Assembly: GCF_006345805.1 (NCBI RefSeq)
Contig: NC_043024.1
Span: 2,356,001-2,420,000 of the forward strand
Length of the DNA stretch: 64,000 nt
Direction of reading: 5' to 3'
Origin: Octopus sinensis
Lineage: Eukaryota
The position numbers were made by a program, and so were the translations under genes. The notes under the pieces are model-generated. The model was not told where the DNA came from. It saw only the letters and a list, made by a program, of their open reading frames with translations, and ran no database searches. This document shows, in pieces, positions 1-64,000 of this stretch (positions within the stretch are counted from its first letter, which is position 1; each line of letters begins with the position of its first letter).

Positions 1-107
1 ACCTTACCAGATCCTGTCGGGCCATCCAACCCATGCCAGGATGGAAAACAGACATTAAATGATGATGCAGATGATGTACACATGTGTCAGTTATGTTTCT
101 TTTTTGG

Positions 108-500
108 GTGAGGGCAGTGAGCTGGCAGAAATGTTAGCACGCCGGGCAAAATGCGTAGCTGTATTTCGTCTGCCGCTACGTTCTGAGTTCAAATTCCGCC
201 GAGGTTGACTTTGCTTTTCATCCTTTCGGGGTTGAAAAATTAAGTACCAGTTACGCACTGGGGCCGATATAATTGACTTAATCCGTTTGTCTGTCCTTGT
301 TTGTCCCCTCTGTGTTTAGCCCGTGGTGGGTAGTAAAGAAATAGGTATTTCGTCTGGTTTTACGTTCTGTGTTCAAATTCCGCCGAGGTCGACTTTACCT
401 TTCATCCTTTCGGGGTCAATAAATTATGTACCAGTTACGCACTGAGGTCGATGTAATCGACTTAATCCGTTTGTCTGTCCTTGTGGGTAGTAAAGAAATA
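108..500 (+). mobile_element. SINE family A (tRNA-like head, tandem ~180-bp body units), 2 units
   Basis: GAGCTGGCAG..TTAGCACGCCGG head and GAGTTCAAATTCC B-box-like motif. 16-bp TSD TATGTTTCTTTTTTGG at 92-107 / 501-516. Confidence 0.85.
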
Positions 501-626
501 TATGTTTCTTTTTTGGAGGCAGTCATGACATGCAATTTCCCTTTCGAGACAAAAGATTTCACAGTGGAGGAATTTTTATGTAATTAATTACACAAATGGA
601 AGGAAGATTCCTGCTATATTTCATAA

Positions 627-1682
627 TCAAACTTTTTCCCCCGTGTGTATTCGTTTGTGAACAACAAGACTAGAATTCTGTCTGAAAGATTTGCCACATA
701 TTTCACAATGGAAAGGTTTCTCTCCCGTATGAATCCGTTTATGAGTTGTTAAATCACTGTTGGACACAAAAGATTTCCCACAGGTCTCACAACGAAAAGG
801 CTTTTCTCCCGTATGCATTCTTCTGTGAACCGCCAGATGGGAATTTTGGGTGAAAGATTTCCCACAGATTTCACAGTGAAAAGGTTTCTCCCCGGTGTGA
901 GTTCGTTTATGAGTTGTTAAGTTACTACTGTCAAGAAACGATTCCCCGCAAATGTCACACTGAAAAGGGTTTTCTCCCGTATGCGTCCGGTTGTGTTTCG
1001 TTAATTCGCCGTTAGTGACGAACGATTTACCGCAGATTTCACAGTGAAACAGTTTCTCGCCAGAATGCCGTCGCTTGTGAATCGCCAAATTACTCCTGGA
1101 AACGAAGGATTTTTCACAAATATCACAATGATAGGGTTTCTCTCCCGTATGACTCCGTATGTGGATCAGAAGATTCGGATTTCGAACGAAGGACTCCCCA
1201 CATATTTCGCACCGAAACGGTTTGATTCCCGAATGGATCTTCATGTGTCTTCTCAACACAAGACCGCTGACGAAGGTCTTGTCACAGGTTTGACAATGGA
1301 ACGGTTTCTCTCCGGTATGACTACGCACATGGATGACAAGCTCCGCATTCTGAAAGAAAGATTTCTCGCAGATCTGACACTGGAACGGTTTATCGCAGAC
1401 GTGGATTTTCTTGTGCCTCGTTAACTTAATCTTGGAGACGAACGATTTCTTACACATTTCACACTCGAGCAGGTTCCCCTTCTTCTGGTGCGTGTCTCTG
1501 TGCGCCAATAACTTCTGCTCCGAAGAGAATGGTTTCTTACATATTCCACAACTATATTCAGCAATATTCTTACGTGTAGATCTTTGTTTAGTAAATCTTT
1601 CTTTACATAAAGGTTCCTTACCATTCTTCTGTGACTCTTTTACAGAACCAGCATCGTTCTTCAGGGGATTAACGCGATCCAT
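627..1682 (-). CDS. ZF1: C2H2 zinc-finger protein, 11 fingers (subfamily A)
   Basis: ORF 627..1724 has 11 C-x2-C-x12-H-x3-H units with TGEKP linkers. The second Met (1682, MDRVNPL) aligns with the starts and leader context of the paralogs, so it is preferred as the start. Confidence 0.92.
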   Translation of the reverse strand: MDRVNPLKNDAGSVKESQKNGKEPLCKERFTKQRSTRKNIAEYSCGICKKPFSSEQKLLAHRDTHQKKGNLLECEMCKKSFVSKIKLTRHKKIHVCDKPFQCQICEKSFFQNAELVIHVRSHTGEKPFHCQTCDKTFVSGLVLRRHMKIHSGIKPFRCEICGESFVRNPNLLIHIRSHTGEKPYHCDICEKSFVSRSNLAIHKRRHSGEKLFHCEICGKSFVTNGELTKHNRTHTGENPFQCDICGESFLDSSNLTTHKRTHTGEKPFHCEICGKSFTQNSHLAVHRRMHTGEKPFRCETCGKSFVSNSDLTTHKRIHTGEKPFHCEICGKSFRQNSSLVVHKRIHTGEKV

Positions 1683-1818
1683 GTTAATCCAAACCGGATT
1701 ATCTAAACGTGGTAGAAATGTCAATTACTATAATCTCTTATGTGTCAGTTTCATGTCTCAGTTGCTGTGCTTTAGTTGTTTATTAATTATAATTACATTA
1801 ATTAAGGTTCCAAGTCAA

Positions 1819-1889
1819 CGGTGTTGTTCCAAATATTTTCCTTTTGTCAGCGACACCGGTGTCATAAATAAAAGTTCCCTAACATAATT
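1819..1889 (-). promoter_or_regulatory. Conserved upstream module of ZF1
   Basis: AATTATGTTAGGGAAC .. GACACCGGTGTC (palindrome) .. GGAAAATAT .. CAACACCG. Confidence 0.55.
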
Positions 1890-2665
1890 TAACACCTTCA
1901 GAATCATCTTCAATATTATCAATTTGCTCTGTCCCACTATATCCAATATAGATTTTAAAAAAAACGGTACTACTAGCGAACAGTGGTCCCGGTGCACGCG
2001 CCCATGCGCTAGCTAGTCGTAAGTAGTCGATCCTACGACTTTTTAACCCTAACCTTAGTTTGTTTATAAAAATAATTTATTTACTTAGTTTAAAAAATTA
2101 TTTAGGATCGACTACTTACGACTACCTAGCGCGGATGCACGCGTGCGCGCACCGGGACCACTGTTCGCTACTAGTACGAAAACAGAAAAACTATCATCCC
2201 GTAAAATATTGCTTGCCCGCTAGACATAGCAGCTAATTCCCGTTCCGATTACACTAATCTTCCCATTAAAGAGACGAGCAGATTTGATTCTGTTGTTCTT
2301 AAGTGTTTCTCACCAATTTTTACCTATGGACCCCTTTGGTTCCTATTTTATTCGGATGAACCCTCCGAGACATTTGATCCGCCGGGTTCGGTCTCCACAG
2401 GCAGAAGTTGACAAGTCCTTGCTCACAAAAAGTTAAAATCTAACGGCCATCCTCATCGTAGTTTTGTTCGTCTATGGCCTCCGTTGCCCAGGGCGTTGCA
2501 GTATTTGCATGCAAGCAGCTTCGAGGAGCCACAGGTGGGAACTATGTACCAGGTGAGGACCAAAACGGATGAACTACTCCGAAGAGCACCACATGTCCCC
2601 CTATCAAAGGTACTACTACATCCAGATGCCCATACACAAGCACGTATAAGCACACACACACATAG

Positions 2666-2745
<80 letters not shown>

Positions 2746-3014
2746 AAAGACAGATAAATAGATAGATAGATAGATAGATTAGACAGACAAATAGATAGAC
2801 AGATAGATAGATAGATAGATAGACAGACAAATAGATAGATAAATAGACAGGTAGATAGATAGATAGATAGATAGATAGACAGGTAGATAGATAGATAGAC
2901 AGACAGATAGATAGACAGACAAATAGATAGATAAATAGACAGGTAGATAGATAGACAGACAAATAGATAGATAGATAGACAGACAGACACACAGACAAAT
3001 AGATAGATAGATAG
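2666..3014. repeat. Compound (TA)n(GA)n(TAGA/CAGA)n microsatellite
   Basis: Read directly from sequence. Confidence 0.95.
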
Positions 3015-3830
3015 TAAAACTGAAATAGAATGTGGGTCTGAGGGTGTCTATAGAAGAGACTATAAGACATCCAAAGGCATCACCACAGCCAAAGATCAAT
3101 GACCAGTGGCGAAGGGAAATAACCACTAAGAGTTTTACCTTTAAAACAAGGCTTTTCCACCTCCATATTTCAAAGAGGTTTCAGGCCAGCAAGGTTTGGG
3201 GCCTAAAGCTACGCTAAAAGGCTAAACCCCTTATGAGCGAGAAACCCAGAGTAACCCTATAAACCAGCCCACTCCACTATAATATATATTTATATATATG
3301 TATATATATGGTTACAATGAGGATATAAATAACAATTGCAGGTGAATTTGTGTGTGTAAGCACCGTCCCGACTGGCCTCGTGCCGGTGGCACGTAAAAAG
3401 CACCATCCGTCCGTGGCAGTTTGCCAGCTCCGTCTGGCACGTAAAAAGCACCCACTACACTCACGGAGTGGTTGGCGTTAGGAAGGGCATCCAGCCGTAG
3501 AAACACTGCCAGATCAGACTTGGCCTGGTGCAGCCTTCTGGCATCCCAGACCCCAGTTGAACCGTCCAACCTATGCTAGCATGGAAAGCGGACGCTAAAT
3601 GATGATATATATATATATATTCTGCATGATTCTTTACTTCATATTAGCTGTAAGAATGCCTTGTACACTCTCAGAATGCCTTGTACACTCTCAGTAGTGT
3701 TAGAATCTAATGAAATTGCTTTTCCATGTTTTTCAGTTATGGATAAGTATGTGTGTGTGTGTGTGCTTGTGTGTACATGACTAAAGGACACTGAAAACTG
3801 CTTCTATGTAATATTTTAACCAGAGTTTAA

Positions 3831-4279
3831 CCCTTTTGTTACTGTATCTATTTAGAGATGCTCTGTGTTTCTTTCAATTATTTTAAATATAATAAAGAAT
3901 TTAGTAAAATAACTTTAAGCTAGTGTTAGGAACATAAATTGTGACTAAGGTTTGGTGGAAGATTTTAATTCAGAACTTTTGAAAAGACATTTGTACTCAG
4001 AGCAAAAGGTAGTTTCAGCCAGGTTGGTATCAAAAGGGTTAAATTAATCATTTGTTAACCCTTTTGTTACCATATTTCTGTTGAGATGCTCTGTGTTTCT
4101 TTCAATTAATTTTAAATATAACAAAGAATTTAGTAAAATAACTTGGTTATCATTAAGCTAGTATTAGGAACATAAATTGTGACTAAGGTTTGGTGGAAGA
4201 TTTTAATTAAAAAATTATGAAAACAAGACATTTGTACTCAGAGCCAGAACCAGTTTCAGTTGGGTTGGTAACGAAAGGG
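3831..4279. mobile_element. Two tandem piggyBac-type MITEs (3831-4038, 4059-4279)
   Basis: TTAA|CCCTTT ... AAAGGG|TTAA on both copies. Confidence 0.8.
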
Positions 4280-4989
4280 TTAAAAGAACAGATTTTACTT
4301 ATTGTCAGGTTGTTGGCACTATTGTCACAATGATCTAGAAAGTTAAGAAACATCAACAGTCTTTTCTTTGCAAAGAATTTAAATCAAATTTGCAGATATC
4401 TTAATTTTATTGAAGCTAATTGTGAACATACTTTGTAGAGGTGAGCAAATGAGAAATAACAGTTGCTACCCAAACACAAAAATCGTGTTACACTGTAATT
4501 TTCCGTATTCTTCACAATGATATGATTTTTGGATCTTTTCGGTTTGAACGGCAGTTTTTTTAAATAATTTCTAGGTAACTAAAAAACTTTAAACTTCGTA
4601 TACTGGTAGAATGTGTTTATAAAACATCTTTTTTCTTTTCGCTTTATTGAGAAAATTCTATAGTTTGTAAGATATTTGTTGTTCTTTTTTTCTTCAATTT
4701 CTGCAATTTCAACCAATCAATGGCATCTATTGAGGTGAAAACATTCTGTGCTGTATGAATATGTCCCTCGTTTAAGAAACAGATTGGGTTTATTTATATT
4801 TGTGAAGAAAAAAAAGATACTCTTCCCCCACCATTAACCCTAAAACAGATTGAAATGCAATAGATCGATACTAGGGTCATAATTATGGGTGACAATTTCA
4901 TATGACGCCGCTAGAAAAAAACTGCCGTTCAAACTGAAAAGATCCCGATTTTTCGTTATGGTTACTAGATGAAAGACTTGTTACATATT

Positions 4990-6084
4990 TCACGGTGAAT
5001 ATGTTCCACTCAAGTGTGTATTTTTATGCGCCAGCAATTCTTTCCTAGACACAAAAGACTTCATACAAACAACACAGTTTTCCCCCGTGTGAGTCCTTTT
5101 ATGAGATGTCAGTTCACTGCTGGAGACAAAACATTTCCCACAGATCTCACAGCGATGCTGTTTGTCCCCAGTATGTCTCCGTTTGTGCATCGTTAAGTCA
5201 CTGTTAGAAACGAAAGACAAACCACAAATTTCACAACGAAAGGGCTTTTCTCCAGTATGCCTTCGTATGTGAAATATAAGATGAGAATTCTGCCTGAAAG
5301 ATTTCCCGCATATTTCACAACGAAAAGGTCTCTCTCCCGTGTGGGTCCGTTTATGAGTTATCAAGTTGCTACTATCAAGGAACGAATCCCCGCAAATGTC
5401 ACAACGAAAAGGGGTTTCCCCCGTATGCGTCCGGTTGTGTTTGGTTAATTCGTCATTAGCCACGAACGATTTACCGCAGATTTCACAACGAAACGGTTTC
5501 TCGCCAGAATGTATTTTCTTGTGATGTACCAAATTACTACTAGACACGAAAGATTTCCCACATATATCACAATGATAGGGTTTCTCTCCCGTATGACAAC
5601 GCGTGTGGATAACAAAACTCTTTTTCCAGAAGAAGGATTTCCCACAGATCTTGCAGCAAAACGGTTTTTCTCCAGTGTGTAGGTTCCTATGTTCCTTCAG
5701 GTTGCTTACACTCACGAACGACTTATCACATATTTCGCAATGGAACGGTTTCTCTCCCGTATGGCTACTCATATGAGCAACAAGCTTGCATTTGTGAACA
5801 AAATATTTCCCACAGATTTCGCAACGGAACAGTCTTTCTCCAGAATGGAACCTCTTGTGACTTGTCAAATTACTTTTGGACACATAGGATTTCTCACATA
5901 CTTCACAGCGGAATGGTTTCTGGTGGATTTTCTTGTGCTTTAATAAATCATCTTCTGAAGTGAATGGTTTCTTGCAAATACCACAGCTATATTCTGTAAT
6001 ATTCCTGCGTAAAGATCTTCGTTTAGTAAATGGTTCTTTACATAAAGATTCCTTACCATTGTCCAAATTATCAACATTTTCCAT
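4990..6084 (-). CDS. ZF2: C2H2 zinc-finger protein, 12 fingers (subfamily A)
   Basis: 364-aa ORF, 12 fingers, N-terminus MENVDNLD..GKESLCKEPFTK..NITEYSC. Confidence 0.93.
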   Translation of the reverse strand: MENVDNLDNGKESLCKEPFTKRRSLRRNITEYSCGICKKPFTSEDDLLKHKKIHQKPFRCEVCEKSYVSKSNLTSHKRFHSGERLFRCEICGKYFVHKCKLVAHMSSHTGEKPFHCEICDKSFVSVSNLKEHRNLHTGEKPFCCKICGKSFFWKKSFVIHTRCHTGEKPYHCDICGKSFVSSSNLVHHKKIHSGEKPFRCEICGKSFVANDELTKHNRTHTGETPFRCDICGDSFLDSSNLITHKRTHTGERPFRCEICGKSFRQNSHLIFHIRRHTGEKPFRCEICGLSFVSNSDLTMHKRRHTGDKQHRCEICGKCFVSSSELTSHKRTHTGENCVVCMKSFVSRKELLAHKNTHLSGTYSP

Positions 6085-6244
6085 ATTAATTAACCAGGAA
6101 TTCTTAAAAGCTGTAGAAATGTCTGTGGATATAATCTATTACAGCTAAGTGTTATGTCTTCGATATCATGAAACTTCCTTTACGTGATTTAATTAATTTA
6201 ATTGGACTAATTATAACTAATTATAAAAATGCTGAGGGAAGGTG

Positions 6245-6318
6245 CCCGGTGTCAAAGGAAAACTGTTCTCCACTGAATAACATCGGTGACAGTTGACAAA
6301 AGGTTCCCTAACATAATT
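6245..6318 (-). promoter_or_regulatory. Conserved upstream module of ZF2
   Basis: AATTATGTTAGGGAAC .. GTCACCGAT .. GACACCGGG. Confidence 0.55.
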
Positions 6319-8663
6319 TAACACACTAGAGACACTATCGAATTTATCGCACCAGAAGCGAATACACCGATTCCTTTATTTTGGCACTCTGGCCACGAAC
6401 ACAGAAGGGGAAACTACAAGGACAGACACAGCACCAAAGTGGGGACAATAAACATAAAACGAATGAAGATGAATATTATATAATAATGGAAAATGAAATG
6501 GCTATATGGGCCCAAGAAGCGAATACCCTACCCTGCAAAATAACGAACAAACTTCAGCCTGGTTGATCTACATGCTAGAACTAGCAGCTAAAGTCTCTTT
6601 AGATTATATCCTACTGTTTCACAAAAAAATACATTTGCTATTATAGTCCAAGATAAGAAGAGAAAAATAAGAAAACTACATTTTCACAAGTGAAATGTCC
6701 GTGACAAGTCATCGATCTTTTCGAGTGTGCTGGTGTGGGAATAAAGGATCGATGATTTTATTCAAACCATAAGGGTTAAACGAAGAGGGGACAATATACG
6801 AGACAAAGAGGGGTCGGGACTTATAGTATGAGATTACATAGCCGTATTTCGTCTGTCGTTACGTTCTGAGTTCAAATTCCGCCGAGGTCGACTTTGCCTT
6901 TCATCCTTTCGGGGTCGATAAATTAAGTACCAGTTTCCATCTGAGGTCGATGTAATCGACTTAATCCCTTTGTCCTTGTTTGTCCCCTCTATGTTTAGCC
7001 CCTTGTGGGCAATAAAGAAATACATTATACTTTCAGATGAAAATGAAAGAATGAATGGACGTGGAATGGGTTTGAACCCCCACCAACCGCATTCCTGCGA
7101 TGAACCGTTTACTTCGTCCTTCTCCAGATATGCTTTCCCTATTAAGTGATATAAAAAGAGGACGTAACTTCGGTATAGGTACCGGATACATTTCAAGAAA
7201 GTGTTTTTTTCTTTTATATATATATATGGGGGGGTTAGGGTTAGGGGTGGGAGAAAAGGGTTTCTGTTATCTTCAGAAATGTAAACAAAGCCACTTCCGG
7301 TACTTATACCGAAGGATCGCCCCTCTTTGGTGTGCTTACGTCCCCGTAACCTTGCAGTTGGGTAAACGAGGCTTTAAAGAATAGGTACGGAGGTGTATTA
7401 ATTCCACTAAAAATTGAAGGCGGTGCCCCCGTATGGCCGCAGTCTAATTACTGAAACATGTAAAAGATAGTATCTTTTATCTGTTAATTTTCCATTTGAT
7501 CCTACAGAAGAAATAACAAGGTTTTGTATGGAAGACCAGCAGTCGCCCATGCATACCAGCCTCACCTCTCCGTGCCACCGATGTTACCCAAGGGAAAAGC
7601 AAAGGGACCGATACAGCTTGGCAACAGAAACGTTGCAGCTCATTTCTACAGCTGAGTGAACTGGAGCAACGTGAAACAAAGAGTCTTGTTCAAGAACACA
7701 ACACACAGCCTGGTCTGGGAATTAAACTCACTACCTCATGGTTGTGAGCACTGCATTTTAGCCACTAAGCCACACACAATCACTGTCAGAGGATCAATTC
7801 TGTATTTTACTATCATGTGTTACTCTCTTTTACTCGTTTCAGTCATTTGACTGTGGCCATGCTGGAGCACCGCCTTTAGTTGAGCAAATCGACCCCAGGA
7901 CTTCTATCGGTCTCTTTTGCCGAACCACTTAGTTATGGGGGATGTAAACACACCAGCACCAGTTGTCAAGCGATGTTGATGGGACAAACACAGACACATA
8001 TATATATATATATACAGTTCCATCTGTCAAATCATTCCACCCATGCCAGCATGGAAGGCAGACATTAAGCGATAATGACGATGATGAAAATTATAAAAAT
8101 TTTTTTTTTAGGAATACATTTGAAAACATTAGAGACATTTTTTAATAAAATATGTTGGTGAGATAAAATGAAAAACTAGTAACCAAGTTTTAGAAGCAGA
8201 AATTAAGGTTTATTTGGATAAAAATGTTGAATTTCAATTAGATAACAATATATAGGCAACAACGTTCACTTCTGATGTTTCAAATTCATTGAAGGCTGTA
8301 GCATCGTAAATTACCAGTCTCTGAGGACAGAGGGGAAGCAATAAAAAAAATAACAGATTCAAAAATAAAATAGAAACACAAGAAATTCTTTCATTATTAT
8401 ACAAGTCCTGTATTTTCCAGCGTATCAGTCGACATAGCAGAGAATGTAAATATATAAACATCTAAGCACCACCAGTATCTTCCCAAATCTTGCTGCATCT
8501 CACAAGGAATTTTTGGTCCTACAAAGTAGTCTTGGTGCATGAGTCGTGTTACCTTTCCTGGTTGTAAACTGGAATGGATTTAAAGCTTGGCAGGCCCTGG
8601 ATACTTCAAGCTGTGGGTCTTTCATACACAGAAATTAAAATCCATGAAAAATTATCAAATTTA

Positions 8664-9082
8664 GGATCTTTTCGGTTTGAACGGCAGTCTTTTCTAGCGG
8701 TGTCATATGAAATTGTCACCCATAATTATGACCCTAGTATCGATCTATTGCATTTCAATGTTTTAGGGTTAGTGTTAGGGGTGGGTGGAAGGGTATCTTT
8801 TTTTCTTCACAAATGTAAATAAACCCAATCTGCTTCTTAAACGAGGGACATATTCATACAGCACAGAACATTTTTTTTTACCTCAATAGACGTCAGTGAT
8901 TGGTTGAAATTGCAGAAATTGAAAAAAAAAAACAACAAATATCTTACAAACTATAGAATTTTCTCAATAAAGCCAAGAGAAAAGCATGTTTTATAAACAC
9001 ATTCTACCAGTATACGAAGTTTAAAAGTGTTTAGTTACATGGAAATTATTTTAAAAAACTGCCGGTCAAACCGAAAAGATCC
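8664..9082. mobile_element. ~415-bp MITE family M1 (TIR GGATCTTTTCGGTTTGAACGGCAG), 8-bp TSD
   Basis: Perfect TSD CAAATTTA at 8656-8663 / 9083-9090. Copies at 4531-4945, 10751-11026 (partial), 12950-13337, 14205-14621, 45122-45783 (internal duplication) and 54912-55341 (rearranged). Confidence 0.85.
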
Positions 9083-10268
9083 CAAATTTACATTTCAAAA
9101 TCAGTCTTTAAATACATCTGTCGGTGCAAAATTTTGTCATCTCAACAAAGTACTGCAAGTTCCATCAATTTACCATTCTATTCTACAATATGAGCAAAAC
9201 GACTTTCTATTTACACTTTGCAGCTGAAAAAATCTTTAATGAATTTCTCAAACTGTACATTACGGAGATGTACTTGCATAGCAAGTGACTTCATCTTAGA
9301 TCGTGTGCTGGAACGAAAACAATCGCAGCGTGGAAGGTGTTTATAAGCCATTTAAGAAACACACAAAAACCGTTTCTCATCTCTGCATCTTAAGTTTACT
9401 GATGCAGAAAGAACAACTTCCTCCAAGGTTGATGCTAATTTGTCTTTCATCTGTGTTTCTACACATTCCTGGCATCCAGTTCCAAGTATTCATACCAAAG
9501 TTTACCCAAAAAACCATTTAGATCCATCACTTTATGCAGATAAATTTCAACTCTTTAAATATCTTTGTGTACTGTTAAAATTTAGAAGAATCCATCAGAG
9601 AAGTTTCAAGACAACTCCCTTTATCTGAGCTCCATATCTTAGTTCAGGTATTTATTCCAAACCATCTTTAACAGAACGGTTTCTTCATAAATGACAGTGA
9701 TAAATATTACCTACAACTTTCGGGATTCATCATCATCATCGTTTAACGTCCATTTTCCGCGCTAGCATGGGTTGGACGGTTCGACCGGGGTCTGGGAAGC
9801 CAGGGCTGCACCAGGCTCCAGTCTGATCTGGCAGTGTTTCTACAGCTGGATGCCCTTCCTAACGCCAAACACTCCGCGAGTGTAGTGGGTGCTTTTTACG
9901 TGCCACCTGCACAGGTGCCAGGAGGGTCTGCCTGTTTTAATTAATCAAACCCATTAGACGTTAATCAAACTGCTCAAAATTAATTAATAAGCACCAAAAT
10001 TTCAATGTGCTAAGATCCTAAACATCAGGTCTCTCTCAGCTAGAAATACTGCAACGACCACAAAACAATACCAGTTCTCTCCCAGCCAGAAACACTGCAA
10101 TGAAAACAAAATACCAAGTCCCAGCAGGAAATACTGGAATGACAACAATACAATACTCCAGTCCAGTAGTTCTTGGAACTTTTAAGATTTATGGGGACGG
10201 AAGGGGTCCATAATTGTAGAAATTTCCATGTGTAGAACCAGTGAATATACTTCACTGAAAATTAGATA

Positions 10269-10415
10269 TATATATTTACGAAGTCGAGACAAATATCCGC
10301 AGCTAGCAGGCTTATGCTAGTCTAGACTGATGATGGGCAAAGACCCTGAAACATGCGTGTCTCTAGATGCAGGCCTAGCTGTTGGGGGTATTTGTCTCCC
10401 CTTCGTAAATATATA
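10269..10415 (+). ncRNA. Type I hammerhead ribozyme fold with long extended stem I
   Basis: Stem I UCUAGA 10321-26 / 10362-67. CUGAUGA 10327-33. Stem II GGG-CAAAGA-CCC 10335-46. GAAA 10348-51. Stem III ACA-UGCG-UGU 10351-60. GUC site at C10361. Outer pairings 10300-06/10375-81, 10286-98/10386-98 and 10269-83/10401-15. Confidence 0.8.
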
Positions 10416-11029
10416 AGGACACAGGGAAAAAATGTGTCGAAGCCGGCAGGAAGCGTTGATGCTTCCTAGGGCTAAACAGCGGTGGTGTAATCCCCTACTG
10501 TCACGTTAAGTTGACAGTATACAACCATTACAAATTCGCAAACATTTTCCTGAAAATGCCGAAAAATAAAAGCGATGATGGGTTACTTAAACCAGAAATT
10601 CAGCTCATTTCCCCAAAAATATTTCATAATAATAGAAGTTCCACCACGACCACCACAAAGTGTATATTCTTTTGAGTGTTGTTAAATCATTAAAGACAAA
10701 TGATTTCTCCACATGACGGGAGCTTACAAAAGGCTGTAAACAACAACTTCGGATCTTTTCGGTTCGAACGGTAGTTTTTTTCTAGCGGTGTCATATGAAA
10801 TTGTCACCCATAACTGTGACCCTAGTATCGATCTATTGCATTTCAATCTGTTTTAGGGTTAGTTAGGGGTGGTGGGAAGGGTATCTTTTTTTCTTCAGAA
10901 ATGTAAATAAACCCAATCTGTTTCTTAAACAAGGGACATATTCATACGGCACAGAATGTTTTTGTTTTACCTCAATAGACGTCATTGATTGGTTGAAATT
11001 GCAGAAATTGAAGAAGAAAAAAAACAATG

Positions 11030-12193
11030 CTATGAAACAGTTTTGTCTCTTGCGTGTATTTTTTTATGCAAACCAAGGGCTGAGCTGTGGGAGAAAGATT
11101 TCCCACACAGCCCACAATGATAAGGTCTTTCTCCAGTGTGGACTCTTTTGTGAGAGACAAGATGGGCATTTTGAGTGAAAGATTTACCACAAGTATCACA
11201 GTGGAACCGTTTTTCCCCAGTGTGTGTTCGTTTATGGGTCCTTAAATTACTGTTGTCGAGAAAACTTTTTCCACAAATCTCACAATGAGAAGGTCTTTCT
11301 CCTGTATGGACTCTGATATGTTTCACCAAATCGTTTTTAGACAGGAAAGACTTCTCGCATACTTGACAGTGGAACGGTTTCTCTCCTGTGTGAATTCGTT
11401 TGTGTCTGGCTAAATTACTTCTAGAGACGGAAGGAATTCCACATAGGTCACAGTGGAATGGTTTCTCCCCGGTGTGACTCCGTATATGGATGACAAGACT
11501 GGATTTCCAACAGAAAGATTTCCCGCATATTTCACACTGAAACGAACTTTCTTTAGTGGGCGTTTCCAAATCATATTTCTCTAAATCAACACTTCCGACG
11601 AATTCTTCCCCATCTGTTTGACTCGGGGAGGTCTTCTCTCCGGCATGGTTTCGCATATGGAGAATAAAACTCGGTTTATGAACGAAAGTGTTACCGCATA
11701 TTTCGCACCGAAACAGAATCGTCCTCGCGTGGATCTTTGAATGTGTTTTCAAGACAGAAAAATACGCGAAAGTTTTCCCGCAGGTTTCACAATGGAACGG
11801 TTTCTCTCCAGTATGGCTACGTACGTGGATAATCAGACCCGAATTATGGAAGAAAGACTTCCCGCATATTTCACAAGGAAACAACCTTTCCCTACTGTGT
11901 CGTCTCTTGTGCCACGTTAATTTCTTCCTGGAGACAAAACACTTCTGACAGATTTCACACTCATGGGACTTTTCGCTCTTGTGTGTGCGTGTGTGCTTAG
12001 ATAATTCCTGTTCCGAAGAGAATATCTTCTTACAGATCTCACAGCTATACTCACTAACATCTCCGTCTGACGATTCCTGTTTAGTAAATGTCTCATCACA
12101 CAAGGTCTTCTCTCCGTGGTCTGTCTGTGGAATTGAATCTGCATCGCTAAAAACAGTCGCGTTTGAAGAATCCGCGTCGTGAACGTCTTCCAT
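11030..12193 (-). CDS. ZF3: C2H2 zinc-finger protein, 5+6 fingers split by an acidic spacer
   Basis: 387-aa ORF, 11 intact fingers, with a finger-length segment lacking Cys/His (SQTDGEEFVGSVDLEKYDLET). Confidence 0.93.
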   Translation of the reverse strand: MEDVHDADSSNATVFSDADSIPQTDHGEKTLCDETFTKQESSDGDVSEYSCEICKKIFSSEQELSKHTRTHKSEKSHECEICQKCFVSRKKLTWHKRRHSRERLFPCEICGKSFFHNSGLIIHVRSHTGEKPFHCETCGKTFAYFSVLKTHSKIHARTILFRCEICGNTFVHKPSFILHMRNHAGEKTSPSQTDGEEFVGSVDLEKYDLETPTKESSFQCEICGKSFCWKSSLVIHIRSHTGEKPFHCDLCGIPSVSRSNLARHKRIHTGEKPFHCQVCEKSFLSKNDLVKHIRVHTGERPSHCEICGKSFLDNSNLRTHKRTHTGEKRFHCDTCGKSFTQNAHLVSHKRVHTGERPYHCGLCGKSFSHSSALGLHKKIHARDKTVS

Positions 12194-12320
12194 ATTCGTC
12201 GAACTGGAATTCTTGCAATCCGTAGAAAGATCTGGAACTGTATTCTGCCACAGAGCTGGGTTCTAGTGTCGGATATGATGGAAAATGCTTCCACTGGATG
12301 TGATCACATTCGTCGAAGAT

Positions 12321-12397
12321 GGCGGTGTCGATGGAAAAATATTCCTGCTTCTCAGTGTTACCGGTGACAGGCGCTTTAGTTCCCCCGGATATAATTC
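12321..12397 (-). promoter_or_regulatory. Conserved upstream module of ZF3
   Basis: AATTATATCCGGGGGAAC .. GTCACCGGT .. GGAATATT .. CGACACCGCC. Confidence 0.55.
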
Positions 12398-15300
12398 AAT
12401 ACAATCAGAAAGCGTTTCAGTTTTATTGACGTATTTGATTCTGTTGTGTCTGGGGAGAGTCGTTTTCTTTTTGTACCTTATAATGTAACATACTCACCAG
12501 TAAAATTTCCACTTATTCCATATTTTGGCGATCCTTCGGTATAAGTACCGTAAGTGGCTTTGTTTACATTTCTGAAGATAACAGAAACCCTTTTCTCCCA
12601 CCCCTAACCCTAACCACCCCCTATATATAAAAAAACAACACTTTCTTGAAATGTATCCGGTACGTATACCGAAATTACGCCCCTTATTTTTATTTCCTAA
12701 AATTTTCGTTGCGTCTTGCAACCTTTTCAAAAGTCTTTGACTCTGTCCGTTATTTACACTGCGTTCCCTTTTGTTTGTTTGTGTGCATGTGTGTGGGTCA
12801 GTGTGTACGTATGCGTGTGTGTACCTATGTATGCATGTGTATGTATATGTATGTGTGTGCATCTGAATGTACGTATCCGGAATATTTATGAGATTGCTCC
12901 AAATGCTAGAAATAGCTGTCAAATCTCTTTTGAATTATACCCTACTTCTATCTTTTCGGTTTGACCGGCAGTTTTTAACATAATTTCTAAGTAACTAAAA
13001 CATTTTAAACTTCGTATACTGGTAGAATGTGTTTATAAAACATCTTTTTCTCTTGGCTTTATTGAGAAAATTCTATGGTTTGTAAGATATTTGTTGTTTT
13101 TTTCTTCAATTTCAACCAATCACTGACGTCTATTGAGGTAAAAAACATTCTGTGCCATATGAATATGTCCCTCAGATTGGGTTTATTTACATTTGTAAAG
13201 AAAAAAAGATACCCTTCCCCCCACCCCTAACCCTAAAACAGATTGAAATGCAATAGATCGATACTAGGGTCATAATTATGGGTGACAATTTCATATGACA
13301 CCGCTAGAAAAAACTGCTGTTCAAACCGAAAAGATCCTCCTACTGTCTTAAGAAAAGTGAAGTTTGTTACAGCAGATTTAGATAGGGGTATAAAAAAAAA
13401 ACCATCTAGAACAGTGGTTGCTGACCAGTTTTGCATCACAGACCAGTGTAGTTATTTCAGATGACCATCCCTACCTCATTAAACTTACTGTTAATCCTCG
13501 AGTATAGTCCGCCCTTGAGTATAATACGCAGGGGATTTTTAGGGGGTTGTATCTCTGAAAAATCTAAACCTTGTGTATAATACGCACCCCTTCTCTAACT
13601 TGAGTCGTGCATAATTAAGCCAGCAGCACCTAGTCGAACAAACACTTCCACGCATGCATAATACAATATGCCAGAGCAGGCTGGCAAACGGCCACAATCG
13701 GTTGGTGCTTTTACGTGTCACCGACACGGATGCCAGTCAGGCAGTGCTGGCATCTGCTTTTTACGTGTCACTGGCACGGGTAACCCCTTAACATTTAAAC
13801 TGGCCATATCTGACCCAAATATTCCATGTTTTATGTTCAAACTAACCAAATCTGGCTTCTCACACCAACCCTACAATGTCATCTAAAAATAAACAATCAC
13901 ATCATTGAAATCTGGAAGCTATGTGATAATATCATGATTTATTCAAAACACCTGTCAAGCCAAGTGAACTTGTAGTAGTGGCTGAAATGCTGGTGTCACA
14001 CAAATGGCACCTGTGCCAGAGGAATGTAAAAAGCACCTTTTGAGCGCTGAGCCTCATGGAGGCTATATGGCTGATGCCGGTTACATGTGAAAAGCACCTT
14101 CTGAGTGCTGGGCCTCACAGAAGCAATGACGAATGACTGAGACTTTTGGCCATTATGCCATGCTTGAGATGACCCATCAGGCCAAGAAATATGGCAGTCA
14201 TATAGGATCTTTTCGGTTTGAACGGCAGTTTTTAAAAATAATTTCTAGGTAACTAAAAAATGTTAAACTTCGTATACTGGTAGAATGTGTTTATAAAACA
14301 TCTTTTTCTCTTGGCTTTATTGAGAAAATTCTATAGTTTGTAAGATATATTTGTTGTTTTTTTTCTTCAATTTCTGCAATTTCAACCAATCAATGACATC
14401 TATTGAGGTGAAAACATTCTGTGCTGTATGAATATGTCCCTCGTTTAAGAAACAGATTGGGTTTATTTACATTTGTGAAGAAAAAAAGATACCTTCACCC
14501 CTAACTAACCCTAACCCTAAAACAGATTGAAATGCAATAGATCGATACTAGGGTCATAATTATGGGTGACAATTTTATATGACACCGCAAGGAAAAACTG
14601 CCGTTCAAACCGAAAAGATCCGTCATGTCACACAAATGGCACCTGTGCTAGTGGCATGTCAAAGCACCCATTACACTTTCAGAGTGGTCGGCATTAAAAG
14701 GGCATCCAGCTGTAGAAACCATGCCAAATCAGACTGGGGTCTGGTGCAGCCTTCCAGCCTCGGTCAAACTGTCCCACCCATGACAGCATGGCCCACAGAT
14801 GTTAAATGATGATGAGGATGATGATGATAATGAATGGATGTGGATAAGTATTACATTTGACAAAAGCATCTGAATGCTAAAGGGTTAAGAGTTTGAATGC
14901 AAATGAAATATATTTATACACTTTAATTGCAAACAATATTTCCAAACAAAACAAGATGTTGGCACATTTATTAAAATTTACTGAATACCGATAATGGTTT
15001 CAAGTTTTGGCACAAGGCCTGCAATGTTAAGGGAGTGCGGAAAATCAATTGCATCAAAAGTGTAGATTGCATCAGGAGTGTGTATATATATATATATATA
15101 TGCGTGTATAAGTATATACGTGTATGTATGCATGTTTGTATATATGTGTGTACACACACACACGTGCGCACATACACATATATGTAATTACATATGTATG
15201 TATATACTCTTTTACTTGCTTCAGTCATTTGACTGTGGCCATGCTGGAGCAACGCATTTAAGTCGAGCAAATCGACCCCCAGGACTTATTCTATTGGTCT

Positions 15301-15832
15301 CTTTTGCCGAACCGCTAAGTTACAGGGATGTAAACACACCAGCATCAGTTGTCAAGCGATGTTGGGGGGTGGGGGGGTGGATACAAACACATACATACAT
15401 ACATATATATATATGACGAGCTTGCAGATAAAAACCAGAGCTTGACTGGTGTTTATTTTATCAAGTCTGAAAGGATGAAAAGCAAAGTCAGCCTCGGCAG
15501 AACTTGAACTCAGAACGTAAAGACCCGAAAGAAATGCCACTAAGCATTTCGGTTTGATGCTTGAAAGATTCTGCCAGCTCGCCAATAATTCTTTCATTTA
15601 CCACCAGGTTAATGAGCATTTGGGAAAGGATTCGGGTGGGGAGGAAGGAGCAATCTGAAACCTATTTCAAACCATGCCCTGCGCATAAAATCACTTTCAT
15701 CTCACCACCTGGAAATCTGAATGCAATTGTAAGTTACCAGGAGGTCAGGTGAACGGAAGCAATCTGCACAGAAATTGCTACACTGCGACAAATTGTGCAG
15801 AAATTGCTACACTGCACAGAAATTGCTACACT

Positions 15833-16426
15833 CCGTAAGGCGGCGAGCTGACACAAATGTTAGCAAACCGGGTGAAATGCTTAGCGGTATTTCGTCTGCC
15901 GCTACATCCTGAGTTCAAATTCGGCTGAGGTCGACTTTGCCTTTCATCCTTTCGGAGTCGATTAAATAAGTACCAGTTACGCACTGGGGATCGATGTAAT
16001 CGACTTAATCCGTGTGCCTGTCCTTGTTTGTCCCATCTGTGTTTAGCCCCTTGTGGGTAGTAAAGAAATAGGTATTTCGTCTGCCGCTACATCCTGAGTT
16101 CAAATTTGGCTGAGGTCGACTTTGCCTTTCATCCTTTCGGAGTCGATTAAATAAGTAGCAGTTACACACTGGGGGTCGATGTAATCGACTTAATCCGTTT
16201 GTTCCCTCTGTGTTTAGCCCCTCGTGGGTAGTAAAGAAATAGGTATTTCGTCTGTCGTTATGTTCTGAGTTCAAATTCCACCGAGGTCGACTTTGCCTTT
16301 CCTCCTTTCGGGGTCAATAAATAAAGTACCAGTTTCACACTGGGGTCGATGTAATCGACTTAATCTCTTTGTCTGTCCTTGTTTGTGCCCTCTATGTTTG
16401 GCCCCCTGTGGGTAATAAAGGAATAC
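15833..16426 (+). mobile_element. SINE family A, 3 tandem units
   Basis: 14-bp TSD GAAATTGCTACACT at 15819-15832 / 16427-16440. Confidence 0.85.
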
Positions 16427-16548
16427 GAAATTGCTACACTGAGAGTAATTTGAAATCAATTTCGGATTACTCGGAGGTAAATTGAGATTTTACAGCTGCC
16501 TCGAATTACAGGTGGATTATAAATTTAGATTTCAAAGAGAAAGCTTCC

Positions 16549-18120
16549 TCACGTTTCATATATGATAGGGCCCTCGCTTGTATGTACTTGTACATGCCTT
16601 TTTAAGTGACTGTGTGCAATAAATTTTTTCCCACATATATTACAGTGAAACGGTTTTTCCCCTGTGTGTATTCGTCTGTGGATCGTCAAATCGCTGTTTG
16701 AGGTGAACGGCTTGCCACAGGCTTCGCAATGGAACGGTTTATCCCCAGAGTGTATTCTTCTGTGAACGATAAGATTCGAATTCCGCGCAAAAGCTTTCCC
16801 ACAGATTTTACAATCAAACGGTTTCAATCCCGTGTGCGTACGTTCATGAGTTGATAAATCACTTTTACACACAAAACACTTTCCACAGATTTCGCAACGG
16901 TAAGGTTTTTCTCCCGTATGAATTCTTCTGTGAACTATAAAATAGGAATTCTGCGCAAAAGATTTTCCACAAATGTCACAGAGAAACGGTCGTTCTCCCG
17001 TATGAATTCGTTTATGAGTTGTTAAATGGCTAAAATCAAGAAAATATGTCCCACAGATTTCACAGGGAAAAGGGTTTTCTCCTGTATGAATTCGTTTGTG
17101 TTTGTTTAAGTCGTCTTTGGTGACGAACGATTTTCCGCACGTTTCGCAGTAAACCAGGTTTTCCCCAGTATGTCTCCGTTTGTGCTTTACCACATTGTTC
17201 TTAGAGGCGAAAGATTTCCCACAGATATCACAATGAAAGCGTTTTTTCCCACTGTGTCTGAGTCTATGTTTTGTCAAGTAACTGTCAGATTTAAAAGATT
17301 TCCCACAAAGATCACAGTCATAAGGTTTCCCCCCAGCGTGCTCACATGCGTGAATAACAAGATCTGCATCACAAACGAACGTTTTCTCACACACTTTACA
17401 ATTAAATGGTTTCGGGGGAATATGTACAGCTTCGTGCTTTCTTAACTCACCATTACTGACAAAAGATTTCGAACATATTTCACAATGGAACGGTTTCTCT
17501 CCCGTATGACGACGAATGTGGATAACAAGTTTCGAACTATCAATAAAAGTTCCTCCGCATATTTTACAGTGGAATGGTTTCTCCCGAGTGTGTGAAGTCG
17601 TGTGTTTCGTTAATTCACCATTCGTAACAAACGATTTCGAACATACATCGCATTCGAACGGTTTTTCTCCAGTGTGACGACGAATATGAATAACAAGTTT
17701 CGATCTTTCAATAAAAGCTTCTCCACAGATTTCGCAACGAAACCGTTTCTCCCCCGTGTGTATTCGTCTGTGTCTCTTTAAATCGCTGTTGGAAATAAAA
17801 GACTTCTTACATATTTCACAATGGAAAGGTTTCTCTCCCGTGTGAATACGTTTGTGGATAACAAAATGAGAATCTCTTAAGAAAAACTTCTCACAGATTT
17901 CACAAAAAGGTTTGTCTGTCTTGTGTATTTCTTTGTGTGCGAAGGCCTCCTCTTCGGAAAGAAATGTTCTGCTACAAAGATCACAGCTATATTCAGTGAC
18001 ATTCCTGTTCGAGGATCTTCCTTCTGTCACCCTTTCTTCACAAACAGGTTCTTCCCTCTTGGATGTCTCTGTAATTAAATCTACATCGTTAGAAGAGTCC
18101 AAGTGATCAACGTCTCCCAT
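16549..18120 (-). CDS. ZF4: C2H2 zinc-finger protein, 17 fingers
   Basis: 523-aa ORF, 17 fingers, ends ..IIYET*. Confidence 0.94.
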   Translation of the reverse strand: MGDVDHLDSSNDVDLITETSKREEPVCEERVTEGRSSNRNVTEYSCDLCSRTFLSEEEAFAHKEIHKTDKPFCEICEKFFLRDSHFVIHKRIHTGEKPFHCEICKKSFISNSDLKRHRRIHTGEKRFRCEICGEAFIERSKLVIHIRRHTGEKPFECDVCSKSFVTNGELTKHTTSHTREKPFHCKICGGTFIDSSKLVIHIRRHTGEKPFHCEICSKSFVSNGELRKHEAVHIPPKPFNCKVCEKTFVCDADLVIHACEHAGGKPYDCDLCGKSFKSDSYLTKHRLRHSGKKRFHCDICGKSFASKNNVVKHKRRHTGENLVYCETCGKSFVTKDDLNKHKRIHTGENPFPCEICGTYFLDFSHLTTHKRIHTGERPFLCDICGKSFAQNSYFIVHRRIHTGEKPYRCEICGKCFVCKSDLSTHERTHTGLKPFDCKICGKAFARNSNLIVHRRIHSGDKPFHCEACGKPFTSNSDLTIHRRIHTGEKPFHCNICGKKFIAHSHLKRHVQVHTSEGPIIYET

Positions 18121-18254
18121 ACTAATTAACGAATGCTTACACGTTCACAAATGTCCATACATATAATGTATTAGGGTCCAATTGCTTGTCTTTGATGTCC
18201 TAACACAGTTTTTAACAAGATTTCAGGAAAATCAATTTCCTTCATACAAAGTCG

Positions 18255-18327
18255 GGCGGTGTAGTTGATAATTTTTCCCTTCTCTTAATGACAACGGCGT
18301 CGTTAGTTGAATGTCCCTAATATAAAT
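18255..18327 (-). promoter_or_regulatory. Conserved upstream module of ZF4
   Basis: AATTTATATTAGGGACA .. GACGCCGT .. GGGAAAAATT .. CTACACCGCC. Confidence 0.5.
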
Positions 18328-19554
18328 TAATACAATCAGAAACGTTTGTAATTAAGTTGATTAAGGCGGTGATCAAGCAGAATCGTTAGCACGCCAGACA
18401 AAATGCGGCATTTTGCCCGTCTTTACGTTCTGAGTTCAAATTCCACCGAGGTCGATGAAACGAATACTGGTCCAGCACTGGGGTTGATGTAATCGATTAG
18501 GCCCCCTCGCCTGCTGAACTATTACACGAATAAACATGTAGATATTCAGATCTAATTATATACACCCTGTGTTGGTTGGTTGATGTTCCAACCATGATTT
18601 ACGTTATGTATAATCTTATTTACATATATAACATATGAAGCCTGGTTTCACCTGGTCTGTTTGGATGATGTGGCTGTGATCGTTTTCGGTTAGGCATAAT
18701 CTATAACAGCGTTTCTCAACCTCATCATTTCAGGTCCCCCGTTTCGATTGGAGCCTCCAGCAGTATGAAAATTTCCTCACCCCCACCCCACACCAACTTG
18801 TATTAAAACAGCTTCAGGAGTTGTGAAGAACGAATTTGTACCAAAAAAAAAGTTTTACCTGAAATGCATGTCGAACTGGGACGTACATGACATTGTACGA
18901 AAATATCTTTTTTACTTTTAACACCTGAAAATTCTTACTGCTAATTCCTTAGAATTTCACTGGAGCAGCATAAAAGGCATCAAGGTGTTTATTTGCATTG
19001 GCCCTGAAATTCCCAAAAATGCTTATGACTTTGCTGGAGAAAAATGCCTGTGGTCACAATTCTCATGGCTATAAACTTGCTCAACTTTATCATTTACTCT
19101 TCCCCAAAGTCCATCCCCTCCTCACCGTGGTGGGCACACTGGCAACGGGTAGTGTCAGAGCTATGCCATCGGGAACTTCGGTCCCTGGTAGGGGCCACCC
19201 AAGGCGGATTGGTCTTACACCGAGTGGTATTAGGGCCACAACCCGGCAGACGAGGTTCTGGTGAAAATCCTCAGAGTGTCTGTTTCGCCAACTGACGGCT
19301 CCTCGGTCATTCTGCCCCTGCGTCTGCGGACAAAATGCGGCAAACAGGATGTCTCTACCACTTGTGAAATCCACATATTCCCACGAAACTTCTTCCATGA
19401 ATTCTCAATGGTGAATACAATGCCTCGAGATTGGTGGAAGAAGCCAACTCAACCTGCCCAGGGTGATTGTTGCCACATGTACAATTAAGTAAGTACCTCT
19501 GTCTGGCAAAGTACTCAACCAGTGATAATCTGTCACTCTAAACATTTGTCAACT

Positions 19555-20340
19555 GAAAAGAAGGCTTTTGATAGGGGTCACAATTTGTAATCTGGTGGTT
19601 ACTAAGGAGACTAGGCACAGATGAATGGCTTTTGAATGCCATGTAAAACATGTACAGAGGTGCAGTCAGCAATTTGAGAATTAGCAATGAACGCAGGGAT
19701 GAATTTAGCTTGCAGATAGTGATTCATTAAGGTTCAGACCTCAAACACCTCTCTCTGATAGTCCTCAGGAGTAGACCCAAGAAAAGGGGGAAAGTGCTGA
19801 AGAGCACGTGCCCCACCTCAAGAAAAGAAGTGCACCCTTCTAAATAATATTATTACATTTTTTTCTCCTGGAAGTGTATTCCCTTATGACCTATATATAT
19901 ATATATACAAATATATGGGAAACTACCACCTGTATCATCTCTCGTGAAAGGTAGAAGAGTCCAGTTTGCTGGACATTGTTGTAGAGCTGAAAACGAGGCA
20001 ATTTCTCCTCTTCTCCTCTGGAAGCCATCTACTCACAATACCAGAGGGCGCACACTCTCCTACCCAAGTGTAATCTCCAGGGATACAGGCATCCAGCAAC
20101 AGGACCTCCGTAATGCTATGATGGACCGTGAAGTCTGGTGTAACATAGTAAATTCCATTGTCTCGACCACGGTCGAACAATGATGATGATCTGACCTTGT
20201 TCCCTCTCTTTGAAAAATTCCTGGAACTGCACCCGGTCCTTCAGGATATAACAGGAGAGTTTAAGACCAACTGTCTATGATAACACCTGTATGCTGATAA
20301 CCTGGTTCTTATAATTAAATTTGTATTCTAATTAGAGAAA
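19555..20340 (+). mobile_element. Old decayed RTE-type RT fragment interrupted by a second LINE 3' end (19935-20190)
   Basis: AFD..WWLLRRLG..MYRGAVS and LYADNLVLI remnants. The inner piece reads RRVQFAGHCCRAENE..MMDREVW and ends in a TGA-repeat tail. Confidence 0.65.
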
Positions 20341-21050
20341 AAAAAATCAGACATGGAAGTAAAACTCAGAAACAAGCAGAAACTATAATTTCAGTGAGGA
20401 GGAAAGAAGACAGAACACTTGATAACAACGGGGAAACGGCTGTGTTGAGTAAGCAGAAAAAGAATATGGAGAAATTGCCTTTGGTGTACTCAGTGTAGTG
20501 AGGCATGTGGATTATTAGTTAGGGGTGTTGGACTCAGGTTCATAAGATTGTTGTTTCAATTCCTGGACCAGGCGACGCGTTGTGTTCTTGAGCAAACCAC
20601 TTCATTTCACGTTGCTCCAGTCCACTCAGCTGGCAAAAATGAATAATCCTGCAATGGTCTGGCATCCTGTCCAGGGAGGAATATACGTGCCACAGAAACT
20701 TGCCCTGCAAGTCTATGGAAGACTATACTCAGTATGAATTACATAAGTACAAAATGTGTAGTGGAAACCGAGTTAAGCTAATGGAGGAGTTAGGCTTTAG
20801 ATATAAATGCACAGAAGCAGTAAGAGTGTATGGGAAGTAGATCCTTTCAAATACTTAGAAGGCCCCTTAGCAAAGGTGAGCATCATTAATTGAAAAGTTA
20901 ACTTTGTTAATTTATAATCTGTTAACCAAAAAGTTAACGATTAATCAGTTAATCATTTCCTAATGTAATGGAAGTTATCAATAAACTGTTAGCATTAATT
21001 TTTATTCTAGAGAAACAAGAAATCAGTTTTTGCTCTAAAAACACCTTTAA

Positions 21051-21259
21051 CCCTTTAGTATTTAAACCGGCTAAAATAGCTAATCTGTTTTCTGTTCAAA
21101 CTGACCAGATCCAGGCCCTCACACCTACCCTACAATGTTATTCTACATTAAGTAATTACACCATCAAGATCTTGAAGATATGAGATAATGCATGATTAAT
21201 TCAAATCAATGGGAATCAATAGGCATTATGTTTGATTGAATAATCAGAACACTAAAGGG
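21051..21259. mobile_element. piggyBac-type MITE, second family
   Basis: TTAA|CCCTTTAG ... CTAAAGGG|TTAA. Relatives at 28274-28487 and a split copy at ~13783-14888. Confidence 0.78.
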
Positions 21260-21710
21260 TTAAAAAGTGACAAAACTATAAAATCCATTAACTTTAATTG
21301 AATTGAAGTTAACGGAAATTAAATGTAACAGAAGTTAATTAGTCCAATAATGATTTCCTAAGTTAACTTAAAAGTTAAATCATTAACGAATATGTGAACT
21401 TCATTAATTTAACGATTAATGGTTTGGTGCCCAGGTTTGCTTCTTTGATATAGTTGAGTTTTTATTTACTTGGGGATCTTATGAACAGGATGTTTTAAAA
21501 GTATAATTGCCAGAGTAAGAATGGGGTGGAGAAAGTTTAGGGCACTATTACTTTTGCTCGTAACAAAGGCATTTTGCTCTGTTAGCCCTGTAGCAGGATG
21601 TGTAGCAGATGAAACAGGAATGTGAATGACATCAAAGTAAAACAATGGAAAAGCATTGGATTGTGGTTTAATTTATTTATTTAATTGAAACTTGCATTTA
21701 TGTGTTGTAT

Positions 21711-22044
21711 CATCATCATCGTTTAACGTCTGCTTTCCATGCTAGCATGGGTTGGACGATTTGACTGAGGACTGGCGAACCAGATGGCTGCACCAGGCTC
21801 CAGTCTTGATTTGGCAGTGTTTCTGCAGCAGAATGCCCTTCCTAACGCCAACCACTCTAAGAGTGCCAGTAGCACATAAAAGCACCCACTACACTCTCGG
21901 AGTGGTTGGCATCCAGCTGTAGAAACTCTGCCAAATCAAGACTGGAGCCTGGTGCAGCCATCTGGTTCACCAGTACTCAGTCAAAATCGTCCAACCCATG
22001 CCAGCATTGAAAGCAGACGTTAAACGATGATGAAGATGATGATG
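21711..22044. repeat. Head-to-head pair of RTE 3'-end fragments (inverted repeat, ~140-bp arms)
   Basis: Arm 21711-21858 (-) and arm 21899-22044 (+). The same RTE tail occurs at 1-75, 3360-3605, 9727-9930, 14640-14830, 22105-22290, 28990-29180, 38995-39200, 46140-46540, 47175-47325 and 63155-63365. Confidence 0.8.
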
Positions 22045-22294
22045 TGTATGTGTGTGTGTGTGTATAGGGTTAGAGATGCTAATGTTTATGTATAATAATC
22101 CTGTGCCGGCGACACGTAAAAGCACCCACTACACTCTCAGAGTGGTTGGCATTAGGAAGGGCATCCAGCTGTAGAAACTCTGCCAAATCAAGACTGGAGC
22201 CTGGTGCAGCCATCTGGTTCACCAGTCCTCAGTCAAATCGTCCAACCCATGCTAGCATGGAAAGCAGACGTTAAACGATGTTGATGATGATTCT

Positions 22295-22691
22295 TTGGTG
22301 AGATGTTATATTACAGGTATCATGGGAAGATTTCCAACATATTTCACAGTGATAGAGGTTTTCTTAGTATGTATTTTTAATTTCTTTTTTGTAAACTACA
22401 AAATAGGATTTCAGAGTCAAAGTTTTCCCACAAATTTCACAGTTAAACTTCTTTTTTTAAGTGTGTTCTTTTGTGAAGTATTAAGTTACAGCTGTCACAA
22501 AAAGATTTTCCACAAATTTGTTAGTTAAACTTTTTTTTTTCACAAGTGTTATTTTGTAAAATGTTAAGTTACAGCTGATTTGAAAAGATTTTCCACAAAT
22601 TTCTTAGTTTAACAATTTTTTTTTTCAAGTGTGTTCTTTTGTGACTTGTTAAGTCAGAGCTGCCACAAAAAAGATTTTCCACAAATTTCAG
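22295..22691 (-). pseudogene. Decayed zinc-finger repeats downstream of the ZF5 stop
   Basis: About 5 units of ~80 nt, each with GAAATTTGTGGAAAATCTTT (EICGKS)-like sequence. Linkers are replaced by A-runs. Confidence 0.75.
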
Positions 22692-24107
22692 CTAAACTTT
22701 TTTCCTCAAATGTGTTCTTTTGTGAGGTGTTAAATTACGGCTATCACGGAAAGATTTTCCACAAATTTCACACTGAAAAGGTTTCTCTCCAGAGTGAATT
22801 CTTTTGTGGGTAGTCAGATTACTACTATTAAGAAATGACTTCCCACAAGTCTTACAACGATAAGGCTTTTCCCCAGTATGTATCCTTATGTGTATCGTCA
22901 GGTTACTACTATCAAGAAAAAATTTCCCACAGATTTCACAGTGAAACGGTTTTTCCCCCGTGTGAGTCCTTATGTGTGTTACTAACTTACTTTTACACAC
23001 AAATGACTTTCCGCAAGTTTCACAACGGAATGGTCTTTCTCCGGTGTGACTACGTACGTGGATAACAAAATTAAAATTATTAATGAAAGACTTTCCGCAC
23101 ACTTCACAACGAAACAGCTTTTCCCCCGTGTGGATTTTTCTGTGAACGACGAGGCTGGACTTCTGAGTAAAACATTTTCCACACGTTTCGCAACGGAAAC
23201 GTCTTTCTCCCGTATGCGTAATTTTATGTGTTTTTAAATCACTGTTAGACACAAAGGCCTTCCCACAGGTTTCGCAGTGATAGGGCTTTTCTCCCGTATG
23301 CCTTCTCTTATGAACGACAAGATGATTATTTTGGGTGAAAGATTTCCCACACATTTTACACTGAAACCGTTTCTCCCCGCTGTGTATTAATTTATGAGTT
23401 GTTAAATTACTCCTATCGAGAAAAGATTTCCCACAAACATCACAAGAAGAAGGTTTTTCTCCCGTATGTACCCTTCGGTGCCGTATCAAATGATTATTCG
23501 AGACGAAAGGCTTCTCACATATTTCACAGTGAAATGGTTCTTCTCCATCGTGTTTTCCTTTATGCGTATTTAAATCACTAATATGATGAAAAGATATCCC
23601 ACATATTTCACAGTTTAACGGATTTCCTTCAGAGTGTATCCGTTCATGCCTTGCTAAATTACTCTTGGAGACGAAAGATTTCCTACATGTTCTACAGTGG
23701 AACGGTTTTTCGCCGGTATGGCTCCGGAGGTGAATGACAAGGTTCAATTTCTTAATGAATGTTTTCCCGCAGATTTCACAGCCGAAAGGCTTTTCCCCGG
23801 TATGAATCCTTTTGTGAACGACAAGGTGAGAATTCTGCTTGAATGATCTGCCACAAATTTCACACTGATATGGTTTTACCTTCTTCTTCTTCTCGTGAAT
23901 TTCTTTGTGTATGGAGACTTCGTGTTGCGAAGAAAAGGTTTTCCTACAAACCTCACATCTGTATTCAGTAATATTCCCCTGTATTGACTTCTGTTCAACG
24001 ACATTTTCACCACACAAAGGCTTCTCCCCGTTGGATGCCAGCATCACTGATTCCACATCTTTAACAATCGTCTTCCCAGAAGGGTCCAAATGGTTAACGC
24101 CTTCCAT
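22692..24107 (-). CDS. ZF5: C2H2 zinc-finger protein, 15 fingers
   Basis: ORF 22692..24113 opens at GTG. The ATG at 24107 (MEGVNHLD) matches the paralog starts. 15 fingers. Confidence 0.93.
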   Translation of the reverse strand: MEGVNHLDPSGKTIVKDVESVMLASNGEKPLCGENVVEQKSIQGNITEYRCEVCRKTFSSQHEVSIHKEIHEKKKKVKPYQCEICGRSFKQNSHLVVHKRIHTGEKPFGCEICGKTFIKKLNLVIHLRSHTGEKPFHCRTCRKSFVSKSNLARHERIHSEGNPLNCEICGISFHHISDLNTHKGKHDGEEPFHCEICEKPFVSNNHLIRHRRVHTGEKPSSCDVCGKSFLDRSNLTTHKLIHSGEKRFQCKMCGKSFTQNNHLVVHKRRHTGEKPYHCETCGKAFVSNSDLKTHKITHTGERRFRCETCGKCFTQKSSLVVHRKIHTGEKLFRCEVCGKSFINNFNFVIHVRSHTGERPFRCETCGKSFVCKSKLVTHIRTHTGEKPFHCEICGKFFLDSSNLTIHIRIHTGEKPYRCKTCGKSFLNSSNLTTHKRIHSGEKPFQCEICGKSFRDSRNLTPHKRTHLRKKV

Positions 24108-24236
24108 TTTCACTGATCGGAAATCCGTAACAGCTAAGAAATGTCAGTATCTATAATCCATTATGGTTCGATCTTTCTGAGTAATCCGATTTTCCTAACA
24201 TGAAATAAATTAAATTAATTCCGAAGAAAACAATTT

Positions 24237-24307
24237 CGCGACGTTGGAAAACTTTCCCAAACCGCAAATAAACCGGTGACGAAAGAAAACTGTCCCTCAT
24301 ACAATTT
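24237..24307 (-). promoter_or_regulatory. Conserved upstream module of ZF5
   Basis: AAATTGTATGAGGGACA .. GTCACCGGT .. GGGAAAGTT .. CCAACGTCGCG. Confidence 0.5.
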
Positions 24308-24360
24308 ATTACATCCAGCATCACATTCAGTTTCTCCTTTCCTTTGTGTCTAATCCAGTG

Positions 24361-24722
24361 GTGGAGGCGCAATGGCCCAGTGGTTAGGGCAGCGGTTTCG
24401 ATTCCCAGACCGGGCGTTGTGAGTGTTTATTGAGCGAAAACACCTAAAAGCTCCACGAGGCTCCGGCAGGGGATGGTGGTGATCCCTGCTGTACTCTTTC
24501 ACCACAACTTTCTCTCACTCTTACTTCCTGTTTCTGTTGTACCTGTATTTCAAGGGGCTGGCCTTGTCACTCTCTGTGTCACGCAGAATATCCCCGAGAA
24601 CTACGGTAAGGGTCCACGTGTCTGCGGAGTGCTCAGCCACTTACACGTTAATTTCACGAGCAGGCTGTTCCGTTGATTCGGATCAACCGGAACCCTCATC
24701 GTCGTAACCGACGGAGTGCTTC
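24361..24722 (+). mobile_element. tRNA-derived SINE family C
   Basis: GGAGGCGCAATGGCCCAGTGGTTAGG A-box and GGTTTCGATTCC B-box. Copies at 54018-54386 and 57519-~57870; head fragments (-) at 47545-47640 and 61920-61980. Confidence 0.82.
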
Positions 24723-24735
24723 AAAATAAAAAATC

Positions 24736-24954
24736 CAGTGGTTTTCAACCAGGGTTCCTCGGAACCTTAGGGTTCCGCCAGTACAGTCCAGGGGTTCCGC
24801 AAGAAGTTACAAAACTGCTAAAATCGACAGTAATTTTTAATTCTCCTGTGCAGATATGTGTGCATAAGACTATTAAATTATTGCACAGGGGTTCCTCGAG
24901 CCAGTGGAATGTTTCCTTGGGGTTCCGCTCCAGCAAAAAGTTTGAAAAGCACTG
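24736..24954. mobile_element. hAT/Charlie-like non-autonomous element
   Basis: CAGTGGTTTTCAAC ... GTTTGAAAAGCACTG termini and GGTTCC subterminal repeats. Confidence 0.7.
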
Positions 24955-25557
24955 GTCTAATCCATTGTGAATCTAAAATACAACATTCAGAAAAATATCT
25001 CATACGTATCAACGAAGGAACTCTTAAGTTGTGATTCGACTTGCTAGAAATAACAGTCAAATCACTCTCAAATTTCACACAAGTGAGCAAAATTAATACA
25101 TGGAAAAGTTTAGTCTTATAGCTCAAACTATAGTTGTGTTCGATAATGCTGACCTGGTAGAATTTACAATTCTGTCTCGGCTTGTATGTCATTTAAACTG
25201 AAAAAAAAAAAAGAATTACATACATATGCAAATAATACATTTGTATACCAATAACCATGTATCACCTTTTATACTTATCTGAATACATATGCCATAAATG
25301 TATTTTGTTGTATCTTGGGACGGTCCTTGCACCAAAAAAAACACATGCACTGCATCTATTTCACTTCTTTTGTTATAATTAGTCAACTAGTTAACCATTT
25401 AATTAGATATCTAATCAATAAGTTGAGTCCTTTTGTCAACATATACAACCTCATCAACGATATGCCTTCTCTACTCCAGGTCTGTCTGGCAACTAGTTCT
25501 ATATTTATATTATCAGAATGTGTGAGAGCCTGATAATATGTGTGTGTGTGTGTGTGT

Positions 25558-25805
25558 GGAGGCGCGTGGCTTAGTGGTTAGGATGTCAGCATCATGATCG
25601 TTAGATTGTGGTTTCGATTCCTGGACCGGGCGACACGTTGTGTTCTTGAGCAAAACACTTCATTTCACGTTGCTCCAGTCCATTCAGCTGGCAAAAATGA
25701 GTAACGTTGCGATGGACTGGCATCCCGTCCTGTTGGGGAACACATACGCCATAGAAACCGGGAAAACGGGGCCCATGAACCTGGCTAGGCTTTAAAAAGG
25801 GTGCA
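25558..25805 (+). mobile_element. tRNA-derived SINE family D (TTGTGTTCTTGAGCAAAACACTT central domain)
   Basis: A/B boxes present. Copies at 20500-20710 and 43060-43307 (-), fragment at 7640-7770 (-). Confidence 0.78.
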
Positions 25806-25806
25806 A

Positions 25807-25807
<1 letters not shown>

Positions 25808-25886
<79 letters not shown>
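25808..25886. repeat. (TA)n microsatellite between ZF5 and ZF6
   Basis: Read directly from sequence. Confidence 0.95.
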
Positions 25887-25887
<1 letters not shown>

Positions 25888-25966
25888 TATTGATCGGGCA
25901 TAGTCAGTTGCCAACACAAAATACAGAACAATGCGAAGAAATTTTCTAGCATTTCAGAATGTTTTA

Positions 25967-26040
25967 AATTATGTTAGACATCTTTCGATTTTGTCACCGG
26001 AATTATTGAGGTAAGGGGAAAATATATGAACGACACCGCC
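25967..26040 (+). promoter_or_regulatory. Conserved upstream module of ZF6
   Basis: AATTATGTTAG .. GTCACCGG .. GGAAAATAT .. CGACACCGCC. Confidence 0.6.
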
Positions 26041-26176
26041 GTCATCAGTAGCTTTGTAATTACCTCAGGTGAGTTAATTGGATCATGTAAACATTGTCTG
26101 ATTACATCTAAGCCGAGGAACTGGACCGTTATAGATTATAATCGCAGAGCTTTTACGAATTCCTGGTTGATTAATT

Positions 26177-27985
26177 ATGGAAGACGTTAAAGTCTTGGAC
26201 ACTTCCAACGTAATTGTCTTCGAGGAGCAGAATTTACAGAGTGGAACCTTTGCTGACCAAAAATCCTTTCATGGCAATATTCCTGGACAAAGCTGTGAGA
26301 TTTGTAGTAAAATATTCCCGTCGGAACCTGAATTATTATCCCACAAAGAAATCCACAAGACAGAGAAACCATTCCACTGCGAAATATGCGGAAAATCTTT
26401 CCCATCGAACGTTTTTCTGACAACCCACAGAAGGACACATACGGGAGAGAAACCGTTTCCTTGTGGAATGTGCGGCAAATCATTCGTAAATAATTCTCAT
26501 CTTGCAATTCACAAGCGAATACACACGGGAGAAAAACCATTCCAGTGTGAAATATGCGGCAAATCTTTCACCCAGAATGCCAGCCTTGTTATCCACGTAC
26601 GGAGCCATACAGGAGAAAAACCCTTCAAGTGTGATATATGTGGGAAGTATTTCGTTTCTAATATTATCTTGTCACGGCATAGAACGATTCATACAGGTGA
26701 GAGACCATTTCAGTGTGAAATATGCGGGAAATCTTTTATTAATAATTCGAAACTTGTTATTCATATTCGAAGTCATACGGGAGAGAAACCGTGCAGTTGT
26801 GATGTTTGCGGGAAGTGTTTCGTGTCCAATAGTAGTTTGGCGATTCACAAAAGGCTTCACACGGGAGAGAAATTGTTACGCTGTGAAATCTGCGAGAAAA
26901 CTTTTATAAATAACTTGAAACTTGTCATTCATGAACGTCGACACACGGGAGAGAAACCGTTTCGCTGTGAAATCTGCGGGAAGGATTTTATTGAGAATTC
27001 TAAGCTTACGATCCATCAACGTAGGCACTCCGGAGAAAAACCGTACGTGTGCGAAGTATGTGGAAAATCTTATGTAAATAACAGTGATTTAAAAACTCAT
27101 GAGCGAATCCATAGTGGTGAAAAACCGTTCAGTTGTGAAATTTGCGGCAAGTCCTTTCTCTATAGCAGTAATTTAAAAAGACACGGTAGGATCCATACGG
27201 GAGAAAACCCCTTTCACTGTGACATATGTGGAAAATCGTTCTCTGATAATTCTAATCTCGTAGTTCACAAACGTAGACACACCGGGGAATTACCACATCA
27301 TTGTGAAATCTGTGGCAAGTCGTTTGTAAGTAACAGTGATTTAAAGACCCATGAACGAATCCACACTGGAGAGAAACCCTTCCATTGTGATATCTGTGGG
27401 AAATCGTTCTATGTGAATTCACAGCTTGTAGTTCATAAAATGATGCATGCTGGGGAAAATCCTTATTCTTGTGATATTTGTGGGAAATCTTTTCTGACTA
27501 ATAGCTTGTTAAAAGCCCACAAAAAAATTCACAGTGGGGAGAAACCATATCATTGTGAGATCTGTGGGAAAGCTTTTCTTAAAAACCACGATTTAAAACG
27601 CCACAATCAAATCCACACAGGGGAGAAACCTTACCATTGTGATATTTGTGACAAGTCGTTCTGTAAAAATTCTTCCCTTGTTGTGCACAAGCAGATACAC
27701 ACGGGGGAAAAATCGTATCTTTGTGATATGTGTGGGAAATCCTTCTCCCGGAATTTCGATCTTATGAGCCACAAGCGTAGACACACTGGGGAAAAACCTT
27801 GCGCCTGTGGGGTCTGTGGGAAATCTTTTGTTAATAACAGTGACTTAAACATTCACAAACGGAAACACACGGGAGAAAAACTGTTTCACTGTGAAATCTG
27901 TGGGAAATCTTTTATTACCAGCAGTCTTTTAAAGAGACATGGACGCATACACTCTGGTGGGAAGGCTTTAAAATGTGAAACCTGA
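26177..27985 (+). CDS. ZF6: C2H2 zinc-finger protein, 20 fingers
   Basis: 602-aa ORF, 20 fingers, ends LKCET*. Confidence 0.95.
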   Translation: MEDVKVLDTSNVIVFEEQNLQSGTFADQKSFHGNIPGQSCEICSKIFPSEPELLSHKEIHKTEKPFHCEICGKSFPSNVFLTTHRRTHTGEKPFPCGMCGKSFVNNSHLAIHKRIHTGEKPFQCEICGKSFTQNASLVIHVRSHTGEKPFKCDICGKYFVSNIILSRHRTIHTGERPFQCEICGKSFINNSKLVIHIRSHTGEKPCSCDVCGKCFVSNSSLAIHKRLHTGEKLLRCEICEKTFINNLKLVIHERRHTGEKPFRCEICGKDFIENSKLTIHQRRHSGEKPYVCEVCGKSYVNNSDLKTHERIHSGEKPFSCEICGKSFLYSSNLKRHGRIHTGENPFHCDICGKSFSDNSNLVVHKRRHTGELPHHCEICGKSFVSNSDLKTHERIHTGEKPFHCDICGKSFYVNSQLVVHKMMHAGENPYSCDICGKSFLTNSLLKAHKKIHSGEKPYHCEICGKAFLKNHDLKRHNQIHTGEKPYHCDICDKSFCKNSSLVVHKQIHTGEKSYLCDMCGKSFSRNFDLMSHKRRHTGEKPCACGVCGKSFVNNSDLNIHKRKHTGEKLFHCEICGKSFITSSLLKRHGRIHSGGKALKCET

Positions 27986-28076
27986 GAGGTTTTTCCTTGT
28001 AAGTCTAAATTTATATCAGAAATATAAAATTTCTAAATATCTCATAGACATATGTACGGTGGTTGAGCGATAGAGT

Positions 28077-28224
28077 GATTGTATACTGTCAACTTAACGT
28101 GACAGTCCTGTAAGGGAATTACACCACCGCTGTTTCAACGGAAGCAATCGATGATTCCTAGGGCTAAACAAAGGTGGTGTAATTCCCTTACAGGACTGTC
28201 ACGTTAAGTTGACAGTATACAACC
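28077..28224. mobile_element. Fold-back MITE M4 with perfect 50-bp arms
   Basis: 28079-28128 is the exact reverse complement of 28173-28222. Right half also at ~10450-10525; left 26 bp at ~33028-33053. Confidence 0.85.
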
Positions 28225-29589
28225 ATTCTAAATTTATTGTCCAGTACCAAGTAAACATTGGAGACCATTTATTCCTTTAGCATTTGAACCGGCCAAAATA
28301 ATATTTCTGTTTTGATTTCAAACTGGCTAGATCTAGCCTTTCACACCTACCCTACAATGTCATTCTAAAAATAAATAATCCCATCATCAAAATGTGAAAG
28401 CTATGAGATAATCCATGATTAATTCAAAACAATTTGAATAAACAAGCTTTACATTTTGACAGGGTAATCTGAATTTGAAAGAGTTAATCTTTGTGTAATA
28501 TTTTGGAAATCACTCTCATTGTATTCTCATCTTTTAATATAGAAATGTAGTCTCATTTCAGAGAAATCTTAACTCTTTTACTTGTTTCAGTCGTTTGACT
28601 GTGGCCATGCTGGAGCACCACCTTTAGTCGAGCAAATCGACCCCAGGTCTTATTCTTTGTAAGCCTAGTACTTATTCTATTGGTTTCTTTTACCGAACTG
28701 CTAAGTGACGGAGGCGTAAACACACCAGCATTGGTTGTCAAGCGATGTTGGGGGGACCAACACAGACACAAATACACACACCTGGGATGAGGTGATGAAG
28801 CACAACTTTTGGACATTGGGCATCATGAAGGCAATGATGAGCGACAAAGACCTTTGGATATGCTGTGCTTGAGAAGACAAGCGAGTCCGTAACCGTGGCC
28901 TATGCCAGTGCAGCATAACCAGTCCGTGCTGGTGGCACGTAAAAAGCACCATTTAAGCATGGGTCATTAGCAGTGTCACCTGACTGGCTCCCATGCTTGT
29001 GCAAATAAAATGCACCCACTACACTCTCGGAGTGGTTGGCATTGGGAAGGGCATCCATCTGTAGAAACCTTGCCAGATCAAGATTAGAGCCTAGTACAGC
29101 CTTCTGGCTTGCCAGCCCTCAGTCAAACCATCCAACCCATGCCAGCATGGAAAGTGGACGTTAAATGACAACGATGATGATCATGATATATATATGTATG
29201 TATGTATACGTTTGTGTGTCTGTATTTGTCCTCCAAACCATCACTTGACAACCAATGTTGGTGTGTTTACATCCCTGAAACTTAGTGGTTTGGCAAAAGA
29301 GACTGATTGAATAAGTACTAGGCTTACAAAGAATAAGTCCTGGGGTTGATTTGTTTGACTAGAGGCAGTGCTCCAGCATGGCTGCAGTCAAATGACTGAA
29401 ACAAATAAAAGAGTAAAAGAATATTTATATGTGTGTCGGTATGTTTGTGTCCCCTTGTCTTGGCATCACTTGATTGTTATAAATGAATATCATTCATTTC
29501 CAGTATTATGCAAAAAAAAATCAGGTTTTGCTTTTGAAAAATATCAGCCTGCTTGAAAACAGGTAAGTGTTGGTGACAGGAAGAGCATC

Positions 29590-30150
29590 TGGCCAAAGAA
29601 AATCAATCGTCTGGAAGCTGTTCAGCGACGTGCAACCAAAAGAATACCCTCCATCAGGCATTTGCCACATCCTGAATGCCTTATTTCCCAGGGCATGGAC
29701 ACACTGAAACTCCGACGTCTGGCAGCTGACTTGGCAGACACCCATAAAATTATCAACCATCGCACAAACAATAACACTGAGCACCTCTTCAAACTCCACC
29801 CGTCTAACACCCGTGGACATATTTAGAAAGTAAGAAAACAGCACAGCTCCCATGACTTCAGGAAACATTTTTTCATGCTGAAAGTTGCTGAAGCATGGAA
29901 CAAACTGCCGACATCAGTTGTTAGTTGTCGGAGCACTGCATCCTTCAAAACTTCCATGCTTCCTGAGATTCGCCAACACTACACCTGATTTTCTCCTCCT
30001 CTCCATACACACGCAAGCATGTATCTGACTCATATATTGTTCGCTTTCCAGACATTTCTACATTACTGCATGTACTTTATATGCACTTTCTGACAAGTTG
30101 TGGTGCACCTGAGCACTGTATACAATAATTTCATTATTATTATTTTTATT
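29590..30150 (+). mobile_element. CR1/L2-group LINE 3' fragment
   Basis: Translates to LEAVQRRATKRI..SNTRGH..RKHFFMLKVAEAWNKLPTSVV..SFK, followed by an (ATT)n tail. Confidence 0.85.
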
Positions 30151-30699
30151 ACTTCAATAAACTCTTTCTAACCCATGCAAGCATGGAAAAGTGGATGTTA
30201 AAACGATGAAGATGTCACCGCTTCTTTCTCTCTTCTCTCTTCCCTGTAGAACTGTTTTGCTACTACCCCTCGAGGTTCTTTTCTAGTATCCTCTCTTTCA
30301 TTAATTTCTATTTTTGGCAGGGGGATGTGACAACCCTCTGCTGCTGATGAACCCTTCATTATTTATTTTTTGGGAATTTTCAGAAATTTTTTTTTACACA
30401 TGGGAATTCATATTCAGAACCCTAAAAACAATTGTGTGATTTAAGGACTAGCTGTTATTTTTAGCATATCTCACGACCACCTTTATTTGTCACTGACGTT
30501 ATGTTTTTCAATATCGTTCTCCCCGTAAACACATTTAAGGGTCTTTTTTCTGGGTTATATGCGATGCTTGAAGCAGAATTCAACCCCTGCATCTGCCAGG
30601 CAAATTTTTTTTGTTTTCGAATATCAAAAACATCTTCTTTCTCGTTGCTTTCAAGATGTAACACCGATATTCATCAGGTTTTTTTTTTAATCAGAGTTC

Positions 30700-30844
30700 G
30701 GCGATCCTTCGGTATAGGTACACACGTGACATTTTTTACATTTCTGAAGATAAGAGAAACCCTTTTCTCCCACCCCTAACCCCCCATATATTAAAAAAAA
30801 ACACTTTCTTGAAATGTATCCGGTACTTATACCGATGTTACGCC
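30700..30844. mobile_element. ~150-bp MITE family M2 (GGCG..TTCGGTATAxGTAC / GTACxTATACCGAA..CGCC)
   Basis: 8-bp TSD CAGAGTTC at 30692-30699 / 30845-30852. Copies at 7161-7321, 12527-12681, 33270-33367 and 44254-44419; remnant at 40420-40442. Confidence 0.8.
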
Positions 30845-30912
30845 CAGAGTTCTTCTCATCACTCATTGGAACTAATAGCAGACTGGCTAAAACCGAAGAA
30901 TCAAACAGATCG

Positions 30913-30984
30913 AATTATGTCAGGAACTTTTAACTTATAACACCGGAATAATTATAGCGAGGGGAAAATATTAGCGACACCGCC
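30913..30984 (+). promoter_or_regulatory. Conserved upstream module of ZF7
   Basis: AATTATGTCAGGAAC .. ACACCGG .. GGAAAATAT .. CGACACCGCC. Confidence 0.6.
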
Positions 30985-31112
30985 AACCTGCTATTGTAAT
31001 TAGTTGAGCAAATTTCCTAAATTGATGTAAAAACAGTCCCAGGAAACCGAATCTTTTCAGATTAATATTAACAAAGTTTTCTGCAGCTTTTAAGAATTCC
31101 TGATCTTTAAAT

Positions 31113-32936
31113 ATGGACGATGTTAATCCTTTGGGATCTTCAAACGATGTAAATTCCGTTTCACGGACAGTCAAAGGTGAGAAAGTTTTATTCAATGAAG
31201 AGTCCACTGATCAGAGATCGATACAGAGAAATATTACTGAATATAGCTGTGGCATTCGTAAGGAAAAATATATTTCAGAGCATGAATTAATCATACACAA
31301 GGACATCCATAAAAAGGAGAAACCATTCCAATGTGAAATATGCGGGAAATATTACACACAGAATGCCAGCCTTGTTGTCCACGTACGGGGTCACACGGGA
31401 GAAAGACCCTTCAAGTGTGATATCTGCGGGCAATATTTCGTTTCTACTACTATTTTGTCAAGGCATAGAACGATTCATACAGGTGAGAGGCGGTTTCGGT
31501 GTGAAATATGCGGCAAATCTTATATTAGTAATTCGAAACTTGTTATCCACGTACGGGGTCACACGGGAGAAAGACCCTTCAAGTGTGATATCTGCGGGAA
31601 ATATTTTGTGTCTAATACTGCTTTGTCAAAGCATAAAGCGATTCATACAGGTGAGAAACCATTTCAGTGTGAAATCTGCGGGAAATCTTTTCTTTATAAT
31701 TCGAAACTTGTTGTCCATATACGTAGTCATACGGGAGAGAAACCGTGGAGTTGTGATGTTTGCGGGAAGTGTTTCGTGTCCAGTAGTAGTTTGGCGATTC
31801 ACAAAAGGCTTCACACAGGAGAGAAATTGTTACGCTGTGAAATCTGCGGGAAAACTTTTCTAAATAATTCTAAACTTGTCATTCATGGACGTAGGCACAC
31901 GGGAGAGAAACCGTTTCGTTGTGAAATCTGCGGGAAGGATTTTGTTGAGAATTCTAAGCTTAAGAGCCATCAACGTAGGCACTCCGGAGAAAAACCGTAC
32001 GTGTGCGAAGTATGTGGAAAATCTTATGTAAATTACAGTGATTTAAAAACTCATGAAGGAATTCATAGTGGTGAAAAACCGTTCAGTTGTGAAATTTGCG
32101 GCAAGACTTTTCTCTGTAGCAGTAAATTGAAAACGCACGGTAGGATCCATACGGGAGAAAAACCGTTTCACTGTGACATATGTGGAAAATCGTTCTCTGA
32201 TAATTCTAATCTCGGAGTTCACAAACTTAGACACACGGGGGAATTACCACATCATTGTGAAATCTGTGGCAAGTCGTTTGTAAGTAACAGTGATTTAAAG
32301 GCCCATGAACGAATCCATACTGGAGAGAAACCGTTCCATTGTGATATCTGTGGGAGATCTTTCTCCCGGAATTTCTATCTTATGAGCCACAAGCGTAGAC
32401 ACACTGGGGCAAAACCTTGCACCTGTGATATCTGTGGGAAATTGTTCTATGTGAATTCAGAGCTTGTCGTTCATAAAATGATGCACGTTGGGGAAAATCC
32501 TTATTCTTGTGATATTTGTGGGAACTCTTTTCTGACTAATAGCTTGTTAAAAGACCACAAAAAAATTCACAGTGGGGAGAAACCTTATCACTGTGAGATC
32601 TGTGGGAAAGCTTTTCCTCAAAAACACGATTTAAAACGTCACAATCGAACTCATACGGGGGAGAATCCTTACCATTGTGATATGTGTGGGAAATCTTTCT
32701 CCCGGAATTTCAGTCTTATGAGCCACAAGCGTAGACACAGTGGGGAGAAACCTTGTGCCTGTGGGGTCTGTGGGAAATCTTTTGTTAATAACAGTGACTT
32801 AAACATGCACAAAAAGAAACACACGGGAGTAAAACTGTTTCAATGTGAAGTCTGTGGGTATTCTTTTATTTCTAGCCTTTTAAAGAGACATGGATGCATA
32901 CAGTCTGGTGGGAAGGCTTTAAAATGTGAAACCTGA
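31113..32936 (+). CDS. ZF7: C2H2 zinc-finger protein, 18 intact + 2 degenerate fingers
   Basis: 607-aa ORF. First finger has C>R (CGIR). Last finger is one residue short and has H>Q. Confidence 0.93.
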   Translation: MDDVNPLGSSNDVNSVSRTVKGEKVLFNEESTDQRSIQRNITEYSCGIRKEKYISEHELIIHKDIHKKEKPFQCEICGKYYTQNASLVVHVRGHTGERPFKCDICGQYFVSTTILSRHRTIHTGERRFRCEICGKSYISNSKLVIHVRGHTGERPFKCDICGKYFVSNTALSKHKAIHTGEKPFQCEICGKSFLYNSKLVVHIRSHTGEKPWSCDVCGKCFVSSSSLAIHKRLHTGEKLLRCEICGKTFLNNSKLVIHGRRHTGEKPFRCEICGKDFVENSKLKSHQRRHSGEKPYVCEVCGKSYVNYSDLKTHEGIHSGEKPFSCEICGKTFLCSSKLKTHGRIHTGEKPFHCDICGKSFSDNSNLGVHKLRHTGELPHHCEICGKSFVSNSDLKAHERIHTGEKPFHCDICGRSFSRNFYLMSHKRRHTGAKPCTCDICGKLFYVNSELVVHKMMHVGENPYSCDICGNSFLTNSLLKDHKKIHSGEKPYHCEICGKAFPQKHDLKRHNRTHTGENPYHCDMCGKSFSRNFSLMSHKRRHSGEKPCACGVCGKSFVNNSDLNMHKKKHTGVKLFQCEVCGYSFISSLLKRHGCIQSGGKALKCET

Positions 32937-33461
32937 GAGGTTTTTCCTTGTAAGTCTAAATTTATATCAGATATATAAAATTTCTAAATATCTCATAGAC
33001 ATATGTACGGTGGTTGAGCGATAGAGTGATTGTATACTGTCAACTTAACGTGAGAGAGTTATTGTTTGCGGAGACATATCCGGGTGTGGGTGGTTTGTCC
33101 TGGACTGTTTGAAGGAATTTGTCCAAAGACTTCTTGAATTTTGTGTGGTCAGTTTCTTTTTTGCCAGGCGAAGTTTTTTTGTTTTCGAATATCAAAAACA
33201 TCTTTCTCGTTGCTTTCAAGATGTAACACCGATATTCATCAAGTTTTTTTTTTTTTTTAATAAGAGTTCGGCGTGACTTTTTTTACATTTCTCCCACCCC
33301 TAACCCCCCATATATTAAAAAATACACTTTCTTGAAATGTATCCGGTACTTATACCGAAGTTACGCCCAGAGTCCTTCTCATCACTCATCAGAACTAATA
33401 GCAGACTGGCTAAAACCGAAGAATCAATCAGATCGAATTGGAACTGTATATGAATCGATGA

Positions 33462-33533
33462 AATTATGTCAGGGACTTTTAGCTTATAACACCGGAATAA
33501 TCATAGCGAGGGGAAAATATTAGCGACACCGCC
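33462..33533 (+). promoter_or_regulatory. Conserved upstream module of ZF8
   Basis: Near-identical to the ZF7 module. Confidence 0.6.
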
Positions 33534-33661
33534 AACCTGCTATTGTAATTAGTTGAGCAAATTTCCTAAATTGATGTAAAAACAGTCCCAGGAAACCGAA
33601 TCTTTTCAGATTAATATTAACAAAGTTTTCTGCAGCTTTTAAGAATTCCTGATCTTTAAAT

Positions 33662-35460
33662 ATGGACGATGTTAATCCTTGGGATCTTCAAACGATGTAA
33701 ATTCCGTTTCACGGACAGTCAAAGGTGAGAAAGTTTTATTCAATGAAGAGTCCACTGATCAGAGATCGATACAGAGAAATATTACTGAATATAGCTGTGG
33801 CATTCGTAAGGAAAAATATATTTCAGAGCATGAATTAATCATACACAAGGACATCCATAAAAAGGAGAAACCATTCCAATGTGAAATATGCGGGAAATAT
33901 TACACACAGAATGCCAGCCTTGTTGTCCACGTACGGGGTCACACGGGAGAAAGACCCTTCAAGTGTGATATATGCGGGAAATATTTCGTTTCTAATACTA
34001 TTTTGTCACGGCATAGAACGATTCATACAGGTGAGAGGCGGTTTCGGTGTGAAATATGCGGCAAATCTTATATTAGTAATTCGAAACTTGTTGTCCACGA
34101 ACGGGGTCACACGGGAGAAAAACCCTTCAAGTGTGATATCTGCGGGAAATATTTTGTGTCTAATACTGCTTTGTCAAAGCATAAAGTGATTCATACAGGT
34201 GAGAAACCATTTCAGTGTGAAATCTGCGGGAAATCTTTTCTTTATAATTCGAAACTTGTTGTCCATATTCGTAGTCATACGGGAGAGAAACCGTGGAGTT
34301 GTGATGTTTGCGGGAAGTGTTTCGTGTCCAGTAGTAGTTTGGCGATTCACAAAAGGCTTCACACGGGAGAGAAATTGTTACACTGTGAAATCTGTGGGAA
34401 AACTTTTATAAATAACTTGAAATTTGTCATTCATGAACGTAGGCACATCTGCGGGAAGGATTTTATCGAGAATTCTAAGCTTACGATCCACAAACGTACC
34501 CACACTGGGGAAAAACTATATTGTTGTGAGGTGTGTGGGAAATTTTTTGTTAATAGTAGTGTTTTAAAAACCCATGACCGAATCCATAGTGGGGAGAAGC
34601 CTTATCAGTGCGAATCGTGTGGCAAGTCTTTTCTCAGCAATAGTAATCTTCAAAGACACAAACGAATTCATACTGGGGAAAATCCATTCCACTGCGAAAT
34701 CTGTGGCAAGTCATTCTCTGATAATTCAAATTTTTTGGTTCACAAACGGAGACACATTGGGGAATTGTCTTATTGCTGTGAAATCTGTGGTAAATCGTTC
34801 GTAAATAACAGTGATTTAAAGACCCATGAACGAATCCACTCTGGAGAGAAACCCTTCCATTGTGATATCTGTGGGAAATCGTTCTATGTGAATTCACAGC
34901 TTGTAGTTCATAAAATGATGCATGCTGGGGAAAATCCCTTCTGCTGTGATATCTGTGGAAAGTCATTTCTTACGATCAGTTTATTAAAAACGCACAGAAA
35001 AATCCACTCTGGAGAGAAACCATATCACTGTGAGATCTGTGGGAAAGCTTTTCTTAAGAACCACGATTTAAAACGTCACAATCAAATCCACACAGGGGAG
35101 AAACCTTATCATTGTGATATTTGTGACAAGTCGTTTGGTAAAAATTCTTCCCTTGTTGTGCACAAGCAGATACACATGGGGGAAAAGTCCTATCTTTGTG
35201 ATATGTGTGGGAAATCCTTCTCCCGGAATTTCGATCTTATGAGCCACAAGCGTAGACACACTGGGGAAAAACCTTGTGCCTGTGGGGTCTGTGGGAAATC
35301 TTTTGTTAATAACAGTGACTTAAACATACACAAACGGAAACACACGGGTGAAAAACCCTATTGTTGTGAAGTATGTGAGAAATCCTTCATTTCTAGCAGT
35401 CTTTTAAAGAGACACGAACGACTGCACACCAGAGGGAAGCCTCTCAAATGTGAGACATAA
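33662..35460 (+). pseudogene. ZF8: C2H2 ZF gene with a 1-nt deletion shortly after the ATG (pseudogene or assembly indel), 18 intact fingers
   Basis: ATGGACGATGTTAATCC-TTGGG versus ZF7 ATGGACGATGTTAATCCTTTGGG. The ATG frame gives MDDVNPWDLQTM*. The long frame 33679..35460 opens only at TTG. Confidence 0.8.
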
Positions 35461-35492
35461 GATATGGGTCTGTTTTGTAATCTAAACCTATA

Positions 35493-35761
35493 TATTTCTT
35501 TACTACCCACAAGGGGCTAAACACAGAGTGGGGACAAACAAGGACAGACAAGCGGATTAAGTCAATTACGTCGACCCCAGTGTGTAACTGGGTCTCAATT
35601 TATTGACCCCGAAAGGATGAAAGGCAAAGTTGACCTCGGCGGAATTTGAACTCAGAAGTAAAGACAGACGAAATACCTATTTCCTTACTATCCACAAGGG
35701 GCAGATGAAATACGGCTATGCATTTCACCCGGTGTGCCAACGTTTCTGCCAGCTTGCCGCC
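35493..35761 (-). mobile_element. SINE family A just after the ZF8 stop
   Basis: 18-bp TSD TTGTAATCTAAACCTATA at 35475-35492 / 35762-35779. Confidence 0.85.
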
Positions 35762-36670
35762 TTGTAATCTAAACCTATAATGTGTCCACAAATATTCAAT
35801 GGTGAACATGTGTGCATAAAATGCCAGAAATCACTTTCTTTTTGAATTCGTATTATGTAGGCCCACAAATATGTTCTTTGAAAGAAAATCATTTTCATTT
35901 AGGGTCTGTTTTCCATGCTAGCACGGGTAAGACAGTTTAACTGGAGCTGGTAAGCCGGAGAGTTGCACCAGGCTCCAGTCTGTTTTGGCATGGTTTCGAC
36001 AGCTGGACGCCAACCTATTTCTTTACTACCCACAAGGGGCTAAACACAGAGAGGACAAACAAGGACAGACACACGGATTAAGTCGATTACATCGACCCCA
36101 GTGCGTAACTGGTACTTATTTAATCGACCCCGAAAGGATGAAAGGCAAAGTCGACCTCGGCGGAATTTGAACTCAGAAGTAAAGACAGACGAAATACCTA
36201 TTTCCTTACTATCCACAAGGGGCAGATGAAATACGGCTATGCATTTCACCCGGTGTGCCAACGTTTCTGCCAGCTTGCCGCCTTGTAATCTAAACCTATA
36301 ATGTGTCCACAAATATTCAATGGTGAACATGTGTGCATAAAATGCCAGAAATCACTTTCTTTTTGAATTCGTATTATGTAGGCCCACAAATATGTTCTTT
36401 GAAAGAAAATCATTTTCATTTAGGGTCTGTTTTCCATGCTAGCACGGGTAAGACAGTTTAACTGGAGCTGGTAAGCCGGAGAGTTGCACCAGGCTCCAGT
36501 CTGTTTTGGCATGGTTTCGACAGCTGGACGCCAACCTATTTCTTTACTACCCACAAGGGGCTAAACACAGAGAGGACAAACAAGGACAGACACACGGATT
36601 AAGTCGATTACATCGACCCCAGTGCGTAACTGGTACTTATTTAATCGACCCCGAAAGGATGAAAGGCAAA
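35632..36670. repeat. 521-bp tandem duplication
   Basis: Identical ORF-track peptides at 35985 and 36506; sequence repeats at a +521 offset. Confidence 0.9.
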
Positions 36671-37118
36671 GTCGACCTCGGTGGAATTTGAACTCAGAAT
36701 GTAACGGCAAACGAAATACCTATTTCTTTACTACCCACAAGGGGCTAAACACAGAGGGGACAAACAAGGACAGACACACAGATTAAGTCGATTACATCAA
36801 CCCCAGTGCGTAACTGGTACTTATTTAATCGACCCCGAAAAGATGAAAGGCAAAGTCGACCTCGGTGGAATTTGAACTCAGAACGTAACAGCAGACGAAA
36901 TACCTATTTCTTTACTACCCACAAGGGGCTAAACACAGAGAGGACAAACAAGGACAGACACACGGATTAAGTCGATTACATCGACCCCAGTGCGTAACTG
37001 GTACTTATTTAATCGACCCCGAAAGGATGAAAGGCAAAGTCGACCTCGGCGGAATTTGAACTCACAACATAAGGGCAGACGAAATACTGCTAAGCATTTT
37101 GCCCGGTGTGCTAACAAT
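36016..37118 (-). mobile_element. SINE family A copies and tandem units, partly within a 521-bp duplication
   Basis: Repeated TTTCTTTACTACCCACAAGGGGCTAAACAC..GAACTCAG units. Confidence 0.8.
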
Positions 37119-38084
37119 TCTGTTAACCATTCTACAAAGTGTACTGGGTGTCTTTTACATCTTGAACTAGGAAATCATTTGTGAACTAATGGAGTTCTTT
37201 GACAAGTGAATATACCAAACATTGGAAATCTTTTTTGTGAAGCAGGCTGCACGAGATGCAACTCATTGTAAGGTGGGCCACACTACTAAAACAAATTCAA
37301 GACCAGTTTTCATTAGGGGTGCCATTCAGAAAGTTTTCCAGGTTGCCCATGACTGGAATACACATTAGATAAAATCTATATCAAAGTGAAATATGTGGGA
37401 TATAATTGGATTAATTAAATCTTCATTTGTAATTCATAGCTGAACACAGACAGAAGAACCCTTTCACTGTGGAATATGCTATCATCATTCTCTAAATTCT
37501 AGTATTGTTGTCCAAGAATATTCCTTGGAGAAAGATCATTCACTGTTTGTCTCAAAGACACAAAGTTAAAAAAATGGCTTTATAAATTTGAAACGAGGGG
37601 GAAATTAATTCTGTTGAAAATGTTTGAATTTAAGTAAAATATACACCGGTGAAAAACATTACTGAAATGATTTGTTAAAAAGATGGTTCATAAACAGAAA
37701 TATGAGAAATTTATGTAAAATATTACCTCTAAAATTTACAACAAAATGTTCAAATAATTTACATATAAATTGAAATATTTTTTTATAATAATTGTATACA
37801 TTTTAAATTAAAATGTTTAAGCTATGCTTGTTAATGTTATTTTCTGAACAATAAATATCTTTCTCAATATCTCGTTAGCATTCCGATTATTCTGTTAAAT
37901 CTATTGCTTATTTATTCACATTGTTTTGAATTAATTATGCTTTACAGTTCTATATTTAAGAGATGAGGAATTATGTACATTATTTATATGGGCATATGGC
38001 ACAGTGGTTAAGAGCGCAGGCTATTAAAACCAAGATTCCAAGTTCGATTCCAGGCAGTGACCTGAATAATGATGACAACTGGTA

Positions 38085-38482
38085 CTTAATTTATCGACCC
38101 CGAAAGGATGAAAGACAAAGTTGACCTCGGTGGAAAGTCTTATAATATTCTTTTTCTACTCTAGGCACAAGGCCCGAAATTTTGGGGAAGGGGGTCAGTC
38201 GATTAGATCAACCCCAAAAGGATGAAAGGCCTTGGTGGAATTTGAACTCAGAATGTAAAGACAGACGAAATACCTATTTCTTTACTACACACAGAGGGGA
38301 CAAACAAGGATAGACAAACGGATTAAGTCGATTATATCAACCCCAGTGTGTAACTGGTACTTATTTAACCGACCCCGAAAGGATGAAATGCAAAGTCGAC
38401 CTTGGCGGAATTTGAACTCAGAACGTAAAGACAGATGAAATACTGCTGAGCACTTCACCCGGTGTGCTAACGTTTCTGCCAG
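38085..38482 (-). mobile_element. SINE family A
   Basis: Same units, with the head at the right end. Confidence 0.75.
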
Positions 38483-40332
38483 CTCGCCGCCTTTGAAATG
38501 CCATATGAAATGCTGCTAAGCATTTTGCCTGGCATGCTAATGATTCAGTTGGAAATGACCAATTGTTGTGTGCTCTGTGTATGTGCCAATGTTGCCGGAA
38601 TGAATTATTGGTTAATTTTTATTGCAAACTGGTCATTTAGTGACTTATATAACAAGTAAATCAATCGAAAAAACTATTGATAAATTTCAAAACACCACTA
38701 GAGTGAAGCTTTCCAAAATGCATCCACCTGAAAGAAAATGCATTATAATAGATATACCAAGATTTGAAACAGTAACAAAAATACGGTAAAACCGAGGTAC
38801 ACCTGGTAGGAGAGAGGGTGAGGTACGAAACCCTGCCCCCGGTGATAAAATAGGAGGAATAGGTCCTTATTTTACAGACTAAATAAGATTTGTTTTGATA
38901 ATATAACAGATAATGAACAGTAAAAACGCTTGAGGGTGGGGCTCAAGCAAGGACGTCCATCCTCGTTGTATATATATTCATTTTCATTCTATGACCGTTG
39001 CCTGACTGGCCCTCGTGCTGGTGGCACATAAAAGCACCCACTACACTCTCGGAGTGGTTGGCGTTAGGAAGAGCATCCAGCTGTAGAAACTCTGCCAGAT
39101 CAAGATTGGAGCCTGGTGCAGCCATCTGGTTCGCCAGTCCTCAGTCAAATCGTCCAACCCATGCTAGCATGGAAAGTGGACGTTAAACGATGATGATGAT
39201 GTCCCCACGTATACTGTCTTTGTCCTTGTACCATCCCATCTGTGTTTCAGGCCTCGTGCCAAATAAAGAATTCAATTATTGGTTAATTTGTGGAAAGCTG
39301 TGTATAATAATTTAATAACACCAAGGAAACATTTAAACAGGATTTATTATCACCTCACATCCAACCCATGCTAGCATGGAAAACGGACGTTAAACGATGA
39401 TGATGATGATGTGTCTTATGAAGTTGGTCCTGCGTGACAAATAAGCAGGTAGAGTCAACAAGATGAAAGAAATATGATACAACACGCAAAGAAGCTGGAT
39501 ATCAAAATTTACCACAGGATTAAATAAAAGGAATATATATGTATGTGTGTGTGTATGTATGTATACATGCATGTATGCATGCGTGCGTGTGTGTGTATGT
39601 ATGCATGCATGTATGTGTGTGTATGGATGGATGTATGTATACACATGCGTCGCTTCATTTCTGACACCATAATTTGCATATCGGTTGAAGCATGCAGTTG
39701 TTAAAACGATTTGGCGAGACGTCTGCAACACTCTGCGAATTGGTGCCTAAAAAACCAATTCCATAACGGTTGGCAGGAAAAGTTAAACGTTGTTGTTTCC
39801 TATTAGATTAGCAACGATCGCTCAGAGCTAAGATGAAAAGCATTTTCAACCGCATCAATCTAATTTTTGTATACAAAGGACGACACTGTCGAACGTCTCT
39901 TTTCTAAGGCAAAAAGGGTCTGGTTTGAGGAGAATTGACTGTTATTTCATGCTGGTCGAGTGACCACACTGAGGCTCTTTCGTTGATACGTTATTGTCAG
40001 TTTGCTGGGTGATGGTCATTTTGCTTTACCAAGAATTGGGATACACTTGAAAGACCAAATTCATATCATCGAAGGGCCTTTTATGAATGTCTGAAATTAA
40101 GTAAAGGGACCATTTATTTATATCACCGTTGTACATAAGGTACCGACATTCCCTTATTGTGTTGAGTTTGGCTGATTTAATTACGAATTGCAGTAATTAT
40201 ATCATGCTATGATAAACGTAACATTGTGGATAACACAGGGATGACTTATATGTTAAATTGTTGGTGTTCTATCTCTGCCTAATTCTATATCTCCTTATAT
40301 CACAAACTACGTTACATCCTAAATTTAAGGAA

Positions 40333-40376
40333 GGGACAATATTACAAGCAGCACCGCGAACTTGCTATTGTAATTA
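40333..40376 (+). promoter_or_regulatory. Partial upstream module of ZF9
   Basis: GGGACAATATT .. CACCGCG .. CTATTGTAATTAG; only the distal motifs are recognisable. Confidence 0.4.
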
Positions 40377-40507
40377 GTTTTAGCTAAATTAATTACGGCA
40401 TGTAAACAAAGTCCCATGAGGCGATCCTTCGGTATAGGTACCTGAAACCATTGTAGATCATAGCAACTGACGTTTCTACAGCTTTTAAGAATTCCTGGTT
40501 AATTAAC

Positions 40508-41461
40508 ATGGGAGACGTTGATCACTTGGATTCTTCTAATTACACGGTTATTAACGATGGAAGTCTAATTACACAGAGATATAACGGTGAGAAACCTTTT
40601 TGTGGCGAAATATTTACCGAAAAAATAAATATTGATGAATATCGTTGCGATGTTTGTGGTAAAACATTCGCATCAGATGAGGAATTGTTCGCACACACAG
40701 GTTTACACAAAGCAGGGAATATATATCACTGTGATATTTGCGGGAAACCTTTTATCTCTGAAAGCAATTTAGGGAGACACAAACGTAGACACACGGGAGA
40801 AAAATCGTTCCATTGCAAAATCTGCGGCAAATCTTTCTTCCAGAATTCCAACCTTGTTATCCACGTACGTAGCCATACAGGAGAGAAACCGTTTCACTGT
40901 GAAATATGCGATAAGTCGTTTGTTGCTAATGGTAACTTAACAGCACACAGGTTAATTCACACGGGAGAAAAGCCTTACCATTGCGAGGTGTGTGGTAAAT
41001 CTTTCAGTAATAATTCGAATCTTATTACCCACATTCGTAGCCACACCGGGGAAAAGCCTTACCACTGTAAAACGTGTGGGAAATTCTTTGTGTCTAACAG
41101 TGTCTTAACAAAGCATAGACGAATCCATACAGGAGAAAAACCCTATCGTTGCGAAGCTTGTGGAAAGTCATTTATCAAAAACGATGATTTAAGTAGACAC
41201 AAATTGATCCACACGGGAGTGAAACGGTTTCGTTGCGAAATCTGCGGTAAATCTTTCACTCAGAATTCTAGTCTTGTTATCCATATACGGAGGCACACTG
41301 GCGAACGACCCTATCGCTGTGAGATGTGTGAGAAATCGTTCGTCACTGGCGATTATTTGAACAGACACAAACGTATACATAGCAGAAGAAGTCTTTCGAT
41401 TGTGAAACGTGAGAAATTCTCTTGCAACCTAAAGTTACAGTCCCCCACACAACACACATAA
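40508..41461 (+). CDS. ZF9: C2H2 zinc-finger protein, 9 fingers, frameshifted C-terminal tail
   Basis: 317-aa ORF, N-terminus [11 protein letters not shown] identical to ZF4. Ancestral ..KSFDCET* survives in the -1 frame, ending at 41412. Confidence 0.92.
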
Positions 41462-41484
41462 GAAGTACACTGAAGAATATTTAT

Positions 41485-42150
41485 CTGTTTCTTTACTACC
41501 CACAAGGGGCTAAATACAGAGTGGGGACAAACAAGGACAGACAAACCGATTAAGTCTATTACATCGACCCCAGAATGCAACTGGTACTTTATTTATCGAC
41601 CCAGAAAGGATGAAAGGCAAAGTCGACCTCGGCGGAATTTGAACTCAGAATGTAGCGGCAGACGAAATACCTATTTCTTTACTACCCACAAGGGGCTAAA
41701 CACAGAGAGGAGACAAACAAGGACAGACAAAGGGATTAAGTCGATTACATCGATCCCAGTGCGTCACTGATACTTAATTTATCGACCTCGAAAGGATGAA
41801 AGGCAAAGTTGACCGGCAGAATTTGAACTCAGAATGTAGCAGCAGACGAAATACCTATTTTTATTTCTTTACTACCCAGAAGAGGCTAAACACAGAGGGG
41901 ACAGACAAGGACAGATGAAAGGATTAAGTCGTTTATATTGGCTCCAGTGCGAAACTGGTACTTAATTTATCGACTCCGAAAGGATGAACGGCAAAGTTGA
42001 ACCCGGCAGAATTTGAACTCAGAACATAAAGACAGACGAAATACCTATTTCTTTACTACCCACAAGGGGCTAAACACAGAGAGGAGACAAACAAGGACAG
42101 ACAAACGGATTAAGTCGATTACATCGACCCCCCAGTGCCTAACACGAACT
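41485..42150 (-). mobile_element. SINE family A, about 4 tandem units just after the ZF9 stop
   Basis: Unit repeats; candidate TSD AATATTTAT at 41476-41484 / 42151-42159. Confidence 0.8.
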
Positions 42151-42465
42151 AATATTTATTGGAAGAAACTGTTATTTAGACGATTGTTTTGAAAACATTC
42201 TCAATAAACTGAAGCGAAAAGAAATTATGAAATTTATGTAAAAATTTTTGAGAAAATATATTTTTTTAAAATTAAAATATAATCTGAGTTGATTAAATTA
42301 TTTTTTTTACAAAATTGACTCATCACCAAAACACTGCCACAAAATATTATTCAATATCTTTAAGTGACATACAACACAAAAAAAAATTAATTACACTCCA
42401 TCATAATGAAATAATTAGCAAGTGTTCTCTCTAGGTTTGTGTGTTAAGAATTGAATGTATACTCT

Positions 42466-42798
42466 TACTCTTTTACTTGTTTCAGTCATTTTGACTGCGG
42501 CCATGCTGGAGCACCACCTTTAATCGAGCAAATCGACCCCGGGACTTATTCTTTGTAAGGCCAGTACTTATTCTATCGGTCTCTTTTGCCGAACCGCTAT
42601 GTGACGGGGACGCAAACACACCAGCATCACACATACATACATATATATATACGACAGGCTTACAAATCCACTTACAAGACATTGGTCGGCCCGGGGCTAT
42701 AGCAGAAGACGCTTGCCCAAGATGCCACGCAGTGGGACTGAACCCGGAACCATGTGGTTGGTAAACAAGCTACTTACCACACAGCCACTCCTGCGCCT
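42466..42798 (-). mobile_element. SINE family B (head AGGCGCAGGAGTGGCTGTGTGGTAAG, internal microsatellite, tail ..GTAAAAGAGTA)
   Basis: Further copies or fragments at ~7822-8015, 15205-15420, 28570-28785, 29215-29420 (+), 43905-44229, 45950-46660, 54830-54905 and 61655-61915. Confidence 0.8.
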
Positions 42799-43797
42799 AT
42801 ATTACTGTATATTACTTTCAATAATAATAATCCTTTTTACTGAAGGCACAAAGCCTTGAAATTTTTGTGGGGAGGGAACTAGTCGATTACATTGGCCTCA
42901 GTATTTCACTGGTACTTAATTCATTGACCCTGAAAGGATGAAAGGCAAAGTTGACCTTAGCAGAATCTGAACTCAAAACATAGCAAACGAAATACCACAT
43001 TTCGCCCAGCGTGCTAACGATTCTGCCAGCTCGCCACCTTAATAATAATAATAAATAAATGCGCCCTTTTAAAGCCTAGCCAGGCTCATGGGCCCACTTT
43101 CCCTGTTTCTATGGCGTATGTGTTCCGAAGCTGGACGGGACGCCAGTCCATCGCAGCGTTACTCCTTTTTGCCAGCTGAGTGGACTGGAGCAACATGAAA
43201 TGAAGTGTTTTGCTCAAGAACACAACGCGTTGCCCGGTCCAGGAATCGAAACCACAATCTTACGATCATGGTGCTGGCACTCTAACCACTAAGCCACGCG
43301 CCTCCACTCAATAATAGTTATCACCTCTCTATATTGACCTGCTGGTCAATAAACTACATTTAGAAAAATGTAGAAATAAACAATTATTATCATCAACGTC
43401 ATTTAATGTCTGTTTTCCATGCTGGCGTGGGTTGAACAGTTTGACAGGAGCTGGCAAATCGGAAGTTAATATAAATGTAGCTTTGAGGTACAGGTGTGGC
43501 TGAGAAACTTGCTGAAGAGCTGTTAGTTAAAGGTACACTCCAGGTCACGTTTGCTTGTATCACAATAGCTAATTCTTGTAGCCATCTCCACTACCACAAC
43601 TAGAAGCATTATCACCAACACTACTATTGTTTACTATGACCGCAACCACTACACCGACACTACACCCTCACCTATTGGTTACAACTACCAAATCAATCAC
43701 TATCGCTATTATCTAGCACTGCCATCACCACCACAACCATCGCCATCACCACCTTTGCCTACTACAACTGCCACCACCTTCACCACTACAACTATCC

Positions 43798-44548
43798 GGT
43801 ACTACTTAAGAAGAGTGGTCCCGGAGCGCGCACTCGATCCTTACTTTGTGTTTTTGTATTATTTACTTTGTTTTAAAAAAATTATTTACTTTTTTAAATT
43901 TTTTTTTTACTTGTTTCAGTCATTTGGCTGCGGCCATGCTGGAGCACCGCCTTTAATCGAGCAAATCGACCCCGGGACTTATTCTTTGTAAGCCCAGTAC
44001 TTATTCTATCGGTCTCTTTTGCCGAACCGCTAAGTAACGGGGACGTAAACACACACACATATATACAACAGGCTTCTTTCAGTTTCCATCTATCAAATCC
44101 ACTCACTAGGCTTTGGTCGGCCCGAGGTTATAGTAGACGACACTTGCCCAAGATACCGTGCAGTGGGACTGAACCCGGAACCATGTGGTTGGTAAGCAAG
44201 CTACTTACCACACAGCCACTCCTGCGCCTACTTTGTGTAAAAAAAAAATTGTTGACGTAACTTCGGTATAAGTACCGGTGTAAATACCGGATATATTTCA
44301 AGAAAGTGTTTTTTTTATATATATGAGGGAGGGAGTAGGGATGGGGGGGGAGAAAAGGGTTTCTGTTATCTTCAGAAATGTAAACAAAGTCACGCGTGTA
44401 TCTATACCGAAGGATCGCCACATTATCTATTTTGTGTATTATTTACTTTGCTAGGTAGTCGTTGTAGGATCGACTAGTCACGACTAGCTAGCGCTGATGC
44501 GCGAGCACGCGAGTGCACGCACCGGGACCACTCTTCTTAAATAGTACT
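43798..44548. mobile_element. MITE family M3 (TIR GGTACTAC..AGTGGTCCCGG..) with nested SINE B and M2
   Basis: 9-bp TSD CAACTATCC at 43789-43797 / 44549-44557. Uninterrupted copy at 1967-2178 with ~70-bp arms; left end at 53867-54000. Confidence 0.8.
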
Positions 44549-44687
44549 CAACTATCCCCACCTCGATTGTTGAACACGATGATAACTCCCACCGCCAAAT
44601 CCACCACGACCACCACCACCAAGAAGAAAAGGCGACGTCGGCGGGAGCGACATTTACGAAAACTCATTTGAATTATCCAGATGGCAA

Positions 44688-44947
44688 GTAACCATGGCAA
44701 TCCTTTTTCTCTCCTTTAAATCTTTCAGTCAACGGACCGCGGCCATGCTGTAACAACATCTCCAAGTTGTTTACAGTATTGTTATGACAACAACACGTTT
44801 TCTGCTTTCATTAATTAGAGAGGGCAAGTCACGTGACGTGACACAGCTTTCACTTCCGGATTCTGTGACATTTGATCAACGTCGGATCTAATTCAAAAAT
44901 GTGATTTCGCAATAAATATCGATCTATTTCAACCACGACAGGTAAGA
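44688..44947 (+). promoter_or_regulatory. Putative promoter and non-coding first exon of the gap gene
   Basis: X-box-like GTAACCATGGCAAT 44688, GTCACGTGAC 44828, ACTTCCGG 44852, donor CAG|GTAAGA 44942. Confidence 0.5.
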
Positions 44948-46139
44948 TATGATACACATTGAACACCAATACAAAAGAAGCCGCTTATTACCATCGCAGA
45001 TCATCTCATCGACCGCTTACTGTAATCAATTTCAGCAGGTTTCCAAACTTATTCGTTTCACAGATGCTTTTTTTCCAAAACAGCCTCCAGTGTTTATAAT
45101 TAGAATTTAATTAAAAGTTGGGGATCTTTTCGCTTTGAACGGCAGATTTAAAAAATAATTTCCACATAACTAAACACTTTTAAACTTCGTATACTGGTAG
45201 AATGTGTTTATAAAACATCTTTTTCTCTTGGCTTTATTGAGAAAATTCTATAGTTTGTAAGATATTTGTTGTTTTTTTTTTCTTCAATTTCTGCAATTTC
45301 AACCAATCACTGGCGTCTATTGAGGTAAAAAAAAAAACATTCTGTGCCGTATGAATATATCGCTCGTTTAAAAAACAGATTGGGTTTATTTACATTTCTG
45401 AAGAAAAAAAAGATACCCTTTCCCCCACCCCTAACACTAAAACAGATTGAAATGCAATAGATCGATACTAGGATCATAATTATGGGTGACAATTTCATAT
45501 GTAAGATATTTGTTGTTTTTTTTTCCTTCAATTTCTGCAATTTCAACCAATCAATGACGTCTATTGAGGTAAAAAACAACATTCTGTGCCGTATGAATAT
45601 GTCGCTCGTTTAAGAAACAGATTGGGTTTATTTACATTTGTGAAGAAAAAAAAAGATACCCTTCCCCCACCCCTAACCCTAAAACAGATCGAAATGCAAT
45701 AGATCGATACTAGGGTGATAATTATGGGTTACAATTTCATATGACACCGCTAGAAAAAACTGCCGGTCAAACCGAAAAGATCCCAAAGTGGTATGTAATC
45801 ATGAATATGTGTATATTTTATGTCGCCAAATAATACCAAAGTAAACTTTATTGATCGGTCTTTTCCATACAATTCCTGGGAATTCATATTCAGCGGGGGT
45901 TTGAAGACCTTTGTTATAATCGGCTTTTCTGAGTATACACCTCTTTTTACTCTTTTACTTGTTTCAGTCATTTGACTGGCCATGCTGCAGCATCGCCTTT
46001 AGTCGAGCAAATCGACCCCGGGACTTATTCTTTGTAAGCCTAGTACTTATTTTATCGGTCTCTCTTTTGCCGAACCGCTAAGTTACGGGAACGTAAACAC
46101 ACCAGCATCAGTTGTCAAGCGATGTTGGGGGGACAAACA

Positions 46140-46380
46140 CACACACATGCCAGCCTCGTCTGGCACCTGTGTCGGTGGCACATAAAAAACACCATCCGAG
46201 CGTGGCCGTCTGCCAGCCTCGTCTGGCACCTGTGTCGGTGGCACATAAAAAACACCATCCGAGCGTGGCCGTCTGCCAGCCTCGTCTGGTACCTGTGTCG
46301 GTGGCACATAAAAAACACCATCCGAGCGTGGCCGTTCGCCAGCCTCGTCTGGCACCTGTGTTGGTGGCACATAAAATCAC
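46140..46380. repeat. 57-bp tandem repeat (~4 units) within an RTE 3'-UTR fragment
   Basis: GCCAGCCTCGTCTGGCACCTGTGTCGGTGGCACATAAAAAACACCATCCGAGCGTGG units. Confidence 0.85.
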
Positions 46381-47391
46381 CCACTACACTCTCGGAGTGG
46401 TTGGTGTTAGGAAGGGCATCCAGCTGTAGAAACACTGCCAGATCTGACTGGCCTGGTGCAGCCTTCGGGCTCCCGAGACCCCAGTTGAACCGTCCAACCC
46501 ATGCTAGCATGGAAAGCGGACGTTAAACGATGATGATGATATATATATACATATACATATATACGACGGGCTTCTTTCAGTTTCCGTCTACCAAATCCAC
46601 TCACAAGGCTTTGGTCGGCCCGAGGCTATAGTAGAAGACACTTGCCCAAGGTGCCAGCAAAAATGAGTTGTGCCTTCAATTGAAAGGGCCATCCTCATCA
46701 CACTGTATCTCTGTAGAAGTACGTTAAGGGTCCACTTGCTTGTTGATTTCACAAGCAGGCTGTCCCCTTCATCGGATCAACTCGAACACTCGTCTTCACA
46801 ACCGACAGAGAACCAGTTGTTATGAAAATGTTGAATCTTGACATTTTAAATATTTTCTGTGTCTTATACAAACTTCTCTACTTTTCAGAATCTCAGAAGA
46901 CATCCCTGTAAAAGAAATCACACCAGAAACATCATCAAGGGACATGCTCCATGGAAGAGATAATCCTGGATATATAAACCTGCAATAGATTTACTGAGAA
47001 ATGCTTTTTTCTGTATGAGATTATCAGTAACAATTCTCTACTCTGCTGTCTGGAATATGTTTCAGATGAATTTACATTCTAAGTAAACTCGGATGACAGA
47101 GTGGTCCGTGGCATCTTCGGAAATTGACGAAGATCACTGTTGATGTAAAGATGGCAATTTGTTATGAATGAAGTATTGGCGTTAGGAAGGGCATCCAGCT
47201 GTAGAAACACTGCCAGATCAGACTGGGCCTGGTGCAGCCTTCTGGCTTCCCAGACCCCAGTTGAACTGTCCAACCCATGCTAGCATGGAAAGCGGACGCT
47301 AAATGACGATGATGATGATGATGATGAAGTAATGAAACAAAATGAAGAAAAACATCCGTGTATTGTGGTGAGGGAAGAGAAAAAAAGAATT

Positions 47392-47424
47392 ATGGAAAAT
47401 AAATTACGTGAGAATAAATTGAAA
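47392..47424 (+). CDS. Start of a probable 11th ZF gene (subfamily B) truncated by the assembly gap
   Basis: ATGGAAAATAAATTACGTGAGAAT (MENKLREN) and its leader GAAAAACAT..TTGTGGTGAG..GAGAAAAA match the ZF10 start ATGGAAAATGAATTACGTGATAAT (MENELRDN). Ns begin at 47425. Confidence 0.7.
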
Positions 47425-47524
47425 NNNNNNNNNNNNNNNNNNNNNNNNNNNNNNNNNNNNNNNNNNNNNNNNNNNNNNNNNNNNNNNNNNNNNNNNNNNN
47501 NNNNNNNNNNNNNNNNNNNNNNNN
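47425..47524. other. Assembly gap (100 N, true size unknown)
   Basis: Run of N. Confidence 1.
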
Positions 47525-47579
47525 CAGAAGAAAGAGTACAGTAAGGATCGCCACACCCCCCCATGCGGAGCCTCGTGAG

Positions 47580-48960
47580 CTTTAGGTGTTTTCGCTCAAT
47601 AAACACACACAACGCCCGGTCTCGGGAATCGAAACCGCATTAAATATAATGTTAGATATAGTGAGTTATACGTAAAAATAGTATCATATGAATGAGAGAA
47701 CAACGTGATCACATTTATAACTGTTAAAGAAATGGATTGAACTGATATAGATACTGAATTACAAAAATAATTAAATCGATACATTATAAATAATATATTT
47801 CTGTGAGATATAACTCACTATCTACCATTATTTACCAACTAGCATTAAAGACCCTTCGTTGCCGGGTCGCATAGTGCTAGTGCATGTATAATATGTGTAC
47901 ATATTACATGTCCATCTATCTATATACATCTACACATAAATGCAAATATAAAGTTATATCTTGATATCGCTATGATATACTCAAAATATATACAGACTGG
48001 AATTGTTAGCTCTTTTTTTCTCTACAATTGTATACTTTATAGACAATAGTCTTTTCTTTAATTTAATTTGTATTACCATCTGGACTATTCATTCTGCACG
48101 CTAATTATATTTTTATTTATTCCCATTCATGTGAACCCACTTATTCAAGTTCAAATCATTGATGCTATTTTTACTTTGGTATGTTACGATTATTTATACT
48201 TTAGTTTGATTTTAATTATTACTTACTACATATTATTGAATTGTTATTATTATTTTTATTGTTAAAGTGAAAGCATCTGACATAAAATAGAGAAATATTT
48301 TTGTTTCACTTTTAAACATGTAATACTGAAATAGTGGAGAAGATATGATATTGCTATGGGCTCGCTCTAGGCAAGAAGTTGACATTTTTTTTTTGCCCAT
48401 GAAATACATGGACCCTAAGTAAGGCATGTGTAAAATTCTAATGAATTGGCTCTGTAGTTCACAAGTTTTAGGGAAACACACAGACAGACAGACACACATT
48501 CTCAGTTTTATATATATAAGATTTACCCCTATACAACCTGTTACCCAATGGTCAAGATTTATACCAATATAGTAATTAAAAAAAAGTTTTAGTCTGTTGA
48601 GATGTTTTGGAAGAATAACGTGAACCTAACGATATGTCTTTTCATTCCTCTGATGAATTTTGCCCATTAAATATTTTAATTATTGGAATTTCTTTTGAGC
48701 AAAATCGAAACAGCTGTAAGTGTACATGTTGAATTTTTGCAGTGAATAAACTATATTAATGCAACTTCTCTGTTTCCTGGATTTTAATTTGTATATATAT
48801 CATCATCATGATCATCGTTTAACGTCCGTTTTCCATGCTAGCACGGGTTGGACGGTTCGACCGGGGTCTGGGAAGCCAGGAGGCTGCACCAGGCCCAGTC
48901 TGATCTGGCAGTGTTTCTACAGCTGGATGCTCTTCCTAACGCCAACCACTCTGCGAGTTC
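47580..48960 (+). repeat. Segmental duplicate of 61922-63300 (3' flank of ZF10)
   Basis: Collinear unique and TE sequence. Homology resumes at 52250-52860 versus 63385-64000. Confidence 0.9.
47839..48521 (-). mobile_element. Non-autonomous Helitron (duplicate at 62175-62867)
   Basis: 5' TC..ATATATAAAACTGAGAATGTGTGTCTGTCTG and 3' GACCCGGCAACG..GGGTC hairpin followed by CTAG. Confidence 0.7.
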
Positions 48961-51900
48961 AGTGAGTGGTTTTTCCATGCACAGGAGCCAGACGGAGCTG
49001 GCAAACGGCCATGAACGGATGGTGCTTTTACGTGCCACCGGCACGGAGGTCAGGCGAGGCTGGCAACGGACACGAACAAATGGTGCTTTTACGTGCCACC
49101 GGCACGGAGGCCAGATGGGGCGGCACTGGCAACGGCCACGAATGGATGGTGCTTTTTACGTGCCACCGACACGGGGGCCAGGCGAGGCTGGCAACGGCCA
49201 CGAATGGATGGTGCTTCTTAGGTGTCACCGGCATGGAGGCCAGTCGGGGCGGCCACGATCGGATGGTTTGCTTACTTGTCACCAGCACTGGTATCACAGC
49301 CGCAATTTCCATTGATGTTGATCGACTTCGATTTTTGTTCTGCCTTCTGATATCTGATTTGATTCTGATTTTCACTTGCCTCAACGGGTCTTCACAAGTG
49401 GAGTTTTGTGTCCCAAGAAGGAAAGGTATGTATAAGTCAACTGGCTACATACCAGGTAGAGGCCACGGGTTATGGTCTCACTAGTCTTGCCGGGTCTTCT
49501 CACTCACAGCATACTTCCATAGGTCTCGGTCTCTAGTCATTTCCTTGGTGAGTCCTAAAGTGTGAAGGTCATGCTTCATCACCTCGTCCCAGGTTTTCCT
49601 GGGTCTACCTCTTCCACAGGTTCCCTCACCGCTAGGGTGTGGCACTTTTGCACACAAAACTATCTTCAGCCATTCTCATCACATGACCATACCAGCACAA
49701 ACGTCTCTCTTGCACACCACAACTGATGCTTCTTAGGTCCAACTTTTCTCTCAAGGTACTTACACTCTGTCAATTATGAACATTGACATTACACATCCAT
49801 CGGAGCATACTGGCTTCATTTGTTGCGAGCTTACGCATATCCTCAGCAGTCACGGCCCATGTTTCACTACCATGTAGCATCGCTGTACATACACATGCAT
49901 CATACAGTCTGCCTTTTGTCACAAGCAGGGGTAAGAGCTCTCTAAACTTTGCCCAGGCTATTCTTACTCTAGCAGTTACACTTTCAGCGCACCCACCCCC
50001 GCTACTGACTTGGTCACCTGGGTAGCGGAAGCTATCAACTACTTCTAGTTTGTCTCCCTGAAGCGTGGTAGAAGTTGGTCTCTGCACATTTCCAGTGTTT
50101 ATTGCTCCTGAGCATCTGCCACAGACAAAAACTATTTTCCTAGTTAGCCTTCCTTTGACATTGCTGCACCTCTTATGTGTCCATAGCTTACACTTGGTGC
50201 ACCTTATAGAGTTTCTACCTACACCTTTTCTACAGATCGAGCTGGGCCATCTACCTGAAGGCGTTTTGTGACTTTCCTACTTATTAGTACTTTGGTTTTA
50301 GCTAGGTTGACTCTAAGGCCCCTCGATTCTAAACCCTCCTTCCACACACCTGGAACTTCTCCTCCAGTTCTGATAGTGACTCAGCAATTAGAGCAAGTAC
50401 ATCAGCATAGAGGAGCTCCCAGGGGCATCCTGTCTTGAATCCTCCGTTATTGCCTGGAGGACTATGATAAATAGGGGGGGACTGAGGACTGAACCTTGGT
50501 GGACCCCAACCTCTACCCAGAATTCTTCACTGTACTCGTTGCCAACCCTTACCTTACTAGCAGCGTCTCTGTACATGGCTCGCACAGCTCTCACTAGCCA
50601 TTCATCTATCCTAGTTTCCTCATTGACCACCAGATAAGGGATCGGGGGACCCTGTCGAAGGCTTTCTCCATGTCAAAAAAGCCAGGTACAGGGGCTTATC
50701 TTTGGCTAGGTATTTCTCCTGCAGCTGTCTTACCAGGAATATAGCATCAGTAGTACTTTTCCCTGACACGAACCCAAACTGCATCTGATCTAAGCTAACT
50801 CTCTCTCTAATTAGTTGGGCTATAACCCTCTCCATAACCTTCATTACTGATCCAGCAGCTTGATACCCCTGTAGTTATTTGTATCTAGGGCTCACCTTTG
50901 CCTTTGTAGCAGTTGACTATTATGCTGCTACACCAGTCATGGGTATGACTCCTTCGTGTATCACCTTGTTAACCATACGGGTGACTAAGCATATTTCCAA
51001 CACTACAGATATTTTGAGCATCTCTGCAGTAATTCCTGATGGGCCTGGGGCTTTCCCTGTTTTCATGCTAGTAATTGCCTAACTACTAAGGAACTGTCAA
51101 CTCGGATTGCTGGTCCCTCTGTTGGGTCGACATTCGGCAGACACTCTTATCCCATTCATTTTTCTCATTCAGCAACCTTTCATATGGCGTCTCGTCTCCA
51201 AACCTCTCTCTTTGCATCCTCATTTAGCCCAAGTGAGCCGTCATCCTTGCGAACACATTTCTCTCCTACCACGTCACAATTCTCTCTCACACACTGTCTA
51301 GCAATAATACCTCAGTCTTTTTCATCCTCACGGCGGCAGAACATTGGCAATTTTTTCTTATCTGCTTCCCCTTGGCTATATACACCTGCCTCTTAGCGTT
51401 CCCTTCTGGCAGTCTGATACACTTCCCTGCTACCACCGTTCTTCCAGGCCTTCCAGCCTGTTTCTTTGTCTAATAGCCCTGTCAACAATATTGTTCCACC
51501 ACCACGTTATTTTGGGTCTTGAGGGGACTTTGCAACCAGCCACAGATCTGGTCAGTGGCTTTCAGCAGGTTGTCCCTCAGAAGCGTCCAGTTGTCTTCTA
51601 CCACATGTGTAGCTATGCCCCCTTCTATTTCGTCAAAGGCTTCAAGTAACATGTCTCTAAATCTCTGTCCATTCGCAGGGTCTTTAAACTTCCAGACCCT
51701 TCTCCATGTTGGTCGTCTTCTTGTCGTCCTCTTAGTCTGATCCTAAGTCACTGACTACCATTCTATGTTGTGGGTTCATTTTCGCCTGGGAAGGTTTTGG
51801 CATTTATAAGCAGCCATCTTTCCCATTTTCTGGCAAGGATGTAGTCGATTTGGCTAGTATGCCAGCCCGATCGGTAGGTGACCAGGTGGCTTGTCGGTTT

Positions 51901-52245
51901 CCTGAAGTTAGCGTTGCAAACCATAAGACTATTTGCATCGCAGAACTCCAGCAGCCTGATTCCCTCCTCGTTGCGGGAACCATAACCGTAGCCTCCATGT
52001 ACGCCATGGAAGCCCCCAGCATGTCGTCCAACATGCCCATTGAAGTCACCAGCCACAAGGAGAAGGTCCCTGTCATTCGTCAATGAGGTAGTCTGACGTA
52101 GGGTGTCATAGAAACTGTCTTTCTGTCCATCAGGTAGCCCTGGCTGAGGGGCATAGGCCGATATAATAGTTGTTAACCTATGATGGAGCACTAATCTAAT
52201 CTTAAGTATTCTGTCACATACTCTGACTACCTCGATTACCTTATC
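48801..52245 (-). mobile_element. 5'-truncated, frameshifted RTE-clade LINE
   Basis: AP-endonuclease motifs (SAYAPQ, GDFNGHVG, SQIDYIL) at 51763-52191. RT motifs (QFGF..STTDAI, GVHQGSVLSP) at 50388-50844. C-terminal block 49770-50087. Repeat-rich 3' UTR and (TGA)n tail at 48801. Confidence 0.92.
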
Positions 52246-52344
52246 TATATATAGTTAATCCAAACAAGAAAGCTCAAAAAAAACGCAACAATGCGAAGAC
52301 GTGGAACAAATATAGAATTATTGGACGCTCAGGAAAGAAGGAGG

Positions 52345-52379
52345 GTTTAACGTTTCGAGCGGAGCTCTTCGTCAGAAAC
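52345..52379 (-). ncRNA. Minimal (Penelope-type) type I hammerhead motif
   Basis: Minus strand reads GUUU CUGACGA A GAGC-UCC-GCUC GAA ACGU U AAAC: 4-bp stem I, palindromic ACGU stem III, GUU site. Confidence 0.65.
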
Positions 52380-52399
52380 ATAGAAGGAAAGATCTGCTG

Positions 52400-53040
52400 T
52401 ATATGAAATACCAGAAGTTATTGTGTTAAAAAGAGCAAGGACTAATGTTTACTTTGAAACTGCGGATGAATGTTCCTCGTGCCATTCAATGACAACTTTA
52501 GCTGTGTGAATTGGTGCATTATCATCCTGAAAGCTTGCGTTTCCCTCCAAAAACAGTTCCGCAACCATAGGGTGAATTTGATCAGATAAAATGCTTAAAT
52601 AGTCTTGACTATTAATTCTGCCATGAAGGAAAATCATTGGGCTGGCAGATTTCCAAGATATAGCTCCCCAGATCATTACAGATCCTCCTCCATGTTTAAC
52701 AGTTGGAAGAAGGCAGTCTGGGTCAAATGCTTCTTTTGGCTCTCTTCACACGTATATTCGGCCGGTGGTCGGAAATAAGGTAAAGGATGACTCGTCCTAG
52801 AAAATGACATTCTTCCACTGCTCTAGGGACCATTTCTATAGGTTTTTACTCCACTCTAAACCCTTTGCAACGTTTGTTTTTGAAAGTAATGGTTTTCTGA
52901 TTGCAGCCCTCCCTTGAAATCTGGCTTTGTGCAGCTCCCAGCGAAAAGTTTTTCTGGAAACTGGGTTCTTCAGGCGATGATGAAGCCCTGCAGTAATTTT
53001 GGGGACTGTACTTTTGTGATCCTTTCTAACAATTTGTTGA
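52400..53040 (-). mobile_element. Degenerate Tc1-family transposase fragment
   Basis: WKNVIF*DES, KHGGGSVMIWG and FQDDNAPIH motifs. Confidence 0.88.
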
Positions 53041-54564
53041 ATTAATTGTCATTTAAACCCGAAGCTATGTAAAAATATTGAGGACTTTTGTTGAAAGAAG
53101 AGTTACTTCCCCTCGTCCATTAACCGTTCAGTCTTTCAAATTCCGTTTATTTCCTGCTATAGTTTCATACAAATCTTTATTCCTTGATCAATTCCACTTT
53201 ATAACTGATGATTATTGGGAGACCGGAATTAGATACGAATGATTTCATATCTAACGCTCAACTCAGAAAAATAGAAGGACTAAAAAAATATTACCTAAAC
53301 AAAGTTATATAATTTCTTTCACTGTTTCGTTTTCCTTTTCACTGCCCATTCCAGTTTTTTTATTCCCCACGTTTTGCTATTAACCATTTCTTAATATCCT
53401 CACCATTTCCATCTATACCTATACAGACATTTTTATACATCGTGGATCCTCGTCGTTCGCCGTTGAGGATTCAGGTGTAAGACCAACTGAATCCCCTGCT
53501 CCGGAATTCCCGTGAGTCGCCGAGGATTCCGCTGGGATCATACAAGAACCTCTGCGACCCGAAGCTGACCTCTTTGGAATTCCTGGGTTCAGCACTTTCC
53601 CCTCTGTCCGATTTCATTCAGGTCAACTGGACACTGCAGAAAGTGTTATTTGCCCAAAGTGTCTCGCAGTAGGACAGAACGAGGGACCTCGTGGTTGTTA
53701 AGGAATCTTCTTGACCATTCGGCCGTACTCGGCCTACACACACACACACACGAAGCACCTGCTGAAGATGACGTGCAACTTCCAAAGAAAGTTTTAACAC
53801 TGGAAAACTTCAAGGTGCGTACGTCAAAGTTTATTTCTATAGCATATCTGTGCCTGTCTATCTATCGGTACTACTTGAGAAGAGTGGTCCTGGTGCGCGC
53901 ACTCGCGTACTCGTGCATCCGCGCTAGCTAGTCATGACTAGTCGATCCTTACTTTGTGTTTTTGTGTGTTATTTACTTAGTTTTAAAATTATTTACTTTG
54001 TATTTTTGTGTTTTATATAGTGGTTAGGGCAGCGGACTCGCGGTCATAGTATCGCGGTTTCGATTCCCAGACCGGGCGTTGTGAGTGTTTATTGAGCGAA
54101 AACACCTAAAAGCTCCACGAGGCTCCGGCAGGGGATGGTGGTGATCCCTGCTGTACTCTTTCACCACAACTTTCTCTCACTCTTACTTCCTGTTTCTGTT
54201 GTACCTGTATTTCAAAGGGCCGGCCTTGTCACTCTCTGTGTCACGCTAAATATCCCCGAGAACTACGTTAAGGGTACACGTGTCTGCGGAGTACTCAGCC
54301 ACTTACACGTTAATTTCACGAGCAGGCTGTTCCGTTGATTCGGATCAACCGGAACCTTCGTCGTCGTAACCGACGGAGTGCTTCCACTATCTGTCTGAAA
54401 AGGAAGTTGTTCCGCTTGAACGCACACAGAAACCTTCCAGCCTGGCCTTAGAAGATACAAAGAAGTAAAGACAACCCTTACTGCTATAAACATGGCCACC
54501 ACCACCAACATTCATGTTGGAAGCTTTAAAGCTGAAGAAAAGAATCGTCCTTTTCGAAGGAAGA

Positions 54565-54578
54565 ACTGCTTCTATCTA

Positions 54579-54637
<59 letters not shown>

Positions 54638-54820
54638 ATCTATCATCTATCTATCTATCTATCTATCTATCTAACTATCTATCTATCTTTCTATCTATCT
54701 ATCTATCTATCTATCTATTTGTGTCTATCTATCTATCTGTCTATCTATTTATCTAATTGCCTACCTACATACCTATCTATCTACCGACCTATCTATCTAC
54801 CTGTTTATCTAGCTATCTCT
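54565..54820. repeat. (TCTG)n(TC)n(TCTA)n microsatellite
   Basis: Read directly from sequence; another (TA)n at 57115-57194. Confidence 0.95.
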
Positions 54821-55418
54821 CTTTACCCTGTTACTTGTTTCAGTCATGTGACTGTGGCCATGCTGGAGCACCGCCTTTAGTCGATCAAATCGACCCCAGG
54901 ACTTATTCTTTAAACTTCGTATATTGGTAGAATGTGTTTATAAAACATCTTTTTCTCTTGGATTTCTTGAGAAAATTCTGTAGCTTGTAAGCTATTGGTT
55001 GTTTAATTTCTTGCATTTCAGCAATTTCAACCAATCAATGACGTCTATTGAGGTGAATAATTGTAGCTTACAAACTACAGAATTTTCTCAAGAAAGCCAA
55101 GAGAAAAATATGATTTATGTAACAAATTCTACCAGTATACGAAGTTTAAAAGTGTTTAGTTACCTAGAAATTATGTTAAAAACTGCTGCTCAAACCGAAA
55201 AGATAGGAGGGAACAGACAAGGACAGACAAAGGGATTAAGTTGATTACATCGACCCCAGTGCATAACTGGTACTTAAGTTTAAAAGTGTTTAGTTACAAA
55301 GAAATTATTTTAAAAATCTGCCAGTCAAAACGAAAAGATCCAGGGAATCGAACTCACTAACTCGCGATTGATAGCCCGATGCGCTAAACCACCGAGCCAT
55401 GCGCCTTCCGCTTAGACA

Positions 55419-55594
55419 GTAACCATGGTGATAGTCAACAACAATATTACGTTCCCCCTTCCTTCTTAGTTTCGCTTTTGTGTCAGCAGCACTCTTTGTG
55501 GTTTCATATATTAAAGAGTCTAAGTCACATGACGCACCTTACTTCCGGCTTGTCACGTTTCCTCAATTCTTTGGAGACGAAATCGAAAGTAAAT
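55419..55594 (+). promoter_or_regulatory. Putative promoter and non-coding first exon of ZF10
   Basis: GTAACCATGGTGAT 55419, GTCACATGAC 55524, ACTTCCGG 55541, donor AAA|GTAAAT 55589. Confidence 0.5.
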
Positions 55595-56002
55595 AAATTT
55601 TATTTATTTATTAAGCATCAGGGGTAAGTTATTATATATATATGTATATATATTGGAGAGGAATACGATCTGATTGAAGACGTTGTATAGCAAATACTGC
55701 GATTTATAGAAATGCGTAGTTTGTTGTGTATTGATGTAGGCTGGGCAGGAATGGAGTGGCGGTCAATCGGAATAGCGGATAACGTTATCAGCCGGTTATT
55801 GTTATCAAAATTAATTGGTTCAGACTTTATATTTGTTTAACGTCATATGTTAGGTGTTGGCCAATGCTGTATGGAAATGATCACAATAAGCGGCTTCCAC
55901 TATATATATGATTCTTGTGAAATTCCTTTGTAATCGCCAACTTTTTTGTGTGTGTATGTGCATATATATGTATATACATATATATGTCTATATATGTATA
56001 TA

Positions 56003-56448
56003 CTAGCAGTATCGCCCGGCGTTGCTTGGGTATGTTTCGACCCGCTGGAATTGTAATTTTGAAAAGTAAAAATTTTGTGAACATTTTTCTGGTCGAAATA
56101 CACCGAAAAGTGGCGACACAGCAGTGAAAAAATCGTAAAAAATAGGGATTTTCATAGAAAAAAGCATCTTTTTGATGTAAATAATTTATGGTGTTAACAT
56201 GGTCCGATTTGAATTTTATGTTCTAATGTAAACCACATTAAGAAAAGCATTTGACATACACACCAGAATGTGAGTTTTCTGTAAATTTTGCTTAATTGGA
56301 GTTTAAATTTTAAAAACTGGACCTGGCATGACCCGATGCATTCTACTCTTAAAAATGCTAGGTAAATTGTAATTGAAGAAATCCTATATTGTAGATTTCT
56401 ATAAGTTACAAAGGGAGGCAGATAAAATCTGCCTTTTATAATAAGAGA
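56003..56448 (-). mobile_element. Non-autonomous Helitron
   Basis: Minus strand begins A^TC and ends with a hairpin (CCCAAGCAACGCCGGG) followed by CTAG^T. Confidence 0.75.
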
Positions 56449-57119
56449 TGTGTGCGGGCATGAGAATGCACATATATATATAGACGTTTTTACTTAGTAT
56501 TTTTCCATTATTTTGTGGGGGTGGGGGACATATATATATTCATTTTTTGTATATGCGTGTGTATGTATGCGTATATAAATATGTGCGGGTATGTACATAT
56601 ATGGGCGTGTGTGTGTGTATGAGTGCATAGGGGCATGTCCGTATATGAACGTGGTTTTTATGCTTTGTATACTTCCTTATGTTTTTTTTTCTGTTACCTT
56701 TAAACATGGTTTTTCTTGTGTTTGTGCGTATATAGACGTATGTATGAACTTTTACGGTACGCATGTGTGTGTGTGTATGAGGTTGTATATATATGCGTAT
56801 ATATTTGGCGAAAAATGCGAGTGAAGATGTGTATGTTTCCATAGTGACGTATAAGTACGCACGTGGGTTTTGGGGCGCAGAATTATAATACAGTAATTTC
56901 CCTTTATATAACGGTATTTTTTCATAGCGTTTTTTCAGATGGCCCGATAACCGAAGAGATGGTGTTGTGGATTTCCACTTCGGCATCTGAAACTCAGAGT
57001 TTTATCTTGACTATTGAGTAAATGTAACATATTATTTTATAGATAAATTTCCTCTATTTACATAATATTGAGGTCTCTTTCTTTCTTTCTTTTGTTATCT
57101 TACCGTTTTACCAATATAT

Positions 57120-57169
<50 letters not shown>

Positions 57170-58532
57170 ATATATATATATATATACATATATAAAGGTG
57201 GCGAGCTGGCAGCAACATTAACACGACGGGCGAAATGCATGTGTCTTTACGTTATGAGTTCAAATTCCACTGAGGTCGACTTTGCCTTTCATCTTTCAGG
57301 GTCGATACATTAAGTACCAGTTATGCACTGGGGTCGATGTAATCGACTTAATCCCTATGTCTGTCCTTCTTTGTCCCCTCTTTGTATATCCCCTTGTGGG
57401 CAATAAATATATATATATATATCATCATCATCATCATCATCAACCGTTTCCAAGTAAACATTAGTCCTTGCTTTTTTTAACACTATAACTTCTGGTATTT
57501 CATATATAACAGATGTAAGTGGAGGCGCAATGGCCCAGTGGTTAGGGCAGCGGACTCGCGGGTTCGATTCCCGGATAGGGCGTTGTGAGTGTTTATTGAG
57601 CAAAAACACCTGAAGCTCCACGATGCTCCAGCAGAGGGTGGTGGCAACCCCTGTTGTACTCTTTCGCCCCAACTTTCTCTCACTCTTTCTTCCTGTTTCT
57701 TGTCCCCCGACTTCCTACGCAACCGCCGAGCCTGGATGCGCATTCATCCATCCGTCGATGCTTTCGGTGTCGGGGGATGACCTGCTTTCTCCTCTGCAGG
57801 TCTTACGAATAGCAAAGGACCACGTTTCCGACTTCTTCCATCTTGCGAGCTCTGGGACGAAGACCGCTTCGCTCAACAAACAAACAGCAGATGTAAATTA
57901 TACATTCTTCGTTGGTTCAAAACTTTTTGGGAATTTTTAGAAAACTCTTGCAAATTTGTAATTCATAGGATTGTGCAAAAACCAAAACAAAATTTTTTAA
58001 ATTGCTGTGTGATTTAAGAGCTATTTAGCTATTAGTTTTAGCACATCCCATGACTACCTTATAATCTCCTTGTTTGTTTGTCAGACTGACGTGTTAACGT
58101 TTATTTGGCCAGCTAAAGGTTTATATCTCCAGTTTATCAGTATAAAAACGTAATAAAATTTTCATTATTTAATCTTTACTTTTCAAGTATATTCTATATC
58201 TTATATTATTTCTTTTTTATTTCAGAGTTTCAGAGAGGATATTTAGTATAAAAGAAGATTTTACATCGAACACATTATGAATATATATGATATGTTCTTT
58301 AAGTTGAAACTAAGATGCTACACAGAAGGAATATAACCCTGTTTATATAAATCGATTATAGAATTGTAAAAGATTTTCTTTGGGTGTGTGATTATTAGCA
58401 GCATTTCTGTACTTCACTGCCTGGAATGGGTGCAAGAAAACCAATCCTGTATTCTAATTAAACCTGGATTGCAAAGGAATTGGCAGCCCCCTCAGACATT
58501 GACAATGATTACAGTTGATGGAAATATATATT

Positions 58533-58912
58533 TCTTTATTGCCCACTAGGGGGCTAAACATAGAGGGGACAAACAAGGACAGACAAAGGGATTAAGTTGA
58601 TTATATCTACCCCACAGTGAAACAGGTACTTTATTTATTGACCCCGAAAGGATGAAAGACAAAGTTGACCTCGGCGGAATTTGAACTCAGAACGTAACGA
58701 CAGACGAAATACCTATTTCTATTTCTTTACTACCCACAAGGGACTAAACATAGAGGGGACAAATAAGGACAGACAAAGGGATTAAGTCGATTATATCTAC
58801 CCTAGTGTGAAACTGGTACTTTATTTATTGACCCAGAGAGGATGAAAGGCAAAGTCGACCTCGGTGGAATTTGAACTCAGAACAAAAAGACAGACGAAAT
58901 ACCGCTAAGCAT
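58533..58912 (-). mobile_element. SINE family A, 2 units upstream of the ZF10 ATG
   Basis: Same units. Other copies at ~6838-7022, 18362-18500, 42880-43040 and 57195-57405. Confidence 0.75.
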
Positions 58913-59004
58913 TTCAAGCAACAGAAATAACTGGGGAATAGAATATAAAAAAAGAAGAAAAAAAAAGAAAAACATTTTGACTTTGTGGTGAGAGGAGAAA
59001 AATA

Positions 59005-61128
59005 ATGGAAAATGAATTACGTGATAATGAGGTTAATTGTAATACACAGTCGTTAAGGATTGATTTTACTGAAGATGAAACAGAAGAAGAAGAGAAAACA
59101 TCATTTCACTGTGATGTCTGCAACAAGTCCTTCTTTCTCAAAGATGAACAGACGATTCACAAATGTTTCCATGCAGGAGAGGATCTCTATCGCTGTGAAA
59201 TCTGTGGTAAATCATTCTCTGAAAAGGTTCGTTTGACCACACATAAACACATTCACGCAGGTGTCGAGCCGTATCGCTGTAATACCTGTGGTAAATCATT
59301 CTCTCAGAATCATAGCTTAGCTATTCACAAATGCATCCACATTGTGGTTAAGTCACATCATTGCGATATCTGTGGTAAATCATTCTCTGGAAATAGCGAC
59401 CTAACCACTCACAAACGTATTCATACAGGAGAGAAACCATATCAGTGTGATATCTGTGGTAAATCATTCTCTAAAAGTAGTCAGTTAATTAAACACAAAC
59501 ATATTCATACAGGAGAGAAACCATATCAGTGTGATATCTGTGGTAAATCATTCTCTGGAAATAGCGACCTAACCACTCACAAACGTATTCACACAGGAGA
59601 GAAACAATATCAGTGTGATATCTGTGGTAAATCATTCTCTAAAAGTAGTCAGTTAATTAAACACAAACGTATTCATACAGGAGAGAAGCCATATCAGTGT
59701 GGTATCTGTGGTAAATCATTCTCTCGAAATCACCACTTAACTACTCACAAATACATTCATACAGGAGAGAAACCTTATCAGTGTGATATCTGTGGTAAAT
59801 CATTCTCTAGAAATAGCGACCTAACCACTCACAAACGTATTCATACAGGAGAGAAACCATATCATTGTGATATCTGTGGTAAATCATTCTCTCATAATCA
59901 CCACTTAACTACTCACAAATACATTCACACAGGAGAGAAACCTTATCAATGTGATATCTGTGGTAAATCATTCTCTGGAAATAGCGACCTAACCACTCAC
60001 AAACGTATTCATACAGGAGAGAAACCATATCAGTGTGATATCTGTGGTAAATCATTCTCTAGAAATAGCGACCTAACCACTCACAAACGTATTCATACAG
60101 GAGAGAAACCATATCACTGTGATATCTGTGGTAAATCATTCTCTAGAAATGACCACTTAACTAAACACAAATACATTCACACGGGAGAGAAACCTTATCA
60201 CTGTGATATCTGTGGTAAATCATTCACTCGAAATCACAACTTAATTACTCACAAATACATTCACACAGGAGAGAAACCTTATCAGTGTGATATCTGTGGA
60301 GAATCATTCTCTCATAATCAGCACTTAACTACTCACAAATACATTCACACAGGAGAGAAACCTTATCAGTGTGATATCTGTGGTAAATCATTCTCTCAGA
60401 ATCACCACTTAACTACTCACAAATACATTCACACAGGAGAGAAACCATATCATTGTGATATCTGTGGTAAATCATTCTCTAAAAGTTGTCAGTTAATTAA
60501 ACACAAACGTATTCATACAGGAGAGAAACCATATCATTGTGATATCTGTGGTAAATCATTCTCTCAGATATACCACTTAACTACTCACAAATACATTCAT
60601 ACAGGAGAGAAACCATATCATTGTGATATCTGTGGTAAATCATTCTCTCAAAATCACAGCTTAACTACTCACAAATACATTCACACAGGAGAGAAACCTT
60701 ATCAGTGTGATATCTGTGGAGAATCATTCTCTCATAATCAGCACTTAACTACTCACAAATTCATTCACACAGGAGAGAAACCTTATCACTGTGATATCTG
60801 TGGTAAATCATTCTCTCGAAATCACAACTTAACCACTCACAAATACATTCACACAGGAGAGAAACCTTATCACTGTGATATCTGTGGTAAATCATTCTCT
60901 CAGAATCAAAACCTAACTAAACACAAATACATTCACACAGGAGAGAAACCATATCATTGTGATATATGTGGTAAATCATTCTCTCAGAATCACCACTTAA
61001 CTAAACACAAATACATTCACACAGGAGAGACGCCATATCATTGTGATATCTGTGGTAAATCGTTTTCACAGAGCGATGCCTTAACTAACCATAAATGTAT
61101 TCATACAGGAGAAAAACCATATCACTGA
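59005..61128 (+). CDS. ZF10: C2H2 zinc-finger protein, 24 fingers, homogenised 84-bp repeat array (subfamily B)
   Basis: 707-aa ORF. Fingers 4-24 have a near-identical backbone CATACAGGAGAGAAACCATATCAxTGTGATATCTGTGGTAAATCATTCTCT. Confidence 0.95.
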
Positions 61129-61618
61129 TATTTCTGGTAAATCATTCTCACAAAATCAACATTTAACTAAACACAAACCCTTCCATACTGGAGAGAAACC
61201 ATACTACTGTGATACCTGTGGAAAGTCATTCGCTGGTGACTTAAATCCTCATAAACACATTCATAGTAAAGAGAAGCCATATCACTGTGATATCTGTGGT
61301 AAATCATTCTCTTTAAATCATCACTTAGCTAAACACAAACTTATTCATACAGGAGGGAGGCCATATCACTGCAATATCTGTGGAAAGTCTTTTTCAAAGA
61401 GCGATGTCTTAATCAAACACAAACGTTTTCACACAGGAGAGAAGCCATACGTGTGTGATATCTGTGGTAAATCCTTCTCTCAGAACCATACCTTAATTTC
61501 TCACAAACACATTCACACGGAAGAGAAGCCTTATCACTGTGATGTATGTGAAAAGTCTTTCTCTCAAAAACGTAACTTAACTACTCACAAACATATCCAC
61601 GCAGGAAAGAAACCATAA
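61127..61618 (+). pseudogene. Out-of-frame continuation of the ZF10 array (2 broken + 4 intact fingers)
   Basis: A 2-nt deletion (CAC TGT GAT > CAC TGA T) creates the stop. The +1 frame stays open for 163 codons to TAA at 61616-61618. Confidence 0.85.
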
Positions 61619-63478
61619 CACTGTGATAATTCTATTACTCTCTCTCTCTCTCTTTTACTTGTTTCAGTCATTTGACTGCGGCCATGCTGGAGCACCGCCT
61701 TTAGTCGAGCAAATCAACCCCAGGACTTGTTCTTTGTAAGCCCAGTACTTATTCTATCGGTCTCTTTTGCTGAACCACTAAGTGACGGGGACGTAAACAC
61801 ACCAGCATCGATTGACAAGCAAAGCTAGGGGGACAAACACAGACACACAAACCCACACATACATATATATATATATACACATATATGACAGGCATCTTTC
61901 AGTTTCCGTCTACCATATTCGCTTTAGGTGTTTTCGCTCAATAAACACACACAACGCCCGGTCTGGGAATCGAAACCGCATTAAATAAATGTTAGATTAG
62001 TGAGTTATAGTAAAAATAGTATCATATGAATGAGAGAACAACGTGATCACATTTATAACTTTGTTAAAGAAATTGATTGAACTGATATAGATAAATTACA
62101 AAATAATTAAATCGATACATTATAAAATAATTACAGTGAGAAATATCACTCACTATCTACCATTTATTTACCAACTAGCATTAAAGACCCGTCGTTGCCG
62201 GGTCATAGTGCTAGTGCATGTATATATGTGTACATATTACATGTACATCTATCTATATACATCTACACATAAAATGCAAAATACAAAGTTATATCTTGAT
62301 ATCGCTAGTGATAACAATACTCAAAATATATAACAGACTGGAATTGTTAGCTCTTCTTTTTTCTCTACATTGTATACTTTATAGACAATAGTCTTTTCTT
62401 TTCTTTAATTTTGTGTTATCCATCTGGACTATTCCATTTCTGCATGCTAATTATATTTTTAATTTATTCCCATTCATGTGAAACCACTTATTCAAGTTAA
62501 AATCATTGATGCAATTTTATACCACTTGCTATTTTTATTTTACGATTATATTATACTTTAGTTTGATTTTAATTATTACTTTCTACATATAATTCAATTG
62601 TTATTATTATTTTTATTGTTAAAGTGAAAGTATCTGACATAAAATAGAGAAATATTTTTGTTTCACTTTTAACGTGTAATACTGAAATAGTGGAGAAGAT
62701 ATGATATTGCTATGGGCTCGCTCTAGGCAAGAAGTTTGCCGATGAGACTCTCCGGGCCCTAAGTAAGGCATGTGTAAAATTTGAATGAAATTGGTTGTGT
62801 AGTTCTGAAGTTTTAGGGAAACACACAGACAGACAGACACACATTCTCAGTTTTATATATATAAAGATTATTACCCTTATACAACCTGTTACCCACTGGC
62901 CAAGATTTATACCAATATTAGTAATTAAAAAAATGTTTTAGTCTGTTGAGATGTTTTGGAAGAATAACATGTGATAACCTAACGATATGTCTTTTTCATT
63001 CCTCTGATGAGATTTTGCCCAATTAAATGTTTTAATTATTGGAATTTCTTTTGAGCAAAATCGAAACAGCTGTAAGTGTACATGTTGAATTTTTGCAGTG
63101 AATAAACTATATTAATGCTACTTCTCTTTTTCCTGGATTTTAATTTCTATATATATCATCATCGTTTAACATCCGTTTTCCGTGCTAACAAGGGTTGGAC
63201 GGTTCGACCGGGGTCTGGGAAGCCAGGAGGCTGCACCAGGCCCAGTCTGATCTGGCAGTGTTTCTACAGCTGGATGCCCTTCCTAACGCCAACCACTCCA
63301 CGAGTGTAGTGGGTGTTTTTTACATGCCACCAGCACAGGTGCCAGGGAAATCTGGCAGCGGCCACAATCGGTTATATATATATATATAGTTAATCCAAAC
63401 AAGAAAGCACAAAAAAAAACAACAACGCGTGGACGTGGAAGAAATATAGTATTATTGGACGCTCAGGAATGAAGGATA

Positions 63479-63513
63479 GTTTAACGTTTCGAGCAGAGCT
63501 CTTCGTCGGAAAC
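63479..63513 (-). ncRNA. Core-mutated copy of the minimal hammerhead
   Basis: Same context as 52345-52379, but the core reads CCGACGA (U4>C). Confidence 0.55.
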
Positions 63514-63529
63514 ATAGGAGAAGGAAAGA

Positions 63530-64000
63530 TCTGCTGTTTATGAAATACCCGAAGTTATTGTGTTAAAAAGAGCAAGGACTAATGTTTACTTTGAAACGGT
63601 TGATGAATGTTCCTCGTGCCATTCAGTGACAACTTTAGCTGTGTGAATTGGTGCATTATCATCCTGAAAGCTTGTGTTTCCCTCCAGAAGCAGATCCACA
63701 ACCATAGGATGAATTTGATCAGATAAAATGCTTAAATAGTCTTGGCTATTAATTCTGACATGAAGGGAAACCATTGGGCTGGCAGATTTCCAAGATATAG
63801 CTCCTCAGATCATTACAGATCCTCCTCCGCGTTTAACAGTTGGAAGAAGGCAGTCTGGGTCAAATGCTTCTTTTGGCTCTCTTCACACGTATACTCGGCC
63901 GATGGTCGGAAATAAAGTAATGGATGACTCGTCCTAGAAAATAACATTCTTCCACTGCTCTAGGGACCATTTCTGTAGGTTTTTACTCCACTCTAAACGC
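63530..64000 (-). mobile_element. Paralogous Tc1 fragment
   Basis: Near copy of 52395-52860 with FQDDNAPIH. Confidence 0.88.

What the first reader, a model, noticed from the sequence alone, without database searches (positions are those of the whole stretch)
1819..40376. A four-motif, fixed-length upstream module shared by the subfamily A ZF genes
Seen in sequence: ZF1-ZF8 each carry, ending ~128-137 nt before the ATG (161 in ZF2), a 71-77 bp block AATTATGTTAGGGAAC - (G/A)(T/A)CACCGG - GGAAAATAT - CGACACCGCC, with some motifs degenerate in individual genes. ZF9 keeps the distal half. Spacers between motifs have diverged while the motifs and spacing persist, on both strands of the cluster. 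Inference: a compact cluster-specific core promoter or co-regulation cassette that makes each ~2-kb duplication unit self-sufficient, which could help explain the cephalopod C2H2 expansion. The TCACC core followed by an AT-rich box is loosely reminiscent of snRNA PSE architecture; that comparison is speculative.
Basis: partly seen in the sequence, partly recalled or inferred. Interest (0 to 1): 0.75.

Follow-up and report, generated by a model that had tools for sequence, protein, structure and literature searches.

The report
Shared upstream module of octopus zinc-finger paralogs
Nine tandemly duplicated zinc-finger genes of Octopus sinensis each keep the same ~73-bp, rigidly spaced motif block about 130 bp before their start codon; it is most likely a promoter-proximal control element inherited with every gene copy, which is real and tidy but an expected kind of thing.

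Summary
The window is Octopus sinensis chromosome CM016886.1. All nine subfamily-A C2H2 genes, on both strands, carry the block, and nothing else in the 64 kb does.

- **Detection:** profiles built without a given gene still find that gene's block at the expected place (E 5e-12 to 7e-5 for ZF1-ZF7).
- **Conservation:** motif columns are 63-73% identical between paralogs. Spacers are 40-45%, four-fold synonymous sites 47%, and DNA further upstream cannot be aligned.
- **Length:** the block measures 70-75 bp, while the next segment varies from 81 to 113 bp (F=41, p=1e-4).

New points:
- The four motifs are two tandem ~38-bp units, each AGGGA, then about 18 bp, then CACCG.
- ZF9 also keeps M1-M2, displaced about 235 bp upstream.
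- A TAATTA box, an AGATTATA box at -44 to -54, and a pyrimidine/AG element at -39 to -13 are also conserved. The last of these is conserved more strongly than the block.

The best reading is a constrained promoter-proximal cis-regulatory module. "Core promoter" is unproven because no transcript data were reachable. There is no canonical TATA and no conserved splice donor. The snRNA PSE analogy and the link to the family expansion are unsupported. I rate it a new member of a known kind, of modest interest.

The parts
1817..1889 (-). ZF1 block, M1-M4 (AATTATGTTAGGGAAC .. GACACCGG .. GGAAAATAT .. CAACACCGTT)
   Evidence: (held-out E 4.7e-12)
6245..6318 (-). ZF2 block. M3 and M4 are degenerate and the block ends ~161 nt before the ATG.
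   Evidence: (held-out E 1.9e-5, first 56 profile positions only)
12321..12396 (-). ZF3 block. M1 is degenerate; M2 and M4 are exact.
   Evidence: (held-out E 7.1e-5)
18255..18327 (-). ZF4 block
   Evidence: (held-out E 5e-9)
24237..24306 (-). ZF5 block. M4 is degenerate.
   Evidence: (held-out E 1.3e-6)
25967..26040 (+). ZF6 block
   Evidence: (held-out E 5.1e-11)
30913..30984 (+). ZF7 block. A ~27-bp deletion removed the weakly conserved pre-block and ends at the start of M1.
   Evidence: (held-out E 2.7e-9)
33462..33533 (+). ZF8 block. ZF8 is a recent duplicate of ZF7 with a frameshifted ORF.
40334..40358 (+). ZF9 M3-M4 half (GGACAATAT .. CAGCACCGCG) in the usual position
40095..40129 (+). 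ZF9 displaced M1-M2 half (AATTAAGTAAAGGGAC .. ATCACCGT), ~235 bp upstream of the M3-M4 half. It is followed by a degenerate copy of the post-block sequence, which suggests a partial local duplication.
   Evidence: (E 4e-4 to 5e-3 in every run)
26054..26062 (+). TTGTAATTA (TAATTA-type) box 10-20 bp after M4, ZF6 example. Other copies: ZF1 1790-1798(-), ZF2 6218-6226(-), ZF7 30994-31002, ZF8 33543-33551, ZF9 40368-40376. It is weak or absent in ZF3, ZF4 and ZF5.
   Evidence: (pairwise identity 0.71)
6097..6137 (-). Proximal conserved element, ZF2 example: AGATTATA at -53, then GACATTTCTACAG|CTTTTAAGAATTCC at -39 to -13. Other copies: ZF1 1696-1736(-), ZF3 12206-12246(-), ZF4 18130-18169(-), ZF5 24119-24159(-), ZF6 26133-26163, ZF7 31059-31100, ZF8 33608-33649, ZF9 40455-40495.
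   Evidence: identity 0.62-0.67; 52% of columns at 7/8 or better
26177..27985 (+). ZF6 coding ORF (602 aa, 20 fingers), an example of the downstream gene. Other ATGs: ZF1 1682(-), ZF2 6084(-), ZF3 12193(-), ZF4 18120(-), ZF5 24107(-), ZF7 31113, ZF8 33661, ZF9 40508.
   Evidence: For ZF2, 4, 5, 6 and 9 the NCBI CDS equals the single ORF from the same ATG.

Best explanation
The block is a promoter-proximal cis-regulatory module under selective constraint. It was present upstream of the ancestral subfamily-A gene and has been kept in every tandem copy.

It consists of two tandem ~38-bp units. Each unit has an AGGGA(A) half-site and, about 18 bp later, an (A/T)CACCG half-site. Bases between the half-sites drift at the neutral rate, but insertions and deletions are not tolerated.

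That pattern fits a DNA element that docks one or two sequence-specific factors, or a complex, with rigid geometry. It does not fit an RNA element or coding sequence.

The block lies 85-115 bp upstream of a second, position-locked conserved element next to the ATG (AGATTATA at -44 to -54, then a pyrimidine/AG stretch). Transcription most likely starts either just downstream of the block or at that proximal element. Either way, each copy carries its own start region and is transcriptionally autonomous.

- **Shown:** presence, specificity, conservation above neutral, and the spacing constraint.
- **Inferred:** factor binding, promoter role, and TSS position.
For: - Held-out detection at the expected place in ZF1-ZF7, with no copies elsewhere in 64 kb on either strand.
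- Motif identity of 0.63-0.73, against 0.40-0.45 in spacers, 0.47 at four-fold sites and 0.31 for unalignable far-upstream DNA.
- Conserved columns are clustered (P=0.003).
- Block length is 70-75 bp while the neighbouring segment is 81-113 bp (F=41.5, p=1.3e-4).
- The block profile is self-similar at an offset of 38 bp (permutation P about 0.01).
- It is not coding. Block lengths differ by non-multiples of 3, and stop codons occur in all frames (read directly from the sequence).
- There is no Rfam match and no conserved RNA structure.
- Paralog homology stops ~30-40 bp 5' of M1 and ~50 bp 3' of the stop codon, with SINE-like repeats beyond. What has survived is the gene plus ~230 bp of upstream DNA.
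- The annotated CDSs start at the same ATGs as single ORFs.
- The last ~35 nt before the ATG contain no upstream ATG in 8 of 9 genes, whereas the region between block and proximal element contains several.
Against: - No TSS, transcript or chromatin data could be obtained, so placing the block upstream of the TSS is inference.
- There is no canonical TATA box at a conserved position.
- A 3'-splice-site-like sequence (TTTCTACAG|C or CTTTTAAG|A) sits at -26/-18 in most genes. It would allow a far-upstream first exon, which would make the block intronic.
- Taken as a whole, the block is no more conserved than third codon positions.
- The motifs were picked after looking at the sequences, and only eight independent paralogs from one locus were available.
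- M3 and M4 are degenerate in ZF2 and ZF5, and the block is split in ZF9. The module is therefore either not indispensable or those copies are decaying.
Confidence: 0.58

Rival explanations
1. The block is transcribed. It would be all or part of a non-coding first exon (5' leader), joined to the coding exon by removal of a short (~65-90 nt) intron that ends at TTTCTACAG|C.
For: - The conservation profile runs conserved, then poorly conserved and indel-rich, then conserved, which looks like exon-intron-exon.
- Most genes have an acceptor-like pyrimidine tract plus AG, with a CTGAC branch-point-like sequence in front.
- ZF6 has a perfect CAG|GTGAGT donor at -108.
- The middle region carries upstream ATGs that would be removed by splicing.
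Against: - Apart from ZF6, no gene has a donor scoring above ~4 bits (a perfect donor scores 12.6) between the block and the ATG.
- The positionally conserved GT sites (TT|GTAATT, CAT|GTAAAC) lack both the -1 G and the +5 G.
- The conservation pattern of discrete half-sites with rigid spacing suits DNA recognition better than a 5' leader.
- There is no conserved RNA structure.
Confidence: 0.12
2. The block is intronic or otherwise not promoter-associated. The real first exon and promoter would lie far upstream, and the block would be an intronic enhancer, silencer or splicing element.
For: - An acceptor-like sequence lies at -26/-18 in most genes.
- No canonical core-promoter motif was found at a conserved position.
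Against: - Nothing upstream of about -240 is conserved between paralogs, so no shared upstream exon is visible.
- The ZF7 stop codon and the ZF8 ATG are only 725 bp apart, and ZF5 and ZF6 are head to head with 2.07 kb between their ATGs. That leaves little room for upstream exons.
- The annotated CDSs are single ORFs from the same ATG.
Confidence: 0.12
3. The block is a neutral relic. It would be the not-yet-erased remainder of the ancestral duplication unit, with apparent motifs produced by post-hoc choice of the best columns or by gene conversion.
For: - Whole-block conservation is about equal to that of third codon positions.
- A Fisher test of the block against the middle region plus third positions gives P=0.10.
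- Only eight independent copies were available.
Against: - Motif identity of 0.63-0.73 exceeds the 0.47 at four-fold sites and the 0.40-0.45 in the adjoining spacers.
- Conserved columns are clustered (P=0.003).
- Length variance is 40-fold lower than in the adjacent segment.
- Held-out profiles still recover each block.
- No pair other than ZF7/ZF8 is near-identical in the block (0.51-0.73), which argues against recent gene conversion.
Confidence: 0.08
4. The block is an snRNA-type (PSE plus TATA) or other Pol III-style promoter.
For: There is only a loose resemblance: a TCACC core followed by an A/T-rich box.
Against: - There is no snRNA or any other Rfam family in the window.
- A PSE sits ~55 bp from the start of a short RNA gene. 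Here the next conserved feature is a protein-coding ORF 130 nt away.
- M3 is not a TATA box in most copies.
- The block is a twofold repeat of AGGGA...CACCG, not a PSE-plus-TATA arrangement.
Confidence: 0.01

Closest known systems
Shared promoter and 5'-end architecture of the zebrafish chromosome-4 zinc-finger (FiNZ) genes
   Same: It is a large, tandemly expanded C2H2 family whose paralogs keep a common promoter architecture and highly conserved transcript 5' ends. Wells et al. 2023 (PMC10547256) describe 'sharp peak' FZNFs as sharing a distinct promoter architecture with a clear TATA box. Hadzhiev et al. 2019 (PMC6370886) designed morpholinos against the conserved 5' ends of 25 znf genes.
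   Different: In zebrafish the TSSs are mapped by CAGE and the defining element is a canonical TATA box. Here no TSS is known and no canonical TATA is conserved. The element is a double AGGGA...CACCG unit. The octopus proteins also lack a recognisable N-terminal effector domain.
Conserved sequence element (CSE) in front of each clustered protocadherin variable exon (from my own knowledge: Wu et al. 2001; Tasic et al. 2002)
   Same: Every tandemly duplicated unit carries its own short conserved promoter element at a roughly fixed distance upstream of the ATG. Surrounding DNA is diverged, so each unit can be transcribed independently.
   Different: The CSE is a single ~22-bp CGCT-containing motif bound by CTCF and serves stochastic promoter choice with splicing to constant exons. 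Here there are two 38-bp bipartite units, no constant exons, an unknown binding factor and no evidence of promoter choice.
snRNA proximal sequence element (PSE)
   Same: It is a short conserved upstream element followed by an A/T-rich box.
   Different: There is no snRNA gene here. The distance and the downstream gene type are wrong, and the element has a repeated bipartite structure. It is not a member.
Phylogenetic footprints in promoters of tandem paralogs in general
   Same: Islands of conservation with neutral spacers lie in otherwise unalignable upstream DNA of old duplicates. This is exactly the pattern seen here.
   Different: The unusual aspect is the strict spacing: 70-75 bp over about 0.9 substitutions per neutral site. 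That points to a composite site read as one unit rather than a loose cluster of independent sites.

Membership tests
Paralog-shared promoter-proximal module of a tandem gene family | Present upstream of each paralog in the same orientation as the gene, and absent elsewhere | tested here: met
   There are 9 of 9 subfamily-A genes with the block and no other copy in 64 kb on either strand. The subfamily-B gene at 59005 has none.
Paralog-shared promoter-proximal module of a tandem gene family | Conservation above the neutral divergence of the paralogs | tested here: met
   Motif identity is 0.63-0.73, against 0.47 at four-fold sites and 0.40-0.45 in spacers. Conserved columns are clustered. The caveat is that whole-block conservation is about equal to that of third codon positions.
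Paralog-shared promoter-proximal module of a tandem gene family | Constrained internal spacing | tested here: met
   The block is 70-75 bp and the adjacent segment 81-113 bp (F=41.5, p=1.3e-4).
Paralog-shared promoter-proximal module of a tandem gene family | Lies at or just upstream of the mapped transcription start | not testable with these tools
   No transcript contigs or UTR annotation could be reached.
Paralog-shared promoter-proximal module of a tandem gene family | Bound by a transcription factor or located in open chromatin | not testable with these tools
TATA-box core promoter | TATAWAWR at a conserved position ~30 bp upstream of the TSS | tested here: not met
   No match with 1 mismatch or fewer lies at a shared position. 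M3 qualifies only in ZF6, and the -50 box only in ZF4 and ZF5.
5'-UTR exon followed by a short intron | Conserved functional 5' splice donor between the block and the ATG | tested here: not met
   Only ZF6 has a strong donor (12.9 bits). The others score 4 bits or less.
5'-UTR exon followed by a short intron | Acceptor (pyrimidine tract plus AG) shortly before the ATG | tested here: inconclusive
   TTTCTACAG|C or CTTTTAAG|A is present in most genes. The same bases could equally be a conserved leader or initiator region.
snRNA PSE / Pol III type-3 promoter | Small RNA gene starting ~55 bp downstream of the element | tested here: not met
   There are no Rfam matches in the window and no conserved structure. 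A protein-coding ORF lies 130 nt downstream.
Transposable-element fragment (MITE or SINE) | Additional dispersed copies not tied to the genes | tested here: not met
   No copy lies outside the ZF upstream regions in this window. In contrast, the SINE-like GGAATTTGAACTCAGAAC repeat has 19 copies. A genome-wide count could not be made.

The most novel reading that the evidence does not exclude
The module could be a docking site for a long poly-zinc-finger protein, possibly one encoded by this cluster. Each 38-bp AGGGA...CACCG unit would then be the footprint of about 12 fingers. Every new gene copy would automatically come under family-wide auto- or cross-regulation, for example silencing or heterochromatin nucleation of the kind ZNF274 performs at human KZNF genes. 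Neutral spacers combined with strictly fixed spacing over 70-75 bp are what such a reader would impose.
Probability: 0.07. Interest if true: 0.7.

Novelty: new member of a known kind. Interest (0 to 1): 0.3.

Why it matters
The roughly 1,800-gene cephalopod C2H2 expansion is well known, but the papers I could search say nothing about its promoters. Holzinger et al. 2025 (PMC12513265) contains no occurrence of 'promoter', 'motif' or 'upstream'.

A compact, sequence-defined module in front of one subfamily offers three practical uses:
- a handle for genome-wide searches;
- a way to define subfamilies by their regulation;
- a bait for identifying the binding factor.

If it turns out to be the start region, it shows that about 230 bp of upstream DNA is enough to travel with each duplicate. 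This does not explain the expansion. Retaining the ancestral promoter is the default expectation for tandem duplicates.

Tried and rejected
**Searches for related sequence or transcripts that gave nothing**
1. Protein homology searches meant to reach orthologues or transcript contigs did not help. The N-terminal profile gave one irrelevant hit. Full-length ZF6 was swamped by vertebrate poly-ZF proteins, and no cephalopod protein, not even ZF6 itself, was returned.
2. The exact cluster look-up failed for all nine proteins, probably because the references included the stop codon.
3. The look-up of encoding contigs for ZF1, 2, 4, 5, 6, 7 and 9 returned only the O. sinensis chromosome and no RNA-derived contigs. 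TSS and splicing therefore could not be checked.
4. The 5 kb to the left of the window contains no further ZF gene or block.

**Readings tested and rejected**
5. RNA element: there is no Rfam hit and RNAalifold predicts zero pairs.
6. Coding exon: rejected because of stop codons in all frames and length differences that are not multiples of 3.
7. Short intron between block and ATG: there are no conserved donors.
8. Canonical TATA at M3 or at -50: not conserved.
9. Retrocopy origin: there is no poly(A) at the 3' end of homology and the genes are arranged in tandem.
10. CpG content: observed/expected is 1.35 in the block against 0.76 for the window, based on only 34 CpGs, which I judged too weak to use.

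**Other**
11. By-eye matches to known factor motifs (YY1 in ZF3 only, NFAT-like GGAAAAT, FOX-like GTAAACA, ETS-like CCGGAA) are not conserved across paralogs, so I dropped them.
12. Albertin et al. 2015 and Hadzhiev et al. 2023 are not held in the library.

Full report
**Where the window comes from.** The ZF6 protein (window 26177-27985) is encoded exactly once in the collection, on Octopus sinensis GCA_006345805.1 chromosome CM016886.1. The window corresponds to about 2,356,001-2,420,000 of that chromosome.

**The genes.** Six-frame scanning finds nine related C2H2 ORFs:

| Gene | ATG | Strand | Note |
|---|---|---|---|
| ZF1 | 1682 | - | |
| ZF2 | 6084 | - | |
| ZF3 | 12193 | - | |
| ZF4 | 18120 | - | |
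| ZF5 | 24107 | - | |
| ZF6 | 26177 | + | |
| ZF7 | 31113 | + | |
| ZF8 | 33661 | + | frameshifted recent copy of ZF7 |
| ZF9 | 40508 | + | |

- A different poly-ZF gene sits at 59005(+).
- For ZF2, 4, 5, 6 and 9 the NCBI gene call is the single ORF from the same ATG.
- The shared N-terminal ~45 residues match no Pfam domain.

**Is the block there?** Yes.
- Upstream alignments and per-motif mapping place M1-M4 at the coordinates listed under parts.
- M1-to-M2 spacing is 26-28 bp, M2-to-M3 is 19-24 bp and M3-to-M4 is 11-17 bp.
- The block ends 128-138 nt before the ATG in seven genes, 162 nt in ZF2 and 151 nt in ZF9.
- CGACACCGCC and the M1 16-mer are over-represented against shuffles. GGAAAATAT alone is not specific.
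- The strongest test is leave-one-out. A profile built from the other paralogs recovers each held-out block at the expected place, with E from 4.7e-12 to 7.1e-5 for ZF1-ZF7. No comparable hit occurs anywhere else on either strand of the 64 kb.

**Is it more conserved than neutral DNA?**

| Region | Pairwise identity |
|---|---|
| Four motifs | 0.63-0.73 |
| Spacers between motifs | 0.40-0.45 |
| 12 bp after M4 | 0.25-0.30 |
| Middle region | 0.49 |
| Far-upstream DNA (cannot be aligned) | 0.31 |
| Codon positions 1 / 2 / 3 | 0.68 / 0.74 / 0.52 |
| Four-fold sites with the same codon family | 0.47 (0.29 expected at random) |

- The four-fold value corresponds to about 0.9 substitutions per site.
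- The spacers therefore evolve at about the neutral rate, and the motif columns evolve like constrained coding positions.
- Conserved columns are clustered (runs test P=0.003).
- One caveat: the block as a whole has the same share of near-invariant columns as third codon positions (35%), and a Fisher test against the middle region plus third positions gives only P=0.10. The signal lies in the motif columns and in the spacing.
- Block length is 70-75 bp, whereas the equally long segment after it ranges from 81 to 113 bp (F=41.5, p=1.3e-4).
- No pair except ZF7/ZF8 is near-identical, so recent gene conversion does not explain the pattern.

**New anatomy.**
1. The block profile is self-similar at an offset of 38 bp (permutation P about 0.01). 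M1+M2 and M3+M4 are two copies of one bipartite unit: AGGGA(A), about 18 bp, then (A/T)CACCG.
2. ZF9 has not lost M1-M2. A copy about 80% identical to the consensus lies at 40095-40129, about 235 bp upstream of M3-M4. It is followed by a degenerate copy of the post-block sequence, which suggests a partial local duplication with complementary decay.
3. Three further conserved elements follow the block:
   - a TTGTAATTA box 10-20 bp after M4;
   - AGATTATA, locked at -44 to -54;
   - GACATTTCTACAGCTTTTAAGAATTCC at -39 to -13.

   The last ~55 bp before the ATG are the most conserved non-coding stretch (52% of columns at 7/8 or better).
4. Homology between old paralogs begins ~30-40 bp 5' of M1 and ends ~50 bp after the stop codon, with SINE-like repeats beyond.

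**What it is not.**
- It is not coding: there are stops in all frames, and lengths differ by non-multiples of three.
- It is not a known RNA and has no conserved RNA fold.
- It is not a dispersed repeat within this window.
- It is not a canonical TATA promoter.
- A short intron between block and ATG is poorly supported. Only ZF6 has a good donor, and all other candidates score 4 bits or less.
- An acceptor-like sequence at -26/-18 is common. A far-upstream first exon therefore cannot be excluded, although nothing upstream is conserved and the intergenic distances are short (725 bp from the ZF7 stop to the ZF8 ATG).

**Best explanation.** The block is a constrained promoter-proximal cis-regulatory module made of two rigidly spaced composite sites. 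It was inherited from the ancestral gene and kept in each duplicate. It acts at the DNA level by docking a factor or complex. Transcription starts either just after it or at the proximal conserved element.
- Presence, specificity, conservation and spacing are shown.
- Binding, promoter role and TSS position are inferred, because no transcript data could be reached.

**Comparison with known systems.**
- The closest parallels are the shared promoter and 5'-end architecture of zebrafish chromosome-4 ZNF genes (PMC10547256, PMC6370886) and the conserved sequence element in front of each protocadherin variable exon (from my own knowledge).
- The snRNA PSE comparison fails its defining features.
- Holzinger et al. 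2025 (PMC12513265) do not analyse promoters. They report that paralogs of the same expansion fall into different co-expression modules, which argues against simple co-regulation.

**Verdict.** The finding is a new member of a known kind (an ancestral promoter-proximal module retained by tandem paralogs) and is of modest interest. The rigid twofold bipartite structure is the most intriguing part.

Noticed in passing
window 180-381, 6863, 16262, 18427, 35641-38424, 41634-42025, 57251, 58676-58883: A SINE- or satellite-like repeat containing GGAATTTGAACTCAGAAC has 19 copies against 0 expected. It often forms short tandem arrays with a ~184-190-bp period. The arrays flank the 3' ends of ZF1, ZF4, ZF8 and ZF9 and lie upstream of ZF4 and the subfamily-B gene.
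   Followed up: partly
window 33661-35460 (+): ZF8 is a recent duplicate of ZF7 (2,548-bp period). It carries a 1-bp deletion in codon ~7 (CCTTTGGG to CCTTGGG) that breaks the frame, plus an internal loss within the finger array. It is probably a young pseudogene that still has an intact upstream block.
   Followed up: partly
window 30880-30913 vs 33425-33462: Relative to ZF8, ZF7 lacks ~27 bp immediately 5' of M1, and the deletion ends at the start of M1. The weakly conserved pre-block sequence therefore seems dispensable.
   Followed up: no
L005 14403-21095 (window 1682 leftwards and beyond the window start): NCBI annotates ZF1 as the first exon of an 871-aa multi-exon product that runs beyond the window, not as the simple 351-aa ORF. 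This is either a possible fusion model or genuine splicing out of the finger array.
   Followed up: no
window 49770-52191 (-), 47280-47612, 46083-46526, 48848-49484: The TE-rich interval between ZF9 and the subfamily-B gene contains LINE endonuclease and reverse-transcriptase-like ORF fragments, an assembly gap (run of N), and two blocks of ~75-90-bp tandem repeats that give repetitive ORFs on both strands.
   Followed up: no
window ~26087-26095, 31025-31035, 40400-40410 and equivalents: A conserved CATGTAAAC / GATGTAAAA motif lies ~50 bp after M4 in ZF6, 7, 8 and 9. It reads as a minimal ATG-TAA start-stop if transcribed, or as a forkhead-like GTAAACA site. It is not conserved in ZF1-4.
   Followed up: no
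window 25760-25890: A long (TA)n microsatellite lies immediately upstream of the ZF6 module, in the 2.07-kb head-to-head interval between the ZF5 and ZF6 ATGs.
   Followed up: no
all nine ZF proteins, residues 1-~45: The shared N-terminal region (M-E/D-D-V-x-x-L-D ... GEKPLC ... NITEYSC) has no Pfam match. The profile search found no significant relatives. It may be an undescribed cephalopod ZNF-associated N-terminal motif.
   Followed up: partly

What the first reader, a model, noticed from the sequence alone, without database searches (positions are those of the whole stretch)
46880..47530. An unannotated 11th ZF gene is probably hidden in the 100-N gap
Seen in sequence: the 44.7-47.4 kb block mirrors 55.4-59.0 kb. 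Both have the same promoter motif order and a homologous acceptor-flanked exon (TTTTCAG|AATC at ~46887 versus TTTCAG|AGTT at ~58225, sharing ..ATAAxCCTG..TATATAAA..GATTAT..CTGGAAT). Both have a homologous leader and start (MENKLREN versus MENELRDN). Sequence after the gap matches the 3' flank of ZF10. Inference: a second homogenised 84-bp finger array failed to assemble, so automated annotation would miss the gene.
Basis: partly seen in the sequence, partly recalled or inferred. Interest (0 to 1): 0.7.

Follow-up and report, generated by a model that had tools for sequence, protein, structure and literature searches.

The report
Zinc-finger gene probably lost in assembly gap
A gap in an octopus genome assembly sits between the start of a zinc-finger gene and the tail region of one, so at least one ordinary member of a large, already known gene family is probably missing from the assembly and its annotation.

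Summary
The window is Octopus sinensis ASM634580v1, CM016886.1:2356001-2420000. Left of the 100-N gap, four collinear blocks match the upstream region of ZF10 at 66-76% identity: promoter/exon 1, exon-2 acceptor, exon-2 body, and leader plus ATG. An ATG at 47392 opens 11 complete codons (MENKLRENKLK) that end on the last base before the gap. Right of the gap is a SINE fragment, then 1.4 kb that is 90-93% identical to the 3' flank of ZF10 and its relatives. The sequence then continues collinearly into the spacer that precedes ZF10. No finger-coding sequence lies on either side. Mapped on six gap-free relatives found elsewhere on the chromosome, 1.9-3.4 kb is missing. No gene is called there in the public record.

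Two corrections. First, the flanks have different histories. The 5' side is about 30% diverged from the family and the 3' side about 5.5%. So this is either a mosaic gene or more than one gene is hidden. Second, six sibling arrays assembled without gaps, and the ZF10 array has only 80% matches between repeats. Repeat homogeneity alone therefore does not explain the gap.

No reads, transcripts or second assembly could be reached, so the hidden gene remains an inference. It is a likely new member of a known kind, of low general interest.

The parts
44782..44879 (+). Promoter / first non-coding exon block of the gap-side gene. It includes the composite motif TCACGTGAC...ACTTCCGG at 44829-44859. 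A GT donor candidate lies at 44942-44943.
   Evidence: 70% identical to ZF10 55478-55566, z=10. It also matches the promoters of family copies in L002. The composite motif occurs only here and at 55525. The donor was read from the sequence and is not tested.
46831..46897 (+). Acceptor region of the putative second (5'UTR) exon, with the AG at 46888-46889.
   Evidence: 73.5% identical over 68 nt to 58168-58234, which holds the ZF10 acceptor AG at 58224-58225. Splicing itself is not tested.
46944..47152 (+). Body of the putative 5'UTR exon 2.
   Evidence: 66% identical to 58315-58527, z=15. It also hits the same block in L002 and L003 copies.
47176..47320 (.). SINE-type repeat inserted between the exon-2 block and the leader.
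   Evidence: More than 12 copies in the window at 80-96% identity.
47331..47391 (+). Leader immediately upstream of the start codon. An in-frame upstream ATG lies at 47332.
   Evidence: 73-76% identical to the leaders of ZF10 and of five copies in L002 and L003.
47392..47424 (+). Start of the coding sequence: ATG plus 10 codons, MENKLRENKLK, ending on the last base before the gap.
   Evidence: It shares 6 of 11 residues with [11 protein letters not shown] of ZF10.
47425..47524 (.). Assembly gap of 100 N. By the AGP/NCBI convention (my own knowledge) 100 N stands for unknown length. It is the expected place of the finger-array exon.
   Evidence: Mapped on relatives, the missing interval is about 1.9-3.4 kb.
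47525..47638 (-). Fragment of a SINE in reverse orientation. It is the first sequence of the right-hand contig.
   Evidence: Matches 24392-24500, 54054-54162 and 57558-57665 at 82-88%. The same element sits at L002 about 12890-13118, downstream of the stop codon of an intact relative.
47579..48980 (+). 3' flank of a ZF10-family unit.
   Evidence: 90.4% identical to 61921-63327. 47529-48798 is 93% identical to L002 13009-14295. It is the most diverged of the six 3' flanks compared.
52242..55400 (+). Inter-unit spacer joining the unit at the gap to ZF10. It lies after a SINE/LINE insertion at 48981-52241.
   Evidence: 91-93% identical and collinear with the spacers between tandem units in L002 and L003. 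A LINE endonuclease domain was found at 51766-52191, minus strand.
55478..61628 (+). ZF10, the assembled relative used as a yardstick. Promoter block 55478-55566, ORF 59005-61128, 84-bp finger array 59194-61628.
   Evidence: Pfam zf-C2H2 and zf-H2C2_2 matches. 24 fingers in the ORF. Six more fingers follow in another frame after 61126.

Best explanation
The gap interrupts a gene unit of a young, tandemly amplified C2H2 zinc-finger family of Octopus sinensis. The left contig ends 33 bases into the coding exon of a ZF10-like gene. The right contig begins a few hundred bases downstream of where a ZF10-family coding exon would stop. It then runs through the family's usual 3' flank and spacer into ZF10. 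At least one single-exon finger array is therefore missing from the assembly and from the annotation. By comparison with six relatives it would be about 1.9-3.4 kb with 5-30 fingers.

The simplest reading is one gene spanning the gap. That gene would be a mosaic of an old, diverged 5' part (promoter, 5'UTR exons, first codons) and a family-typical 3' part. Unequal crossing-over or gene conversion inside finger arrays at the edge of a tandem array would produce such a gene. If intact, its product would be a poly-zinc-finger DNA-binding protein like its relatives.

Shown: the homology and order of both flanks, the absence of finger sequence, the absence of a called gene, and the discordant divergence of the two flanks. 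Inferred: that the flanks are truly adjacent, that exactly one array lies between them, that the ORF is intact, and that it is expressed.
For: - The source record was identified and the window is identical to it.
- Four collinear 5' blocks and the start codon are homologous to ZF10 and to five further copies.
- The promoter composite motif is unique to the two loci in the window.
- The reading frame is open up to the last base before the gap.
- The right contig is collinear with the 3' flank, spacer and next promoter of the tandem units in L002 and L003.
- Both contig ends lie within about 0.1-0.7 kb of where the array would begin and end in intact relatives.
- There is no finger-coding motif between 41126 and 59422 on either strand.
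- Relatives carry ORFs of 183-903 aa with 5-30 fingers and are C2H2 proteins by Pfam.
- No gene is called at 41.5-51.5 kb.
Against: - No read, transcript or second assembly was reachable, and nothing in the protein collection contains MENKLRENKLK.
- The 5' side is about 30% diverged from the family and the 3' side about 5.5%, so a single gene needs an extra recombination event.
- Six sibling arrays assembled without gaps, so the cause of the break is unexplained.
- 100 N says nothing about true size. According to PMC10700109 Table 1, about 14% of this assembly's bases lie outside the chromosome-scale scaffolds, so intervening contigs could exist.
- Family members are often damaged: a 183-aa copy in L003 and a frame break in ZF10.
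Confidence: 0.6

Rival explanations
1. More than one gene is hidden. The left contig ends at the array of an old ZF10-like paralogue. The right contig starts after the array of a separate, young ZF10-family unit. The gap would then hide the first gene's array and 3' flank, a spacer, and the second unit's promoter, 5' exons and array, roughly 10 kb or more. Some of this may sit in an unplaced contig.
For: - The two flanks diverge very differently from the family, about 30% against about 5.5%.
- Family units occur as tandem arrays with 7.5-12.5 kb periods in L002 and L003.
- Units are 92-98% identical, which favours collapse or breaks in long-read assembly.
- About 14% of the assembly's bases are unplaced.
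Against: - It needs two assembly breaks and a lost intervening contig.
- The right contig resolved more than 7 kb of sequence that is 91-93% identical to other units, so unique spacer sequence should have assembled.
- One mosaic gene explains the same data with one break.
Confidence: 0.22
2. Scaffolding misjoin. The two contigs are not neighbours in the real chromosome. Each ended at a family array, and Hi-C scaffolding placed them side by side.
For: - 100-N gaps in this kind of assembly are joins of unknown size (AGP/NCBI convention, my own knowledge).
- Family copies lie at three or more places within 450 kb of the same chromosome, so several similar contig ends may exist.
- The flank histories are discordant.
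Against: - Order and orientation are exactly those of one gene unit: 5' end, then 3' flank, then spacer, then the next gene, all on the + strand.
- Even under this reading each contig end still implies an unassembled array.
Confidence: 0.1
3. Dead relic. The array was deleted, or the gene was truncated by rearrangement. The gap is short and hides no finger gene.
For: - Family members decay: a 183-aa copy and the ZF10 frame break.
- L002 copy 0 lacks the usual 3' flank.
- There are many upstream ATGs and a SINE in the putative 5'UTR.
Against: - A short unique junction would have been assembled, not left as a gap.
- The promoter motif, splice-site blocks and start codon are still recognisable despite about 30% divergence, while the sequence between them is not alignable.
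- The frame is open to the contig end.
Confidence: 0.08

Closest known systems
ZF10-type family of Octopus sinensis. Members are the ORF at window 59005..61128 and copies at CM016886.1 2.14-2.17 Mb and 2.59-2.61 Mb. NCBI models XP_036370343.1, XP_036370344.1 and XP_029652355.1 are named 'zinc finger protein 32/248/430-like'.
   Same: - Same order of promoter motif, exon-1 block, exon-2 acceptor and body, leader and ATG.
- The start reads MEN-LR-N.
- Same 3' flank, SINE fragment and spacer.
- Tandem neighbour of ZF10.
   Different: - The 5' side is only 68-76% identical, whereas family members are 87-98% identical to each other.
- Residues 4, 7 and 9-11 differ.
- The finger array itself is unseen.
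Lineage-specific C2H2 zinc-finger expansions of coleoid cephalopods (PMC12513265; Albertin et al. 2015, Nature 524:220, cited from my own knowledge).
   Same: - Clustered, recently duplicated poly-finger genes.
- Coding part in one exon with 84-bp finger units.
- Embedded in SINE-rich DNA.
   Different: Nothing unusual was seen. This would be one more member, hidden by an assembly gap.
Hybrid genes made by unequal crossing-over between tandem paralogues (for example haemoglobin Lepore, or red/green opsin hybrids; established genetics, from my own knowledge).
   Same: The old 5' part joined to a young 3' part in a tandem array is the pattern such exchange gives.
   Different: The junction is not visible here, so this is only an inference. 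Two separate genes in the gap fit the data as well.

Membership tests
C2H2 (Krueppel-type) poly-zinc-finger gene (Pfam PF00096 / PF13465) | Tandem C-X2-C-X12-H-X3-H fingers joined by TGEKP-like linkers | not testable with these tools
   For the gap gene, any fingers would lie in the 100 N, and none is present on either side. The yardstick genes meet the feature: ZF10 has 24 fingers and L002 copy A has 26. Their Pfam E-values are 1e-123 to 1e-207.
C2H2 (Krueppel-type) poly-zinc-finger gene (Pfam PF00096 / PF13465) | An open reading frame running from the start codon through the array to a stop | not testable with these tools
   The frame is open for 11 codons up to the gap. The sequence after the gap is a SINE with stops in all frames.
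ZF10-type family of O. sinensis | Family 5' architecture in order: promoter motif, exon-1 block, exon-2 acceptor and body, leader, ATG | tested here: met
   Four collinear blocks at 66-76% identity with z = 10-15. The motif pair is unique to the two loci. The blocks also hit L002 and L003 copies.
ZF10-type family of O. sinensis | 5' region and N-terminus near-identical to other members (87-98% DNA identity; [12 protein letters not shown]...) | tested here: not met
   The leader is 68-72% identical to all six copies. Six of 11 residues are shared. On its 5' side this is a sister lineage, not a recent copy.
ZF10-type family of O. sinensis | Family 3' flank and inter-unit spacer | tested here: met
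   93-95% identical to five other 3' flanks, against 96-98% among those. The spacer at 52242-55400 is collinear with L002 and L003.
Unannotated gene | No gene model at the locus in the public record | tested here: met
   The genes called for CM016886.1 over window 30508-51461 are only 31113-35460 and 40508-41461. No protein shares words with MENKLRENKLK.
Expressed gene | Transcripts or peptides starting MENKLRENKLK; use of the proposed splice sites | not testable with these tools
   No octopus transcript or read data could be reached. The collections hold only NCBI models for this genome.

The most novel reading that the evidence does not exclude
The gap hides a single intact mosaic gene. An old ZF10-like promoter, 5'UTR and N-terminus would be fused, by unequal exchange inside finger arrays, to the array and 3' flank of the young, concertedly evolving ZF10 family. 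That would make this the diverged edge unit of a tandem array. It would be a clean natural example of how octopus zinc-finger clusters put new finger arrays under old regulatory regions.
Probability: 0.35. Interest if true: 0.3.

Novelty: new member of a known kind. Interest (0 to 1): 0.2.

Why it matters
The main value is for genome curation. One member, possibly more, of the octopus C2H2 zinc-finger expansion is missing from the O. sinensis reference, and counts of this family from that assembly are underestimates. The assembled relatives are also poorly modelled. NCBI products are 80-164 aa where the genomic ORFs are 623-903 aa. The contrast between an old 5' side and a young 3' side is a small, testable hint that unequal exchange within finger arrays reshuffles these genes. 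It does not bear on any open question beyond that.

Tried and rejected
1. Looking for a second assembly across the gap. An exact-protein look-up of the neighbouring 317-aa ZF ORF with 10-kb flanks returned only the window's own record.\n2. Looking for a protein with the hidden N-terminus. A profile of the ZF10 N-terminus plus MENKLRENKLK, run at E<=10, found a single cluster of truncated ZF10-family models and nothing with the 11-mer.\n3. Looking up the 707-aa ZF10 ORF. It is not on record, so the annotation around ZF10 could not be listed.\n4. Cluster look-ups showed only O. sinensis NCBI entries and no O. vulgaris or O. bimaculoides relatives of this N-terminus. The orthologue route was dropped.\n5. 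A tRNA scan of 44-64 kb, run to label the SINE to the right of the gap, found nothing.\n6. I ran no further search on the full-length ZF10 protein. It would return generic C2H2 proteins and could not reveal the gap's content.\n7. Rejected: that the left block is just the common cluster promoter. The other ZF genes in the window lack the motif pair and start differently.\n8. Rejected: that the flanks are continuous. The homologous coordinates jump by 2.8-3.0 kb.

Full report
**Source.** An exact-protein look-up of the neighbouring ORF 40508..41461 placed the window in Octopus sinensis assembly ASM634580v1 (GCA_006345805.1), chromosome record CM016886.1. The returned locus is base-for-base identical to window 30508-51461 and includes the gap, so the window is CM016886.1:2356001-2420000. 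In that stretch the record has only two called genes, at window 31113-35460 and 40508-41461. Nothing is called between 41.5 and 51.5 kb.

**The gap and continuity.** The window has one gap, 47425-47524, exactly 100 N. By the AGP/NCBI convention (my own knowledge) 100 N stands for unknown length. An ATG at 47392 is followed by ten codons, giving MENKLRENKLK, and the eleventh codon ends on 47424, the last base before the gap. After the gap, 47525-47638 is a reverse-oriented SINE fragment with other copies at 24392-24500, 54054-54162 and 57558-57665. It has stops in all three forward frames. The two sides are therefore not continuous. No finger-coding linker motif occurs between 41126 and 59422 on either strand.

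**Left flank.** Sensitive alignment finds four collinear, same-strand blocks shared with the region upstream of ZF10:
- 44782-44879 matches 55478-55566 (70%, z=10 against shuffles).
- 46831-46897 matches 58168-58234 (73.5%). This block spans both candidate acceptors.
- 46944-47152 matches 58315-58527 (66%, z=15).
- 47334-47415 matches 58957-59028 (76%, z=12).

The composite TCACRTGAC-N(3-25)-ACTTCCGG occurs only at 44829 and 55525, against 0.01 expected. The other zinc-finger genes of the window start MEDV, MENVDNLD or MGDVDHLD, so the resemblance is specific to ZF10. Most of the remaining 2.7 kb is repeat sequence, including a SINE at 47176-47320 between the exon-2 block and the leader.

**Right flank.** 47579-48980 is 90.4% identical over 1445 nt to 61921-63327. 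That interval starts about 0.3 kb after the true end of the ZF10 array. The ZF10 ORF stops at 61126-61128, but six more fingers follow in another frame up to a TAA at 61616-61618.

**Family context.** A profile of the ZF10 N-terminus plus the 11-mer found one cluster of three O. sinensis NCBI proteins of 80-164 aa. Their loci gave two further pieces of the same chromosome: L002 (2143817-2174762, reversed) and L003 (2586062-2610108, reversed). Each carries tandem ZF10-type units.
- Family ATGs open ORFs of 707 aa (ZF10), 779 and 623 aa (L002), and 903, 183 and 654 aa (L003), with 5-30 fingers.
- Neither locus has a gap.
- ZF10 and L002 copy A are C2H2 proteins by Pfam.
- The ZF10 array is 29 units of 84 bp with 80% matches.

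In L002 copy A the order is: ATG at 10001, array ending near 12330, a 440-bp SINE, a short 3' region, the reverse SINE at about 12890-13118, then the 3' flank. The right contig matches this from 13009 onward at 93%. Mapped on that copy, the missing interval is 10034-13008, about 3.0 kb. On the other copies it is about 1.9-3.4 kb. Beyond the 3' flank, window 52242-55400 is collinear at 91-93% with the spacers between tandem units in L002 and L003. It is interrupted at 48981-52241 by SINE and LINE insertions. The right contig therefore begins with the tail of a family unit that is the tandem neighbour of ZF10.

**Discordance.** Among family copies the leaders are 87-98% identical, but the gap-side leader is 68-72% identical to every one of them. 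The 3' flanks are 96-98% identical among family copies, and the gap-side flank is 93-95% identical to them. The 5' side is thus about 30% diverged and the 3' side about 5.5%. The locus is not a simple duplicate of ZF10.

**Interpretation.** The position of both contig ends, within 0.1-0.7 kb of where an array would begin and end, together with the correct order and strand, makes at least one unassembled finger-array exon very likely. This holds whether one or two genes are missing, and even if the join is wrong.
- One mosaic gene is the simplest reading. An old 5' part would have been joined to a young array and flank by unequal exchange or conversion at the edge of a tandem array. I give it about 0.4-0.45, inside a confidence of 0.6 for 'an unassembled ZF10-like coding exon belongs at this gap'.
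- Two genes with a lost intervening contig are the main rival. According to Table 1 of PMC10700109, 13,516 scaffolds, 20,491 contigs and only 86% of bases are in chromosome-scale scaffolds for this assembly, which leaves room for that.
- A misjoin and a finger-less relic are less likely.

Six sibling arrays were assembled, and the ZF10 units are only 80% alike. Haplotype differences or unit-level repeats (units 92-98% identical) are equally possible causes. This is inference.

**What is known.** Clustered, lineage-specific C2H2 expansions are a described hallmark of cephalopod genomes, with expression highest in neural tissues (PMC12513265; Albertin et al. 2015 from my own knowledge). The hidden gene, if real, is one more member. 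O. vulgaris, about 2.5 million years diverged and largely collinear with O. sinensis, has a more contiguous assembly (PMC10700109) and is the obvious place to read the locus. It could not be reached with these tools.

**Limits.** No reads, transcripts or second assembly were available. The absence of MENKLRENKLK from the protein collection is weak evidence, because the collection seems to contain only NCBI models for this genome. The splice sites and the promoter are inferred from homology and sequence only.

**Verdict.** This is a likely new member of a known kind. Interest is low (0.2), mainly for curation of the assembly.

Noticed in passing
window 61100-61620: The ZF10 ORF stops at 61126-61128 inside a finger ('ccatatcactgatatttctgg' where relatives read 'ccatatcactgtgatatctgtgg'). 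Six further fingers continue in another frame to a TAA at 61616-61618. This is either a real frame break or a long-read indel error.
   Followed up: partly
L002 10001-20946 and 21516-30946; L003 10001-14047: NCBI models of this family are short spliced products (XP_036370343.1 91 aa, XP_036370344.1 80 aa, XP_029652355.1 164 aa, and a 273-aa product). The genomic single-exon ORFs at the same ATGs are 779, 623 and 183 aa. The 707-aa ZF10 ORF is not on record at all. The family looks systematically mis-modelled.
   Followed up: partly
L002 (CM016886.1:2143817-2174762) and L003 (CM016886.1:2586062-2610108): ZF10-type units form tandem arrays with a 7.5-12.5 kb period at two other sites of the same chromosome. 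They lie about 200 kb on either side of the window, on the opposite strand, and their promoters are 97-98% identical to that of ZF10.
   Followed up: partly
window 48981-52241: SINE sequence plus a LINE-like element lie on the minus strand, inserted in the spacer between the gap unit and ZF10. The ORF 51766-52191 hits Pfam Exo_endo_phos_2. An 86.6% copy sits at L002 17071-19336.
   Followed up: partly
window 47303-47391: A (GAT)n microsatellite is followed by an in-frame upstream ATG at 47332 with no stop before 47392. It would add MKQNEEKHPCIVVREEKKRI to the N-terminus. The putative 5'UTR also holds more than 20 upstream ATGs.
   Followed up: no
window 46148-46376 and 48980-49290: A 63-bp unit is repeated about 3.6 times at 96-97% identity inside a SINE-like element. 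A related, inverted, more diverged array lies just past the right-flank homology.
   Followed up: no
window 45256-45743: A head-to-tail duplication of about 244 bp (45256-45501 and 45500-45743, 93.5% identical) lies inside a repeat that has other copies at 4.5, 8.7, 10.8, 13 and 14.3 kb.
   Followed up: no
window 31113-35460: The record calls one gene with a 608-aa product across two near-duplicate ZF ORFs, 31113..32936 (607 aa) and 33679..35460 (593 aa). This may be a merged or mis-modelled pair.
   Followed up: no
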